Shown here: one piece after another, positions 1 through 45,153 of the stretch
Position numbering within the stretch: position 1 is the stretch's first letter
How the letters are laid out: every line of letters starts with the position of its first letter
NCBI GenBank assembly: GCA_038150265.1
Contig: JAYOTF010000012.1
Span: forward strand, 1-45,153
Reading direction: 5' to 3'
Origin: Deltaproteobacteria bacterium
GTDB lineage: Bacteria; SAR324; NAC60-12
Length of the DNA stretch: 45,153 bases
Made by a program: the position numbers and the translations under genes
Notes under the pieces: model-generated
Database searches by the model: none
What the model was told of the DNA's origin: nothing
The model's input: only the letters and a program-made list of their open reading frames with translations

Positions 1-53
<53 letters not shown>

Positions 54-70
54 ACGGGAGCGCGCGCAGC

Positions 71-2782
71 TCAGTCAGCCGTCCGAAAAGGTGTGGCCCC
101 CTGTTCCTGAAACAGGAGGGACAGGGCGTCAAGGCGGTTCTGCAGCTGCATGTGGGTGGGGGACTCCGGCAGCGCCTCCAGGGCCGCCTGCAAGGAGCTC
201 ACGGTTTTCCGGACACGGGGGTTGGCAGGGAGGCTGGCCAGATCGAGGTACCGGTCCAGGCCCCGTGTGCGCCACACGGTTCCATCCTGGTGTGCCCCCC
301 AGCCAAACTGTTGGGCAAAGGCCACCTTGCTGCCTCCCTCAGCTTCCCACGCCTGAAGCACCTCCTGCGTGACCTTGACCAGCTCCTGGCGAGGAGGCCG
401 ACCCGTCTCCGGAACCTTCGGGCGCTCCGGACGGATCTCTGGGGGCGTCTCCCGGAGCAGGTGCGGCTCCAGGCGGGCGATGAGCTCTGGAAAATGGATG
501 GGTTTGGAAACGTAGTCGTTGGCCCCGCTTTCAAACACGCGTGTCACCTCACGTTCGCGGTGAAAGGAGGTCAGCAGGAGGATGGGGAGTTGGGAGAAGC
601 GCTCCAGCTTCCGGACGTGCTGACAGAGGGTGAACCCATCCATGCCTGGTAGCTGGGTTGCCATCAGGATGGCATCCGGATGCTGATCGGGAAAGCGCTC
701 CAGCTGCTGGAGCAACTCTGCTCCAGAGCCAAATCCATCCACCTGCACCTGCGCACGCTGAAACGCTTCCAGGCCACTCCAGAGCAGCATCTGGTCCTCA
801 TCCACCAGAAAAACGCGGAACCGTGGCGTTGGCAGAGGTTCCGGAGGAGCCACTTCACGCGAGGAGGCAGCCAGGGACATGAGGGAGAAGCCAATCCGCT
901 TTCCCCCGGGCGTGCCCTCACAGCGCAGCTCGCTCTGGTGCAACCGAGCCAGCTCCTGCGCCAGGCTCAGCCCTGCTGTGGCTTCCGGGCGGGCGCGGCT
1001 GTGCCGCTTCCCCGGTTGGAGCCACTGCTGAAACTCGGTTGCTGTTGGCACTGGCCCGCCATCCTGCACTCCAATCTGAACCCGCTCCCCCTCTAACCAC
1101 GCCTCCAGCAGCACCTCTCCTGCGACCGAGTGCTGAAGCGCATTGAGCGTCAACTCCTGAAGCAGTTGGTACACCTGGTGCGGGTCGGCCCAAACGGTGG
1201 GGAGGGACTCGGGGGCATCCAGCACCAGCAGGTGCCGGGACCGCGGCTCCAGGACCCGCAGGAGGTCTTCCAGAAGGGCTCTGAGCTGAAGAGGCTGAGG
1301 ATGACACGGAAGGGCCTTCTCTTGGGCCTGGGCATGCTGGAAAACGCGCTCCATCTGTTCAATCAGGCGCAAGCTGGCTTCCTGGGCCAACCGCACCCGA
1401 GAGGCCACCGTCTGGGGGAGGTCCCAGTTGCCCTCCTTCACACTCTGCAGCAGCGTGTTGACGCTCTGCAAGGGGGGAATCACCTGCTCTGCGAGGTGCC
1501 CCGTCACCTGCTCGTGGAGTTCGTCCGCCCCTCGGGCCTCCTGCCTGAGCCGTTCCCTCCACTTGCCCTCGTTCTTGAAGAGCGAATGCTCCCAGGTCCG
1601 CCGCACCAGCACCCAGTTGATGAGCAGCAGCTCCACCAACACGGCTCCCTGCAGCGGCAGGACGAAGTACCCGACCGACAACGCCGGGACACTGATGGAC
1701 ACCACAATGTACACGGACGCCAGGAGCGGGAGAGACCAGGCCAGCGTCAGGAGGGTCACCTCCGAGTGGGTCCGGTGGAACCGCCACCAGCAGGCCCCCA
1801 GCACGCCCACCGTCACCAGCTGAAGCGGAAGTATCAGCAGCTCCTCGGGGAAATGAGGCGCCCAGACCTCAAACCCACTCCAGAAGGCGACACTGCTGAC
1901 CAGCGTGAAGACCTGTGTGTACGTAATCAGGCGACTCGCCTGAGGCCACGTGTGCGGCAGCTGCAACGCGCGTTTCATGACCTCAATGCTCAGCACCAGC
2001 GGCAGCCCATTCACAAACACCAGGAGGGCCCCCGGATGCAGGGAGTCCCAGTGGATCAGGAAGGGAAACCCGTTGTAGTACAGAAAGAATCCGGCATGTG
2101 CCAACAGCTCGACCGCGTAGGTGGCATGCAGGGCGCCCTCTCTTCCACGCCACGCCAGCACCCCCTGCATCAACAGCATCAGGAACAGCAGGGTGTAAAA
2201 CACCCCAATCAGCAACTCCTGAAAGAGTTGATTCACAAAAAGGGCTTCAGGGGGCAACACATCCACCCAGGCAATGAGCGGGAGTGGGTCATTGTGCAAG
2301 CGCAGAAGAAGCGGTTGCGCGGGATCCGGATGCGGAGGAAGTTCAAGCAGCGGATAGAGGCTCAGGCCGCGAAACGGACCTGGAGGCCGGAGCAGCCCTG
2401 CTGGGAGCTGCTGAAGCTGCCCGGCTTCTCGCCAGTACAGGTCTGCCTCAAGCAGGAGCGGGATCTGAACCTCGAGAAACCAGGCGCCCAGGGTTCCCGC
2501 GTCTGAGGGAAGCAGGGTTCCATCCAGACTCAACCACCACGCCGATGTCCCTGACACGTCCACCAGCTGTGCCTCTGGAAGCGCCTGAAAGGCTCCTTGC
2601 TGCCAGGCCTGGTGCGCCTCCTGAAACGAAGCCTGCCCCGTTGGGTCTTCCCACACCTGCAGAGAGCTCAGCAGGCGTGCGGCGGCTGACTCGGCCGCCC
2701 AGAGGGCGCGTCCTTGTCCTCCACTCATCAGGATGAGCAGCAGCAAACTGCCCACAGCGACAAACCGGGAAACCAATGTCAT
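71..2782 (-). CDS. Membrane sensor: 7TM-DISM extracellular/7TM domains, degenerate HisKA-HATPase, atypical REC, C-terminal ChiS-like DNA-binding domain (~903 aa)
   Basis: Likely start MTLVSRF at 2782 (TGATG overlap with the upstream stop), then a signal peptide, DISMED2-like 'LQVWEDPTG...WWL', hydrophobic helices, 'VWADPHQVYQLLQELTLNALQH', 'VQDGG', REC 'LVDED...GANDYVSKP', and C-terminal 'SKVAFAQQFGW...RTRGLDRYL...LPANPR'. Confidence 0.85.
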   Translation of the reverse strand: MTLVSRFVAVGSLLLLILMSGGQGRALWAAESAAARLLSSLQVWEDPTGQASFQEAHQAWQQGAFQALPEAQLVDVSGTSAWWLSLDGTLLPSDAGTLGAWFLEVQIPLLLEADLYWREAGQLQQLPAGLLRPPGPFRGLSLYPLLELPPHPDPAQPLLLRLHNDPLPLIAWVDVLPPEALFVNQLFQELLIGVFYTLLFLMLLMQGVLAWRGREGALHATYAVELLAHAGFFLYYNGFPFLIHWDSLHPGALLVFVNGLPLVLSIEVMKRALQLPHTWPQASRLITYTQVFTLVSSVAFWSGFEVWAPHFPEELLILPLQLVTVGVLGACWWRFHRTHSEVTLLTLAWSLPLLASVYIVVSISVPALSVGYFVLPLQGAVLVELLLINWVLVRRTWEHSLFKNEGKWRERLRQEARGADELHEQVTGHLAEQVIPPLQSVNTLLQSVKEGNWDLPQTVASRVRLAQEASLRLIEQMERVFQHAQAQEKALPCHPQPLQLRALLEDLLRVLEPRSRHLLVLDAPESLPTVWADPHQVYQLLQELTLNALQHSVAGEVLLEAWLEGERVQIGVQDGGPVPTATEFQQWLQPGKRHSRARPEATAGLSLAQELARLHQSELRCEGTPGGKRIGFSLMSLAASSREVAPPEPLPTPRFRVFLVDEDQMLLWSGLEAFQRAQVQVDGFGSGAELLQQLERFPDQHPDAILMATQLPGMDGFTLCQHVRKLERFSQLPILLLTSFHREREVTRVFESGANDYVSKPIHFPELIARLEPHLLRETPPEIRPERPKVPETGRPPRQELVKVTQEVLQAWEAEGGSKVAFAQQFGWGAHQDGTVWRTRGLDRYLDLASLPANPRVRKTVSSLQAALEALPESPTHMQLQNRLDALSLLFQEQGATPFRTAD

Positions 2783-5433
2783 CAAAAACCAGAAGGAGGA
2801 AAGGGGTGGGGCAAAGAGGCCTCGGGAGCTTCCTGAAGCAGCGCCTCCAGACGTTGCTGCAGGGCGTGCTGCTGAGGGCTTTCGGGGACTTCGCTGAGGG
2901 CCTGCTGAACCGAGTGGGTGACCTTGCTCAGGCGCACACGCTGAGGCAGTTTCTGAGCATCCAGGTACTGGTCCAGCCCTCGGGTGCGCCAGGTGTCTCC
3001 CTCCAGATGCGCCCCCCAGCCTGTTGCCTCGGCAAAGTCCGCTTTCGACTTTCCGGTGGTCCGCATGTAGAGCTGCAGCGTCTCCCGCAGCAATGCCGTC
3101 AGGTCCTCGCGCCACTGCCGCTCAGCGGCTCCCATGGGCTCCGGCGCCTCCTCACTCTGCAGGTGCGCCTGAAGCCGCTCCAGCAGTTCGCTCTGAGTGA
3201 AGGGTTTCACCAAAAGATCACCCACCGCGTCAGGGGCCGCCAACGCTCCGGATTCCAGTTGAGGGGCCACCGTCATCAGAATGACGGGTAACCGGGCCAG
3301 GTGTTCCTGAATCCACTGATACAGCTCCTCTGCCCCGGGCATTTGCTGATCCAGGAGGATCACATCAAAATGAGTGGCTCCGGCTGCCAGCAAGGACCGC
3401 GTCTCGGCAGCAGACGTCAGCACCGTCGGTTGGATGGACGCGTTGAGCAGCGTCTCAGATAACGCAAACAGGCTGGCTGGTTCGTCATCAACCAGCAGCG
3501 CCTGGTAGCGGAGAGGCTCCTCAGCTGAAGGCGAATGAGCGGCCTGCGGAGGCTCCTCAACTGTGAAACACGGCAGCTCAAACCCCCAACGCTCCTCGTC
3601 TGGAGCCCCCGTCACTTGCAGCTCATACCCTTGCTCGGCCAGCTGCCTCCGGATTGGCGCCAGACGATCTGCAGCGCCCGACTCTGAGGCCTCAAGCCCT
3701 TCAGCAGAGTGGTTGTTCTCCGACAACCGAGGTCCGGAGCAGTGGACGACAATCTGAACATGAGCCTCCTGAACCTCGACCTTCAGCTCCGTCACACCTC
3801 CCTGGGTCTGTCTCAACCCGTACTCCAGCAGCTTCTGCACAGCAGTTGTCAAATGCATCGGATCCGCCCAAACCGCAGGCAGCTCAGGAGGGATGTCTGC
3901 CACCAGAACCTGATTGAGCGGCTGGCCGGCCTCCACCCGCTGCATCGCTTCCTCCAGACACGGCTGAAGCATGACCCGGACCGGTTGCGCAAGGGCGCCC
4001 TCTCCCTTGGCCTGCTTCAGAAAGGTCCCCAGGACTCGCATCAAGCGGGCGCTGCTCTTCCGGACCTGTGAGAGGCGCTCTCGGGTGTGAGGCGGCAACT
4101 GGGGGTCTTGAAGGACGGTTTCCAGCATCAAGTGGCTGCCCTGCAGGGGGCGCATCCAGTCTGAAGCCACGCTGCCATAGAAGTGATCCTTCAGCCGCTC
4201 CAGCTCCCGGACATGCGTCCGCACCTGCTGCTCGGCCTCGAGCTGCTGCTGTCGCAGGTGACGGAAGCGGTCGACCAGCCCTCCGGAAAGTAGGAGGAAC
4301 AGCACCAGCAACCCTCCCAGCGCATACCAGTCGGAGTTCGGAGAGCGCGGGATCCAGTTCAGGCTTTCCAGGCTGATCAACGCAAAGCCAATCAGCGGTG
4401 CCAGGGCCCCGGCAAACAGGTAGTTGGCTGAAGGGATCCCCCGGTACGCCCCAAACGCTGACACCGCAATCAGGGCAAAGCTGGTGACCAGCGCATAGTA
4501 GATCCGGAACTGAAAGTACACCCGCATCCCCTCGGCCTCCAGCCCCAGCGGCAAGAACGCCATCACCCCGGCAATCGCTGCCAGCCCCCCCATCAGGTAA
4601 TACGCGCTCACCAGGTGCCGCCTCAGGTTGAGGAACACGTTAAAGAACAGGAGGGCCAACAGGCTACTCAGGGCTCCTGAGGTGGGAGACACCATCAGGA
4701 TCCACTCCTGAAGGTGCGGGTCCACCTCCAGCATCAGGTTCCCCCGGGCAAAGTAGATCAGGTACGTGATCAGGAAGAGGCTGTAGCAGAGAAAGCTCAC
4801 GTCCTCTCCTCCCCGAAAGAGCAGCAGGCTCTGGAGCGCCAAAAACAGGCTCACCCCCATGAACAGGCCCACCACCCAGCGCTCCGCCAGGCTTTCTTGC
4901 TGCAGCACACGCGGCTCCATGGCCACTAACGGAAAGCTCACGGCATTGACCGACTGCACCCGCCAGTGCAGCAGACGCGCCTCGCCCGGCTGCAACGTGA
5001 CCGCAAAGACCGGGACCCAGTAGGGCAGGGTCCGTTGGGAAACCGGGACAAAGCTTCCGGACCGCTCCACCGTTCCGGCCTGATCTGAGAACGGGTAGAA
5101 GTCCACCTGGTTGGTGTAGTAGTTATTGATCACCAGCCAGCGTTCCAAAGGAGCCTCTCCCGAATGATGCACCTGCACCCGGAACCAGTAGGTGGACCCG
5201 GAAAACCCGAGGTTGCCCAGAGGAGTGGGAGCCGGGGTGAACTTCTCTGTCCACTCAGGGCTCTGGACATCGGCCAGGGTCAGGGTTCCTTGCGGATCCT
5301 CCAGCACCTCCAGGTAGCCGTTCAGTTCCTGCCGGGGAAGGAACGCCTCCAGTTCAACAGCTCCCGCGTGAGCAGGGCTCAACAGGGCCCACCACAGCAC
5401 AAGCAGCCCGCTCCAGATGCCGCCTATTCGCAT
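2782..5433 (-). CDS. Paralogous membrane sensor: 7TM-DISM, degenerate histidine kinase core, REC, ChiS-like DNA-binding domain (~883 aa)
   Basis: Likely start MRIGGIW at 5433 with a signal peptide; DISMED2 motifs 'LEVLEDPQGTLTLADV' and 'NLGFSGSTYWFR'; 7TM region; 'VWADPMHL'; REC 'LLVDDEP...DVILLDQQMP...KPF'; C-terminal 'GKSKADFAEATGW...RTRGLDQYL...LPQRVR'. Confidence 0.88.
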   Translation of the reverse strand: MRIGGIWSGLLVLWWALLSPAHAGAVELEAFLPRQELNGYLEVLEDPQGTLTLADVQSPEWTEKFTPAPTPLGNLGFSGSTYWFRVQVHHSGEAPLERWLVINNYYTNQVDFYPFSDQAGTVERSGSFVPVSQRTLPYWVPVFAVTLQPGEARLLHWRVQSVNAVSFPLVAMEPRVLQQESLAERWVVGLFMGVSLFLALQSLLLFRGGEDVSFLCYSLFLITYLIYFARGNLMLEVDPHLQEWILMVSPTSGALSSLLALLFFNVFLNLRRHLVSAYYLMGGLAAIAGVMAFLPLGLEAEGMRVYFQFRIYYALVTSFALIAVSAFGAYRGIPSANYLFAGALAPLIGFALISLESLNWIPRSPNSDWYALGGLLVLFLLLSGGLVDRFRHLRQQQLEAEQQVRTHVRELERLKDHFYGSVASDWMRPLQGSHLMLETVLQDPQLPPHTRERLSQVRKSSARLMRVLGTFLKQAKGEGALAQPVRVMLQPCLEEAMQRVEAGQPLNQVLVADIPPELPAVWADPMHLTTAVQKLLEYGLRQTQGGVTELKVEVQEAHVQIVVHCSGPRLSENNHSAEGLEASESGAADRLAPIRRQLAEQGYELQVTGAPDEERWGFELPCFTVEEPPQAAHSPSAEEPLRYQALLVDDEPASLFALSETLLNASIQPTVLTSAAETRSLLAAGATHFDVILLDQQMPGAEELYQWIQEHLARLPVILMTVAPQLESGALAAPDAVGDLLVKPFTQSELLERLQAHLQSEEAPEPMGAAERQWREDLTALLRETLQLYMRTTGKSKADFAEATGWGAHLEGDTWRTRGLDQYLDAQKLPQRVRLSKVTHSVQQALSEVPESPQQHALQQRLEALLQEAPEASLPHPFPPSGF

Positions 5434-5486
5434 GGCAGAGTCAGCCTCAACGTTCCAGAATTCATGGGAAACAGCAGACTCCCGGC

Positions 5487-7280
5487 TCAGTGATTGTCGC
5501 GGGGAAGCCCCTTCGTTTGCGCGAGGCGCTGGTACTTCACCGATGGCTTGAGGACCATGCCGGCTGCGAGTTGGTCCACACACCCGCGCTGCAGTTCCTG
5601 CCAGGGCGTTTGTGAGTCCGGATAGGCATACCCGCCTTGTGCGTCCAGGGCATCACGACGGCGTTGGAGTTCCTCCGGACGCACCAACAGGTCCACGCGT
5701 CCAGCCGCCAGGTCGACGCGAACCCGGTCTCCGGTTTCCAGAATCGCCAGCCCTCCCCCGACCGCAGCCTCCGGAGAGGCATTGAGGATCGAGGGCGACC
5801 CGGAGGTTCCGGACTGCCGCCCATCTCCCACGCATGGCAGCTCCGTGACGCCTTGCTTGAGGAGGTAGTCCGGTGCCCGCATGTTGACCACTTCTGCAGC
5901 CCCCGGATACCCGATCGGTCCGGTGCCCCGCATGAAGAGGATGCAGTGGGCGTCGACCTCCAGGGTGGGGTCATCAATGCGGGCGTGGTAGTCCTCGGGT
6001 CCATCAAAAACCACTGCTCGCCCTTCAAAGGCGTTCGGGTCCTCGGGGTTGGAGAGGTACTGCTGGCGGAAGGCGTCTGACAGGACCGACGTCTTCAGGA
6101 TGGCCGCCTCAAAGAGGTTCCCCCGCATCACCTTGAACCCTGCCGCTGCCTGCAGAGCGGTCTCAAAGGTACGGATGACGTCCGGATCCTCGGCCACTCG
6201 TCCTCGGCAGTTGTCCCCGATCGTCTGTCCGTTGACCGTCTGGGCGGCTTCGTGAATGCGCCCGTGCCGCATCAACTCAGCGACCACCACGGGGACTCCG
6301 CCGGCATGGTGGTAGTCTTCTCCCAGGTACGTGCCTGCAGGTTGGAGGTTGACGAGGAGCGGGAGGTCCTGGCCAACGCGTTCCCAGTCCTCCAGCGTCA
6401 GGTCCACCCCCATGTGCCGGGCAATGGCGTTCAGGTGAATGGGGGCATTGGTGGAGCCTCCAATGGCGGTATTGACGGCAATGGCGTTCTCAAACGCTTC
6501 CCTGGTGAGGATGTCCGATGGCTTCAGGTCTTCCTGCACCATCGCCACAATGCGCTTCCCGGTTGCATAAGCCATCTGGGCCCGCTCGCGGTAAGGCGCC
6601 GGAATGGAGGCACACCCCGGCAGAGACATGCCCAGGGCTTCTGCCAGCGAGTTCATGGTGGTCGCGGTGCCCATGGTGTTGCAGTAGCCCGGAGAGGGGG
6701 CGGACGAGGCCACCAGCTCCACAAACCCGGCATAGTCAATTTCACCACGCGCCATCATCTCACGGGCTTTCCAGATGATGGTGCCGGAGCCCGTTCGCTC
6801 GCCCTTGAACCACCCGTTGAGCATGGGGCCGCCAGAGAGCACAATGGCTGGCAGGTTCACCGTCGCAGCCGCCATCAGGCACGCGGGTGTCGTCTTGTCG
6901 CACCCCACGGTCAGGACCACTCCGTCCAGAGGGTACCCATAAAGCACCTCCACCAGCCCGAGGTAGGCGAGGTTCCGGTCCAGCGACGCCGTGGGCCGCT
7001 TCCCGGTTTCCTGAATCGGATGCACCGGAAACTCAATGGCAATGCCCCCTGCCTCCCGGATGCCCTCGCGGACCCGCTTTGCCAGCTCCAGATGCGGGCG
7101 GTTGCACGGTGACAGGTCCGAGCCTGTCTGGGCGATGCCGATGATGGGTTTGCCGGACTGAAGCTCCTCGCGCGTCAGTCCATAGTTGAGGTAGCGCTCC
7201 AGGTAGAGCGCCGTCATGTCCGGGTTGTCCGGATTGTCAAACCACGCCCGAGAGCGCAGCGGTGTGGGTTCTGTTGCCAT
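5487..7280 (-). CDS. IlvD/Edd family dehydratase, XylD-like (pentonate/sugar-acid dehydratase)
   Basis: N-terminal '[22 protein letters not shown]' typical of the Caulobacter XylD group; 'PCN', 'GCDKTTP', 'CNTMGTA', 'GGSTN', 'DGRQSGTS'. Confidence 0.93.
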
Positions 7281-7314
7281 GGGGGCCTTTCAGAGACGGG
7301 TCAGGGAGGTGGGG

Positions 7315-7944
7315 TCACTTGGTGCCAAAGATGCGGTCACCGGCGTCACCGAGTCCGGGGAGGATGTAGGCATGGTCGTTGAGGCACCGGTCCACTGCCG
7401 CCGTGTAGATCGGCACATCCGGATGCACCTCGTGGAAGTGGGCGATCCCTTCAGGAGCGGCCAGCAGGGAGACAAAGCGGATGTCGCGAGCGCCCTTCTC
7501 CTTCAAACGGGCCACCGCTGCCGCTGAGGAGTGCCCGGTCGCCAGCATGGGATCCAGCGCCAGCACCAGTCGCTGATTGATCAGGTCCGGAAGCTTGAGG
7601 TAATACTCCACGGCCTGCAGGGTCTGCGGATCCCGGTACAGCCCAATGTGTCCGACCCGTGCGGACGGAATCATCTCCAGAAACCCTTCCAGCAGGCCAA
7701 TCCCCGCCCGGAGGATCGGGACCAGGCACAGCTTCTTGCCCTCCAGAAAGGGCGCCTGCATCGTCTCCAGCGGCGTCTGAATCTCTTCTGTATGAGTCGG
7801 CAGGTCCTTGGTCACTTCATACGCCATCAGCATCCCCACCTCCCGGGCCAGGCCCCGGAAGCTTTTGGTGGAGGTGTCCTGCATGCGCATCAGGGAGAGC
7901 TTGTGCTGCACCAGTGGGTGCTGAATTTCGTAAAGTTCTTTCAT
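7315..7944 (-). CDS. upp: Uracil phosphoribosyltransferase (209 aa)
   Basis: Start [10 protein letters not shown] at 7944; 'VPILRAG', PRPP motif '[10 protein letters not shown]', '[17 protein letters not shown]'. Confidence 0.97.
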
Positions 7945-8146
7945 AGGGGCCTCTTCTGCAACAAAACGCCGTCCGGATTCAGTGGCCGCAACGGCAAGGG
8001 TCAAAAAACGACGGAGAGTGTACACGATGTTGCGAGGAAGCACGAGCGGGGAAGGCGTCTTGGCCGGGAAGTCCGGCCGGAGCCTGGAGGCTCCAGTAGC
8101 AGGAGGGGGAAAAGGGCTCAGGCCTTCAGTGGCAGGGAGGCAGGTG

Positions 8147-8899
8147 TCAGGTGTTTTTGCGAGCCAGGTAGAACCCGTAACTGTAGAACGCCTTGAAGCG
8201 TTCATACAGCGCCACTTCCGACTCTTCGGCGTCCACAATCGCCTGAGCCGCTGCCGAGTGGCCGTTCCGGCTCAGGAAGGCCTGGAGGCGGGCCTGCATC
8301 GGGGTGTAGTAGTGATCCTTCCAGCACGCCTCCGGAAGCATCAGGTACCCGATGGGCGTGTAGCCCGCTTCTTCCAGCACCCGCATTTTCGCAGAGGCGG
8401 TGCCGACCTCCGGATACTCGGCCTCCCAGTGCTGCTGCAGTTCGGCAGGGCGCTCATGGGTCGTCCAGCTGAGCTCCGAAACGGCCAGCAGGCCACCGGG
8501 TTTCAGGAAGCGGCGCCACTGCGTGACTCCGGCCTGGAAGCCGATGTGGTAAATGGCTCCTTCTGACCAGATGCCGTCAAGGGACGCGTCTTCGAGGGGC
8601 AGGTCGTCCATGGACGCACAGAGCGGTGTGATCGCCTCCGCCACTCCCGCCTCTGTGGCCCGGGTGGTCAAGCGCTCCAAAAATTCGGGAAGGAGGTCCA
8701 CTGCGGTGATGTGAGCCCGGAGCTGACGAGCCAGCACCAGCGTGGAGGCGCCGGTGCCACACCCAATGTCGGCCAGCGCCAGGGGCGTGTGTGGGTCCCA
8801 GCCAGCCAGGGACAGGGCCTGTTCCGTCACAGCGTTGCTTCCGGGGCCTTGACGATCCCCATCCCGATGCAGATCCATCAGGAGTTCCAGTTCATTCAT
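8147..8899 (-). CDS. Class I SAM-dependent methyltransferase
   Basis: 'RQGPGS', motif I 'ADIGCGTG', 'AVDL', '[10 protein letters not shown]', 'LKPGG'. Confidence 0.92.
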
Positions 8900-9030
8900 G
8901 GGCGGTTTCCAGTATCAGAAGGGCAGGCGTCCCGAACCAAAGGGGTTCCGGACCACAAGGGACGTGTGAGGCTGCTCAGCATGACGCCCCCGGTTCGGGA
9001 GATCAAGAGGAAAGGGGCGCCTGGGGCTCT

Positions 9031-9552
9031 TCAGAAAACCGTCTGCTGTGGTTCCTCCGGAGAAAGGATTTGCTGGTCTCGCTCCACCACCTGCCCCTCC
9101 TGAGAGCGGGTGGCCGTTAACGTCAGCGTTGCCGAATCGTCCGTCCAGAGATGAGAGGTCAGTGTCACCGACTGAACCGGCCCCGGAAATTCTGCCACCG
9201 CCAAAATCACCCACTCGGTCCCCTCCTGCGGAGTGCCTTGAGCGGGAAGAATTTCCATCCACCTGGCTTCCCTCCCGTCGCTCTGCAACTCAATTCCTGC
9301 TTGAAACACCTGCTTGAGGTGCGTCAGAGCAACTCGCTTGCGGGCCCGGGCCTCTGCGTTTTCCGGAAGAAACAGCGCCTGGGGCAACGAGAGCGCCAGG
9401 TAAGCGGTGGTGCCGATCAGGTTAAGGGTGCCGTGCCCCTGCTGAAGCAAATGAGCGGAGGCCTCCGGAGGCGTCCCCCAGACCAGCAGCAGGGTGAGCA
9501 GCACGGCGGCCAGGCATGTTCTTCTCTGTTGAGCGTTACGAAGGAGACGCAT
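9031..9552 (-). CDS. Exported hypothetical protein (~173 aa), partner of the YHYH protein
   Basis: ATG at 9552 overlaps the YHYH stop (TGATG); signal peptide ending ASA-H; mature N-terminus 'HLLQQGHGTLNLIG'. Confidence 0.7.
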   Translation of the reverse strand: MRLLRNAQQRRTCLAAVLLTLLLVWGTPPEASAHLLQQGHGTLNLIGTTAYLALSLPQALFLPENAEARARKRVALTHLKQVFQAGIELQSDGREARWMEILPAQGTPQEGTEWVILAVAEFPGPVQSVTLTSHLWTDDSATLTLTATRSQEGQVVERDQQILSPEEPQQTVF

Positions 9553-10568
9553 CACGGATTCCCGGGAAAAGTTCCAGGAGGAAAGGGAGGCAGGTCGTTC
9601 ACCTCCGCCTCTCCCCTCAGGCACCGCTGGATGTAGGGGTAGCTTTCTGTGATGTAGTAGTGGTAAATGCCTTCCGGAAACTCCGGTGTCACACCCACGC
9701 GGCCATTGCACTCGTCCAGGTCTCCCGAGTTTGCCACGTACTCCCAGTCTTGCTGAAAGTGCCCCATCGGGAAGTAGGTCGTCGAGGGACGTCCGGAGTC
9801 CGGAGTGGACTTGAGCTGATAGCTCCCTTCCACGGCTTTGAGCGCGGACGTGTTGTCAGTGGCGTCGCTGTAGCCCCACTTCGCATAGATCGGGAAGCCA
9901 TCCACAGCCCACCCCACCAGCAGCATCGCCTCCGCGCTGCCGTTCAGTTCGTCGATCAACCCGGTCGGCATGCCATGGTAGTGATACGTTCCCGTCGGCT
10001 GCACGTGCGCGTTGCTCGTGTCCGTCCCAAAGTCAAACTGCCAGGGAGAGGTATCGCCCGCAAGGGCCTCCATCCGCCAGGCGTCTGATCCCTGAGCATA
10101 GTTGCAGTCGGTGTCTGCCGTGGCTGAGTCCGGACAGGTCCCTGCCGTGGAGGGCTCAAACTTGACCGAGTTGAGCGCAAATCCCGGAGTCATCGCCGTC
10201 TGGGTGGAGTTCGCCTCCACTGGGCTCAGGGGGAAGGTTTCCGTCACCGTCTGCTCCGTGATTTGTGACGCAAAGTTGCCGTCGGTCACCGCATGGTTGG
10301 GAACGCCGTTGCCGCTCAATTCGCGGCTGTCCCCTGTGCAGCTCCATTCAAAACGGTAGGGCAGCGTCTCAGACACGGCACTCGAGGTATTGTCAACCGG
10401 GTCCGTGTGTGTGTAGCTCAGTTGCTGGCTGCCGCTCCCGGAGTACGCACAAAGAGCGGTCAGCGTGGAGCTGCCGTTATCGCTGGTACTGGTCCCGCTC
10501 GTGGAGCTGCAGGACATGCCCCCCATGGCAAGGAGGGAGGTCAGGAGTGAGATCACAATTCGTTTCAC
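9552..10568 (-). CDS. YHYH domain exported protein, probably a lipoprotein
   Basis: Signal peptide with Cys ('GMSC'), Ser/Thr linker, 'NGVPNH', 'NAHVQPTGTYHYHG', 'VGWAVDGFPIY', 'DLDECNG', 'YHYYIT'. Confidence 0.93.
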   Translation of the reverse strand: MKRIVISLLTSLLAMGGMSCSSTSGTSTSDNGSSTLTALCAYSGSGSQQLSYTHTDPVDNTSSAVSETLPYRFEWSCTGDSRELSGNGVPNHAVTDGNFASQITEQTVTETFPLSPVEANSTQTAMTPGFALNSVKFEPSTAGTCPDSATADTDCNYAQGSDAWRMEALAGDTSPWQFDFGTDTSNAHVQPTGTYHYHGMPTGLIDELNGSAEAMLLVGWAVDGFPIYAKWGYSDATDNTSALKAVEGSYQLKSTPDSGRPSTTYFPMGHFQQDWEYVANSGDLDECNGRVGVTPEFPEGIYHYYITESYPYIQRCLRGEAEVNDLPPFPPGTFPGNP

Positions 10569-10650
10569 TGAGTGTCTCCATCAAGATGGGTTCTTCAACG
10601 GAAGCCTTCCTGAAGGGGGAACGGAAGGGCCTCGCCTCAAAAGAGGCCCC

Positions 10651-10680
10651 ATCCTAAAGGACAAATGTGAAAACAATGTG
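10651..10680 (-). promoter_or_regulatory. Putative promoter of the YHYH operon: CACATT direct repeat (11-bp period) upstream of a TAGGAT -10-like hexamer
   Basis: Minus strand reads CACATT-GTTTT-CACATT-TGTCCTT-TAGGAT. An 11-bp tandem repeat is typical of OmpR/PhoB-family boxes. Confidence 0.35.
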
Positions 10681-10767
10681 GAGTTGGAACGGCAGGCAGA
10701 AAAAATTTTCCTGACAGCCTCCGTTCGGGGAAGCCGAGGGAAGGGGCGGAAGACGGGGCGCGTGGGC

Positions 10768-12429
10768 TTACGCCTGACGCTGCTCCTGGCGGATTTCTGC
10801 AGCAAGGCGCCCGAGTTCGTAGTCCTGAAGGTCCGTGAAGGTCATCCAGCGGGCGAGCTGCGGCTGCACCTGTTCAACGGCCCGGAACAGCTCCTGCGCC
10901 ACCTTGCGGTAGGCAGGGTGCCCTTGGGGGGTACTGCGGAGCTCGACCAACCACGTCAGGGCCCGGAGGTTCACCCGAAGGGACCAGCGCAGGTGGTAGG
11001 CCATGGGGATCACGTACTGTGCTGCCTCTGGAAAATCCGGATGAATCTGTTCATGCACCTCGGCCGCCTGCTCCATGGCGGCCCGGTAGGGGGCATCGAG
11101 CTTCGCTTCCTGCAGCAGTTCCGGAAGGTCGTAGCCATGATGCGGAGAGAGCGGCTGGCGCCACTGCGTGAGCATCCGGTGCCGGTGGAGATCGCGGTAC
11201 ATGCCATAATCCCCTGTGATTTCAAAGGTAAAGAATAAGGACTCCAGGGCCCGTGGCGACTTGTGCCGTCGGTTCTCCCGGAGCTGAATGCACTCCGCCT
11301 GAAGCTGACGCTGCTGCTCCTCGGAGAGGTTCCGGATGGACTGCCGCAGCTCCTCCAGCGGCACATCCGTGTACTCGTAGAGCAGACTGGCCAGCAGCTT
11401 CTCTGCGGCCTGAGGATCGAAATCCACCAAACGCACCTGCGCGGCGGCAGGTCCTGGAGAGGCGGTTGGTGCCGTTCCAGGCAGGTGTTCCGCCCAGCGC
11501 TTCAGCAGGGCCTGTTGCTCCACCTGAAACGCCTGTTGGCTCTGGAAGTGCCGGTGATCGGGATGCGCACGCCGGATGAACGACGGGATGACCTGTGCCA
11601 ATTCCGTCCAGGAGGCCGAGGCAAGGTCCTGAAGTTCCGCCAGCGGCTCCCGGTGCAGGCGGGCAATGAGGGACTCAAAAAACCGTCCGTTGCCGAAAAC
11701 CCCCATGTTGGTCAGCGTGGCGGCGGGCAAGAGCCCCCGGATGAGGTCAAATCCCTGAGCCCGGACCGAACGCTCATAGGCCTCCGCAGGACTCTTCGGG
11801 TCGCGAGGCAAGCGCTTCCGGACTTCATCCCGAACCGGTTCGGTCAGGGCCACATAGGTTTCAAAGAGGGTCCGGCACGCCTTGAGGTACGACTCACGGT
11901 GGCGTGAGGCCAGCAGGTTCGGATCCTTGTAAAAACGATAATCGCCCTGAACCTTTTGGCCGAAGTTGACGTAGCGGGTGGATTTTTCCAGCGGGGAGCC
12001 CCCAATGCGGGCATCCTGAATGGTCTTGGTCGCCAGAATCGAGACGTCTTCCAGCGCCAGGTGGGCTCCGCCGAGTTCTCCAATCGAGTCGTCTCCGTAG
12101 CCGTCCAGAATGCGATCATAAAACGCCTGCGCCCGTTCCACCGCCAGCCGCTGCTCCTCGGCATCCTGACCCGAGTGCCCGCTGATGGAGCCAAACGCCG
12201 ACTCATCAGTCTGAATGAACTCCCGGAGCAGCAGGCGCCGGAGTCCCAGCATGGAGCGTGAGTAGCGTGAAAACAGCGCCCCCTTGATGACCTCCGGCAG
12301 GTTGGTCAGGACAAAAACGGAGCGGTCGGTATTCGTCACATAAGGAGAGAGGGCCCTCCGTTCTTCCGGAGTAAAGGATTCGCTCGTCAAGAAATCAGCT
12401 CGGAGGGAAAAAGAGGGGAAGGAGCTCAC
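10768..12429 (-). CDS. thyX: FAD-dependent thymidylate synthase, tandem-domain (Chlamydia-type) form
   Basis: 'GALFSRYSRS', 'YGDDSIGELG', 'GGSPLEKSTRY' in the first half; 'YRDLHRHR' and 'ELRSTPQGHPAYR' in the second; 553 aa. Confidence 0.93.
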   Translation of the reverse strand: MSSFPSFSLRADFLTSESFTPEERRALSPYVTNTDRSVFVLTNLPEVIKGALFSRYSRSMLGLRRLLLREFIQTDESAFGSISGHSGQDAEEQRLAVERAQAFYDRILDGYGDDSIGELGGAHLALEDVSILATKTIQDARIGGSPLEKSTRYVNFGQKVQGDYRFYKDPNLLASRHRESYLKACRTLFETYVALTEPVRDEVRKRLPRDPKSPAEAYERSVRAQGFDLIRGLLPAATLTNMGVFGNGRFFESLIARLHREPLAELQDLASASWTELAQVIPSFIRRAHPDHRHFQSQQAFQVEQQALLKRWAEHLPGTAPTASPGPAAAQVRLVDFDPQAAEKLLASLLYEYTDVPLEELRQSIRNLSEEQQRQLQAECIQLRENRRHKSPRALESLFFTFEITGDYGMYRDLHRHRMLTQWRQPLSPHHGYDLPELLQEAKLDAPYRAAMEQAAEVHEQIHPDFPEAAQYVIPMAYHLRWSLRVNLRALTWLVELRSTPQGHPAYRKVAQELFRAVEQVQPQLARWMTFTDLQDYELGRLAAEIRQEQRQA

Positions 12430-12456
12430 CGAGTGGGCAAGCTCCTGAACAGAGAC

Positions 12457-13035
12457 TTAGGCGGCGGGAAGGCCCTTGGAGTTCGGAAGAGCCTCTTGCT
12501 GTTCCTTGGGCTTCGGGAGGTCCGAGTCCAGGTACTTGGTGTTTTCATGAGGCTGGTACTCATCCCGGAGCAGGTCGCGGGTGAAGTTGAAGGTCTCCCG
12601 ATTGGAGAACGCCATGCCAATGACCCCGGTGTCCATGCGGATCGCCTGCTTCGGGCAGGCCTCAACGCACAGGCCACAGAAGACGCAGCGCAGTTCGTCG
12701 ATGTCGAACTTGACCGGGTACTTCTCCACCGACATGTCCGGATGCTCGCCGGCCTCAATGTGGATGCACTTGGCCGGGCAGACCGTCTCACACATGTAGC
12801 AGGCGACACACTTCAGAAAGCCGTCGTCTCGTCGGGTGAGGCGGTGACGTCCCCGCCAGCGAGGAGAGACGTGGCGCTTTTCCTCGGGATACTGAATGGT
12901 CACCACTTCCTGAGCCCCAAAGAGGTTCTTGAGGAAGTGCTTCACCGTCAGCCGGAACCCCGTAAACATCGCCGGCAGGTAGAAGGACTCCTTGAGTCCG
13001 TCCACACGCTCTACTTGTTTGACTTTCAAATCCAT
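12457..13035 (-). CDS. nuoI: NADH-quinone oxidoreductase subunit I
   Basis: 'TIQYPEE', 'RGRH', two CxxCxxCxxxCP motifs. Confidence 0.96.
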   Translation of the reverse strand: MDLKVKQVERVDGLKESFYLPAMFTGFRLTVKHFLKNLFGAQEVVTIQYPEEKRHVSPRWRGRHRLTRRDDGFLKCVACYMCETVCPAKCIHIEAGEHPDMSVEKYPVKFDIDELRCVFCGLCVEACPKQAIRMDTGVIGMAFSNRETFNFTRDLLRDEYQPHENTKYLDSDLPKPKEQQEALPNSKGLPAA

Positions 13036-13112
13036 TAATCAGCTCCTGATCGTTTCTGGCGTGCGTTCCGAACGGACCGTCACGCAAAGGTCGTCGTTGG
13101 GTTTAAGGGGAC

Positions 13113-14186
13113 TTAAACGAAGATCAGAATAATCACCGCGGTTGCCACTGTGTTGATCAGCGAAAGCGGCAGCAGCTTCTTCCACCCCAGCGCCATCGTC
13201 TGGTCAAAGCGGAACTTCGGAACCGTCCAGCGCAACTGGATCTGGAACCAGCAGAAGAAGATCACAAAGAGGGAGAACTTCAGGACCTGAAGGATCCGGA
13301 CCAGCCACTCGGGAGCACTCGTCCACAGGTGCAGCCACGGAACATGATAGCCTCCAAAGAACAGGGTGGTGATCAGGGAGGCGACCCCGACCACGGCCAC
13401 ATACTCGGCCAGCATGAAGGCCGACCAGCGCATCCCGGAGTACTCCAGGAAGTATCCGGCGACAATCTCGGATTCTCCTTCCGGAGCATCAAAGGGCGCC
13501 CGCTTGGTCTCGGCAATCAGGGCCGTGGTGAAGAGCAGGAATCCCAGCGGCTGCGTGAAGACGCCCCACTGCGGAATCAGGCTTCCAAACCAGTACTGGT
13601 TCTGGCCATCCACGATGTCGCTCACTCGGGTGGAGCCGTACACCATGAACACCCCCATCAGGGCCAGGCCCATGAACACTTCGTACGAGAGCATCTGCGC
13701 CGAGGCTCGGGTGCCTCCCAGCAAGGCGTACTTGCTGTTGGAGCTGGCTCCTGCCAGTACGGCTCCGTAAACGCTCAGAGAGGTGATGGCAAAGATGAAG
13801 AGCAATCCGGGCTCCACATCGGCAATCTGAAACTTGAAGTCTCCAATGGGAGCCGCAAAGGGGATGATGGCAAAGGTCGCGACTCCGGCGATGAGCCCGA
13901 AGAAGGGAGCAATCAGGAAGAGGAACCGGTCGGACCCCTCGGGCATCGTGTCTTCCTTGAAGATCGACTTCAGGCCATCGGCGGCAATGTGCAGGAGCCC
14001 GTTTCCGGTGAAGTTTCCGGCATTCGCTCGGTTCGGCCCCACCCGGTCCTGAATCATGGCGCTCCACTTGCGCTCCATCAGGGTCATCAGCGTCCCCAAC
14101 GGCATGGCAAACAGCAGGATCACGACCACGATCTTCAGCAACGACTGAACGAGGGGAATCGAAAGGATTTCAAGAAGAATTTGCAT
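13113..14186 (-). CDS. nuoH: NADH-quinone oxidoreductase subunit H
   Basis: 'ERKWSAMIQDRVGPN', 'ADGLK', 'AETKRAPFDAPEGESE', 'EYSG'; multiple TM helices. Confidence 0.97.
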   Translation of the reverse strand: MQILLEILSIPLVQSLLKIVVVILLFAMPLGTLMTLMERKWSAMIQDRVGPNRANAGNFTGNGLLHIAADGLKSIFKEDTMPEGSDRFLFLIAPFFGLIAGVATFAIIPFAAPIGDFKFQIADVEPGLLFIFAITSLSVYGAVLAGASSNSKYALLGGTRASAQMLSYEVFMGLALMGVFMVYGSTRVSDIVDGQNQYWFGSLIPQWGVFTQPLGFLLFTTALIAETKRAPFDAPEGESEIVAGYFLEYSGMRWSAFMLAEYVAVVGVASLITTLFFGGYHVPWLHLWTSAPEWLVRILQVLKFSLFVIFFCWFQIQLRWTVPKFRFDQTMALGWKKLLPLSLINTVATAVIILIFV

Positions 14187-14224
14187 GGTCTATCCCAAGC
14201 GCTTTTGGTTTCAGAGTCAGGGGC

Positions 14225-15454
14225 TTAGCGGTCCAGCTCGCCACCGATCATGTTGATGGAGCCGAAGATCGGCACAATGTCGGCAATGTAGTGCCCGATC
14301 GTCATCTTGGGCATCGCCTCCACAAAGTTGAAGCACGGGGGACGCAGCCGCACCCGGACCGGATCACCGGAGCCGTCGGAGACCACGAAGAAGCCGACCT
14401 CGCCGTTGCCGCCTTCCACCGGCAGGTACGCTTCACCAGCAGGCGGACGGTGGCCTTCCATGACCATCTTGAAGTGGTCAATCAGGCCTTCGATGTTGCC
14501 GTACACGTCTTTCTTGTCCGGATAGTGAACACGCCGCTCCAGGGTCTGGATCGGGCCCACAGGCATCTTGTCTGCAGCTTGCTCAATGATCGAGATGCTC
14601 TGACGGATCTCTTCCATGCGGACGAGGTAGCGGTCGAAGCAGTCGCCGGTGGAGCCAATCGGGATCTCGAAGTCGAGCTCCTCATAAACCGAGTACGGGT
14701 CCGAGCGGCGGATGTCGTACGGGATGCCGCAGGCCCGGAGCATGGGACCCGTGAACCCGAAGGAGAGCGCATCTTCCTTGGAGATTGCGCCAATGTCCTT
14801 GACCCGGTCGATGAAGATCTTGTTCTTGGTCAGGAGGCGATCGCACTCGTCCATGACGTCCTTGACCTTGTCGAGGCGGTCCTGAAGCGCATCCAGGAAG
14901 CCGTCTGGCAGGTCGGTCGCATTGCCGCCGAATCGGGTCCAGTTGGTGGTCAACCGGGCCCCCGTGACTTCCTCCACCAGCTCCCAGAGGTACTCGCGGG
15001 CCTTGATGAACCAGAGGAAGAAGGTGAAGGCCCCCACTTCCATGGCCGAGGCGCCCAGGCACGTCATGTGGTCCGTGATCCGGGAGATTTCGCCCATGAT
15101 GACCCGGGTGAACTCGGCCCGGCGGGGGGCTTCCACGCCGTAGAGTTTTTCCACAGCCATGGCGTAGCCAATGTTGTTGAGCAGCGGCGAGACGTAGTTG
15201 AGGCGATCCGTGTACGGTGTCACCTGAATCCACTTGGAGTTTTCGGACTCCTTCTCAAAGCCGCGGTGGAGGTACCCGATTTCCGGGATCATGTCCACAA
15301 TCAGCTCGCCGTCCACATAGGTTGTGAAGCGCACAATGCCGTGCATGGCGGGGTGCGAGGGACCAATCTCAATGGCCATCACCGAAGACGAGTGGTCCAC
15401 TGACTCCTGCAGCTCGGCTTCGTGCTTCTGGATCTCCAAAGGGGCAGTTTCCAT
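14225..15454 (-). CDS. nuoD: NADH-quinone oxidoreductase subunit D
   Basis: 'GPSHPAMHG', 'IGYLHRGFEK', 'DRLNY', C-terminal 'GELDR'. Confidence 0.97.
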   Translation of the reverse strand: METAPLEIQKHEAELQESVDHSSSVMAIEIGPSHPAMHGIVRFTTYVDGELIVDMIPEIGYLHRGFEKESENSKWIQVTPYTDRLNYVSPLLNNIGYAMAVEKLYGVEAPRRAEFTRVIMGEISRITDHMTCLGASAMEVGAFTFFLWFIKAREYLWELVEEVTGARLTTNWTRFGGNATDLPDGFLDALQDRLDKVKDVMDECDRLLTKNKIFIDRVKDIGAISKEDALSFGFTGPMLRACGIPYDIRRSDPYSVYEELDFEIPIGSTGDCFDRYLVRMEEIRQSISIIEQAADKMPVGPIQTLERRVHYPDKKDVYGNIEGLIDHFKMVMEGHRPPAGEAYLPVEGGNGEVGFFVVSDGSGDPVRVRLRPPCFNFVEAMPKMTIGHYIADIVPIFGSINMIGGELDR

Positions 15455-16002
15455 CAGAATTTCCTTCCGTATTCGTGGCGTTCCTCAACTTCCCGCAGCG
15501 GCATAATCGGCTGCTGCCGGTCCATGGGGTAATCTTTGCGGAGTGGATGGCCCTCAAACTCTTCGTACATGAGCAGGCGGATCAGGTTCGGGTGCCCTTC
15601 AAAGTCGATCCCAAACATGTCAAAGCACTCCCGCTCGTACCAGTCCACCGCGTCCCAGAGGTCATGGATGGAGGCCACGCGGAGGTCGTCTTCATTGAGC
15701 TGAACCTTCAGGCGCAGGCGGTGTCCCAGGGAGAGGGACTTGAAGTGGTAGACCACATCAAAGCGCGGGTCACGCCCTTGCTCCAGGTAGTCGACCGCCG
15801 TCAGGTCCACCATGAGCTCAAACTTGCAGCGCTCGTCATCCCGGAGGAACTTGCACACGCGGTGGAGGGCCTCCCGTTTGATGATCACGGTTTCATCGCC
15901 CCGGTGGTTGTGGGAGTCCCGGACGGTTCCGGGGAACTCGTGGGCAATCAGTTGGGTCAGGGTCAGAGCTGCTTCAGCGTCCGGAGTGGCCGTTTCAGAC
16001 AT
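15454..16002 (-). CDS. nuoC: NADH-quinone oxidoreductase subunit C
   Basis: 'DLTAVDY', 'WYERECFDMFGIDFEGHP', 'GHPLRKDYP'; stop overlaps the nuoD start. Confidence 0.96.
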   Translation of the reverse strand: MSETATPDAEAALTLTQLIAHEFPGTVRDSHNHRGDETVIIKREALHRVCKFLRDDERCKFELMVDLTAVDYLEQGRDPRFDVVYHFKSLSLGHRLRLKVQLNEDDLRVASIHDLWDAVDWYERECFDMFGIDFEGHPNLIRLLMYEEFEGHPLRKDYPMDRQQPIMPLREVEERHEYGRKF

Positions 16003-16020
16003 GGATCGACAGGAAAAGGG

Positions 16021-16728
16021 TTAGGCCTGCTCGTTCTTGAGCGCGTTCTTCTTGGCTTGATCCGCTGGGGAATCGTATCCCATGTGCGGGTCAAGGTTGA
16101 CGTAATCCGAGGAGTAGGTGTAGCCCGGTTTGACGCTCCGGTTGCTCTTCGGATTCTGAATGTTCTCAAGCACCTCTTTCTTCGGAATGGAGAAGTACTG
16201 GTTCAGTTGCTCAAGCTTGCGTTCCCGGTGTCGGATGTCGGTGGGGTTGATCATCTTCGACTCCACCGTCGGCCCATCATTCTGGATGCGGTGTTGCAGC
16301 TCCAGCAAGCCGTCGAGCACGGCCTCCGGACGGGGCGGGCACCCGGCGATGTAGACGTCCACCGGGATGAGCCGGTCGATGCCCTGCAGCACCGAGTAGT
16401 TCTGGTAAAAGCCTCCGGAAGACGCACAGGCTCCAAACGCGATCACCCACTTCGGATCTGCCATCTGGTCATAAACGGTCCGCAGCACCGGAGTCATCTT
16501 GTGCGTGATCGTCCCCACCACCCACAGCACATCCGACTGACGCGGCGAGAAGCGGGGGATCTCGGCGCCAAAACGCGAGATGTCGTAGTGGGAGCAGGCC
16601 GCAGCCATGTACTCCATGCCGCAGCAGGCGGTCACAAAGGGATACTGAAAGAGGGAAAACTTGCGGGACCAGTTCACCACATTGTCGAATGTGGTGGTCA
16701 AAAAATCTCCGTAGTTGGCAGCAGACAT
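16021..16728 (-). CDS. nuoB: NADH-quinone oxidoreductase subunit B with C-terminal extension (~235 aa)
   Basis: Start MSAANY at 16728; 'ACCGME', 'SPRQSD', 'GACASSGG', 'GCPPRPEA'. Confidence 0.95.
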
Positions 16729-16762
16729 TGGATTCTTCCTTAACCGAGGTTGTTGTTTCAGC

Positions 16763-17128
16763 TCACTCCCACTCGAGTGCGCCTTTTTTCCAGTCGTAAA
16801 CCAAGCCAAGTGTCAGGACGACCAGAAACACCATTGCTGCGATGAAACCGAACCAACCAAGTTCGCGCAACTGCACCGTCCAGGGGTAGAGGAAAACGAT
16901 TTCCACATCAAACACCAGAAACACCAACGCCGTCATGTAAAACTTCACATCGTAGCGGTGTCCCTGCATGCCCTCACGCAGGAATCCGGATTCAAACGGG
17001 GTGTCCTTGGCCTTGTTCTTGACCTTGGGGCCCAGCAGCATGCCAATGGCCGAGAAGGCTCCTGCGAGCCCAAGCCCCAGCAAAATCAGAATCAGGATGG
17101 GCAGATAGTCGTTGGCGATCGGAGTCAT
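16763..17128 (-). CDS. nuoA: NADH-quinone oxidoreductase subunit A
   Basis: 'KDTPFESG', '[14 protein letters not shown]', 'WKKGALEWE'. Confidence 0.97.
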
Positions 17129-17247
17129 TCGTGCTTATCCGAAGTCAGTGTTCAAGAGGATTTCCAGCGAAACCCGGGAGGACTGAATAATCGGCAACAG
17201 AATTCCATTGCCTCTCAAGAGAGTCAATTCAATTTGCGGGTCCTGGA

Positions 17248-19188
17248 TCAACGAACCAGGCTTCCCGGAGGAACCTCCGGAGGCGCCTCCAGCAGCGTGA
17301 TCCGTCCATCATGATCCGCCGCCAGGACCATGCCTTCCGACAGCGTCCCCCGCAACTTGACGGGTTTGAGGTTGCTGACCACGAGGACGCGTTTTCCAAT
17401 CATCTGCTCCGGCGTGTAGTGCGCGGCCACTCCGGAGACAATCTGCCGGGGCTGTTCCTCGCCAATGTCCACCTGAGACACCAGCAGGCGATCGGATTTT
17501 TTAACCGGCTCGCACTCCCGGATCACTCCCACCTTCAGCTGCACCTGCCCAAAGGTTTCCATGCCAATGGCCTCCCCCGCTTCCGCTTCTGCAGGGGAGT
17601 CGGCTTTTGCCGGGGCTGCAGCAGGTTTCGCCTCGGCCGGTTTGGCCGCGGGCGCCGGAGTTTCCTGAATCTTGGGAAACAGCGGCTCCGGTTCCGGAAG
17701 CTCCGATCCGGCCACGAGCAACCCCGGAACCAGGCGGCTCTCGCCCAGCGGACGTTCGGCCACACCCAGTTGAATCCGGGCCTGTTCCATCTTGTCAGGC
17801 ATCACCGGGTGCAGCAGGGCCACCAGCATCCGGGCGCAATCAAGGGCCGTGTAGAGCACGGTGCCGAGTGGTTCGCGCTGCTCCGGATCCTTCGCCAGTT
17901 TCCAGGGTTTGTGATCGTCAATGTACTTGTTGACCAGGCTGCTGAGCTGCATCACCTGCTCCAGCGCGCGGTGAGGCTGGAAGCCTCGGATCAGTGTCCG
18001 GACGCGGTCCATGCCCTGTGTGAACTCCTCCCGCAGCTGCAACTCGCGCGCTCCGAGCTTCCCCGGTTGCGGAACCGTGCCGGCAAAATTTTTCCGGGAC
18101 AGGGTAATGGAGCGGTTGAGCAGGTTCCCCAGGTTGTTGGAAAGGTCACCGTGGTAGCGGGCCAGGGCCAGCTCTTCCGTAAAGTTGGAGTCTTCCCCAA
18201 AGCTCATTTCCCGGAGCAGGAAGTAGCGGAGCGGATCCACCCCAAAGCGGTCCTTCATCTCCAGTGGATTGACCACGTTGCCCAGGGACTTGCTCATCTT
18301 GCTGCCCCCGATCACCCAGTGCCCATGCACCACGAGCTTCTTGAACTGCGGAAGGTCCGCCCCCTTGAGCATGCAGGGCCAGTAGATGCCGTGGGTCTTG
18401 AGGATGTCCTTGCCGATCACGTGGTGGCAGTGCTTCCAGTACTTGGCATAACGCGGATCGTCAGGCCACCCCAGCGCGGTGACGTAGTTGAGGAGGGCGT
18501 CAAACCAGACGTAGGTCACAAACTGATCATCAAAGGGGAGCTCAATGCCCCACGTCAACCGACTCTTCGGACGAGAGATGCAGAGGTCCTGCAGCGGCGC
18601 CTCCAGGAAGCTGAGCAGCTCGTTGCGGTAGCGCTTCGGGTGAACCCAGTCCTCATTGGCCTTCAGCTCGCCAATCAGCCAATCCTGATAAGCGCTCATC
18701 TTGAAGAAGTAGTTCTTTTCCCTGTAGGGCTGCGGGGGCTTTTGGTGGTCCGGGCAGTTGCCTTCCGGGGTCAGCTCGGACTCATCCAGAAAACGCTCAC
18801 ACCCAACGCAGTAATTGCCCTCGTACTCCTTGAGGTAGATCTCCCCCTTGTCGTAAATGCGCTGCAGGACCGCCTGGACCGACGACTTGTGCATCGGGTC
18901 AGTGGTCCGGATGAACTGGTCGTTTTCAATGTTCAGGTGAGGCCACAGCGCCTGAAACTCTGCGGTCATCTGGTCGACAAACTCTTGCGGCTCCACCCCG
19001 GCTTTTGCCGCGGATTCCGCGATCTTCTGTCCATGCTCGTCGGTTCCGGTCAGGAAGTAGCTCTCCTCCCCGAACAGCCTCCGGAAGCGGGTGATGACAT
19101 CCGTTGCAATCGTCGTGTAGGCATGCCCAATGTGGGGATGGCTGTTGACGTAGTAGATCGGGGTGGTGATGTAAAAGGGATCAGTCAT
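17248..19188 (-). CDS. metG: Methionine--tRNA ligase with C-terminal tRNA-binding OB domain
   Basis: 'YITTPIYYVN', HIGH, 'KMSKSLGN', C-terminal 'RQIVSG...SEGMVL'. Confidence 0.98.
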   Translation of the reverse strand: MTDPFYITTPIYYVNSHPHIGHAYTTIATDVITRFRRLFGEESYFLTGTDEHGQKIAESAAKAGVEPQEFVDQMTAEFQALWPHLNIENDQFIRTTDPMHKSSVQAVLQRIYDKGEIYLKEYEGNYCVGCERFLDESELTPEGNCPDHQKPPQPYREKNYFFKMSAYQDWLIGELKANEDWVHPKRYRNELLSFLEAPLQDLCISRPKSRLTWGIELPFDDQFVTYVWFDALLNYVTALGWPDDPRYAKYWKHCHHVIGKDILKTHGIYWPCMLKGADLPQFKKLVVHGHWVIGGSKMSKSLGNVVNPLEMKDRFGVDPLRYFLLREMSFGEDSNFTEELALARYHGDLSNNLGNLLNRSITLSRKNFAGTVPQPGKLGARELQLREEFTQGMDRVRTLIRGFQPHRALEQVMQLSSLVNKYIDDHKPWKLAKDPEQREPLGTVLYTALDCARMLVALLHPVMPDKMEQARIQLGVAERPLGESRLVPGLLVAGSELPEPEPLFPKIQETPAPAAKPAEAKPAAAPAKADSPAEAEAGEAIGMETFGQVQLKVGVIRECEPVKKSDRLLVSQVDIGEEQPRQIVSGVAAHYTPEQMIGKRVLVVSNLKPVKLRGTLSEGMVLAADHDGRITLLEAPPEVPPGSLVR

Positions 19189-19219
19189 GGTCGGTTCAGC
19201 AAGTCAAGGGGGCAAAGCG

Positions 19220-19507
19220 TCAGGGCAGTTGAATCACCGGCTCTTCCGGATGCGGACGGTACAGGGTCAGAGTCCGGCCCATCGTCTGGACCACCTGGAT
19301 GCCATGGAACCCTTCCAACTGGGCGGCACAGCCCTTCTTGTCGTCAGGCGCCTCTTCCAGAACCTTGACCTTCAGGAGTTCATGACGGTCCAGGCTGGCC
19401 TCCAGCTCCTTGAGAAAGGCCTCGGTGAGTCCAGCTTTGCCAATGTGGAGCAACGGTTTGAGGGAGTGGGCCAGACCCCGGAGGTAGCGTTTTTGTTTCC
19501 CGTTCAT
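19220..19507 (-). CDS. yhbY: YhbY/CRM-domain ribosome assembly RNA-binding protein (95 aa)
   Basis: 'MNGKQKRYLRGLAHSLKP', 'IGKAGL', 'HELLKVK', 'GRTLTLYR'. Confidence 0.93.
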   Translation of the reverse strand: MNGKQKRYLRGLAHSLKPLLHIGKAGLTEAFLKELEASLDRHELLKVKVLEEAPDDKKGCAAQLEGFHGIQVVQTMGRTLTLYRPHPEEPVIQLP

Positions 19508-19591
19508 AGAGGAGGTGACACCAATGAGGGTTCGGGTGAGGAGACAGGGGCGGGGGGAAGGCCTCCCCCTGCCAAGCACGCAAAACGGTCA

Positions 19592-19620
19592 AATCTATCA
19601 ACCCTTGCAGGGGGAAACAA
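19592..19620 (-). promoter_or_regulatory. Putative sigma70 promoter for yhbY-metG
   Basis: Minus strand TTGTTT-N17-TAGATT with a TGn extended -10, in the ispH-yhbY intergenic gap. Confidence 0.45.
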
Positions 19621-19639
19621 GTTCATTTCACCGAGTCCG

Positions 19640-20593
19640 TCAGGCTGGGACGGGTGCCTGGCGCAACACGGCCGGAAGGGCGAAGGTCACATCCTCCTTG
19701 ACCAGCTCCAGCTCCCGGACGGTGCTCTGTTCCGCCAGGGAACGCAGGTGCGTCACGATGCTCTGCACAATGTCTTCCGGAGCCGATGCCCCGGCGGTGA
19801 TGCCGATGCGCGTTGCCCCTTCCAGCCAGGCAGGATCAACCTGATCTGCAGACTCAATGCGATGTGACTCCACCCCCACGGCTCGGGCGACTTCCACCAG
19901 CCGGACCGTATTCGAGCTGTTCTGAGCCCCAACCACCAGGACCAGATCCACCTCTTGGGCCAGCGCCTTGACCGCATTTTGCCGGTTTTGGGTCGCATAG
20001 CAGATGTCATCTTTTGCCGGACCTTCAATGTGAGGGAAGCGATTCCGGAGGGCCTCAATGATCTCGGCCGTGTCATCCAGCGAAAGCGTCGTCTGCGTCA
20101 GGTAGGCCATCGGCGTTTCCGGAGGCAGGTCCAGCTGCGCCACTTCTTCCACAGAGCCCACCACCAGCGTCTGGTCGGGGGCTTCGCCAACGGTGCCTTC
20201 GACTTCCACATGATCGCGGTGGCCCACGAGGATGATCGTGTGGTTCTTGCTGGCATACCGCTTTGCCTCGCCATGGACCTTCGTCACCAGCGGACAGGTG
20301 GCGTCAATCACCTCCAGCTTGCGCGCCACCGCTTCTTCCCGAACCGCAGGCGAGACGCCATGAGCCGAGAAGATGGCATGGGCGCCTTCCGGAACGTCTT
20401 CCAGGTTTTCCACAAAAATCACCCCCTGCTCTCGCAGGCGGCTGACGACATGGGGGTTGTGGACAATTTCGTGGCGTACATAAATCGGAGGTCCGTAGCG
20501 CTCCAGGGCCTTTTCCACAATGGTGATGGCACGGTCCACTCCGGCACAAAATCCCCGCGGACTCGCGAGCACAAGGTCGAGTTGAGAAATCAT
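19640..20593 (-). CDS. ispH: 4-hydroxy-3-methylbut-2-enyl diphosphate reductase
   Basis: 'PRGFCAGV', 'IVHN', 'SAHG', 'DATCPLV', 'QTT', 'ICYATQNRQ', 'TAGASAPE'. Confidence 0.98.
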   Translation of the reverse strand: MISQLDLVLASPRGFCAGVDRAITIVEKALERYGPPIYVRHEIVHNPHVVSRLREQGVIFVENLEDVPEGAHAIFSAHGVSPAVREEAVARKLEVIDATCPLVTKVHGEAKRYASKNHTIILVGHRDHVEVEGTVGEAPDQTLVVGSVEEVAQLDLPPETPMAYLTQTTLSLDDTAEIIEALRNRFPHIEGPAKDDICYATQNRQNAVKALAQEVDLVLVVGAQNSSNTVRLVEVARAVGVESHRIESADQVDPAWLEGATRIGITAGASAPEDIVQSIVTHLRSLAEQSTVRELELVKEDVTFALPAVLRQAPVPA

Positions 20594-20687
20594 GAGACGG
20601 CTGTTAGCTGGGTCAAGGGTTGCATGGCTTCATGCCCTCAGTTTAACCTGTTCCCCATGAGGTTGCCAACATGTTCAGGAAATTGCC

Positions 20688-21011
20688 ATGAGTGACGAGC
20701 ACCAGAAACGCCGAAGGCCCATCCAGCGTCCCAACGTCCGGACCAACTTTTATCCCACCTACACCGATGGGGGACTCGACCGGGTCAATCCGGTCCAGGC
20801 GGTCGTGCCCACGCAGTTTCAGCGGGTGATTCCGTACTACGACCTGTCGATGACCAGCACTCGCGATTCCGGAACCGGACCGATGTTCCTTGAGCCCGAA
20901 TACCAGGCTCCGGCATCCCGCCGGCCAGCCGGCCCTCCGCCTCCGGAAGAGCCTCTTTTCAAGCTCCCCAAGCACAGGCGCAAGAAGGTCCGGACCGATT
21001 TCTGGGGTTAG
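20688..21011 (+). CDS. Hypothetical Pro/Arg-rich protein (107 aa)
   Basis: ATG start, fills the gap divergent from ispH, GC3-rich codons, stop overlaps the can stop by 4 nt. Confidence 0.6.
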   Translation: MSDEHQKRRRPIQRPNVRTNFYPTYTDGGLDRVNPVQAVVPTQFQRVIPYYDLSMTSTRDSGTGPMFLEPEYQAPASRRPAGPPPPEEPLFKLPKHRRKKVRTDFWG

Positions 21012-21658
21012 TTCGGGTCCTTTTCGAGCCGAAACACGTAGGGCACCTGCTTGGAGCTGGAAATGGTCACCTCCAGGTCCTTCACCAGTCCGGTCTCAAT
21101 CTGATACACCCACCCGTGTACCGTCAGGTTCTTCCCACGGCGCCAGGCTTCCTGGACAATGTTCGTTGCCGTGAGGCGCTCCACCTGGTTGATGACGTTG
21201 AGCTCGCACATGCGGTCCCAGCGCTCCTGATCACTCATGGCATCCAGCTCCTCCTGATCGCGCTGGTAGAGGTAGCGGATGATGGAGATCCAGTTGTCGA
21301 TCAACCCGAAGCTGCGGTGTTCCATAGCCGCTCGAACGCCTCCGCAGCCGTAGTGCCCGCAGATGATGACGTGCTCAATCTCAAGGACCTCCACCGCGTA
21401 CTGGAGCACCGACAGGCAGTTCATGTCGGTATGGAAGACCAGGTTGGCAATGTTCCGGTGAACAAACAGCTCCCCCGGGTGCATGCCGATGATTTCATTC
21501 GCAGGCACCCGGCTGTCTGAGCAGCCGATCCAGAGGTAGTTCGGCTCCTGCTTGCCTGACAGTCGCTGGAAGTAACCCGGGTCTCGGGACTCATGCTGCC
21601 GGGCCCAGTAACGGTTGTTTTCCAGCAGTTCCTCAACGGGGCGGAGTTTCTTGTTCAT
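21008..21658 (-). CDS. can: Beta-class carbonic anhydrase (216 aa)
   Basis: 'WIGCSDSRVP', 'FVHRNIAN', 'GHYGCGG'; ATG at 21658 overlaps the dapA stop (ATGA). Confidence 0.96.
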   Translation of the reverse strand: MNKKLRPVEELLENNRYWARQHESRDPGYFQRLSGKQEPNYLWIGCSDSRVPANEIIGMHPGELFVHRNIANLVFHTDMNCLSVLQYAVEVLEIEHVIICGHYGCGGVRAAMEHRSFGLIDNWISIIRYLYQRDQEELDAMSDQERWDRMCELNVINQVERLTATNIVQEAWRRGKNLTVHGWVYQIETGLVKDLEVTISSSKQVPYVFRLEKDPN

Positions 21659-22560
21659 ACGATGACGAAGTCCTTGTCCTGCATCACGGAGATGGAGGAG
21701 CCCACCCAATTTTCGGTCCCCAAGGCGTCAAACAGCTGCACCGCTTCTTCCCGGGCGGATGCCTCCAGGGGCACATAGGGCAACCGGAAAACGGGCTGGA
21801 TCACGCCGAGCATGCTGAGCAGCGTGTTCAGGCCGTTTGGACTCGGCACCTGAAACAGCCACGCAAACAGGGGCTGCAGCTGCTCATTCAACTCCGGATC
21901 ATCCGCATCCATCAAGCGCCGCATCAAGGCCGGAACCACATTTCCCGCCACCGAGATGACCCCATGGGCCTGACTGCGGTGACGTCCCTCGAAGCACTGG
22001 TCGTCATTGCCTGACCAGCAGGCGATGCCCTGAGCCTCGTAGTGGGCCATGCGGTCGTTCCCGGCGCACTCCTTCACGCCCAGGAAGTTCGCGTGCTGCG
22101 CCAGCTCCTCAATCAACTCCGGAGCCAGGTCCTGCCCCGTCCGGGAGGGGACGTTGTAAACGATCGCGGGGCCCAGGTCCAGCAAGCGCTGAAAGTGGGC
22201 CCGCAGCCCAGGCTCTGAAGCCTTGCCGTAGTAGGGATTGATCTGCAGCGCGGCATGCATGCCCACGGAAAATCCATACCGGGTCGCCTTCTCAGCCTCG
22301 CGGGTGTTGTTGCTGCCCGTGTTGCCGATCACCACCACGCGGTCCCCAAAGCGATCAACGGTGTGGGCGATGAGCATCAGCTCCTCCTCCCAGTCCATCA
22401 GGTGCCCTTCCCCAGTGGTGCCGGCCACCACAAATCCCTCCACTCCCGCCTGGATCTGGGCCTCGGCCAGACGGTCGTAGGCGTCGAGATCAATTTCACC
22501 GTTGGGCAGATACGGGGTCTTGATGGCGGTCATCAGCCGAGAGGAGAGAATGCGTTCCAT
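21655..22560 (-). CDS. dapA: 4-hydroxy-tetrahydrodipicolinate synthase, plant-like subtype
   Basis: 'TAIKTPY', 'GTTGEG', 'GNTGSN', 'PYYGK', 'YNVPSRT', 'GVKEC', 'WSGNDD', 'GVISV'. Confidence 0.95.
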   Translation of the reverse strand: MERILSSRLMTAIKTPYLPNGEIDLDAYDRLAEAQIQAGVEGFVVAGTTGEGHLMDWEEELMLIAHTVDRFGDRVVVIGNTGSNNTREAEKATRYGFSVGMHAALQINPYYGKASEPGLRAHFQRLLDLGPAIVYNVPSRTGQDLAPELIEELAQHANFLGVKECAGNDRMAHYEAQGIACWSGNDDQCFEGRHRSQAHGVISVAGNVVPALMRRLMDADDPELNEQLQPLFAWLFQVPSPNGLNTLLSMLGVIQPVFRLPYVPLEASAREEAVQLFDALGTENWVGSSISVMQDKDFVIV

Positions 22561-22596
22561 AACTTTTGTGGGGAAGGGGCCGAAGGGCCCAGGGTT

Positions 22597-23046
22597 TCAG
22601 GGTGCTTTTTGGAGATGCGCTTCGTAATAGCGGGTGTAGAGGTCGCCCCGGTCGGGAAACCGGACGCCATAGACGTTGCTGCGCAGTTCCGGACGGAAGA
22701 AGCTGTTTTCAATGGTCCCGACCCACTGATCGGTCAGGTGCTGAGGCAGCATGATCTGGACACGATCGCCAGGCTGAAAGGCCGGATTGACCGCCTGGGG
22801 CATGGGGCACACGGGCTGGCCGTTGGCGGTGTCGCCGTAGCAGATCCAGGAGGCTCGGATGATCACGCCAGTCCGGTCGGGCCCTCCATGAGTGGCCACG
22901 TAGTCATCCGGAGCAAAGGTGGTGGTGACAATGGAGGAGCGGTTGGTGGTTCGGTCAAAGACCTCCAGTTCAAACGCCCGGTACTCCGCCTGAGCCGCTG
23001 TGGCCAGCAGCAGCAGGCCTCCCATGAGCGCCACGCCCCTGCTCAC
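22597..23046 (-). CDS. Exported hypothetical protein with possible C-terminal SH3-like domain
   Basis: GTG overlaps the upstream stop (alternative ATG nearby); signal peptide ending AQA; two Cys; 'FQPGDRVQI...GTI...YGVRF'. Confidence 0.7.
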   Translation of the reverse strand: MSRGVALMGGLLLLATAAQAEYRAFELEVFDRTTNRSSIVTTTFAPDDYVATHGGPDRTGVIIRASWICYGDTANGQPVCPMPQAVNPAFQPGDRVQIMLPQHLTDQWVGTIENSFFRPELRSNVYGVRFPDRGDLYTRYYEAHLQKAP

Positions 23047-23882
23047 TTCACGGCTCCTTCCAGCTGGGCGCCCTCGAACTTGGCGCCCGTGTCATTGACG
23101 CCGACCATGCCCGCGCCATCAAAGTTGCTCCCTGAAAAGTCCCCTTGCGTCAGCACGGCGTTCTTCATGTTGGAGTCCTTGAAGTTGGTCCGGAGGCCAC
23201 GGGCATACGCCATCACCGCAGAGCTGAGGTTGGCCAGCTCCAGGTTGGTGTTGCTCAGGGTCGCGGCAAACAGGTTCGCGGCCCCCAGCCCGGCTTCATG
23301 AAGCGAGGCCATGGTGAAGTCACAGAAATCCAGACGGGCCTCGTTGAGGTCGGAGCCATCGAGTTTGGCCCCAATGAAGAGCGACCCCCGGAAGTCGGCA
23401 CCGCCTCCGGTCAGGTGGAAGGCATCGGAGGCCGTAAAGTCGGAGGCGTGCAGCATCGCTCCCATGAAGTTCGCCTTGGTCACCAGGCTGCTGGAAAAGT
23501 CACAGAGGAAGCCCTTGACGTTGAGGAAGATCGCATGATCCATCAGGCAGCCACTGAAGCTGGTGTGCTCCAGGCTGCACTGCCGGAGGTTGATCTCCGT
23601 CATGACGCTGTCCTTGAAGTCGGTGTGGCTGAGGTCGCAGTTGTAAAGCGCCACCTCACGCATGCTGGTTCCCACCAGCTCGCAGTTGCTCATGTTGCAG
23701 CTGTCAAAGCGCGCATAGTCGAGGAAGGCCCCATTGAAGTCGCTGCCTTCGAGCTTGCACTTCCGGAAGTCGCCGCCCTCCAGCAACAGGCCGGTCAGGT
23801 TGAGGCCGCTGAGGTCTACATCCTTGAGGGGCTCGCGACGCTTCACACGCCGTTCCAGTTCTTCTCGCGTGATGTCTGCCAT
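23043..23882 (-). CDS. Pentapeptide repeat protein
   Basis: Continuous A-[DN]-[LF]-x-x periodicity across nearly all 279 aa (e.g. ANLFAATLSNTNLELANLSS). Confidence 0.95.
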   Translation of the reverse strand: MADITREELERRVKRREPLKDVDLSGLNLTGLLLEGGDFRKCKLEGSDFNGAFLDYARFDSCNMSNCELVGTSMREVALYNCDLSHTDFKDSVMTEINLRQCSLEHTSFSGCLMDHAIFLNVKGFLCDFSSSLVTKANFMGAMLHASDFTASDAFHLTGGGADFRGSLFIGAKLDGSDLNEARLDFCDFTMASLHEAGLGAANLFAATLSNTNLELANLSSAVMAYARGLRTNFKDSNMKNAVLTQGDFSGSNFDGAGMVGVNDTGAKFEGAQLEGAVK

Positions 23883-23888
23883 GACGTC

Positions 23889-25550
23889 TCAGCTCGGGAT
23901 TTTGATGAAGCGGTGTTGGTGCTTGGCCACCAGGTCGGCCGCAGGACGGGCCTGAATGCCGGTCTGCACAAACTGGTAGGCCATGGCGGTCGCAGGGCTC
24001 ATGACATTGAAGCGCATGCGCCGGATGTTGATCACAGTCCCGGGCTGCACCCGTCCGTTGATGAAGAGGATGCCTCCGTCCAGCTCTTCATTTTGCCGAG
24101 AAATGGACTGCTGGGCTTCGATCTTGCGCATGTCCCCGAACAGCCCCCGGCAGATCTTCCGGGCCTCGACCATGATCTCTTCGGTCCCTGCCTGTGGGGT
24201 CGGGAAGCGGTCGGGGAAGCCCTCCAGCTTTTCCGAAAGCTCCTTCAGCTGATCCTGGAAGTCGTAGAAGTTCGTCTTGAGCTTCTCCTCCAGCGCTCGG
24301 AAGGCCTTCCGGTTGTTGAGGGAGATGCCGACCTCAATGGTGGTCACGGGGCCAGAGGGTTCTTCAGCAGCCGACGCTCCCTCTTCCGGAGGCAGCTCGT
24401 CTTCCGGCTTGTTCTCTCCCACATTGGAGAGGCGCATGAGGTTTCCCGCCTGAATGAATCCGCCGGTGACGTATCCGGTCTTTTCCAAGACCTGGATCGA
24501 AATGCCCGCCATGACCTTGGAGTTGATGGAATGCGTGTGGAGCAAAACGTGCTCCCCGGCAATCACCTGAGCCTCATCAAAGGAGTCGGCAATGACGGAT
24601 CCTCCAGCCTGAATCATGCTGCCGATCGCCGCCTGAGCCAGCCGGATGTTTCCGGTTGCCCGGAGCTTGGCCTTGCCCACGGTGCCGCCCACATCAAGGC
24701 TCACGCCTTCAACACTGAAGCGATCCGAAATGTTTCCACGCACCCGCACCACCCCATCGAAGCGGACGTGTCCGGACTTGGCATCCACCTTTTCCACAAC
24801 CTTGACGGCTTCCACGGAAAGGACGTTGCCGATCTGGCACACCACCCCATCCTTTGTTGCCACAATGTGCTCACGGGTGGCATCGTAGCTCGTGTTGCGG
24901 CCCGACCGGATGTGGTACGTCTTGCCGGAGGCAGCAGCCGTCACCCGGCCGGTGATGGTGTACCCGTCTTCGCCCACAGTCGGAGGATGCAAACGGGCCA
25001 ACGGCGCACCCGCCTTGACCTCCAGGAAGTGTGGAATCTCACGCAGGTTCACCCGGACTCCCGCTGGAGGGCGCTGGGCTTCTGGAATGAACAGCAGCTC
25101 CGCATAGCCGTCTGCGCCATCCACAGGCGGGCGTCCGTGTGCCACCAGCGTTGGGTCGTAATACACCTGCTGGTCAATCATCTGCTGGACGCGTTCCTTG
25201 TCCACCCCCTGCACCACATTCTTTTCCTTGAGGGCCGCCAGGATGCGGTCAATCGTCAGGGGCTCCTGAGGGTTTTGCGGGGGAATGATGTTGACATAGG
25301 CCTCCTGCTCATTGTTGACCAGCTCCACCTGGATCACAAAGTCGCGGGTGACCTGATCACACAGGAACTCAAAGGCCCCAGACGAGCGCTCATGGATTTC
25401 AAGCAGGCGCTCAGGCAGGTAGTCGACGTCCATGAGGTGGAGGTCGGCCTGAATGTCATCCAGGTTGGCAGTTTCGGCTCCAACCAGCTGCGGAGGAATG
25501 CGCAGCATGATCTTGCCGTCAACAACGGAGATTTTGTAAAGCTCAGCCAT
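23889..25550 (-). CDS. FapA / DUF342 family protein (flagellar assembly protein A-like)
   Basis: 'ILAALKEKNVVQGVD', 'VAHGRPPVDGADG', 'GEDGYTITG', 'SGHVRFDGVVRVRGNI', beta-helix repeats, coiled coil, 'GRVQPGTVINI'. Confidence 0.88.
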   Translation of the reverse strand: MAELYKISVVDGKIMLRIPPQLVGAETANLDDIQADLHLMDVDYLPERLLEIHERSSGAFEFLCDQVTRDFVIQVELVNNEQEAYVNIIPPQNPQEPLTIDRILAALKEKNVVQGVDKERVQQMIDQQVYYDPTLVAHGRPPVDGADGYAELLFIPEAQRPPAGVRVNLREIPHFLEVKAGAPLARLHPPTVGEDGYTITGRVTAAASGKTYHIRSGRNTSYDATREHIVATKDGVVCQIGNVLSVEAVKVVEKVDAKSGHVRFDGVVRVRGNISDRFSVEGVSLDVGGTVGKAKLRATGNIRLAQAAIGSMIQAGGSVIADSFDEAQVIAGEHVLLHTHSINSKVMAGISIQVLEKTGYVTGGFIQAGNLMRLSNVGENKPEDELPPEEGASAAEEPSGPVTTIEVGISLNNRKAFRALEEKLKTNFYDFQDQLKELSEKLEGFPDRFPTPQAGTEEIMVEARKICRGLFGDMRKIEAQQSISRQNEELDGGILFINGRVQPGTVINIRRMRFNVMSPATAMAYQFVQTGIQARPAADLVAKHQHRFIKIPS

Positions 25551-25568
25551 GGGCTTGTTGCAAGCGGG

Positions 25569-26321
25569 TCAGACGTTGGCGGAAGCAGACTCCTGCTGGG
25601 CTCCCAACAGCGCCTGGCGTTCCTGAGCAGTAAGGAGACGCGATTCGCCCGGACTCAATTCGCCCAGGGTCAGGGAGCCAATGCGAAAGCGTTTGATTTT
25701 CAGAACCGGAAAGCCAATCTGCCGGAACATCTTCTTGATCTGCTGGTTGCTGCCTTCGCGCAACGAGACCTCCAGCCAGGTCTTGTCGTTGCGGTTGTGG
25801 AGGATCTTGATGCGGGTCCGCTGGTGCGCCCGTCCCTCAATGACCGGTCCACTCTTGAGGGGCTGCAGGGCCTCGTTGCCCACCACGCCCTTGACCTTGA
25901 CGAAGTAGCTCTTCCAGACCTTGTGCCGTGGATGGGCCAGCTGGTTGGAAAACTCTCCATCGTTGGTCAGCAGGATCAGCCCTTCTGCGTCATAGTCGAG
26001 GCGCCCCACCGGGAAAAGCCGCACATTGGTTTTGGGGAAGAACTGGCGGATCGTCACCCGTCCTTCCGGATCCTTCAGGGTCGTGATGCAATTCTTGGGC
26101 TTGTAAAGCGCATAGACCACGGTCTTGACCGGCCCTTCCGTGCGGACCCGGGAGCCCTCCACCCGGAGGTCGTCACCGGGAAGCATCGTCTGGCCCAGTG
26201 TGGCCACCGTGCCATTGACCGTCACCAGCCCCTGGGAGATCAGCTCCTCGGCCTCACGACGCGAGGCCAGGCCGGCCTGGGCAATGGCTTTTTGAATGCG
26301 GATGGGTTTGGGACCACTCAT
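25569..26321 (-). CDS. rluB: rRNA pseudouridine synthase, RsuA/RluB family with S4 domain
   Basis: 'RIQKAIAQAGLASRREAE', 'KP', 'VGRLDYDAEGL', 'LTNDG'. Confidence 0.9.
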   Translation of the reverse strand: MSGPKPIRIQKAIAQAGLASRREAEELISQGLVTVNGTVATLGQTMLPGDDLRVEGSRVRTEGPVKTVVYALYKPKNCITTLKDPEGRVTIRQFFPKTNVRLFPVGRLDYDAEGLILLTNDGEFSNQLAHPRHKVWKSYFVKVKGVVGNEALQPLKSGPVIEGRAHQRTRIKILHNRNDKTWLEVSLREGSNQQIKKMFRQIGFPVLKIKRFRIGSLTLGELSPGESRLLTAQERQALLGAQQESASANV

Positions 26322-27055
26322 GATTTATTTGCGGGGAACGAGTCGGGGTAATTCTTCAACAGCTCTAACGCCTGACGAGCAGCCGCCTGTCCGGCGAGTT
26401 TCTTGCTGGGCCCGGTGCCACGTCCGAGCTCAAGGTCGTCCAGGCACACAGACATCACAAACTCCTTCTGATGATCCGGGCCCGTCTCTTCCAGCAGCAC
26501 ATAGGTGGCGGGCTTGTTCAGCAGTTGCTGGGTCCGCTCCTGCAGCTCGGACTTGAAGTCCCGCGAGACAAAGGCGTCTGCAGACTGCGGCAGGTTCGGC
26601 TCCAGCAGCTGGCGGATCACGCGTCCAATGGCGTTCACCCCCTCTGTGTGACAGCTGTCCAGGTAGATTGCAGCAAAGACCGCTTCCAGGGCATCTGAGA
26701 GCAAAGACGGCTTGTCGCGCCCTCCCGTCAGGTCCTCTCCCTTCCCGAGGACCAGGAACTCACCGAGTCCAATGGAGCGCGCCATGCGGTTCAGGCCGGC
26801 TTCATTGACCAGGCTGGCCCGAATCTTGGAGAGCCCTCCCTCATCAAGGTCCGGAAAGCGCTCCATCAGCAATTCGCTGGTGACCAGCCCCAGGACGGCG
26901 TCTCCGAGGAATTCCAGACGCTCATTGCTGGGGAGCGGGTTGCCCTCGTCATCAAATGGGCACGACTTGTGGGTCAGGGCTTCCTGGAGCAGCTGCCCGT
27001 TCTGGAATTCGTACCCCAAGCGGGCGCACAGCTCCCTGGCCGCGGCACCAACCAT
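26318..27055 (-). CDS. rnc: Ribonuclease III
   Basis: 'ALTHKS', signature 'NERLEFLGDAVL', 'DALEA', dsRBD 'DFKSELQE...GPDH...SKKLA'. Confidence 0.97.
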   Translation of the reverse strand: MVGAAARELCARLGYEFQNGQLLQEALTHKSCPFDDEGNPLPSNERLEFLGDAVLGLVTSELLMERFPDLDEGGLSKIRASLVNEAGLNRMARSIGLGEFLVLGKGEDLTGGRDKPSLLSDALEAVFAAIYLDSCHTEGVNAIGRVIRQLLEPNLPQSADAFVSRDFKSELQERTQQLLNKPATYVLLEETGPDHQKEFVMSVCLDDLELGRGTGPSKKLAGQAAARQALELLKNYPDSFPANKS

Positions 27056-27058
27056 CAA

Positions 27059-27400
27059 TCAACGCTCACGACGCTTGCACCAGACCCGAATGACCTGGCG
27101 GTTGACCAGTCCCAACGTGGCCACCTGGATGACGGCATCAGACCGCTCCTGCTGCACTTCCAGCTTGGAGACGCCACTGGGGCACGCACTGCGCAGCTCC
27201 ACGGGATCTTCCAGCGGCACCAGCCCCCACGCCAGGGACGTCGCAGGCACGCGGTGGTCGGGCTCGGGACGCAAGGCGTCCATGTCATGATAAAAACGAA
27301 TCGTGTGGCACCCGGAGAGGACCAAGAGGCTTCCTCCCACCACAAGGAGGTTCCGGAGGCGCGATGGGCGGACGGTCTGCAGGAGATTCAGATTGAACAT
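27059..27400 (-). CDS. Bor/Iss family lipoprotein
   Basis: Lipobox 'LSGC' followed by 'HTIRF', 'WGLVP', 'CPSG', 'TLGL', C-terminal 'VWC'. Confidence 0.78.
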   Translation of the reverse strand: MFNLNLLQTVRPSRLRNLLVVGGSLLVLSGCHTIRFYHDMDALRPEPDHRVPATSLAWGLVPLEDPVELRSACPSGVSKLEVQQERSDAVIQVATLGLVNRQVIRVWCKRRER

Positions 27401-27521
27401 TCGGAAGAGATTTGGTCTTCTGCGTGATCTGTGAGCCGGCTCGCGTATCTGGCGAACGTTCGCATGAAATTCCCCGAAATCACGGGTAGATCGAACCAGT
27501 TATATCCCACCTTTTTCTCTC

Positions 27522-28337
27522 ATGACAAGCTTTATTGATACACACTGCCACCTCGATCGCCTGGAACCACCCCCTGCTCAGTCCATTGCCGACGCCCAAT
27601 CCGTGGGGGTGCAAACGCTGATGACCATCTCGGTGAACCGAGAAACCCTGGCCTGGGTCGATGCCCAGTCCCAGGCGCATCCGGACGTTTATGGCAGCCT
27701 GGGCATTCACCCGCATGATGCCGCGGAATACGGCCCAGAGGTGGCTGAGCAGATCCGGACCCGCTGTGCCCACAACCCCAAAGTCCGGGCGATTGGGGAG
27801 ACGGGGCTCGACTACCACTACCACTATGCCGACCGAGCCACCCAGCTCGAGGCCTTCCGGGCCCAGCTGGAGCTGGCAGAAGAGCTGGGGCTGCCCGTGG
27901 TGCTGCACACCCGAGAAGCCGAGGCCGACACGCTGGAAGTCCTCCAGCAGCACCCGGTCTCCCAACGCGGAGTGGCCCACAGCTTCACCGGCTCCCTCGA
28001 AATGGCTCAGACGCTGGTGGACATGGGGTGGTACATTGGCCTCAATGGCATCCTCACCTTCAAGAATGCGGAAGCCCTCCGGGACGTGGCCCGAAACCTT
28101 CCGCTTGATTCCTTGCTCCTGGAAACCGATGCTCCCTTCCTGGCTCCGGTGCCGTTTCGAGGAAAACCCAATGCCCCCGCCCGCATTCCTGTCATTGCGG
28201 ACTACCTGGCCCAACTCCTCGACATTTCCCTGGAGCAGCTTGCAGAACAGACCAATCGGAATGCCCAGACGCTCTTTGGATTTGCCCCCTCCGGAGTCCT
28301 GAATCCGGAAAACGTCCGTTCACCGCTTTCAAGCTGA
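27522..28337 (+). CDS. tatD: TatD family hydrolase (DNase)
   Basis: 'IDTHCHL', 'GIHPH', 'IGETGLDY', 'HTREA', 'HSF', 'ETDAPFL'. Confidence 0.96.
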   Translation: MTSFIDTHCHLDRLEPPPAQSIADAQSVGVQTLMTISVNRETLAWVDAQSQAHPDVYGSLGIHPHDAAEYGPEVAEQIRTRCAHNPKVRAIGETGLDYHYHYADRATQLEAFRAQLELAEELGLPVVLHTREAEADTLEVLQQHPVSQRGVAHSFTGSLEMAQTLVDMGWYIGLNGILTFKNAEALRDVARNLPLDSLLLETDAPFLAPVPFRGKPNAPARIPVIADYLAQLLDISLEQLAEQTNRNAQTLFGFAPSGVLNPENVRSPLSS

Positions 28338-28408
28338 CACGGATTTTGCTTTCCCTGTGTTGATTCGGTTTTTTCTCTCAGAAACCACCCGTAACCTGAT
28401 TTTGCCTT

Positions 28409-29233
28409 ATGGAACAAGGAACTCTTGCTGGAACCATCCTCGCCTGGTTTCTGCTCATCCTGGCAATGGCCTTCGACTTCTCCACCTTTCAGGTGAAGTT
28501 GGGAAACATTGCCTACTTCGTGGACATTCCCTCGCTGCTGATCGTGTTCGGGGGAACCTTCGCCTCGGTGATGATCGCCAACAACATGGGGGATGCCAAG
28601 GGGCTGTTCGCATTTGTGGGCAAAACCTGGAAGCCCAACAACGTCCAGCTTGTTGAAACCCTGACGCTGATCGTCGACGTCGCCAAGATTGCCCGGAAGA
28701 ACATCCTCGCCATCGAAGACGCGCTGCCCAGCATCGAGAACCTCTACCTCCGCGGAGGCCTCCGCCTCGTGGTGGACCGGGTGGAACGCGACAGCATCGA
28801 GAGCATGCTGGCTCACGAAATGAAGTACACCATGGCCAACGAGGAAACGGCTCCGGCGGTGGTCGGGAGTGCCGCGTCCCTCTGTCCGGCGTGGGGCATG
28901 CTCGGGACCCTGGTCGGACTCGTCCTCCTCCTCCAGAACCTGGATGACCCGTCGGCCATCGGACCCGCCATGGCCGTGGCCCTGATTACCACCTTCTACG
29001 GATCCCTGTTCGCCAACACCATCTTCTCTCCAGCCAAGACCAAGCTGGAAATCTTCAACTCCGACAAGAAGGTGTTGATGGAGATGATCCGCGACGGCGT
29101 CCTCTACATTGAAGCTGGACAGCGTCCGGACTTCATTGAATCCGACTTGATGAACTACCTGCCTCCCGACAAGAAAGCCATGTACGAAGCCTTGAAGTTT
29201 GAAGGCGGCGGTGGCGGCGGCGAGGGCGGCTGA
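28409..29233 (+). CDS. motA: Flagellar stator A subunit (PomA/MotA family)
   Basis: 'DIPSLLIVFGGT', rotor-contact 'ARKNILAIED', 'PAWGMLGTLVGL', 'DDPSAIGPAMAVALITTFYG'. Confidence 0.95.
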   Translation: MEQGTLAGTILAWFLLILAMAFDFSTFQVKLGNIAYFVDIPSLLIVFGGTFASVMIANNMGDAKGLFAFVGKTWKPNNVQLVETLTLIVDVAKIARKNILAIEDALPSIENLYLRGGLRLVVDRVERDSIESMLAHEMKYTMANEETAPAVVGSAASLCPAWGMLGTLVGLVLLLQNLDDPSAIGPAMAVALITTFYGSLFANTIFSPAKTKLEIFNSDKKVLMEMIRDGVLYIEAGQRPDFIESDLMNYLPPDKKAMYEALKFEGGGGGGEGG

Positions 29234-29246
29234 TTAGGAGCCTCTC

Positions 29247-29903
29247 ATGGGTCAGATGATCGATGAGGAGGATTGCGAAGTTTGTGTGCCGTTTGACCAG
29301 GAGTGGATCTTTACCTACGGTGACCTGGTCACCCTGCTCATGTGCTTCTTCGTCCTCCTCTTCTCCATGTGCAAGATGGACGTGGAGAAGATTGACCAGA
29401 TTTCCGACAGTTTAAAAACCCAACCCCCCGGAAGCCCCTTCATCTTCAGTGGCCGCAGCTCCAACCTGGAGAAGGCCGCTCAGGAGTTGGAGAAGCTCGA
29501 CATGCCCGATGACGTCAACGTCAACGCCGGCAAGGACGGAGTTGAGGTGACGTTCAGCAAAATCGTCGCCTTCGACCTGGGCTCCATTGAGCTGAAGAAG
29601 GAAGCGCGGGACGCCATTGACCAGTCCCTCCCCATCATCGGAGGCCTGAACAACGACATCCTCATTGCTGGGCACACGGACGAGACCGATGCCAACCCGG
29701 ACTTCCCCTCGAACTGGGAGCTCTCCATTGCCCGGGCCGGTGTGATTGCCGACTACCTGGAGTCCAAGCAGATTCCCCGGAGCCGCATTCAGGTCGCCGG
29801 CTTTGGCAACTCGCGTCCCCGTTTTTACGCTGATACCTCCTACAAGCGAGGCCTCAACCGACGGGTTGAAGTCATCTTGCTGCCTGAAGATCAGGAACGC
29901 TGA
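29247..29903 (+). CDS. motB: Flagellar stator B subunit, copy 1 (PomB/MotB, OmpA-like domain)
   Basis: 'WIFTYGDLVTLLMCFFVLL' TM with catalytic Asp; 'GHTD', 'SNWELSIARA', 'NRRVEV'; AGGAG RBS upstream. Confidence 0.94.
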   Translation: MGQMIDEEDCEVCVPFDQEWIFTYGDLVTLLMCFFVLLFSMCKMDVEKIDQISDSLKTQPPGSPFIFSGRSSNLEKAAQELEKLDMPDDVNVNAGKDGVEVTFSKIVAFDLGSIELKKEARDAIDQSLPIIGGLNNDILIAGHTDETDANPDFPSNWELSIARAGVIADYLESKQIPRSRIQVAGFGNSRPRFYADTSYKRGLNRRVEVILLPEDQER

Positions 29904-30064
29904 GAACCCTTATCCGGAGCTGATGTCCTTATGGGACAGATGATCGACGAAGAAGATTGCGAAGTTTGTGTGCCCTTCGACCAGGAGTGGATCTTCACGT
30001 ATGGAGACCTCGTTACCCTGCTCATGTGCTTCTTCGTCCTCCTCTTCTCCATGTGCAAGATGGA
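29247..30064 (+). repeat. Direct repeat (~134 bp; 29247-29380 and 29931-30064) encoding the identical MotB N-terminus
   Basis: Codon-by-codon comparison of codons 1-44: 12 synonymous differences, no amino-acid changes; codons 29-44 are identical at DNA level. Confidence 0.9.
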
Positions 30065-30569
30065 GACGAAAAAATTCAAGAGTGTTGCCGAGAGCTTCAA
30101 GCCCCTTCCGGCGGGAACGCCCTTCATGAATGAAGGAAACGACTCGGTGGTGGAGCAGATCTCCAAGCAGGTGGAACAGGATGAGCTTGGAGAAAACACC
30201 AAGGTCACCGTTGAAGACAAGGGGGTCGTTGTGTCCTTCAGCGCCCAGGCCCTCTTTGAGGATGAATCCACCGACCTCACCCCCAAGGCCATTCAGGAAC
30301 TGACCCGGTTCTCACGCCTCGTGTTCCTCCTGCCCAACAAGCTGCAGGTGGAGGGACATACCGACAACCAGCCTCTGGAAAAGTGGGATTCCGACTGGGT
30401 CCTGTCCGGAGCCCGCGCCGCCAAGGTCGCCCGGTTCTTTGTCGAAAATGGAATGGATGCCGCCAAGATCACCCCCAAGGGCTTTGGCAGCACCCGCCCC
30501 AAGTTCAGCAACGATTCCCCCACCCAACGCCGGCTCAACAACCGGGTTGAGGTCATCGTCGTTCCCTAG
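29931..30569 (+). CDS. motB: Flagellar stator B subunit, copy 2
   Basis: Same N-terminal TM segment; 'VEGHTDN', 'LSGARA', 'NNRVEV'. Confidence 0.93.
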   Translation: MGQMIDEEDCEVCVPFDQEWIFTYGDLVTLLMCFFVLLFSMCKMETKKFKSVAESFKPLPAGTPFMNEGNDSVVEQISKQVEQDELGENTKVTVEDKGVVVSFSAQALFEDESTDLTPKAIQELTRFSRLVFLLPNKLQVEGHTDNQPLEKWDSDWVLSGARAAKVARFFVENGMDAAKITPKGFGSTRPKFSNDSPTQRRLNNRVEVIVVP

Positions 30570-30589
30570 CCCCTCTCCCCCTCCCTTTC

Positions 30590-32026
30590 GTGCCCCCTTC
30601 GCCCAAGCGGCTCACGGATGAGCAGCGTGCGATCCTCCATCACCGTTTTGCCCCGGAAGAGGTCGTCAAGGTCCTTGCCTTTGCCGGTACCGGGAAGACG
30701 ACCACCCTGCTCCACTTTGCCCGCTCACGCCCCTCCTGGCGCTTCCTCTACGTGGCCTTCAACCGCTCCGTCCAGGAGCACGCCGGACGGGTCTTTCCGG
30801 AACACGTCGAGTGCCGAACCGTCCACAGCCTCGCCTGGAATGCCACCGGTTGGCGCTTCCGGCACAAGCTCGCTCCCCGCCTGCACGTCAACACCACCAT
30901 GAAGGCGCTGGGCTGGAAGCAACCCGTTCCCACGCGACTGGCCATTGAGACGTTGCAGAACTTCCTGGTCTCCGGAGACGTTCGGGTCCACAGCGCTCAC
31001 ATCCCCTCCACCGCCTATGGCATCTTCCGGAAGCAGGTCATGCCGGATTTTGTGCAGATGGCGCGCGAGCTGTGGGTCCTGATGAGCGATCCGCAGTGCC
31101 TGGAAATCCCGATGCTGCACGACGGCTACCTCAAGCTGTTTCAGCTGGCGGAGCCCCGCTTGCCCTATGACTGCATCCTCCTCGATGAAGCCCAGGACAC
31201 CAACCCCGTCACCGCCTCGCTGATCCTGCAGCAGCCCGCCTGCAAGCTCGTGGTGGGAGACCCGCATCAGGCGATTTATCAGTTCCGAGGCGCCGTGGAC
31301 CTCATGACCGAGCTGTCGGCTCAGGCCCTCTTCCACCTCACCGCCTCCTTCCGGTTTGGTCCCAGGGTGGCTCAGGCCGCCAGCGACCTGCTCTGGACCT
31401 TCAAGGGCGAGTCCATGCGGATTCGGGGCTTCCGGGAGGGCGACCGCCTGGGGCCGGTTTCACGGTCGCATACCATCATTGCCCGCACCAACGCCGGGCT
31501 GTTTGACGAGACGGTGGAGCTGCCCCGGACCACGCCCCTGGCCTTTGTCGGCGGGATCGCCGGATACCGCTTCGGCCTGCTTGAGGAAACCTGGCACCTG
31601 TGGAAGGGCAACAACCGCAAGCTCCGAGACCCCCTTCTGAAGGCCTTTACCGATTTTCCGGAATTGAAGGATTATGCAGAAAACGTGGAGGATCACGAAC
31701 TCCTCAGCCGCTGCCGGCTGGTGGAGAAGTACCGGCGGGACCTGCCGGCACTTTTGGAGGAATTGCAAAAGCGCGTCACCGAGCCCGAGGCGGCCGAGGT
31801 CTTGCTAACCACCGCCCACAAAGCCAAGGGGCTCGAGTTTCCGAAGGTGCGCATGGCTGATGACTTCACGCCTCTCGTCAAGTCAGGAAAGCCACTGGGG
31901 CCGGAAGACCTGGCGGTGGAGGAGATCAACCTCTGCTACGTTGCCATGACCCGCGCTGAACAGCGGCTGCAGCCCAACAACCGGCTCGAGACCTTCCTCA
32001 AGTGGCGGAAGGAAAAAGACGCCTGA
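30590..32026 (+). CDS. UvrD/Rep-family (FBH1-like) SF1 3'-5' DNA helicase
   Basis: Q-motif 'LTDEQ', Walker A 'AFAGTGKTT', 'AFN', 'TVHS', 'LDEAQD', 'VGDPHQAIYQFRGA', 'SFRFG', 'TAHKAKGLEF', 'YVAMTRA'. Confidence 0.93.
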   Translation: MPPSPKRLTDEQRAILHHRFAPEEVVKVLAFAGTGKTTTLLHFARSRPSWRFLYVAFNRSVQEHAGRVFPEHVECRTVHSLAWNATGWRFRHKLAPRLHVNTTMKALGWKQPVPTRLAIETLQNFLVSGDVRVHSAHIPSTAYGIFRKQVMPDFVQMARELWVLMSDPQCLEIPMLHDGYLKLFQLAEPRLPYDCILLDEAQDTNPVTASLILQQPACKLVVGDPHQAIYQFRGAVDLMTELSAQALFHLTASFRFGPRVAQAASDLLWTFKGESMRIRGFREGDRLGPVSRSHTIIARTNAGLFDETVELPRTTPLAFVGGIAGYRFGLLEETWHLWKGNNRKLRDPLLKAFTDFPELKDYAENVEDHELLSRCRLVEKYRRDLPALLEELQKRVTEPEAAEVLLTTAHKAKGLEFPKVRMADDFTPLVKSGKPLGPEDLAVEEINLCYVAMTRAEQRLQPNNRLETFLKWRKEKDA

Positions 32027-32032
32027 AGGCGC

Positions 32033-34123
32033 CTAAAACTTCTCTGGAAACGCCTGAGCCTGCTCATCTTCGGGATTGGCGGCGACCACGGCCTGGATGA
32101 AGCGGTTGAAGGCGTCGAGGTACTCCACCTCAATCACAAACACGTCGATCAGGTAAAACCCACTGTTGTCCGAGTAGTAGTTGTCCGGAGGCGGGTAGCT
32201 CGACCAGTCTCGGACCACCATCTTCAACTCGCCAATTTCCTGAATCGAGAGCTGGGCCAGCGATCCCTGGCCAGAACGGTTGAACCACAGCCCCTTGTGG
32301 TGAACGACGTCCTCCCCAATGCTCACGGCCACGCGTCCCCGTTGCAGGTCCTGAGGCCCCCGTTGCCGGCACCCGGATCCCGGGCAAGTCGTCACCTGGC
32401 CGGTTCCGAAGATGAGCACAAAGTCTCCGTAATTCAGCTTCAGGTCCGTTCCCAACCACGGGCGCTGGCTGCCGTTGAGCTTCACCCGCCGGTACGCCTT
32501 CACGTGAAACCCCCGATCGTACTCCGGAAAGACCAGGGGGTCCGGACAGTTGAAGGCCAGGAAGCCACACCCCACGGTCTCGCGACTGGTCCGTTCGGCT
32601 TCTTTGTAGAGGGCCTCAAACCGCCGGCGCGTCTGAACGTCCATCAGCGGGCGCTCCGGCTCCACAGCCACCTTCGGTGCAGGCTCCGGAGCCTGGCGCT
32701 TCTTCAGGCTCAGCCGGGCCTGCTTGACCTGCTCCTGCGCCCAGGAAAAACTCTGGTACCGGTCAATGAAGGCCGTGTACTTTTCATCTGAGGCGTTGAA
32801 CTGCAGCTCCAGGTACTCGAACTGCATCCGCGCCTCTCGTGCCGACACACCCGAGGCCGACGGCTCTCCCGGAGAGGGCTCCCCTCGGAGCTTGGCCAGC
32901 CCGTCTCGCGCCACCTTCACCTCGTCAGCGGCCCAGGAAAAGCTCTGGTAGCGCGCAATGAAGGCCGCATACTTTTCTTCGTTGGCTCCAAATGACAGGT
33001 TCATGTACTCCTGCTGCATCTGCGCCTCCCGCTTCGTGAAGGCCTCAGAAGCCACCGCCGGAGGCTCCGGCGCCGGTTTGGGCGCTGGAGCGGGTTTGGG
33101 GGCCGATGCGGGCTTGGCCTGCCGACGTTCCAGCATCCGCTTCTTCAACTCGGCCACCCGACGCAGGGAACTCTCCGGAAACGACTCCAGAAAGAAGGCG
33201 AGGTCCTCCGGATTTTCCGATTCCTTCACCAACTCCCACGCCTCCTCGTCTGGACGGTACTGACTGGGCGGCTCACTGGGCTCTGGGGCCGGTTCCACCC
33301 GGGCCACCGCCACAGGCTCGGGCGCCTGACGTGGGTTGAAGTAGAAATCGCCCGTCAGCGAAGACGCATCCCAGGGAATCTGAGCCCCGCTGCTTTTTTC
33401 CTGCACCGTGGCCCGGACCTGCTTGAAGACGTCTTCCAGCTTCAGGTTGGGTTGTTGAATGAGCCGCACCAGCTCTCCGGTGTAAAGGCCGTTGCTGCCC
33501 TCACCATCGGACGCCACCGAGCCGGGGGCCGTCGCATAGGAAATGAAGGTGCCGGAAGGAGCGTTGAGCGTCGCCAGGCCCTGAGAGGCGCTCCGGAAGC
33601 TGCGGGCAAAGGGGTTGTTGCGGCAGGCGTCCAGGATGACGATGTTCATGCCGTTGCGCGCCGCCTCCATCTTGGCCAACACCCGCCCCACGTTCACCGA
33701 CTCGTACTCCACATCCTCTTCCGCGCTCAGCTGGGCGGTCACTGGAACCATGTAGTTCTCACCCTCCACCTGAATGCCGTGCCCCGAGTAGTAAAACAGC
33801 CCCACGCCTCCTTCGCGCAGCGCCTTCCCAAACTCGTCAATGGCTCGCTTCATCTCCACCTGCTTCGCGTTTTCCAGCAGCCGGACCTGAAACCCCACCT
33901 GCTTCAGAGCCGTTGCCATCGAGCGCGCATCGTTGAGCGGATTCTTCAGCGGAGCGGTCAGGTAATCCTCATTCCCGATGATGAGGGCATGGCGCTGGGT
34001 TCCGGAGGGTGCCGGCTCTGGAACCTGGGCAATGCCGCGCTGGGTCTGCGCATTGGCCACCGAGGCCAGCACTCCGACCATCCAGGCCAGGGCAATCAGG
34101 AAAGACAGGGGTTTCATCTGCAT
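32033..34123 (-). CDS. Secreted caspase-family (peptidase C14) protein with helical repeats and a LecA-like C-terminal domain
   Basis: Signal peptide; 'ALIIGNEDY', 'LKNPLNDA', 'FYYSGHG', 'ILDACRNNPF'; two ~48-aa repeats; C-terminal 'YSDNSGFYLIDV'. Confidence 0.9.
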   Translation of the reverse strand: MQMKPLSFLIALAWMVGVLASVANAQTQRGIAQVPEPAPSGTQRHALIIGNEDYLTAPLKNPLNDARSMATALKQVGFQVRLLENAKQVEMKRAIDEFGKALREGGVGLFYYSGHGIQVEGENYMVPVTAQLSAEEDVEYESVNVGRVLAKMEAARNGMNIVILDACRNNPFARSFRSASQGLATLNAPSGTFISYATAPGSVASDGEGSNGLYTGELVRLIQQPNLKLEDVFKQVRATVQEKSSGAQIPWDASSLTGDFYFNPRQAPEPVAVARVEPAPEPSEPPSQYRPDEEAWELVKESENPEDLAFFLESFPESSLRRVAELKKRMLERRQAKPASAPKPAPAPKPAPEPPAVASEAFTKREAQMQQEYMNLSFGANEEKYAAFIARYQSFSWAADEVKVARDGLAKLRGEPSPGEPSASGVSAREARMQFEYLELQFNASDEKYTAFIDRYQSFSWAQEQVKQARLSLKKRQAPEPAPKVAVEPERPLMDVQTRRRFEALYKEAERTSRETVGCGFLAFNCPDPLVFPEYDRGFHVKAYRRVKLNGSQRPWLGTDLKLNYGDFVLIFGTGQVTTCPGSGCRQRGPQDLQRGRVAVSIGEDVVHHKGLWFNRSGQGSLAQLSIQEIGELKMVVRDWSSYPPPDNYYSDNSGFYLIDVFVIEVEYLDAFNRFIQAVVAANPEDEQAQAFPEKF

Positions 34124-34150
34124 GACAACAAGTTCGAGTAGCAGGAACGT

Positions 34151-35530
34151 TCAACGAGTCAGGGCCTGCAGGCGCGCCTGGGCCCGCTTCACATAAAACT
34201 GGGCTTCTTCCTGTGCCGCGTACTGCCGAATGAACGACCGGTACGCCAGGGCGCTCCCACTCCGGACCACCTCCTCGTAGGCCTCACGAGCCGCTTCACG
34301 CCGAGAGGCCGACGCCGAGGCTCCAGAAGTTTGGGCTTCCGCCAGTTGCGACCGGGCCCGCTTCACGTAAAACGCAGCTTCCGGGACCGTTTCATACTGC
34401 CTGATGAATTTCCGAATTGCCAGCGGACTTCCTTCAGCAACCGCCTGTTCGTAAGCCTTGAGGCTCTGGGCCCGACGGGACACTTCCTGTCCGGAAGCCG
34501 TCACAGGAAACGGTGGCGCAATTTCCACCGGTGGCTCTGCCCGAAGGGACGCCTGCCGCTCTTGCTCCAGAAGCGCCAACCGCAACCGGGCCGCCTGGGC
34601 CAGGGGGCTGGCAGGAAAGCTCCTGAGGAAGAGCCAGAAGTCTTCCGGATTGGAAGAGTCCTTGATCATCGCCCACGACTCCTGATCCGCCTGAAACCGT
34701 TGGTGCAACGCGGGCAGTTGCTCGGAGGTGTGGACCGAAGCCTCCGCAGGCCGGAAGTAAAAATCGCCCGTCAGCGACGACGCCTCCCAGGGAATTTGCG
34801 TGTGGTTGCTCTTCTGCTGCACGGCCCGCCGCACCCGCTTGAAGACGTCTTCCACCTTCAGTCCGGGGGTTTCCAGCTGTTCAATCAATTCCCCGGTGAA
34901 GAGCCCGGTCCGCCCCGCCCCATCGGATGCCACGGCGCCTGGAGCTGTCGCGTAGGCAATGAAGGTTCCGGAAGGTGCCTTCAGCATCGCCAGGCCCTGA
35001 GCCGCACTCCGGAAGCTCCGGGCATACGGATTGTTGCGGCAGGCATCCAGGATGACCAGGTTCATGGCATTCTGCGCCGTTGCCATCTTTGCCAGCACGC
35101 GGCCCACCTCCACCGATTCGTATTCCACATCCGCTTCAGCAGCAATCTCGGCATCGACTGGAATGAGGTAGTTCCGTCCCTCCACCTGCATGCCATGTCC
35201 GGAGTAGTAAAACAGCCCCACGCTTCCTGGTTGCAGACGTTGGCCAAACTGATCAATCGCCTGCTTCAGCTCCTTCTGAGAAGCCTCCAGCAGCAACTCC
35301 ACGTCAAACCCGACGCGACGCAGCGTTGCCGCCATGGCTCGCGCATCGTTGACCGGATTCCGTAAGGGCGCTGAGGCGTAGCGGCTATTTCCCACCACCA
35401 GGGCCGTACGGGGCCCGGCTCCGGAAGGGGCTTCATCGCTCCGGACAATCCCGCGGGAAGTCTGAGCGCTTCCGGAGCCTCCCAACAGCCCCAGCAGAAC
35501 CGTCAGCCCAATCAGTTGTTTCCACAGCAT
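34151..35530 (-). CDS. Secreted caspase-family (peptidase C14) protein, paralogue (~459 aa)
   Basis: Start MLWKQ at 35530 with a GGAGA RBS; signal peptide; 'ALVVGNSRY', 'FYYSGHG', 'ILDACRNNPY'; C-terminal repeats 'FIRQY...FYVKRA'. Confidence 0.9.
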   Translation of the reverse strand: MLWKQLIGLTVLLGLLGGSGSAQTSRGIVRSDEAPSGAGPRTALVVGNSRYASAPLRNPVNDARAMAATLRRVGFDVELLLEASQKELKQAIDQFGQRLQPGSVGLFYYSGHGMQVEGRNYLIPVDAEIAAEADVEYESVEVGRVLAKMATAQNAMNLVILDACRNNPYARSFRSAAQGLAMLKAPSGTFIAYATAPGAVASDGAGRTGLFTGELIEQLETPGLKVEDVFKRVRRAVQQKSNHTQIPWEASSLTGDFYFRPAEASVHTSEQLPALHQRFQADQESWAMIKDSSNPEDFWLFLRSFPASPLAQAARLRLALLEQERQASLRAEPPVEIAPPFPVTASGQEVSRRAQSLKAYEQAVAEGSPLAIRKFIRQYETVPEAAFYVKRARSQLAEAQTSGASASASRREAAREAYEEVVRSGSALAYRSFIRQYAAQEEAQFYVKRAQARLQALTR

Positions 35531-35669
35531 CTTGTCTCCTTTTCCCCAGGTTCCGGAGGAGCTCGGAACGGTTTGGTTTTCGGCCCCTCCTGATTCAGCA
35601 ACAGGCATCCTTCCAGACGGACCAACCCTGTTTTTGCAAAACCGGCCCCTGCGGCAGGGTCAAGCCGCG

Positions 35670-36152
35670 TCAGAACTGCTGGAGCCACGCCTGAAGCTGT
35701 TGGCGAACGGGTTCCGCCAGGACGCCTTCGACGACCTCGACCCCGGCGTCCTCAAGGATGGCCACTCCGGCGCCGTTGACCCGAGGATGCGGGTCTCGAA
35801 TGCCCAGCACCACCCGGGAGATGCCAGAGGCAGCAATGGTCTCCGCACAAGCCGGAGTCCGCCCAACAAACGCGCACGGCTCCAGCGTACAGTAAAGCGT
35901 GGCTCCCTCCAGCGGCAGGTTCTGCTCCTGTGCCTGCCGGATGGCCGAGGCTTCTGCATGATCCTCACCTGGAGCGTGCGTGTGTCCGGAAGCCAGCAGG
36001 GTGCCTTCCCGAACAATCACACAGCCCACCCACGGGTTGTCTCCGGTGAGGCCACGGGCCTGTTCCGCCTGCTCCATGGCCACGCGCATCCATGCCTCTG
36101 CGCCGGCGCCCGCCATTTCTCCGGAGGCGGGTCTGGTTAATTGTCCTTTCAT
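35670..36152 (-). CDS. ribD: Diaminohydroxyphosphoribosylaminopyrimidine deaminase (RibD deaminase domain only); start may be 36116
   Basis: 'NPWVGCVIV', 'HAE', 'GATLYCTLEPC...GRTPAC', 'DPHPRVNGAG'; ends without a reductase domain. Confidence 0.85.
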   Translation of the reverse strand: MKGQLTRPASGEMAGAGAEAWMRVAMEQAEQARGLTGDNPWVGCVIVREGTLLASGHTHAPGEDHAEASAIRQAQEQNLPLEGATLYCTLEPCAFVGRTPACAETIAASGISRVVLGIRDPHPRVNGAGVAILEDAGVEVVEGVLAEPVRQQLQAWLQQF

Positions 36153-36176
36153 TTCAGTCCCATTGAGGAGTCTTTC

Positions 36177-36205
36177 TTGAAGAATCTGCAGGTATCCGCT
36201 AAAAC
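36177..36205 (+). promoter_or_regulatory. Putative sigma70 promoter of the DUF4340 operon
   Basis: TTGAAG-N17-TAAAAC in the AT-rich divergent intergenic gap. Confidence 0.35.
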
Positions 36206-36264
36206 ACCAAAGTGCTGACCTTCCTTATTGGATTTTTTCAACCTGATCACCCTTGCATGTCGCC

Positions 36265-37275
36265 ATGCTGAAAAACATCTTCATTGCTGCCGTGTTCCTC
36301 AGTGGAATCAGTGGGTTCCTCTGGTACAACCACCAATCCCCCCAAGCCTCCAACGCCTCCTTGAGTGGAACCGCGCTTCTGCCCAACTTCTCGGAAACCG
36401 AGCTGGCCCGGATCCACATCCAGGGCAAGCAGGACATTGAGCTGCGCCGTGAGACCCACGGCTGGGTGTGGAATCAGGAGCACTACCCGGCCGACCCAAC
36501 AGGGTTGCGGCAACTGCTGCTCAAGCTCTCGGAACGTCCGGTGGGCGACCTCATTACCAACAACCCGGAGCGGGCAGCCCTCTTTCAGCTCAAGGAGCCC
36601 CAGGCCAACGCCTGGAAGGACGGCGAGGATGCCGTCCGCCTGCAGCTCCTGAAGCAAGACGGCAGCGCCCTGCTGGACGTGCTCCTCGGCAAGAACCAGA
36701 CCGACGCTCAGGGACAGTACATCCGCCTCGCGTCCTCTTCCGAAATTTACGTCTATCCCGAAAAGCTCCCGGTTCCGGACAACCCGCAGGAGTGGCTCGA
36801 TCGCCAGCTGTTCGACTTTCCTGCCGGCCTCGTCACGCAGCTGACCTTCACCACTCCCGACAAGGACATCCTCCCCCTGCAAAAGGTCCAGGGCCAGTGG
36901 ACCCTTGCCGGGGGCACGGAAGCCATCAACCAGCAGGTCGTGGAAAATGCCCTGTCCACGCTTGCGTCCCTGGAGTTTGCCGAGGTGCTGCCTCAGGACA
37001 CCCCAGACGCCAACCTGCACCTGGACCAGGCCAGCGAAATTGTCGCCGAGCTGAAGGACGGGCGCTCCCTCTTCCTGACCCTGGCTGAAAAGGAAATGAC
37101 CAGCGGCAACCATGCGGTCCGCCTCAGCATTGAGCAGACCTCAACCGACAACGAAACCCTGAATCAGTCGGTTCAGGCCCTCCGGCAGCGCATCTCCGGA
37201 CGCTCCTTTACCCTCAAGTCCTGGGACGCCACTGACCTCCTGCAGACACGAGGTGACCTCCTGGAGAAAAAATGA
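36265..37275 (+). CDS. DUF4340 domain membrane-anchored periplasmic protein
   Basis: N-terminal anchor (MLKNIF...); 'W...YPAD', 'LLLKLSE', 'VLLGK...QYIR', 'EWLDRQL'; internal duplication. Confidence 0.78.
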   Translation: MLKNIFIAAVFLSGISGFLWYNHQSPQASNASLSGTALLPNFSETELARIHIQGKQDIELRRETHGWVWNQEHYPADPTGLRQLLLKLSERPVGDLITNNPERAALFQLKEPQANAWKDGEDAVRLQLLKQDGSALLDVLLGKNQTDAQGQYIRLASSSEIYVYPEKLPVPDNPQEWLDRQLFDFPAGLVTQLTFTTPDKDILPLQKVQGQWTLAGGTEAINQQVVENALSTLASLEFAEVLPQDTPDANLHLDQASEIVAELKDGRSLFLTLAEKEMTSGNHAVRLSIEQTSTDNETLNQSVQALRQRISGRSFTLKSWDATDLLQTRGDLLEKK

Positions 37276-38237
37276 CCCTCCGCATGTCCGAAAGCTACAC
37301 GGAGCTGTCCTTCCACTACATGCAGCTTAACGGAAACCCGGAAACGCTGCTGGAGTTTCTGCTCCGTCGCTTTCGGTACCTCGATGAGCAGGAATGGCGG
37401 TCGAACATTGAGGAAGGCCGCCTCATGCTGGACGGCAAGGTGGCGCGTCCGGACTGGGTCCTTCGCAACAACCAGAAGGTCCTCTACCGGCGCCCCGACT
37501 TCATGGAGCCTCCGGTCGACCCGTTCTTTGAGGTGGTTTATGAAGATGACGACCTGATTGCCCTCAACAAGTCCGGCGACCTGCCCACCAGCCCCTCCGG
37601 GAAGTACTTCAAGCACACCCTCGTCCACCAGGTCAAGGAACGCTTCGGGTGGGAGAAGCTGTACACGCTGCACCGCCTGGACCGGGAAACCAGCGGGCTG
37701 ATCCTCTTTGCAAAGCGGCATGAGGTGGCCCAGCTCATGGCCGGACTCTTCCGCACCCAGCAGGTCCGGAAGACCTACCTGGCCATCCTCCAGCAGCCTC
37801 TTCCGGAGCCCGATGTGTTTGTGTCCTTGCCGATTGGTCCGCTGGGCAGCGAGGTTCGCATCAAGCAAGGAGTGACTCCTGCCGGAAAACCGAGCCAGAC
37901 CTGGTTTCATCAGCAGGAGCAGCTGGAGGCAGGAACGCTGGTGGAGGTCCGCCCCCTGACGGGACGCACCCACCAGATCCGTGTCCATGCCAGCCACCTC
38001 GGCAGCCCCATCGTGGGCGACAAGCTCTACGGCCTTCCGGAGGCAGGCTTCCTGGCCTGGCTTGCAGAAGGCGACTCCGCCCTCACGCCCTACCACTTCC
38101 CCCGACACCGTCAACTGCTCCACGCCTGGAAGGTCCACTTTCAGCATCCCATCACGCATCAACCATTGACTCTTTGTGCAGATGAGGGGATTCTTCTGCG
38201 CGAGATTAACACCTTTCATCGGCCAGAGGCTCCATGA
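37272..38237 (+). CDS. RluA family pseudouridine synthase
   Basis: 'VYEDDDLIALNKSG', 'HRLDRETSG', 'TGRTHQIRVH', 'IVGDKLYG', 'LHA'. Confidence 0.95.
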   Translation: MTLRMSESYTELSFHYMQLNGNPETLLEFLLRRFRYLDEQEWRSNIEEGRLMLDGKVARPDWVLRNNQKVLYRRPDFMEPPVDPFFEVVYEDDDLIALNKSGDLPTSPSGKYFKHTLVHQVKERFGWEKLYTLHRLDRETSGLILFAKRHEVAQLMAGLFRTQQVRKTYLAILQQPLPEPDVFVSLPIGPLGSEVRIKQGVTPAGKPSQTWFHQQEQLEAGTLVEVRPLTGRTHQIRVHASHLGSPIVGDKLYGLPEAGFLAWLAEGDSALTPYHFPRHRQLLHAWKVHFQHPITHQPLTLCADEGILLREINTFHRPEAP

Positions 38238-39949
38238 CACCGGCAACTGCACTCGCCCAGCACTGGGCACATGATCCGTTCTTTGACGAAGACACCCGAC
38301 TCCAGGCCCAGCGCCTTCTTGCAGAACCTCATGCAGACGAGCGGGAAGACTGCTTTGGCGCCGCACTGGAATTTGGCACCGGTGGCCTCCGGGGCCTGAT
38401 GGGCGTGGGCACCAACCGGATGAACCGGTACACCGTCATGCAGGCAACCGAGGGGCTCGCGCGCTACCTGGAGAGCCACCCGGACCCTGCGGCCCAGGGC
38501 GTGGTCATTGGCTACGACTCCCGGAACCGTTCGCAGGAGTTTGCCGAAACAGCAGCCGAGGTCCTCGCGGCTCACCAGATTCCGGTTTACCTCTTCCGGG
38601 AAATTGCTCCCACGCCACAGGTTTCCTTTGAGCTGCTGCAGCGCAACGCTCAGTCCGCCCTGATTCTGACCGCGAGCCACAACCCTCCGGACTACAACGG
38701 TTACAAGGTGTACTGGAAAAATGGCGGACAGATTGTGCCTCCGGAAGATCAGGCCATCATTGCCCAGGTGCGGGAAGTGACGGACTTTTCGGCCATTCCG
38801 TCCATCTCCCTGGTGGAGGCAGAGGCTCAGGGGCTGCTGGAGTGGATTGAAGCCGAAGCCGATGAAGCCTACTACCAGCGCGTGGCCGAGCTGTCCGTTG
38901 GGAATCCGGAAGACAACCGGGACTGTGGCGTCCTCTACACCCCGCTGCATGGTACGGGCGGACGCCTGGTTCCCGGGCTCCTCAAGCGCCGGGGCTTTGA
39001 GCAGGCCCATGAGGTTGCCGAACAGATGGTTCCGGATGGCAACTTCAGCACCGTTCCGTCTCCGAACCCGGAGGACCCGAAGGCGTTTGAGCGTGCCATG
39101 GCCCAAGCAGACCTGGATGACCGCCTCATCCTCTGCAACGACCCGGACGCTGACCGCCTCGGCGTGATGGTCCGGGATGCGACCCAGAACTGGATCCGCC
39201 TCAACGGCAACCAGATTGGCGTCTTGCTGCTCGACCACACCCTTGCCACCTTGCAGCAGGCCCGCAAGCTTCCGGAAGACGGCGTGTTTGTCGTCAGCAT
39301 TGTTTCCTCGCCGCTGGCCAAAGCGGTGGCCGCGCATTACGGCCTCCGGACCCTTGAGGTGCTGACGGGGTTCAAGTGGATCCGCGCCGTTGCCGAGCAG
39401 TTGGAACTCAACGGTGACGGCACCTTCGTTTTTGGCATGGAGGAAAGCCATGGGTACCTGATGGGCACCCACTCCGGAGACAAAGATGGCATCTGGGCGG
39501 CCATGGCCTTTGCCGAGATGACGGCGACCCTTGCCGCTCAGGGCCTGACCCCGGTCGAAAAGCTGGGGCAGCTGGAGCAGCAGTTTGGCTTCCACCTGGA
39601 TGACCAGGCCACCCAAACACTTCCGGGGCTGGAAGGCAAGAAACAGATTGCCTCCATCATCCAGCAACTCCGGGAGCAGCCTCCGCAGCAGCTCGCTGGG
39701 CTGAAGGTGCAGTCGGTCGCCGACCTCCTCAGCAATGAAGTCCATGACCTCGAGTCCGGGAGCACCCAACCGGGACAGGGGCTTCCCGCTTCCAATGTGC
39801 TCATCCTCAACCTGGAGTCCGACACCCGCGTCATCGTCCGCCCCTCCGGCACTGAGCCCAAGATCAAGTACTACTTCAATCTCAAGGATTCCGACGCAGC
39901 TCAGCTGGCCCCGCGCTTTCAGGCCCTCAAGCAGGACCTCGGTTTATGA
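38234..39949 (+). CDS. Phosphoglucomutase/phosphomannomutase (alpha-D-phosphohexomutase)
   Basis: 'FGTGGLRG', 'TASHNP', 'DPDADR', 'GMEESHG', 'RPSGTEPKIK'. Confidence 0.96.
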   Translation: MTPATALAQHWAHDPFFDEDTRLQAQRLLAEPHADEREDCFGAALEFGTGGLRGLMGVGTNRMNRYTVMQATEGLARYLESHPDPAAQGVVIGYDSRNRSQEFAETAAEVLAAHQIPVYLFREIAPTPQVSFELLQRNAQSALILTASHNPPDYNGYKVYWKNGGQIVPPEDQAIIAQVREVTDFSAIPSISLVEAEAQGLLEWIEAEADEAYYQRVAELSVGNPEDNRDCGVLYTPLHGTGGRLVPGLLKRRGFEQAHEVAEQMVPDGNFSTVPSPNPEDPKAFERAMAQADLDDRLILCNDPDADRLGVMVRDATQNWIRLNGNQIGVLLLDHTLATLQQARKLPEDGVFVVSIVSSPLAKAVAAHYGLRTLEVLTGFKWIRAVAEQLELNGDGTFVFGMEESHGYLMGTHSGDKDGIWAAMAFAEMTATLAAQGLTPVEKLGQLEQQFGFHLDDQATQTLPGLEGKKQIASIIQQLREQPPQQLAGLKVQSVADLLSNEVHDLESGSTQPGQGLPASNVLILNLESDTRVIVRPSGTEPKIKYYFNLKDSDAAQLAPRFQALKQDLGL

Positions 39950-41445
39950 GGGCACTCGGCCTTGGCCTCCTCCTCCTGTTCCTCAGCCTCGCTTCTGCCG
40001 GAGCCCAGAGCCTGCTGACCGAGCAGGTCCAGGTGGAGGTTCCGATCGTCCGAGAAAACGTGGCTGCAGCTCGAGAGGCCGCCCTGGATCAAGGCAAGCA
40101 GCTCCTCACCCTGAAGGCCCTCCAGGGGCTGCTCAGCGCTGAATCTCAGTCTCTGCTCCTGCCCGTGCTTCAGGCAGAGGCCCGGAGCGCCGAGGCCAGC
40201 GTCCTGGAGTCCTTCCGGATCATCTCCGAGCAGCGGGCAGCCGACCTGTCTCGCTTCTCTCTGGCCCTGGAAGGGCGGCTGTTTCGCTCGCGCCTGATTG
40301 CCCTCCTCCGGGACCGGGGGCTGCCCCTGGCCACAGACAACCGCTTGGGAAAACGACTCCCGGTCGCGCTGCAGCTTCCCAATGCGCTCGCGGATGCACG
40401 TCAGGTCAAGGCCCTCTCGCAGATGCTGGCGCGGTACCTGGCTCCGTACCAGATTGCTCTCGGAAGTGTGGCGCGGGTGAGTTCCTTCAAGGGGCTGGAA
40501 GAGGCCCTGGTCCTGACCCTTGATGCCTCCGGAAATTGGGACGGTCGCTCGGCCAAGGAGGTCACCGTCCAGTGGAGCCTCGTGGAGCAAGGAGGCGTCC
40601 GGGCTCAGACCCGCTTCAAAAAGACCCTCACGCCCAGTCAGGAATCGTGGACGAGTGACCTGGGAAACGCGTTGCTGCTGGAGTGGGGAGCGGTGCTGCG
40701 GGCGGTCTTTGAGCAAGACAGCCAGGGCGCCATGACCGAGATCCAGCTGACTGGAGTCCCGGGGCCCCTCGAAGAGGCGCTGATCCTGCGGGTTGCCTTT
40801 GCGGGAAAACCGCAGTGGGCGGACCTCAGCCTCTCTCGGCTGCTTCCGGATGGAGCCCTGTACCAGGGGGAATTGCGGGGCAATCAGGAGGCAGAAGTGC
40901 GGGCCCTGACCTCGCAGCTTCAGCCCCTTGGCCTGCAAGAGGCCGGTTGGATTGGCCAGCGCCTGCGCCTGCGGTTTGACTGGCAGACCCCGATGCTGGA
41001 CGTCGAGCCCTTTGCGCCCGATCTCTCCGTGCAGCGCCTGCTCAATGAGGCGGAGCGGGATCCGGAGCAGCTGCCGCAGTGGCAGGTTCCTGCCCGTGGA
41101 GGCGGACTGACCCGGCTTCCGGAAGAGGGCATCATTGCCGGCACCATTCTCAACCGAGGTGACTCCGACCTCCTGCAGGTGCCAGCAGGCTTCTCCGGAA
41201 CCCTCCGCTGGCAGCGGCTGGGTCCCACGAACCTGATGCCGCAAATCACCCTGTATGACCAGAACCTGCAGCTGCTGGAGCGTCACCGCTTGGGACGGAA
41301 GACCACGCTGGAGCTGACTCGTGAAGGAGGAGCGGAAGAGGCGGAAAGTTTTTTTATACGGGTTTCCGACGAAATTGGCTATATTGAGGGCGTTGTTGGA
41401 GGATATCAGCTATTTCACTATATTCTTGAGCTTCGCCCTCAATAA
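39946..41445 (+). CDS. Exported hypothetical protein (499 aa) with possible C-terminal PPC-like beta-sandwich
   Basis: ATGA overlap with the phosphomutase gene; signal peptide ending AGA; C-terminal 'GDSDLLQV...ITLYD...FFIRVSD...Y'. Confidence 0.75.
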   Translation: MRALGLGLLLLFLSLASAGAQSLLTEQVQVEVPIVRENVAAAREAALDQGKQLLTLKALQGLLSAESQSLLLPVLQAEARSAEASVLESFRIISEQRAADLSRFSLALEGRLFRSRLIALLRDRGLPLATDNRLGKRLPVALQLPNALADARQVKALSQMLARYLAPYQIALGSVARVSSFKGLEEALVLTLDASGNWDGRSAKEVTVQWSLVEQGGVRAQTRFKKTLTPSQESWTSDLGNALLLEWGAVLRAVFEQDSQGAMTEIQLTGVPGPLEEALILRVAFAGKPQWADLSLSRLLPDGALYQGELRGNQEAEVRALTSQLQPLGLQEAGWIGQRLRLRFDWQTPMLDVEPFAPDLSVQRLLNEAERDPEQLPQWQVPARGGGLTRLPEEGIIAGTILNRGDSDLLQVPAGFSGTLRWQRLGPTNLMPQITLYDQNLQLLERHRLGRKTTLELTREGGAEEAESFFIRVSDEIGYIEGVVGGYQLFHYILELRPQ

Positions 41446-41446
41446 A

Positions 41447-42244
41447 ATGCCGCAGCCATCGCTTCGCAAAGCCGATTTTGCCCAGCCTTCTGCCGTGGTT
41501 GGAGAGTACCTCCATTCCATTTATCGCATCAGCTGGTCTGGGGGAGCGGCCAAAGCCAAAGACCTCGCCCGGCGCCTCCGGAGCAGCCCGTCCACGGTGC
41601 ATGCGACCCTGACGCGGCTCAAGCGGGACGCTCTGATTGAGATCGACCAGCAGCGTCGGATCTCCCTCACACCGTCCGGACAGCAGCAGGCCGAGGCGGT
41701 GACTCTGCGGCACAACCTGGCCGAGTACTTCCTCTTTCAGGAGCTGGACATCCCCTGGTACCAGCTGCACCTCCACGCGGAACACCTCGAGCACGCCCTC
41801 ACCCCATTGGTCACGGAGCACCTGGCCGAACGGCTGGGGCACCCTCAGTACTGCCCCCACGGCTCTCCCATGCCTGGCGGCGGAGGCACCTTCACCTGCC
41901 CCACCCTGGCCCTCAGTGAAGTCGTTCCGGGAAACGTGGTGGAGCTGCTGATGCTGGATGAGATGCTGGAAAATTCGGAAGAGGTCATGAAGCACCTGCA
42001 GACCCACGCCCTGACCCCCGGACGGCACCTCCACGTGAGCGTTCGGAGCGACGACATGCAAACCCTGGCGCTGCAGCTGGAAACGGAGCAGCACCCGAAG
42101 GTCTGCAAGCACTTTGAAGAAGAGCCCTGCTTCCGGAAGCTGGAAGCCCAACCTCCGCAACACAACCACGCCAACCCGACCCTCCTCTCTTACGAGGTCG
42201 CCTCACACATTCTCGTGACTCCGGTTCGCCCCCTCGCGGCGTGA
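41447..42244 (+). CDS. DtxR/MntR family metal-dependent transcriptional regulator (~265 aa)
   Basis: Start MPQPS at 41447; 'EYLHSIY', wHTH 'DLARRLRSSPSTV', 'RHNLAEYFL', 'AEHLEH', 'CPHGSP', FeoA-like tail. Confidence 0.9.
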   Translation: MPQPSLRKADFAQPSAVVGEYLHSIYRISWSGGAAKAKDLARRLRSSPSTVHATLTRLKRDALIEIDQQRRISLTPSGQQQAEAVTLRHNLAEYFLFQELDIPWYQLHLHAEHLEHALTPLVTEHLAERLGHPQYCPHGSPMPGGGGTFTCPTLALSEVVPGNVVELLMLDEMLENSEEVMKHLQTHALTPGRHLHVSVRSDDMQTLALQLETEQHPKVCKHFEEEPCFRKLEAQPPQHNHANPTLLSYEVASHILVTPVRPLAA

Positions 42245-43864
42245 GGGTTTGGGCTTGTTGCTGCTCGGTCGCCCAAACCGGAAGCGGAAGGAGCTGTCTC
42301 CGACCATGATTTCGTCTCCTTCGCGCAAGAACCGCTGTTCCACGCGACGGCCGTTGATCAGGGTGCTGTCTCCAGCCAGGTTGACCAACTTGAACTGCCC
42401 CCCAATCTTGACGATCTTGGCATGCCGCGCCGCAATCTCGGAGCTGATCAGCTGCACATCGTTGGTGTGGGCACTGCCGATGAAGGTGATGTTCCGAACC
42501 AGCGGAAAGTCATTCCGAGCATCGGCAAACTGCAAGCTCGGGAGCCCCTTCCGGAGCGGTCCATTCGGCTTGATCCACACTGCAGGCAACACCGGCACCG
42601 AGGGCTTGGTCTCTTCCGCCTCAGCCTCCGGAAGCTGCTGCTTCGGGTTGTGGAACATCAACACCATCTCCCCCACGTCCAGCAGGTCTCCATGCTGAAG
42701 CAGCCGACGGTGGATGCGCCGACGGTTGATCAGCAAGGCATTCTTGTAGTTCTTGTCTTCCAGCATCATGGAGCCGTCCTGCGGCGTCAGCAGGACACGG
42801 TGCAGGTTTGCCGAAAGCCGGAGCTTGCGCTGCGTCCGGAGCTTGGTCAGGAACTCCAGGCTGCCTCCTGAGTCCGGAATCGGGACCACCTGGTCCTTCT
42901 CACGCGGGCTGAGCAGCTGAAAGCCCATCCCTTCGCTCACAGGGACACGCGGTCGACGGTTCCACCAGAGCAGACCGGCAAAGAGCGTTGCGCCCGCAAG
43001 CGCCACTCCTCCGGACCACACCGGCACTTCCAGTTCCGGCCAGTAGTGCAGTCCCGGCGCCTGCCAAATCACCTCATACTCCTGCTCTGCCGTCCGGGCA
43101 TGAATCTGCAGGGTCTTGCCGTCTCCATGCCAGTTCGGATCCTGATACGTCAGCATCCACTCCGAGTCTGCTTCCGCAAGCACCTGCTCCCAAATTGCCG
43201 GCAGCTCTTCCTTGCCTCCAATGCGATGAATCCGGGAGGTGCCTTCAATGTTGGAAACCTCCACCCCAGGAAAGAAGACCGCATGCAGGCTCACATGGTT
43301 CTGAGCAAGGAGGGTGGCGATCTGCTGATCATGCCACTCCGCAACCGGAAAGTGATCGGTCAGGACCACAACCAGCCGACGCTTTGAGGCATCGCTCCCA
43401 AACTCCTTGAGCGCCGAACGCAACGCCGAGGGAAAGGGCTCCTGACGCGGACGAATCTGCTCCGGAAGGTTCTCGTCAAAAGCAACCAGCCCCCCTTCCC
43501 AGGACACCTGAACCCGTGTCTTCTCCGGCAATGTTATCGGTAACAAATCTTGCAACAAAGCAGCGGGGTCTTCCTGTTTCCAGGCGCTGGGGAGGAAGAG
43601 GAGGATTTCCAGGGGCAAGGCGTCGCGGCGGCGTTCCAGTTGATCCACCAGCAGCGTGGTGCCTTCAGCCTGGAGTTGGAGATTCAGGGGAAAGTACGGG
43701 TCTTGGTGAAGGTCCTCCGGAAGGAGGAGGAAGAGGCGGTGACTGTTTTCCAGCATGGCCTGAGAGGCATCGGAACCAACCACCACAAGAGTGGGTTTGC
43801 CAAGGGCCACGGTTCCCCAGAAGAGGACGGCCGTCAGCACGGATGCAATTTTCCAGAAGTTCAT
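42203..43864 (-). CDS. Single-pass membrane protein: exported (VWA-like) N-terminal region and two cytoplasmic FHA domains
   Basis: Signal peptide; 'RRLVVVLTD'; TM 'GGVALAGATLFAGLLWW'; 'LLINRRR...GDLLDVG' and 'IGSAHTNDV...IAARHA...LINGRR...GDEIMVG'. Confidence 0.82.
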   Translation of the reverse strand: MNFWKIASVLTAVLFWGTVALGKPTLVVVGSDASQAMLENSHRLFLLLPEDLHQDPYFPLNLQLQAEGTTLLVDQLERRRDALPLEILLFLPSAWKQEDPAALLQDLLPITLPEKTRVQVSWEGGLVAFDENLPEQIRPRQEPFPSALRSALKEFGSDASKRRLVVVLTDHFPVAEWHDQQIATLLAQNHVSLHAVFFPGVEVSNIEGTSRIHRIGGKEELPAIWEQVLAEADSEWMLTYQDPNWHGDGKTLQIHARTAEQEYEVIWQAPGLHYWPELEVPVWSGGVALAGATLFAGLLWWNRRPRVPVSEGMGFQLLSPREKDQVVPIPDSGGSLEFLTKLRTQRKLRLSANLHRVLLTPQDGSMMLEDKNYKNALLINRRRIHRRLLQHGDLLDVGEMVLMFHNPKQQLPEAEAEETKPSVPVLPAVWIKPNGPLRKGLPSLQFADARNDFPLVRNITFIGSAHTNDVQLISSEIAARHAKIVKIGGQFKLVNLAGDSTLINGRRVEQRFLREGDEIMVGDSSFRFRFGRPSSNKPKPSRREGANRSHENV

Positions 43865-44712
43865 TAGGTCTCGCAGTACTGCAGTAGCGCTGACCCTGCT
43901 TTGATGATGTCTCCGTCTTTGAGTGGTTGTTGATGGACTTTCCGAAAATTCACCTCCAGTTCCCCGCCTTTCTCCACATTCTGCAGACTCATCTGCTCAT
44001 TGTCGATCCGGAGGTCAGCGTGGTGGGCACAGACCTCGGTGTACCCCGAGAGCCTCAGGTCCGCGTGACGGCCATACCCGAGGCTCAGCAACGGGGATGA
44101 CAGCAACCAGGATTGCCCGATTTGTGGTCCATTGATCACACGCAACTGTGCGTGAGAGGTCAGATTTTCTAAACCCGCCTGGACCAACTGGTACGTCAGG
44201 CCATAAGCGAGCAACGCCACCGCTTGCGCAGTGCCATCAAAGGGAGTAAGCGCTACAAGTTCAACAAGAAGCCCACCGGCCAAACCTCCGGCCCCTCCCC
44301 CCAGACACGGGCGGAGGATGAGATGGGATCGAGCATGAAACACACAAGAAGCCCCACCCAGCAACAAGCCGAGCACGCCCCATCCAACCAGACGGGAAGC
44401 AAAAGGTGGGACCTGATAAGCCAACAGATAATCGGCTGAACGGAAAGCAAGCCACCCGCTGACGCCTCCAATGACGGCTCCCCTGAACACATGGAGGGCC
44501 ACTTCATTGAGGGGCAGGTGCTTCAAAAGCGGATCCCGGGCCAACAGAATCGCCCCCAACCCTGCAGAGGCGGTTATCCCGTGGATCACAAAAGGAGAGA
44601 TCGTGAAGTACTCAACAAAGGTAGGACTGAGCGCGAGCAACCCCCACGCCACCAAACCGGCAACAGCCCCCAGCAAGGCATTTTCCAGTAAATGCTTACC
44701 TTTGTGGGGCAT
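43864..44712 (-). CDS. Multi-pass membrane protein with C-terminal FHA domain
   Basis: About 6 Gly-rich TM helices, then 'LGYGRHADL...VCAHHA...VNF...LKDGDIIKAG'; stop overlaps the next start (TAATG). Confidence 0.82.
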   Translation of the reverse strand: MPHKGKHLLENALLGAVAGLVAWGLLALSPTFVEYFTISPFVIHGITASAGLGAILLARDPLLKHLPLNEVALHVFRGAVIGGVSGWLAFRSADYLLAYQVPPFASRLVGWGVLGLLLGGASCVFHARSHLILRPCLGGGAGGLAGGLLVELVALTPFDGTAQAVALLAYGLTYQLVQAGLENLTSHAQLRVINGPQIGQSWLLSSPLLSLGYGRHADLRLSGYTEVCAHHADLRIDNEQMSLQNVEKGGELEVNFRKVHQQPLKDGDIIKAGSALLQYCET

Positions 44713-44811
44713 AAGAGGTCTCAGCTCAGGCTAGAGGGTCATCAGCAAATCTAAAAGGTGTCGCATTGGATCAAATACTTCCACAAAACACCAGTTGTTT
44801 TCCAGGGCAAA

Positions 44812-45153
44812 TCAGGTACGCCGCCGGCGGATAAATGCAGGAATATCCAAGTTGTTCGAAAAGTTGGCGTCTGCCTTGTTGACCCATTCCGGAACCACCG
44901 GTTGGGTCTGGACTGGAGGACGCTCCATCCCCAGGGAAGCATACCCCATGCCGATGGTGGTGCTCTCGACCGAGGAGCCATTCCGGTTTTGAACCGCCAG
45001 GGGTTCCGCCTCTGCTGATTTCTCAGCAGGGACAGGGGTGGGCGCAGGCGCCACAACCGGCTCCGGAGGAGCCGCAGGCGCTTCAGCCATGACCGGTGCG
45101 GGTTCAGGCCTCGAGGGCACCGGCTCCGGAGGCGCAGGCACGGCCATGAACGC
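44812..45153 (-). CDS. ftsZ: Cell division protein FtsZ, C-terminal linker and conserved tail (partial; 5' part lies outside the window)
   Basis: Pro/Ala-rich linker ending 'NNLDIPAFIRRRRT', the FtsZ C-terminal conserved peptide. Confidence 0.85.
   Translation of the reverse strand, partial: AFMAVPAPPEPVPSRPEPAPVMAEAPAAPPEPVVAPAPTPVPAEKSAEAEPLAVQNRNGSSVESTTIGMGYASLGMERPPVQTQPVVPEWVNKADANFSNNLDIPAFIRRRRT

Follow-up and report, generated by a model that had tools for sequence, protein, structure and literature searches.

Highly iterated palindromes have been a cyanobacterial puzzle for three decades, and methylation-linked repair, nucleoid structure and DNA uptake have all been debated as their basis. 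In the accessible sections of two sources, HIP1 (GCGATCGC) is described as lineage-dependent in abundance and unresolved in function (PMC4390886, PMC5861425), and the second adds that its sites are conserved from genome to genome, with a periodicity of 10-90 kb (PMC5861425). As far as its available text goes, one of these sources also describes alternate HIPs, namely rCCGGy in Oscillatoria PCC 10802, GGCGCC in Calothrix PCC 7103 and GCsGC in Cyanothece PCC 7822, each accompanied by a methyltransferase of matching specificity (PMC4390886). Here, the palindrome TCCGGA was analyzed in a 45,153-bp stretch of DNA (the window), in the genome of the uncultured marine SAR324 bacterium that contains it (3.39 Mb, 97.8% complete), and in relatives of that genome. 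An initial annotation had described the word as an HIP1-like signal and had ascribed it to a process driven by methylation or repair, or to a protein-binding mark.

TCCGGA was found 137 times in the window (208..45130, no strand assigned; median gap 253 bp, minimum 7, maximum 1,485), and 14.9 copies were expected from base composition. This corresponds to 3.3 per 10 kb, in agreement with the 3-4 estimated earlier, although the GC content, put at about 63% by eye, was measured at 61.3%. TCCGGA is the top over-represented hexamer in the window (9.2x; the runner-up reaches 5.2x) and accounts for 137 of its 528 CCGG sites. The expectation rises with Markov order, from 17.1 copies at order 1 and 35.4 at order 2 to 107 under the maximal-order (order-4) model, and higher-order models take up part of the excess. 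The manual tallies of about 33 copies in the first 10.1 kb and about 55 in the first 20 kb were accurate: 32 were counted to position 10,100, with the 33rd at 10,129, and exactly 55 to position 20,000. The other 82 copies lie in 20,001-45,153, so the word does stay frequent to the window end.

Genes were called using our own crude ORF scoring. As had been reported, copies occur in different reading frames (30, 30, and 68 per frame) and between genes; the six outside predicted genes are at 8947, 9056, 9362, 9464, 29913, and 44007, the last within an ORF that the gene caller dropped. The first four fall in a putative spacer (8900..9551, no strand assigned) between a methyltransferase-domain gene (8147-8899) and a YHYH gene (9552-10568), in which small ORFs are also present. 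The copy at 8947 had been cited as intergenic; the other cited example, at about 7972, turned out to be inside a long ORF (7315-8238), though upstream of the start of the UPRTase domain. Window coding sequence has 306 positions that could synonymously hold TCCGGA, and 128 are occupied. The densest gene in the window is a caspase-domain gene on the minus strand (34151..35608), which uses 10 of the 19 positions open to the word, and a small ORF on the plus strand (20688..21011) has all four occupied. The block of nuo genes on the minus strand (12457..17128; nuoI, H, D, C, and B plus a small ORF) was correctly singled out as sparse. It carries only 8 copies because just 2-6 positions per gene are able to encode the word. 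The word is not missing from nuoD (14225-15454), as had been thought: one of its six possible positions is used, with the copy at 14517.

Across the genome there are 9,711 copies (2,861 per Mb), which is 8.7x expectation, and TCCGGA is the top hexamer both by observed/expected ratio and by maximal-order z (19.6). Under the genome-wide maximal-order model, 7,958 of these 9,711 copies are expected, a high figure that reflects the excess of TCCGG and CCGGA; the half word TCCGG stands at 3.15x. Other NCCGGN palindromes (ACCGGT, GCCGGC, and CCCGGG) occur at just 0.67-0.68x. In the set of genes used for shuffling across the genome, 9,009 copies were observed, versus 1,316 +/- 34 under codon permutation, 2,155 +/- 42 in synonymous shuffles (4.2x), and 3,153 +/- 42 when protein, codons, and dinucleotides were all kept (2.9x), with 20 shuffles of each type. 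Enrichment over shuffles was 2.3-5.2x per frame (2,115, 2,440, and 4,454 copies by frame). For window genes, the 128 copies compare with 30.3 +/- 4.9 in synonymous shuffles (maximum 42 in 200) and 44.9 +/- 5.1 with dinucleotides also kept (maximum 60 in 200). Spacers of 30-300 bp contain 263 copies versus 36 expected (7.3x). Since it survives the codon and dinucleotide controls and extends to every frame and to spacers, the excess is a genome-wide DNA-level signal. The initial annotation would have abandoned its claim had the enrichment vanished after control for codon usage, dipeptide content, and CCGG frequency, or been confined to one frame; when these checks were run, neither outcome was seen. 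The pressure demonstrated here works at the level of DNA rather than of protein or codons, and is approximately equal in the three frames and in spacers; log-odds relative to the dinucleotide-preserving shuffle were 1.46, 1.12, and 1.65 in the three frames by our own arithmetic.

Genome-wide, 9,009 of 21,842 synonymously possible positions carry TCCGGA (41%). Occupancy overrides codon preference and rare codons are recruited: CTT makes up 9% of Leu codons but is used in 59% of L-P-E cases, and the word fills 83% of V-R-T cases. In 619 intervals of 5 kb, the mean was 14.5 copies, the variance 16.6, and the minimum 3. Occupancy across these intervals was near binomial (chi-square 650 on 618 df).

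Many relatives of this SAR324 genome are enriched, but not all. The excess varies among them, at GC contents of 41-61%, and a single genus spans 0.12 to 2.1 copies per kb; in genus g11, G041, G049, and G050 have about 0.12-0.16 per kb, and G042 and G044 have about 2. Enriched genomes offer 19.4-22.2 possible positions for every 1,000 aligned codons, and the unenriched relative G014, in which only 4% of the shared possible positions are occupied, offers 16.7. The probability that a position is occupied in a relative, given that it is occupied versus unoccupied here, was.55 versus.22 for G002,.42 versus.27 for G001,.43 versus.31 for G013, and.22 versus.20 for G051. Persistence was 0.19-0.54 relative to G002, in line with the values for other hexamers at these positions, and fell to about 0 by G051. 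Single sites are replaced at about the rate of other hexamers there, with density alone kept, and site conservation between genomes did not exceed the neutral expectation. Some other members of the phylum are depleted of the word, such as G080, with 31 copies versus 1,584 of the reversed word. In another depleted member (G081), an HpaII-type enzyme adjoins a C5 methylase. The depleted relatives were set aside as a lead to a TCCGGA-specific enzyme, since the single system inspected is HpaII-type (CCGG), and the depletion is therefore probably general avoidance of CCGG. In the present genome the sign is opposite to restriction-site avoidance, the word being in excess.

Distances between pairs of TCCGGA copies showed a period of 10.45 bp with a power of 38, versus a maximum of 7.5 in 100 occupancy shuffles. 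For pairs to 300 bp, in-phase distances occurred at 1.15-1.17x and anti-phase distances at 0.87x. Among the 13 words submitted to this test, TCCGGA alone was phased; the power of the 12 control words never exceeded 6.9 whatever the period, or 2.4 at 10.45 bp. TCCGGG/CCCGGA were phased with TCCGGA (power 14.4 at 10.55 bp), and TCCGGC, TCCGGT, TCCAGA, CCCGGG, GCCGGC, and CTGCAG showed no phasing with it (at most 2.3 at 10.45 bp). In 400-kb samples of relatives, G002 peaked at 10.45 bp and G013 at 10.35 bp; the G001 sample, with a best period of 11.8 bp, gave weak or unresolved phasing, and the G051 sample gave none. The data show that TCCGGA copies are interchangeable, while density and one-face spacing (10.45 bp) are maintained. 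The helical-phase signature points to simultaneous reading of the duplex.

The flanks of spacer copies (n=317) were symmetric, with Y at -1 and R at +1 in 70% each, C at -2 (41%) and G at +2 (42%), and G at -3 (42%) and C at +3 (41%). The resulting consensus, g-c-Y-TCCGGA-R-g-c, points to base-specific reading. No WW or SS dinucleotide periodicity at 10.45 bp was coupled to TCCGGA, and the phased word is therefore not a general wrapping code. Pairs were avoided at 6-17 bp (0.47x), which is common to GGCGCC, GCCGGC, and AGGCCT and thus nothing specific to TCCGGA. Operator-like arrays were not seen: just 21 spacers have at least 3 copies, their spacings are irregular, and no candidate reader gene was found beside such an array.

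The search for a reader protein of TCCGGA returned none. Histone-fold proteins were absent from the 63 other genomes of the order, except for one unenriched 12-Mb genome, and histone-fold chromatin was discarded on this absence. Proteins of the Bse634I or NgoMIV type gave no match, with control genomes silent for both families too. Viral contigs were scanned for paired TTCCGGAA, giving 116 stretches, and 80 loci were retrieved. In L185 and L243, the copies are regularly spaced within a single giant gene, which suggests that the gene is repetitive, and L210 and L235 are word-rich throughout. When the nine richest viral loci were compared with the proteins of the genome, seven had no match and two had one weak match each (about 30% identity); no phage link to SAR324 hosts could be made from this comparison. 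A report of TCCGGA word bias was not found in the literature outside subscription journals. The features of a Chi-like recombination signal (strand orientation and replication skew) were not found for TCCGGA, and this reading fails because a palindrome cannot be oriented.

Among the three options of the initial annotation, the protein-binding mark fits best, since copies are helically phased and symmetrically flanked and TCCGGG/CCCGGA are used in a graded way; the link to a methyltransferase and Vsr was not borne out. We tentatively favor, as a serious possibility though not a confident conclusion, a lineage-specific 'genome word' that is held dense by weak, uniform pressure through a symmetric DNA-binding reader. 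This pressure on the double helix would act wherever TCCGGA can be written. Its agent may be an abundant symmetric DNA-binding protein, either dimeric or a loop-forming tetramer, with a predicted site of about 12 bp (g-c-Y-TCCGGA-R-g-c) in which TCCGGG/CCCGGA would be tolerated. Such a protein would bind or bridge same-face copies at least 3 helical turns apart, reading the chromosome in an architectural or self-marking role. Per-site selection on the order of Ne*s 1-1.7 would then keep about 40% of the possible positions occupied. Biased repair or conversion would give the same saturation, evenness, and turnover, and selection and drive are inseparable in the present data. A bolder proposal, which is possible but doubtful, is that the SAR324 chromosome carries a 'bar code' of a kind not described before, in which an abundant, sequence-specific architectural protein binds about 10,000 interchangeable TCCGGA sites and bridges those on the same helical face. 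If true, the bar code would organize the nucleoid or mark it as self, and selection would bend codon choice, and probably amino-acid choice, genome-wide; the latter would fit the larger number of possible positions in enriched genomes than in G014. No earlier highly iterated palindrome would have combined a physical read-out signature, here the 10.45-bp phasing, with the lack of a methyltransferase.

A modification-linked repair drive, the model of Elhai for HIP1 and the alternate HIPs, would have an orphan methyltransferase mark TCCGGA and modification-dependent repair, of the mismatch or very-short-patch type, convert near-cognates, leaving the word a functionless by-product. Uniform saturation, fast positional turnover, and the excess of the half word fit this model, as do the matching methyltransferases that the available text reports for each alternate cyanobacterial HIP (PMC4390886), and the genome encodes two SPPY-motif proteins of the N4/N6 type (MTase1 and MTase2). 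However, no C5 methylase (PF00145), Vsr (PF03852), or type I N6 methylase (PF02384) was detected in the 97.8%-complete genome, which removed a type I methylase as the cause. The deamination neighbors TCTGGA (2.53x), TCCAGA (2.62x), and TTCGGA (1.36x) are not depleted, nor is TCCGAA, and a word bias of the Dcm/Vsr type was rejected on the missing genes and undepleted T-for-C neighbors. Neither of these N4/N6-type genes follows the trait. MTase1 (G000:C45:2844-3617), which adjoins a retron reverse transcriptase, has a true orthologue in just one of 63 relatives (G001), yet G002 is equally enriched. MTase2 (G000:C51:248-1384) occurs in 52 of 64 genomes, among them 7 of 9 unenriched g2 and 18 of 19 f2 genomes. 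In g3, g4, and g6, which are enriched or mildly so, its catalytic motif IV is degenerate, reading APPA, RPPL/RPPF, or NPPM/HPPL. The gene is deleted between adjacent flanking genes in the enriched G018 and G052 and also in the unenriched G041 and G050, and none of the 21 genomes from the other families of the phylum (f3-f7) carries it, some of these having a TCCGGA excess; MTase2 is thus neither sufficient nor necessary. Within the order, its charged N-terminal tail is longer as the excess rises, a trend that covers few related genera and despite which the gene is missing from G018, G052, and families f4 and f7. The predicted proteins were also scanned for (D/N/S)PP(Y/F/W), giving 21, and 13 of these plus one extra open frame were run against Pfam. 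All that matched a family were housekeeping RNA or protein methylases (RlmKL, RsmD, PrmC) or unrelated enzymes and were dropped; two had a weak methyltransferase match or none. Helical phasing is also not predicted by a repair drive unless the enzyme needs two sites, and overall we consider this explanation unlikely.

Self-recognition, by which competence or recombination machinery would prefer TCCGGA-rich DNA of kin and so spread the word, appears more improbable still. Helical phasing is not predicted, a hexamer discriminates little, and the known uptake sequences are 9-12 nt long and non-palindromic. ComEC was identified in this genome (G000), and all 26 high-quality genomes of the order have it, but it is equally present in unenriched lineages and, being universal in the order, is no discriminator. 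No 5-kb interval is word-poor, and the retron/MTase1 island, found in two genomes only, is at full density (9 copies in 3.7 kb), although the even spread is weak evidence, as binning of a metagenome-assembled genome by oligonucleotide usage would itself drop word-poor contigs. The accessible portions of two reports state that HIP1 abundance correlates with DNA-transfer genes, with HIP1 proposed as an uptake sequence (PMC13756078), and that HIP1 improves transformation (bioRxiv 10.1101/2024.09.10.611283). Intrinsic DNA mechanics, with a bendable or A-philic CCGG core phased for supercoiling or wrapping and no specific reader, would account for the phasing itself. It is nevertheless very unlikely, as the chemically similar ACCGGT, GCCGGC, and CCCGGG are under-represented and unphased, no WW/SS periodicity is locked to the word, and the symmetric flanks point to base-specific reading. 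Least credible, to the point of being negligible, is the idea that codon usage, dipeptide content, or CCGG frequency produces the excess as a by-product. TCC, CCG, CGG, and GGA are common codons, and the maximal-order model expects most copies, but no shuffle reproduces the count, spacers are enriched and rare codons recruited, the excess is found at both 41% and 61% GC, and G014 leaves nearly all shared possible positions unoccupied. Such an artifact is refuted by the shuffles, codon recruitment, and spacer excess.

The HIP-type signal is now found in an unrelated, globally abundant deep-ocean lineage. The question is more tractable here, given the helical-phase signature, the lack of an obvious methyltransferase, and the large variation between close relatives. 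The range of densities within one genus makes these genomes the right material to find the responsible gene by phylogenetic profiling. TCCGGA is, in addition, a strong diagnostic mark by which these genomes can be binned and their DNA recognized.

Several systems described elsewhere resemble TCCGGA in part. In E. coli, the excess of CCWGG results from very-short-patch repair by Dcm/Vsr. It is likewise a DNA-level word bias, there made by repair tied to a methylated palindrome, but it needs a C5 methylase and Vsr and depletes the T-containing neighbor, none of which was seen for TCCGGA. The uptake sequences of Pasteurellaceae (USS) and Neisseria (DUS) share with it thousands of evenly spread, lineage-specific copies in genes and spacers; they differ in being longer and non-palindromic, and ComEC does not separate lineages here. 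USS and DUS are not known to show helical phasing. SeqA on GATC, loop-forming proteins, and type IIF restriction enzymes act on two sites on one helical face. As an analogy of mechanism alone, they share with TCCGGA pairs of short palindromes at whole helical turns. HIP1 has DmtA and DmtC, whereas no matching methyltransferase was found for TCCGGA. HIP1 is eight letters long and cyanobacterial; TCCGGA has six letters and belongs to another phylum. In the accessible text on HIP1, its sites are conserved and periodic at 10-90 kb, whereas TCCGGA positions turn over like other hexamers and the period is 10.45 bp, as obtained from 87 contigs of which the longest is 214 kb. The alternate HIPs, in the portion of their description available, are accompanied by methyltransferases, none being evident for TCCGGA. 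They share with it a hexamer or pentamer palindrome, a density of 500-2,500 or more per Mb (2,861 here), and in one case a CCGG core, though with R..Y flanks there and T..A (Y..R) flanks in TCCGGA; RCCGGY words are under-represented in this genome (0.67-0.88x by our arithmetic). A word-specific methyltransferase, one mark of the HIP class (Elhai 2015), is not apparent from gene content, and conservation of single sites beyond the neutral level, another mark (Xu 2018), was not seen. Two further marks of the class were found: TCCGGA is far above composition as the top hexamer, and it occurs in all frames and in non-coding DNA. With HIP1, as far as the accessible text describes it, the word shares a short G+C-rich palindrome, a many-fold excess, and a presence in all frames and between genes, and its best reading is that of an HIP1-like phenomenon outside cyanobacteria.

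TCCGGA occurs 137 times in the window (45,153 bp, 61.3% G+C) against 14.9 copies expected from base composition, and at 9.2x it is the most over-represented hexamer there, the runner-up standing at 5.2x. The initial annotation had described the word as iterated, and its by-eye counts were borne out, with 32 copies to position 10,100 and 55 to 20,000. The assembly, in which the window belongs to contig C12, comprises 3,393,712 bp in 87 contigs and is rated 97.8% complete. It contains 9,711 copies (2.86 per kb), an 8.7x excess over the 1,118 predicted from composition; under Markov models of orders 1-4 the predictions were 1,283, 2,457, 4,068, and 7,958 copies, and the maximal-order z-score of 19.6 placed TCCGGA first among all hexamers. 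The related palindromes GCCGGC, CCCGGG, and ACCGGT are found genome-wide at 0.67-0.68x, and the excess is confined to T..A flanks. Copies are evenly distributed over the genome, with a mean of 14.5, a variance of 16.6, and a minimum of 3 in 619 windows of 5 kb and with occupancy near binomial.

Gene content in the window is that of an ordinary chromosome, with nuo, metG, ispH, ilvD, and motAB besides genes for sensor kinases and caspase-domain proteins. Also encoded there are a 553-aa ThyX-family protein (10768-12429), about twice the usual length and matched by two Thy1-domain stretches, two adjoining Peptidase_C14 (caspase-domain) proteins, 696 and 485 aa long (32033-35608), and two FHA/YscD-like proteins (42203-44712). 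Genome-wide, CTAG-containing and TA-rich palindromes are extremely scarce (CCTAGG, 38 copies vs 1,118 expected; CATATG, 15 vs 447; ACTAGT, 12 copies).

Genes were called by a simple method based on ORFs and codon scores (2,853 genes, 90% of the genome), the crudeness of which limits the precision of all counts of possible positions, that is, sites writable as TCCGGA by synonymous choice. Three types of shuffle, 20 of each, were applied to the 2,838 N-free genes, which contain 9,009 copies: 2,115 in frame TCC|GGA, 2,440 in xTC|CGG|Axx, and 4,454 in xxT|CCG|GAx. Permutation of codons gave 1,316 ± 34 copies, within-gene shuffling of synonymous codons 2,155 ± 42, and a third-position shuffle that kept protein, codon usage, and dinucleotides 3,153 ± 42. 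Relative to the two protein-keeping shuffles all three frames were enriched, by 2.3-5.2x. The window genes alone carry 128 copies vs 30.3 (synonymous) and 44.9 (dinucleotide-keeping), and none of 200 shuffles exceeded 42 or 60 copies, respectively. In spacers of 30-300 bp, where TCCGGA is the top word aside from A/T-rich runs, 263 copies were counted vs 36 expected. The excess is not a coding artefact.

TCCGGA occupies 9,009 of 21,842 synonymously possible coding positions (41%), and rare codons are drawn in to write it: L-P-E is encoded as CTT-CCG-GAx in 59% of cases, CTT making up 9% of Leu codons, and 83% of V-R-T positions are occupied. Arithmetic on the shuffle and occupancy counts put the log-odds boost over the dinucleotide-preserving shuffle at 1.46, 1.12, and 1.65 for the successive frames; the per-site force is therefore weak and alike everywhere. 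Spacer copies (n=317) have symmetric flanks, g-c-Y-TCCGGA-R-g-c, and the same +1 purine preference is seen in coding DNA, where occupancy ahead of Glu exceeds that ahead of Asp.

Spacing between copies was compared with 100 null spectra in which the possible positions were fixed and the occupied ones shuffled. Pair distances gave a single sharp peak at 10.45 bp with a power of 38.2, the null maximum anywhere being 7.5. Pairs occurred at 1.15-1.17x expectation at whole helical turns and at 0.87x at half turns, and the phasing persisted out to 300 bp. The distance peaks (31, 41-42, 51-52, 61-63, and 72-73 bp) do not fall on multiples of three, and the phasing is therefore no codon or protein-helix effect. 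Among 13 words tested alike TCCGGA alone was phased, the highest power among the 12 controls being 6.9 at any period and 2.4 at 10.45 bp. Its one-letter variant TCCGGG/CCCGGA fell in phase with TCCGGA, giving a power of 14.4 at 10.55 bp; in the same test TCCGGC, TCCGGT, TCCAGA, CCCGGG, GCCGGC, and CTGCAG were not. Decayed copies do not account for the phasing of the variant, since TCCAGA/TCTGGA replaces TCCGGA in the sister genome about as often and yet is unphased; the pattern looks like graded recognition. Pairs at 6-17 bp were in deficit (0.47x), which is common to other G+C-rich palindromes and hence non-specific.

Turnover was followed in orthologue alignments of the genome under study (G000) with samples of relatives (331, 285, 257, 196, and 84 pairs), using joint occupancy at positions able to carry TCCGGA in both genomes. 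Occupancy in G000 was.42-.45 in the alignments with G002 and G001. Occupancy in G002 was.36, being.55 where G000 was occupied and.22 where it was not, at a four-fold-site identity of.53; the corresponding values were.33,.42,.27, and.43 for G001,.36,.43,.31, and.39 for G013, and.21,.22,.20, and.25 for G051. In G014, also at an identity of.25, occupancy was.04. Persistence by frame against G002 (0.33, 0.54, and 0.19) resembled the persistence of other hexamers occupying these positions; thus density is kept and single copies are not conserved beyond background. For every 1,000 codons aligned, possible positions numbered 19.4-22.2 in the four enriched relatives, 16.7 in G014, and 20.7 in G000 over those alignments; these densities, taken from differing orthologue sets, are suggestive that the pressure may also move amino-acid choice.

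TCCGGA and its reversed form AGGCCT were counted across the order (64 genomes) and the phylum (72 genomes). TCCGGA reached 2.2-2.9 per kb in the own genus g1, 1.4-2.3 in g12, 0.7-1.1 in g4, and 0.12-2.1 inside the single genus g11; TCCGGA/AGGCCT was about 1x in g2 (nine genomes), g5, g8, and g9 and at most 2x in family f2 (0.13x in G023). AGGCCT is itself scarce in some lineages (the G013 sample, for one, has 0.09 copies per kb), so these ratios overstate the excess, and a composition-based expectation was substituted wherever sequence was to hand. In 400-kb samples G002, G001, G013, and G051 had 2.26, 2.40, 2.31, and 1.26 copies per kb; the unenriched G014 had 0.22. Excess in nuo loci was 4.4-12.4x (mostly about 9-12x) at 42-43% G+C and 4.6-8.9x at 57-61%, and the trait is therefore independent of G+C content. 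Beyond the order, some lineages showed a mild excess (f7 g33-g35) and G080, G081, and G084 had 50-100-fold deficits.

In five genomes of the phylum (G080, G081, G083, G084, and G023, the last with 26 PF01555 matches) TCCGGA lies 7- to 100-fold below AGGCCT. An HpaII-type restriction enzyme adjoins a C5 methylase in the depleted G081 (locus L303), so the deficits are probably ordinary CCGG avoidance. Among other fetched loci, two viral contigs were rich in TCCGGA throughout (L210, 47 copies in 12 kb, 67% GC; L235, 19 in 6.2 kb, 46% GC), and their proteins had essentially no similarity to those of G000 (one weak L210 match, 30% identity). In L185 and L243 copies are regularly spaced within one giant gene, which suggests that the gene is repetitive. 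Loci from Bacteroidetes-titled MAGs (L032-L039, 34-37% GC) mostly had 2-9 copies vs 0.3-2.5 expected (about 2-8x, counts small), possibly a second lineage with the bias.

The initial annotation had suggested a methylation- or repair-driven process or a protein-binding mark. For the former, genes for a C5 methylase, Vsr, and a type I N6 methylase were looked for in G000 (97.8% complete), and none was found. A PF01555 search returned two genes. The first (C45:2844-3617; SPPY, beta order) is an N4/N6-type DNA methylase that shares 4 bp with the end of the gene for a retron-type reverse transcriptase (NF038233, E 4e-59; pair at C45:1438-3617, L041 35-2217) and is followed by a 311-aa protein that matches no known family. 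This locus looks like a defence island yet has TCCGGA at full density, with 9 copies in 3.7 kb. The methylase was rejected as the agent, its only true orthologue being in G001. The second (C51:248-1384, in the stretch C51:1-1387) encodes a conserved methylase-like protein in which motif I precedes SPPY; its matches among solved structures are weak, the nearest being both DNA N4/N6 methylases and a tRNA methylase. Its charged, low-complexity N-terminal tail consists of Arg/Asp/Glu repeats at high GC and is Lys/Ser-rich at low GC; the G002 protein (L045:451-2643) has 730 aa, including a 350-aa repeat tail of the former kind. The stop-to-stop stretch before motif I spans 167-401 aa in strongly enriched genera, 116-129 in intermediate, and 72-110 in unenriched ones. 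This gene was also rejected: 52 of the order's 64 genomes have it, unenriched ones included, copies in g3, g4, and g6 have a degenerate catalytic motif, it is missing from enriched G018 and G052 as from unenriched G041 and G050 (flanking genes 80-178 bp apart), and it occurs in 0 of 21 genomes of families f3-f7. A scan for amino-methylase motifs gave 21 other proteins; 13 of these and one extra frame were run against Pfam, and the family matches were to RlmKL, RsmD, PrmC, or unrelated proteins. Two CCGG-family restriction folds (Bse634I and NgoMIV) gave no match, control genomes being equally silent for both, and no operator-like TCCGGA arrays pointing to a candidate gene were found in G000. 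Histone-fold proteins were absent from the 63 other genomes of the order save the unenriched 12-Mb G006, where eight matches (C7 and C488) form repeated pairs about 6.5 kb apart; the pattern resembles a eukaryotic histone gene array, and bin contamination may be the cause.

The data describe a weak, uniform, DNA-level pressure favouring a symmetric word, which works at every writable position, leaves interchangeable copies, senses helical face, and varies among close relatives. Selection and biased conversion are not separable on these data. The reading tentatively preferred, at slightly short of an even chance, is that a symmetric protein reads a roughly 12-bp site, g-c-Y-TCCGGA-R-g-c, and would contact or bridge copies at least three turns apart. 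A modification-linked repair drive that generates TCCGGA is a less likely but real possibility; besides the missing enzymes, the one-base neighbours that a deamination-repair drive should have drained are not depleted in G000. That the word serves as an uptake or self-recognition signal is less likely still, ComEC being universal in the order, in 26 of 26 high-quality genomes. A pure DNA-mechanics code has a slim chance, since WW/SS dinucleotides show no coupling to TCCGGA at 10.45 bp, and a coding artefact has next to none after the shuffles and the spacer counts.

A literature search, with most subscription journals outside it, returned no report of a TCCGGA bias in SAR324 or elsewhere. The nearest known systems are HIP1, the highly iterated palindrome of cyanobacteria, and the alternate HIPs. 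According to PMC4390886, each of these comes with a methyltransferase and one, rCCGGy, has a CCGG core; TCCGGA is not one of those described. Site turnover at the background rate sets TCCGGA apart from HIP1 as reported in PMC5861425.

Follow-up and report, generated by a model that had tools for sequence, protein, structure and literature searches.

Organisation of the locus

The window, the whole stretch of 45,153 nucleotides that was analysed, carries two adjoining minus-strand genes, A (5433..2782, 883 residues) and B (2782..71, 903 residues), that encode paralogous membrane proteins. On the minus strand the stop of A and the start of B overlap in the TGATG (2780..2784) noted in the first-pass annotation, coupling A to B, and the junction is bridged by an independent contig spanning 1243–3123. 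Each protein has a signal peptide, a DISMED2 sensor, a seven-helix membrane domain, a kinase-fold core, a receiver and a C-terminal ChiS-family DNA-binding domain. This order agrees with that proposed in the first pass, as judged from Pfam, with the 7TM domain of B taken from a model only. The absence of a separate response regulator nearby was likewise borne out on the upstream side, no other receiver ORF being present in 1–45153, with B ending 70 bases from the contig end; the next receiver-domain ORF on the contig is at position 59183, and the genome holds 55. No sigma-70-like promoter was found in 1–9100.

Upstream of A by 53 bases and co-directional with it lies an IlvD/Edd-family dehydratase of the PRK13017 subfamily (5487..7280, minus strand), an adjacency that two sister genomes do not share. 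This sugar-acid-type dehydratase was considered as a clue to the ligand and rejected: in the stretches compared, the upp-dehydratase block is kept in genome G002 and the dehydratase in genome G001, both without an adjoining 7TM gene.

Sensor and membrane domains

In A, the 7TMR-DISMED2 extracytoplasmic sensor (residues 39–172; 4918..5319, minus strand; Pfam 1.5e-26) is followed by the seven-helix domain (residues 186–389; 4267..4878, minus strand; Pfam 7TMR-DISM_7TM 1.2e-18). The corresponding regions of B (residues 40–165 and 178–395; 1598..2665, minus strand) are more divergent. Its DISMED2 is above the Pfam cut-off (9.8e-10) and there is no Pfam 7TM match in B; plain hydropathy gives five membrane helices besides the signal peptide, while an alignment-guided model has a beta-sandwich and then seven predicted membrane helices. 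The sensors of A and B are only 15–17% identical. That of A is 54% (DISMED2) and 44% identical to the sensor of a kinase-intact paralogue on contig C21, its closest relative, and clusters with it in a quick tree (99 starred).

The sensor of B could be non-sensing, and the sensors of the His-less proteins described below are weakly conserved (mean mutual identity 17%). This would suit A and B being constitutive membrane tethers that sense nothing and hold promoters at the membrane for another transmembrane regulator, as ChiS does for TfoS; according to the available part of one report, the main role of ChiS binding is to bring PtfoR to the membrane, and a TetR swap can substitute for it (PMC11856585). 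The good preservation of A's sensor argues against such a role, as do the Pfam match of B's DISMED2 and the silence of both changes in that domain among the differences listed, and we regard it as quite unlikely.

The C-terminal domains

The tails, residues 772–868 of A (2830..3120, minus strand) and 797–893 of B (104..394, minus strand), lie at the extreme C terminus, with 15–16 residues after the domain. The motif that the first pass had read in both is there as written, and its suggestion that they resemble the DNA-binding domain of Vibrio cholerae ChiS holds by sequence, profile and fold alike. With residues 1024–1129 of ChiS as the reference region for homology, the ChiS-family profile matched at an E of 1.2e-30, and among 177,635 PDB sequences 7KPO was the best match for both tails (A 9.8e-8, B 2.1e-10), the next best being at 0.14 and 1.1. 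The model of B's tail (pLDDT 93.9; helices 7–24, 29–35 and 50–54, strands 41–43 and 46–48) is a helix-sheet-helix for which 7KPO is the sole Foldseek match below 1e-3 (E 4.9e-6, TM 0.83, rmsd 1.7), with a VIA Z of 14.7 against 6.6 for the next. No ChiS domain appears among the Pfam and NCBIfam matches in the present analysis.

In ChiS, basic residues at 1068, 1074, 1078, 1090 and 1092 are critical, and glutamine at 1078 abolished binding. The equivalent residues are Gly, Arg, Arg, Arg and Arg in B, which misses only 1068, a position variable in the family, and Gly, Arg, Gln, Arg and Ser in A, which is thus basic only at 1074 and 1090. A also deviates where the family is nearly invariant (Pro to Val, Trp to Leu and Trp to Tyr). 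Of 149 library representatives, 144 have a basic residue at 1078, compared with only 10 of 21 close kinase-intact relatives. The idea that one reading head is lost per pair, 1078 being basic in exactly one partner of all four coupled pairs found, was rejected since at that frequency among the intact relatives the pattern is near chance.

These departures in A, together with a literature that reports testing of ChiS itself only, leave room for tails that are ChiS-like in fold but bind protein, or for DNA binding by the tail of B with that of A structural. We consider this very unlikely, as all eight His-less paired proteins keep Arg or Lys at 1074 and Arg at 1090, and the other nearest folds to B's tail model include many XRE/lambda-type DNA-binding domains.

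The tail is also where A and B are most alike, with 46–47% identity against 15–29% in the other shared domains. Recent gene conversion between the tails is unsupported, with just one 63-base stretch at 78% identity. The tail of A is only 33–34% identical to that of C21, so that A is nearer B here, suggesting a common task for the two; C21 joins A and B at 81 in a quick tail tree and is unresolved in a careful one.

Kinase cores and receivers

The first pass had called the central region kinase-like, and the kinase fold is indeed present in both proteins, the RetS kinase region ranking near the top of the folds that match the model of B; what was overlooked is that the cores appear catalytically dead. 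In A (3559..4203, minus strand) the degenerate DHp and ATPase-fold core has Ser424 at the phospho-His position, Tyr538 for the N-box Asn and Cys565 for the G1 Asp, and the G2 glycines are gone, so that all three ATP-binding boxes are missing. In B (887..1525, minus strand) Glu432 replaces the phospho-His; N-box Asn547 and G1 Asp574 are retained and the glycines of G1 and G2 are eroded, so B may have residual ATP binding. HATPase_c matched B at 3.8e-8 and A at only 0.073, and there was no HisKA Pfam match in either. In contrast, all 21 aligned kinase-intact relatives keep the His, N, G1, G2 and receiver sites. Judged by their residues, A and B are pseudokinases, and this is the distinctive feature of the pair. 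Trans-complementation of the two into one active kinase was rejected because neither has the His.

The receivers differ. With the five catalytic positions (DD, D, T, K) defined as in PMC12632262, that of A (3172..3498, minus strand; Response_reg 1.1e-11) has all of them (D649, D650, D695, T721 and K743), while that of B (470..814, minus strand; 2.1e-19) has Ala708 at the phosphorylation site and retains D661, E662, T738 and K760. No PAS was matched between receiver and tail at an E of 0.1 in A or B, and the linkers of 15 and 25 residues leave no room for one.

The complete receiver of A, kept although only 29% identical to that of C21, might suggest that A and B are RetS-like modulators. They would pair through the DHp stalk with kinase-intact paralogues, of which six share the membrane, and above all with C21, and either block autophosphorylation or drain phosphate into A's receiver, tuning the DNA binding of mixed dimers. 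The kinship of A's sensor with that of C21 and the RetS–GacS precedent are in keeping with this (PMC8498467). Against it, DHp identity to C21 is only 25% for A and 16% for B, compared with 56.9% between RetS and GacS (PMC8498467), and A's tail sides with B. We think this role unlikely.

Selection and relatives

Both frames are full-length with signal peptides, and no frameshift was seen in contigs from another study. Among 36 codon changes relative to other samples, drawn from the 40 listed of 126 differences, 23 were silent against about 11 expected (expected fraction 0.31; P = 4e-5), and pN/pS among the differences listed (40 of 126) was about 0.22 for B and 0.32 for A. At the sequence level these values show A and B to be under purifying selection. 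Long branches in the trees (the kinase–receiver tree being a FastTree tree with long-branch warnings), the lost catalytic residues and the absence of A and B from two sister genomes of 96% completeness might instead indicate duplicates decaying into pseudogenes, with tail preservation only apparent. The intact frames, the excess of silent changes, the unevenness of conservation by domain and a parallel pair retained across two genera already disfavour such decay, which we hold to be most improbable.

No search returned a close relative of A or B, the best matches reaching 37% and 29–30% over long stretches, and the particular pair is therefore known from one species. Whole-protein homologue searches gave generic kinases only; from the ESM Atlas came unnamed clusters (0.90) and HTH leads. 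The genome itself encodes 16 ChiS-type tails and ten 7TM-DISM paralogues. Across the phylum the domain was found in 42 of 79 genomes, in up to 16 copies, and its carriers include ordinary receiver-plus-tail response regulators.

Four coupled pairs were found, in three genomes, and in all four both partners lack the His, compared with 3 of 41 uncoupled proteins; the three partnerless cases mean that kinase function can be lost without coupling. A second His-less pair keeps its order in three genomes that belong to two genera, and the four pairs probably represent two origins, or about two evolutionary events. When the eight His-less proteins are compared with one another, no domain is better conserved than the tail in 27 of 28 comparisons; for 21 kinase-intact proteins this is so in 7 of 210. 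The comparisons within each set are not independent.

Search for a DNA target

The ChiS operator core, taken from Fig S1 of PMC8092284, is not enriched in the genome (observed/expected 0.5–1.1), nor is there an excess of operator pairs 28–32 bases apart. One match with two mismatches lies upstream of upp and is not kept in G002. The word TCCGGA, abundant in the genome, was considered as a site that the expanded family might bind and rejected, as its density at the loci was 0.18 per kb in G010 (16 copies), 0 in G017 (12 copies) and 2.65 in G000.

Comparison with known systems

Like A and B, ChiS has a membrane anchor, a kinase-fold core, a receiver and a C-terminal helix-sheet-helix, and acts without need of a partner regulator, as far as the available parts of the sources describe it (7KPO; bioRxiv 2020.01.10.902320; PMC8092284). 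It differs in having two membrane helices, a periplasmic binding protein, a PAS before the tail and an active kinase/phosphatase, whereas in A and B the input is a seven-helix DISM module, PAS and phospho-His are absent, and the genes form a coupled pair. None of the traits of a ChiS orthologue (two-helix periplasmic input, PAS, active kinase) was found in either.

The first pass had proposed membrane-anchored transcription factors with a 7TM-DISM input. That remains the preferred interpretation, although proteins joining 7TM-DISM to a ChiS-type domain had already been catalogued by Klancher 2021 (PMC8092284, legend of Fig 5A, and Data Set S1). Its classes share input and output domains with A and B and are predicted sensor transcription factors; unlike A and B, all three named 7TMDISM classes have a PAS, and for none of them is a dead kinase or a pairing described. 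Its unassigned sheet of 255 rows, which gives no architecture, holds SAR324 and Lambdaproteobacteria proteins, so PAS-less forms may already sit there unnamed. The novelty of A and B is not the pairing of 7TM-DISM with a ChiS domain, which is already catalogued.

DivL is a bacterial pseudokinase, and Pseudomonas aeruginosa RetS is not known to carry a DNA-binding domain. RetS resembles A and B in its DISMED2 sensor, which senses glycans (bioRxiv 2020.03.31.018614), and in a kinase core that no longer binds ATP (PMC8498467). It keeps its His, however, and acts on GacS through a DHp–DHp heterodimer and receivers (PMC8498467), whereas A and B carry their own predicted DNA-binding output. Signalling by dead cores or receivers, through binding or shape, is also represented by an evolved ChrS variant (PMC9491836) and by aspartate-less receivers (reviewed in PMC12632262), and neither source describes a membrane protein that unites a dead core with a DNA-binding domain.

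A model for the pair

It would seem reasonably likely, from the domains and residues present, that A and B are membrane-anchored ChiS-family transcription factors that are switched allosterically and have given up autophosphorylation. They would descend from a 7TM-DISM hybrid kinase. An outside ligand, for which carbohydrate is the lead candidate by analogy with RetS, would bind DISMED2, and the shape change would pass through the 7TM bundle and a long helix into the DHp stalk and on to the receiver and tail, the kinase core presumably being retained as dimerisation stalk and lever. The dimer would then bind paired short DNA sites and activate transcription at the membrane, like unphosphorylated ChiS. 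In the available part of the ChiS report, activation persists in the H469A and D772A mutants and in the double mutant, and phosphorylation reduces DNA binding (bioRxiv 2020.01.10.902320); as the phospho-switch of ChiS is an OFF switch, its loss would leave A and B able to bind DNA. Phosphate donated by another kinase could still switch the receiver of A, but presumably not that of B.

The two proteins probably act together and are produced at the same level. An A:B heterodimer is the simplest form of cooperation and, given the gene coupling and precedent, a fair contender that falls a little short of an even chance; two homodimers reading two ligands are the main alternative within the same model. 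Complex prediction for the two kinase cores scored 0.16 against a mark of 0.32, with controls that were not folded, and so speaks neither for nor against a complex. A bolder and not very likely version is that twice in this lineage a ChiS-type kinase was duplicated in tandem and both copies lost the His, giving an obligate heterodimeric membrane transcription factor with two sensors, a dead-kinase lever and two differently tuned heads on an asymmetric site, the single live receiver of the window pair serving as a veto by other kinases. If this were true, mixed dimers of the ten 7TM-DISM paralogues could act as membrane-bound transcription factors in a combinatorial code.

In the phylum, the ChiS domain emerges as a major hidden class of regulator, whose receiver-plus-tail response regulators would escape annotation. 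ChiS, as described in the available part of its report, is a sensor kinase that binds DNA itself and whose phosphorylation sites are dispensable for activation (bioRxiv 2020.01.10.902320). The coupled pairs look like a natural end point of this path, with the kinase chemistry gone and the DNA-binding end under selection, and A and B suggest gene switching by shape change alone. With such pairs one can ask directly whether a signal may travel from a seven-helix receptor to DNA through a kinase scaffold by changes of shape only, and whether pseudokinases that occur in pairs make heterodimeric transcription factors.

Domain layout of the gene pair

The window covers the opening 45 kb of C12, a contig in a 3.39 Mb genome of 87 contigs (G000, completeness 97.8%). 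Genes A (5433..2782, minus strand, 883 aa) and B (2782..71, minus strand, 903 aa) are joined by a TGATG stop/start overlap. Pfam detects DISMED2 and a receiver in both proteins, the DISM 7TM domain in A only and a clear ATPase-fold match in B only, with HisKA matched in neither. When B is modelled with an alignment of 21 relatives (mean pLDDT 77), a signal helix and a beta-sandwich precede seven membrane helices; a long helix then runs to a DHp hairpin, followed by an ATPase-type fold, the receiver and the ChiS-like C-terminal tail. Histidine-kinase cores, RetS among them, are the best fold matches of this model; since an alignment made from intact relatives biases the result towards such a fold, the model indicates compatibility with it and no more. 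The layout proposed in the first-pass annotation, two coupled 7TM-DISM / kinase-like / receiver / tail genes, is confirmed.

A run of 51 C at positions 1-51, the sole such end among the 87 contigs, opens C12 and may be a sequencing artefact. A contig from X2, a sequencing run from a study other than that of the best-matching run, carries 103 letters beyond position 52, and the genome therefore continues there. Elsewhere in the window, two tandem caspase-like-domain proteins (32033-35608; NCBIfam NF047832, E about 5e-20, below cut-off) adjoin a UvrD-like helicase gene. The long ORFs 17311-19368, 9031-9549, 36247-37113, 39946-41445 and 43864-44712 had no NCBIfam match at 1e-5, and the first two no Pfam match at 0.1. 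The pairing of A/B with the neighbouring dehydratase is not conserved.

The ChiS-type tail

The best PDB match of each tail is 7KPO, the DNA-binding domain of the Vibrio cholerae membrane hybrid kinase ChiS (E 2.1e-10 for B, 9.8e-8 for A), and a profile of 16 tails matches it with an E of 1.2e-30. The modelled B tail (pLDDT 93.9) aligns to 7KPO with a TM of 0.83 and an rmsd of 1.7, the sole Foldseek match below 1e-3, and with a Z of 14.7, the next of 48,161 chains scoring 6.6. The suspected resemblance to ChiS thus holds in sequence, profile and fold, Foldseek included, and the ChiS string given in the first-pass annotation tallies with the 7KPO sequence. On these sequence and model comparisons we assign both tails to the DNA-binding domain of ChiS. 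A rival reading is that the tails have a non-DNA role. The five positions found critical in ChiS (1068, 1074, 1078, 1090 and 1092; PMC8092284) are, in order, G,R,R,R,R in B and G,R,Q,R,S in A. Position 1068 varies across the family, and 1078 is Arg or Lys in 144/149 library representatives. As just 10/21 close kinase-intact relatives are basic at 1078, the Gln in A raises a doubt over function but does not prove its loss.

The 7TM-DISM plus ChiS-domain layout is already in print (PMC8092284, Data Set S1); the main idea of the first-pass annotation was correct in joining 7TM-DISM to a ChiS-type tail, a combination already known. The 7TM-DISM/ChiS classes named there contain PAS, unlike A and B. 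Receiver and tail lie 15 and 25 residues apart in A/B, as against 127-236 in relatives further removed. Literature searches in open-licence PubMed Central and bioRxiv turned up no account of ChiS-family proteins that are kinase-dead or paired, nor of a SAR324 expansion, though subscription papers and unnamed Data Set S1 rows could contain them.

Loss of the kinase residues

Across 29 aligned proteins, 21/21 kinase-intact relatives carry the His, the N-box Asn, the G1 Asp, the G2 glycines and five receiver residues. In A, Ser replaces the phospho-His and Tyr, Cys and Ala/Arg occupy the ATP boxes, with a complete receiver (D649, D650, D695, T721 and K743). In B, Glu replaces the His, Asn547 and Asp574 survive in an ATP site whose glycines are eroded, and Ala occupies the Asp position of the receiver. 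By published receiver definitions A is canonical and B aspartate-less (PMC12632262). Judged by these residues both proteins are pseudokinases; the kinase-like core noted earlier stands as a fold, but its catalytic death in both had been missed. As neither has the His, A and B cannot jointly rebuild one kinase. In ChiS, activation persists in H469A, D772A and the double mutant (bioRxiv 2020.01.10.902320), and phosphorylation reduces DNA binding (bioRxiv 2020.01.10.902320; PMC12704726). Kinase loss in A and B agrees with this biology of ChiS.

The tail family in the genome and phylum

Searched with an iterated profile, G000 yields 16 tails, all at E 5e-30 or lower and the next match at 0.1. Ten of them belong to 7TM-DISM / kinase-fold proteins and four to plain receivers, and two are nearly bare. 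Among the ten, the very divergent C65a has no Pfam match and was placed by alignment, and another is split over contigs C85 and C80, whose ends overlap by 147 bases at 98.6%. Overlapping ends (C85:1-147 / C80:3521-3667 at 99%; C80:1-144 / C75:4777-4919 at 92%) suggest an assembly broken by strain variation. The soluble receiver-tail regulators (C2:29383-30171, C25:604-1443, C4:38908-39732 and C1:54127-55038; loci L008, L010, L012 and L013) form a class that does not figure among the eight to which the 2021 data set gives names. Bare or nearly bare tails lie at L011:5624-5980, L009:5622-6260, L024:545-1975, L061:2379-3460 and L062:1795-3059, and in genomes G001 and G041 one or two small tail-only genes directly follow a receiver-tail gene. 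A survey across genomes gave the domain in 42/79 phylum genomes (27/38 in the family, 0/18 in the sister family), and in a set of 1.84 billion proteins the profile matches 984 clusters (50% identity). Soluble multi-PAS histidine kinases (L003:389-2824, L004:6087-9200) adjoin two intact 7TM-DISM/ChiS-tail genes and are possible phosphate donors to such proteins.

Coupled pairs

The H-box was examined in 49 long kinase-type proteins chosen by length from 173 matches; two of the 49 lose the tail to contig ends. The His is present in 38 and absent in 11, eight of these forming four coupled tandem pairs: A/B (TGATG overlap), C65a/b in G000 (ATGA overlap), G001 C17 (TAATG) and G053 C24 (8-base gap). 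No pair has an intact member. Among uncoupled proteins, some at contig ends with neighbours not visible, 3/41 lack the His (L059:1543-4461, L060:297-3284, L065:2168-5323; Leu in two, an eroded box in one).

Best BLAST matches and the tail tree (84/70 and 86/95) make three of the pairs, from two genera, look orthologous with their gene order kept. They represent a second, older pair (L001:3645-8887, L015:7016-12396, L050:5482-10751; three genomes), which keeps its order in differing neighbourhoods and whose receivers have eroded further than those of A and B. In the tail tree A and B are sisters (88/91). They have a deletion of one residue in common with the intact C21 protein, the closest relative of A, and have no close relative in sister genomes G001 and G002 or a large protein collection. 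The pattern therefore reflects about two origins, which a Fisher value overstates. The A sensor groups with that of C21 in a quick sensor tree and the B N-terminus resembles, by eye, the C85 and C65a/b sensors; a mosaic make-up of B is therefore possible, and the two proteins probably detect two different signals.

Proposed mechanism

An outside ligand, possibly a glycan by analogy with RetS (bioRxiv 2020.03.31.018614), would bind DISMED2, the seven-helix bundle would shift the DHp stalk, and the two tails of a dimer would bind paired DNA sites and recruit polymerase, as in ChiS. An operator search gave no enrichment of ChiS-type sites. TCCGGA occurs about 2.7 times per kb genome-wide in G000 (loci L001-L014), and its frequency does not track ChiS-tail number across relatives. 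In B the OFF switch would be gone and allostery the sole control left; the A receiver could accept phosphate from other kinases, G000 having 52 ORFs with an ATPase-fold match. An A:B heterodimer is plausible, if tentative, because all four pairs are translationally coupled and RetS-GacS (PMC8498467) and ChrS-HrrS (PMC9491836) offer precedents. Alternatively, A and B might modulate intact paralogues, or tether promoters constitutively to the membrane, for which ChiS-type tethering is a precedent (PMC11856585).

Selection on the pair

Erosion of the kinase residues could also mark decaying genes. A/B DNA is present in 9/11 listed runs from five studies, mostly estuarine or aquatic, three with small shares. 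Four runs were compared with the region. X2 has depth in 30/30 bins. One of its contigs (1243-3123) spans the junction of A with B, a second the junction of the dehydratase with A, and apart from 2 bases beyond the reading frames and 3 in-frame it shows no indels. Among 40 listed of 126 differences, 39 lie within A or B and alter 36 codons, 23 silently and 13 not (expected silent share 0.31, p 4e-5), with pN/pS about 0.22 in B and 0.32 in A. A and B are not dying genes. The tails are 46-47% identical, every other domain 15-29%. Conservation is highest in the tail in 27/28 comparisons among eight His-less paired proteins against 7/210 among 21 intact ones, comparisons sharing members in both sets. 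This pattern of conservation argues that selection retained the DNA-binding end and released the phosphorelay.
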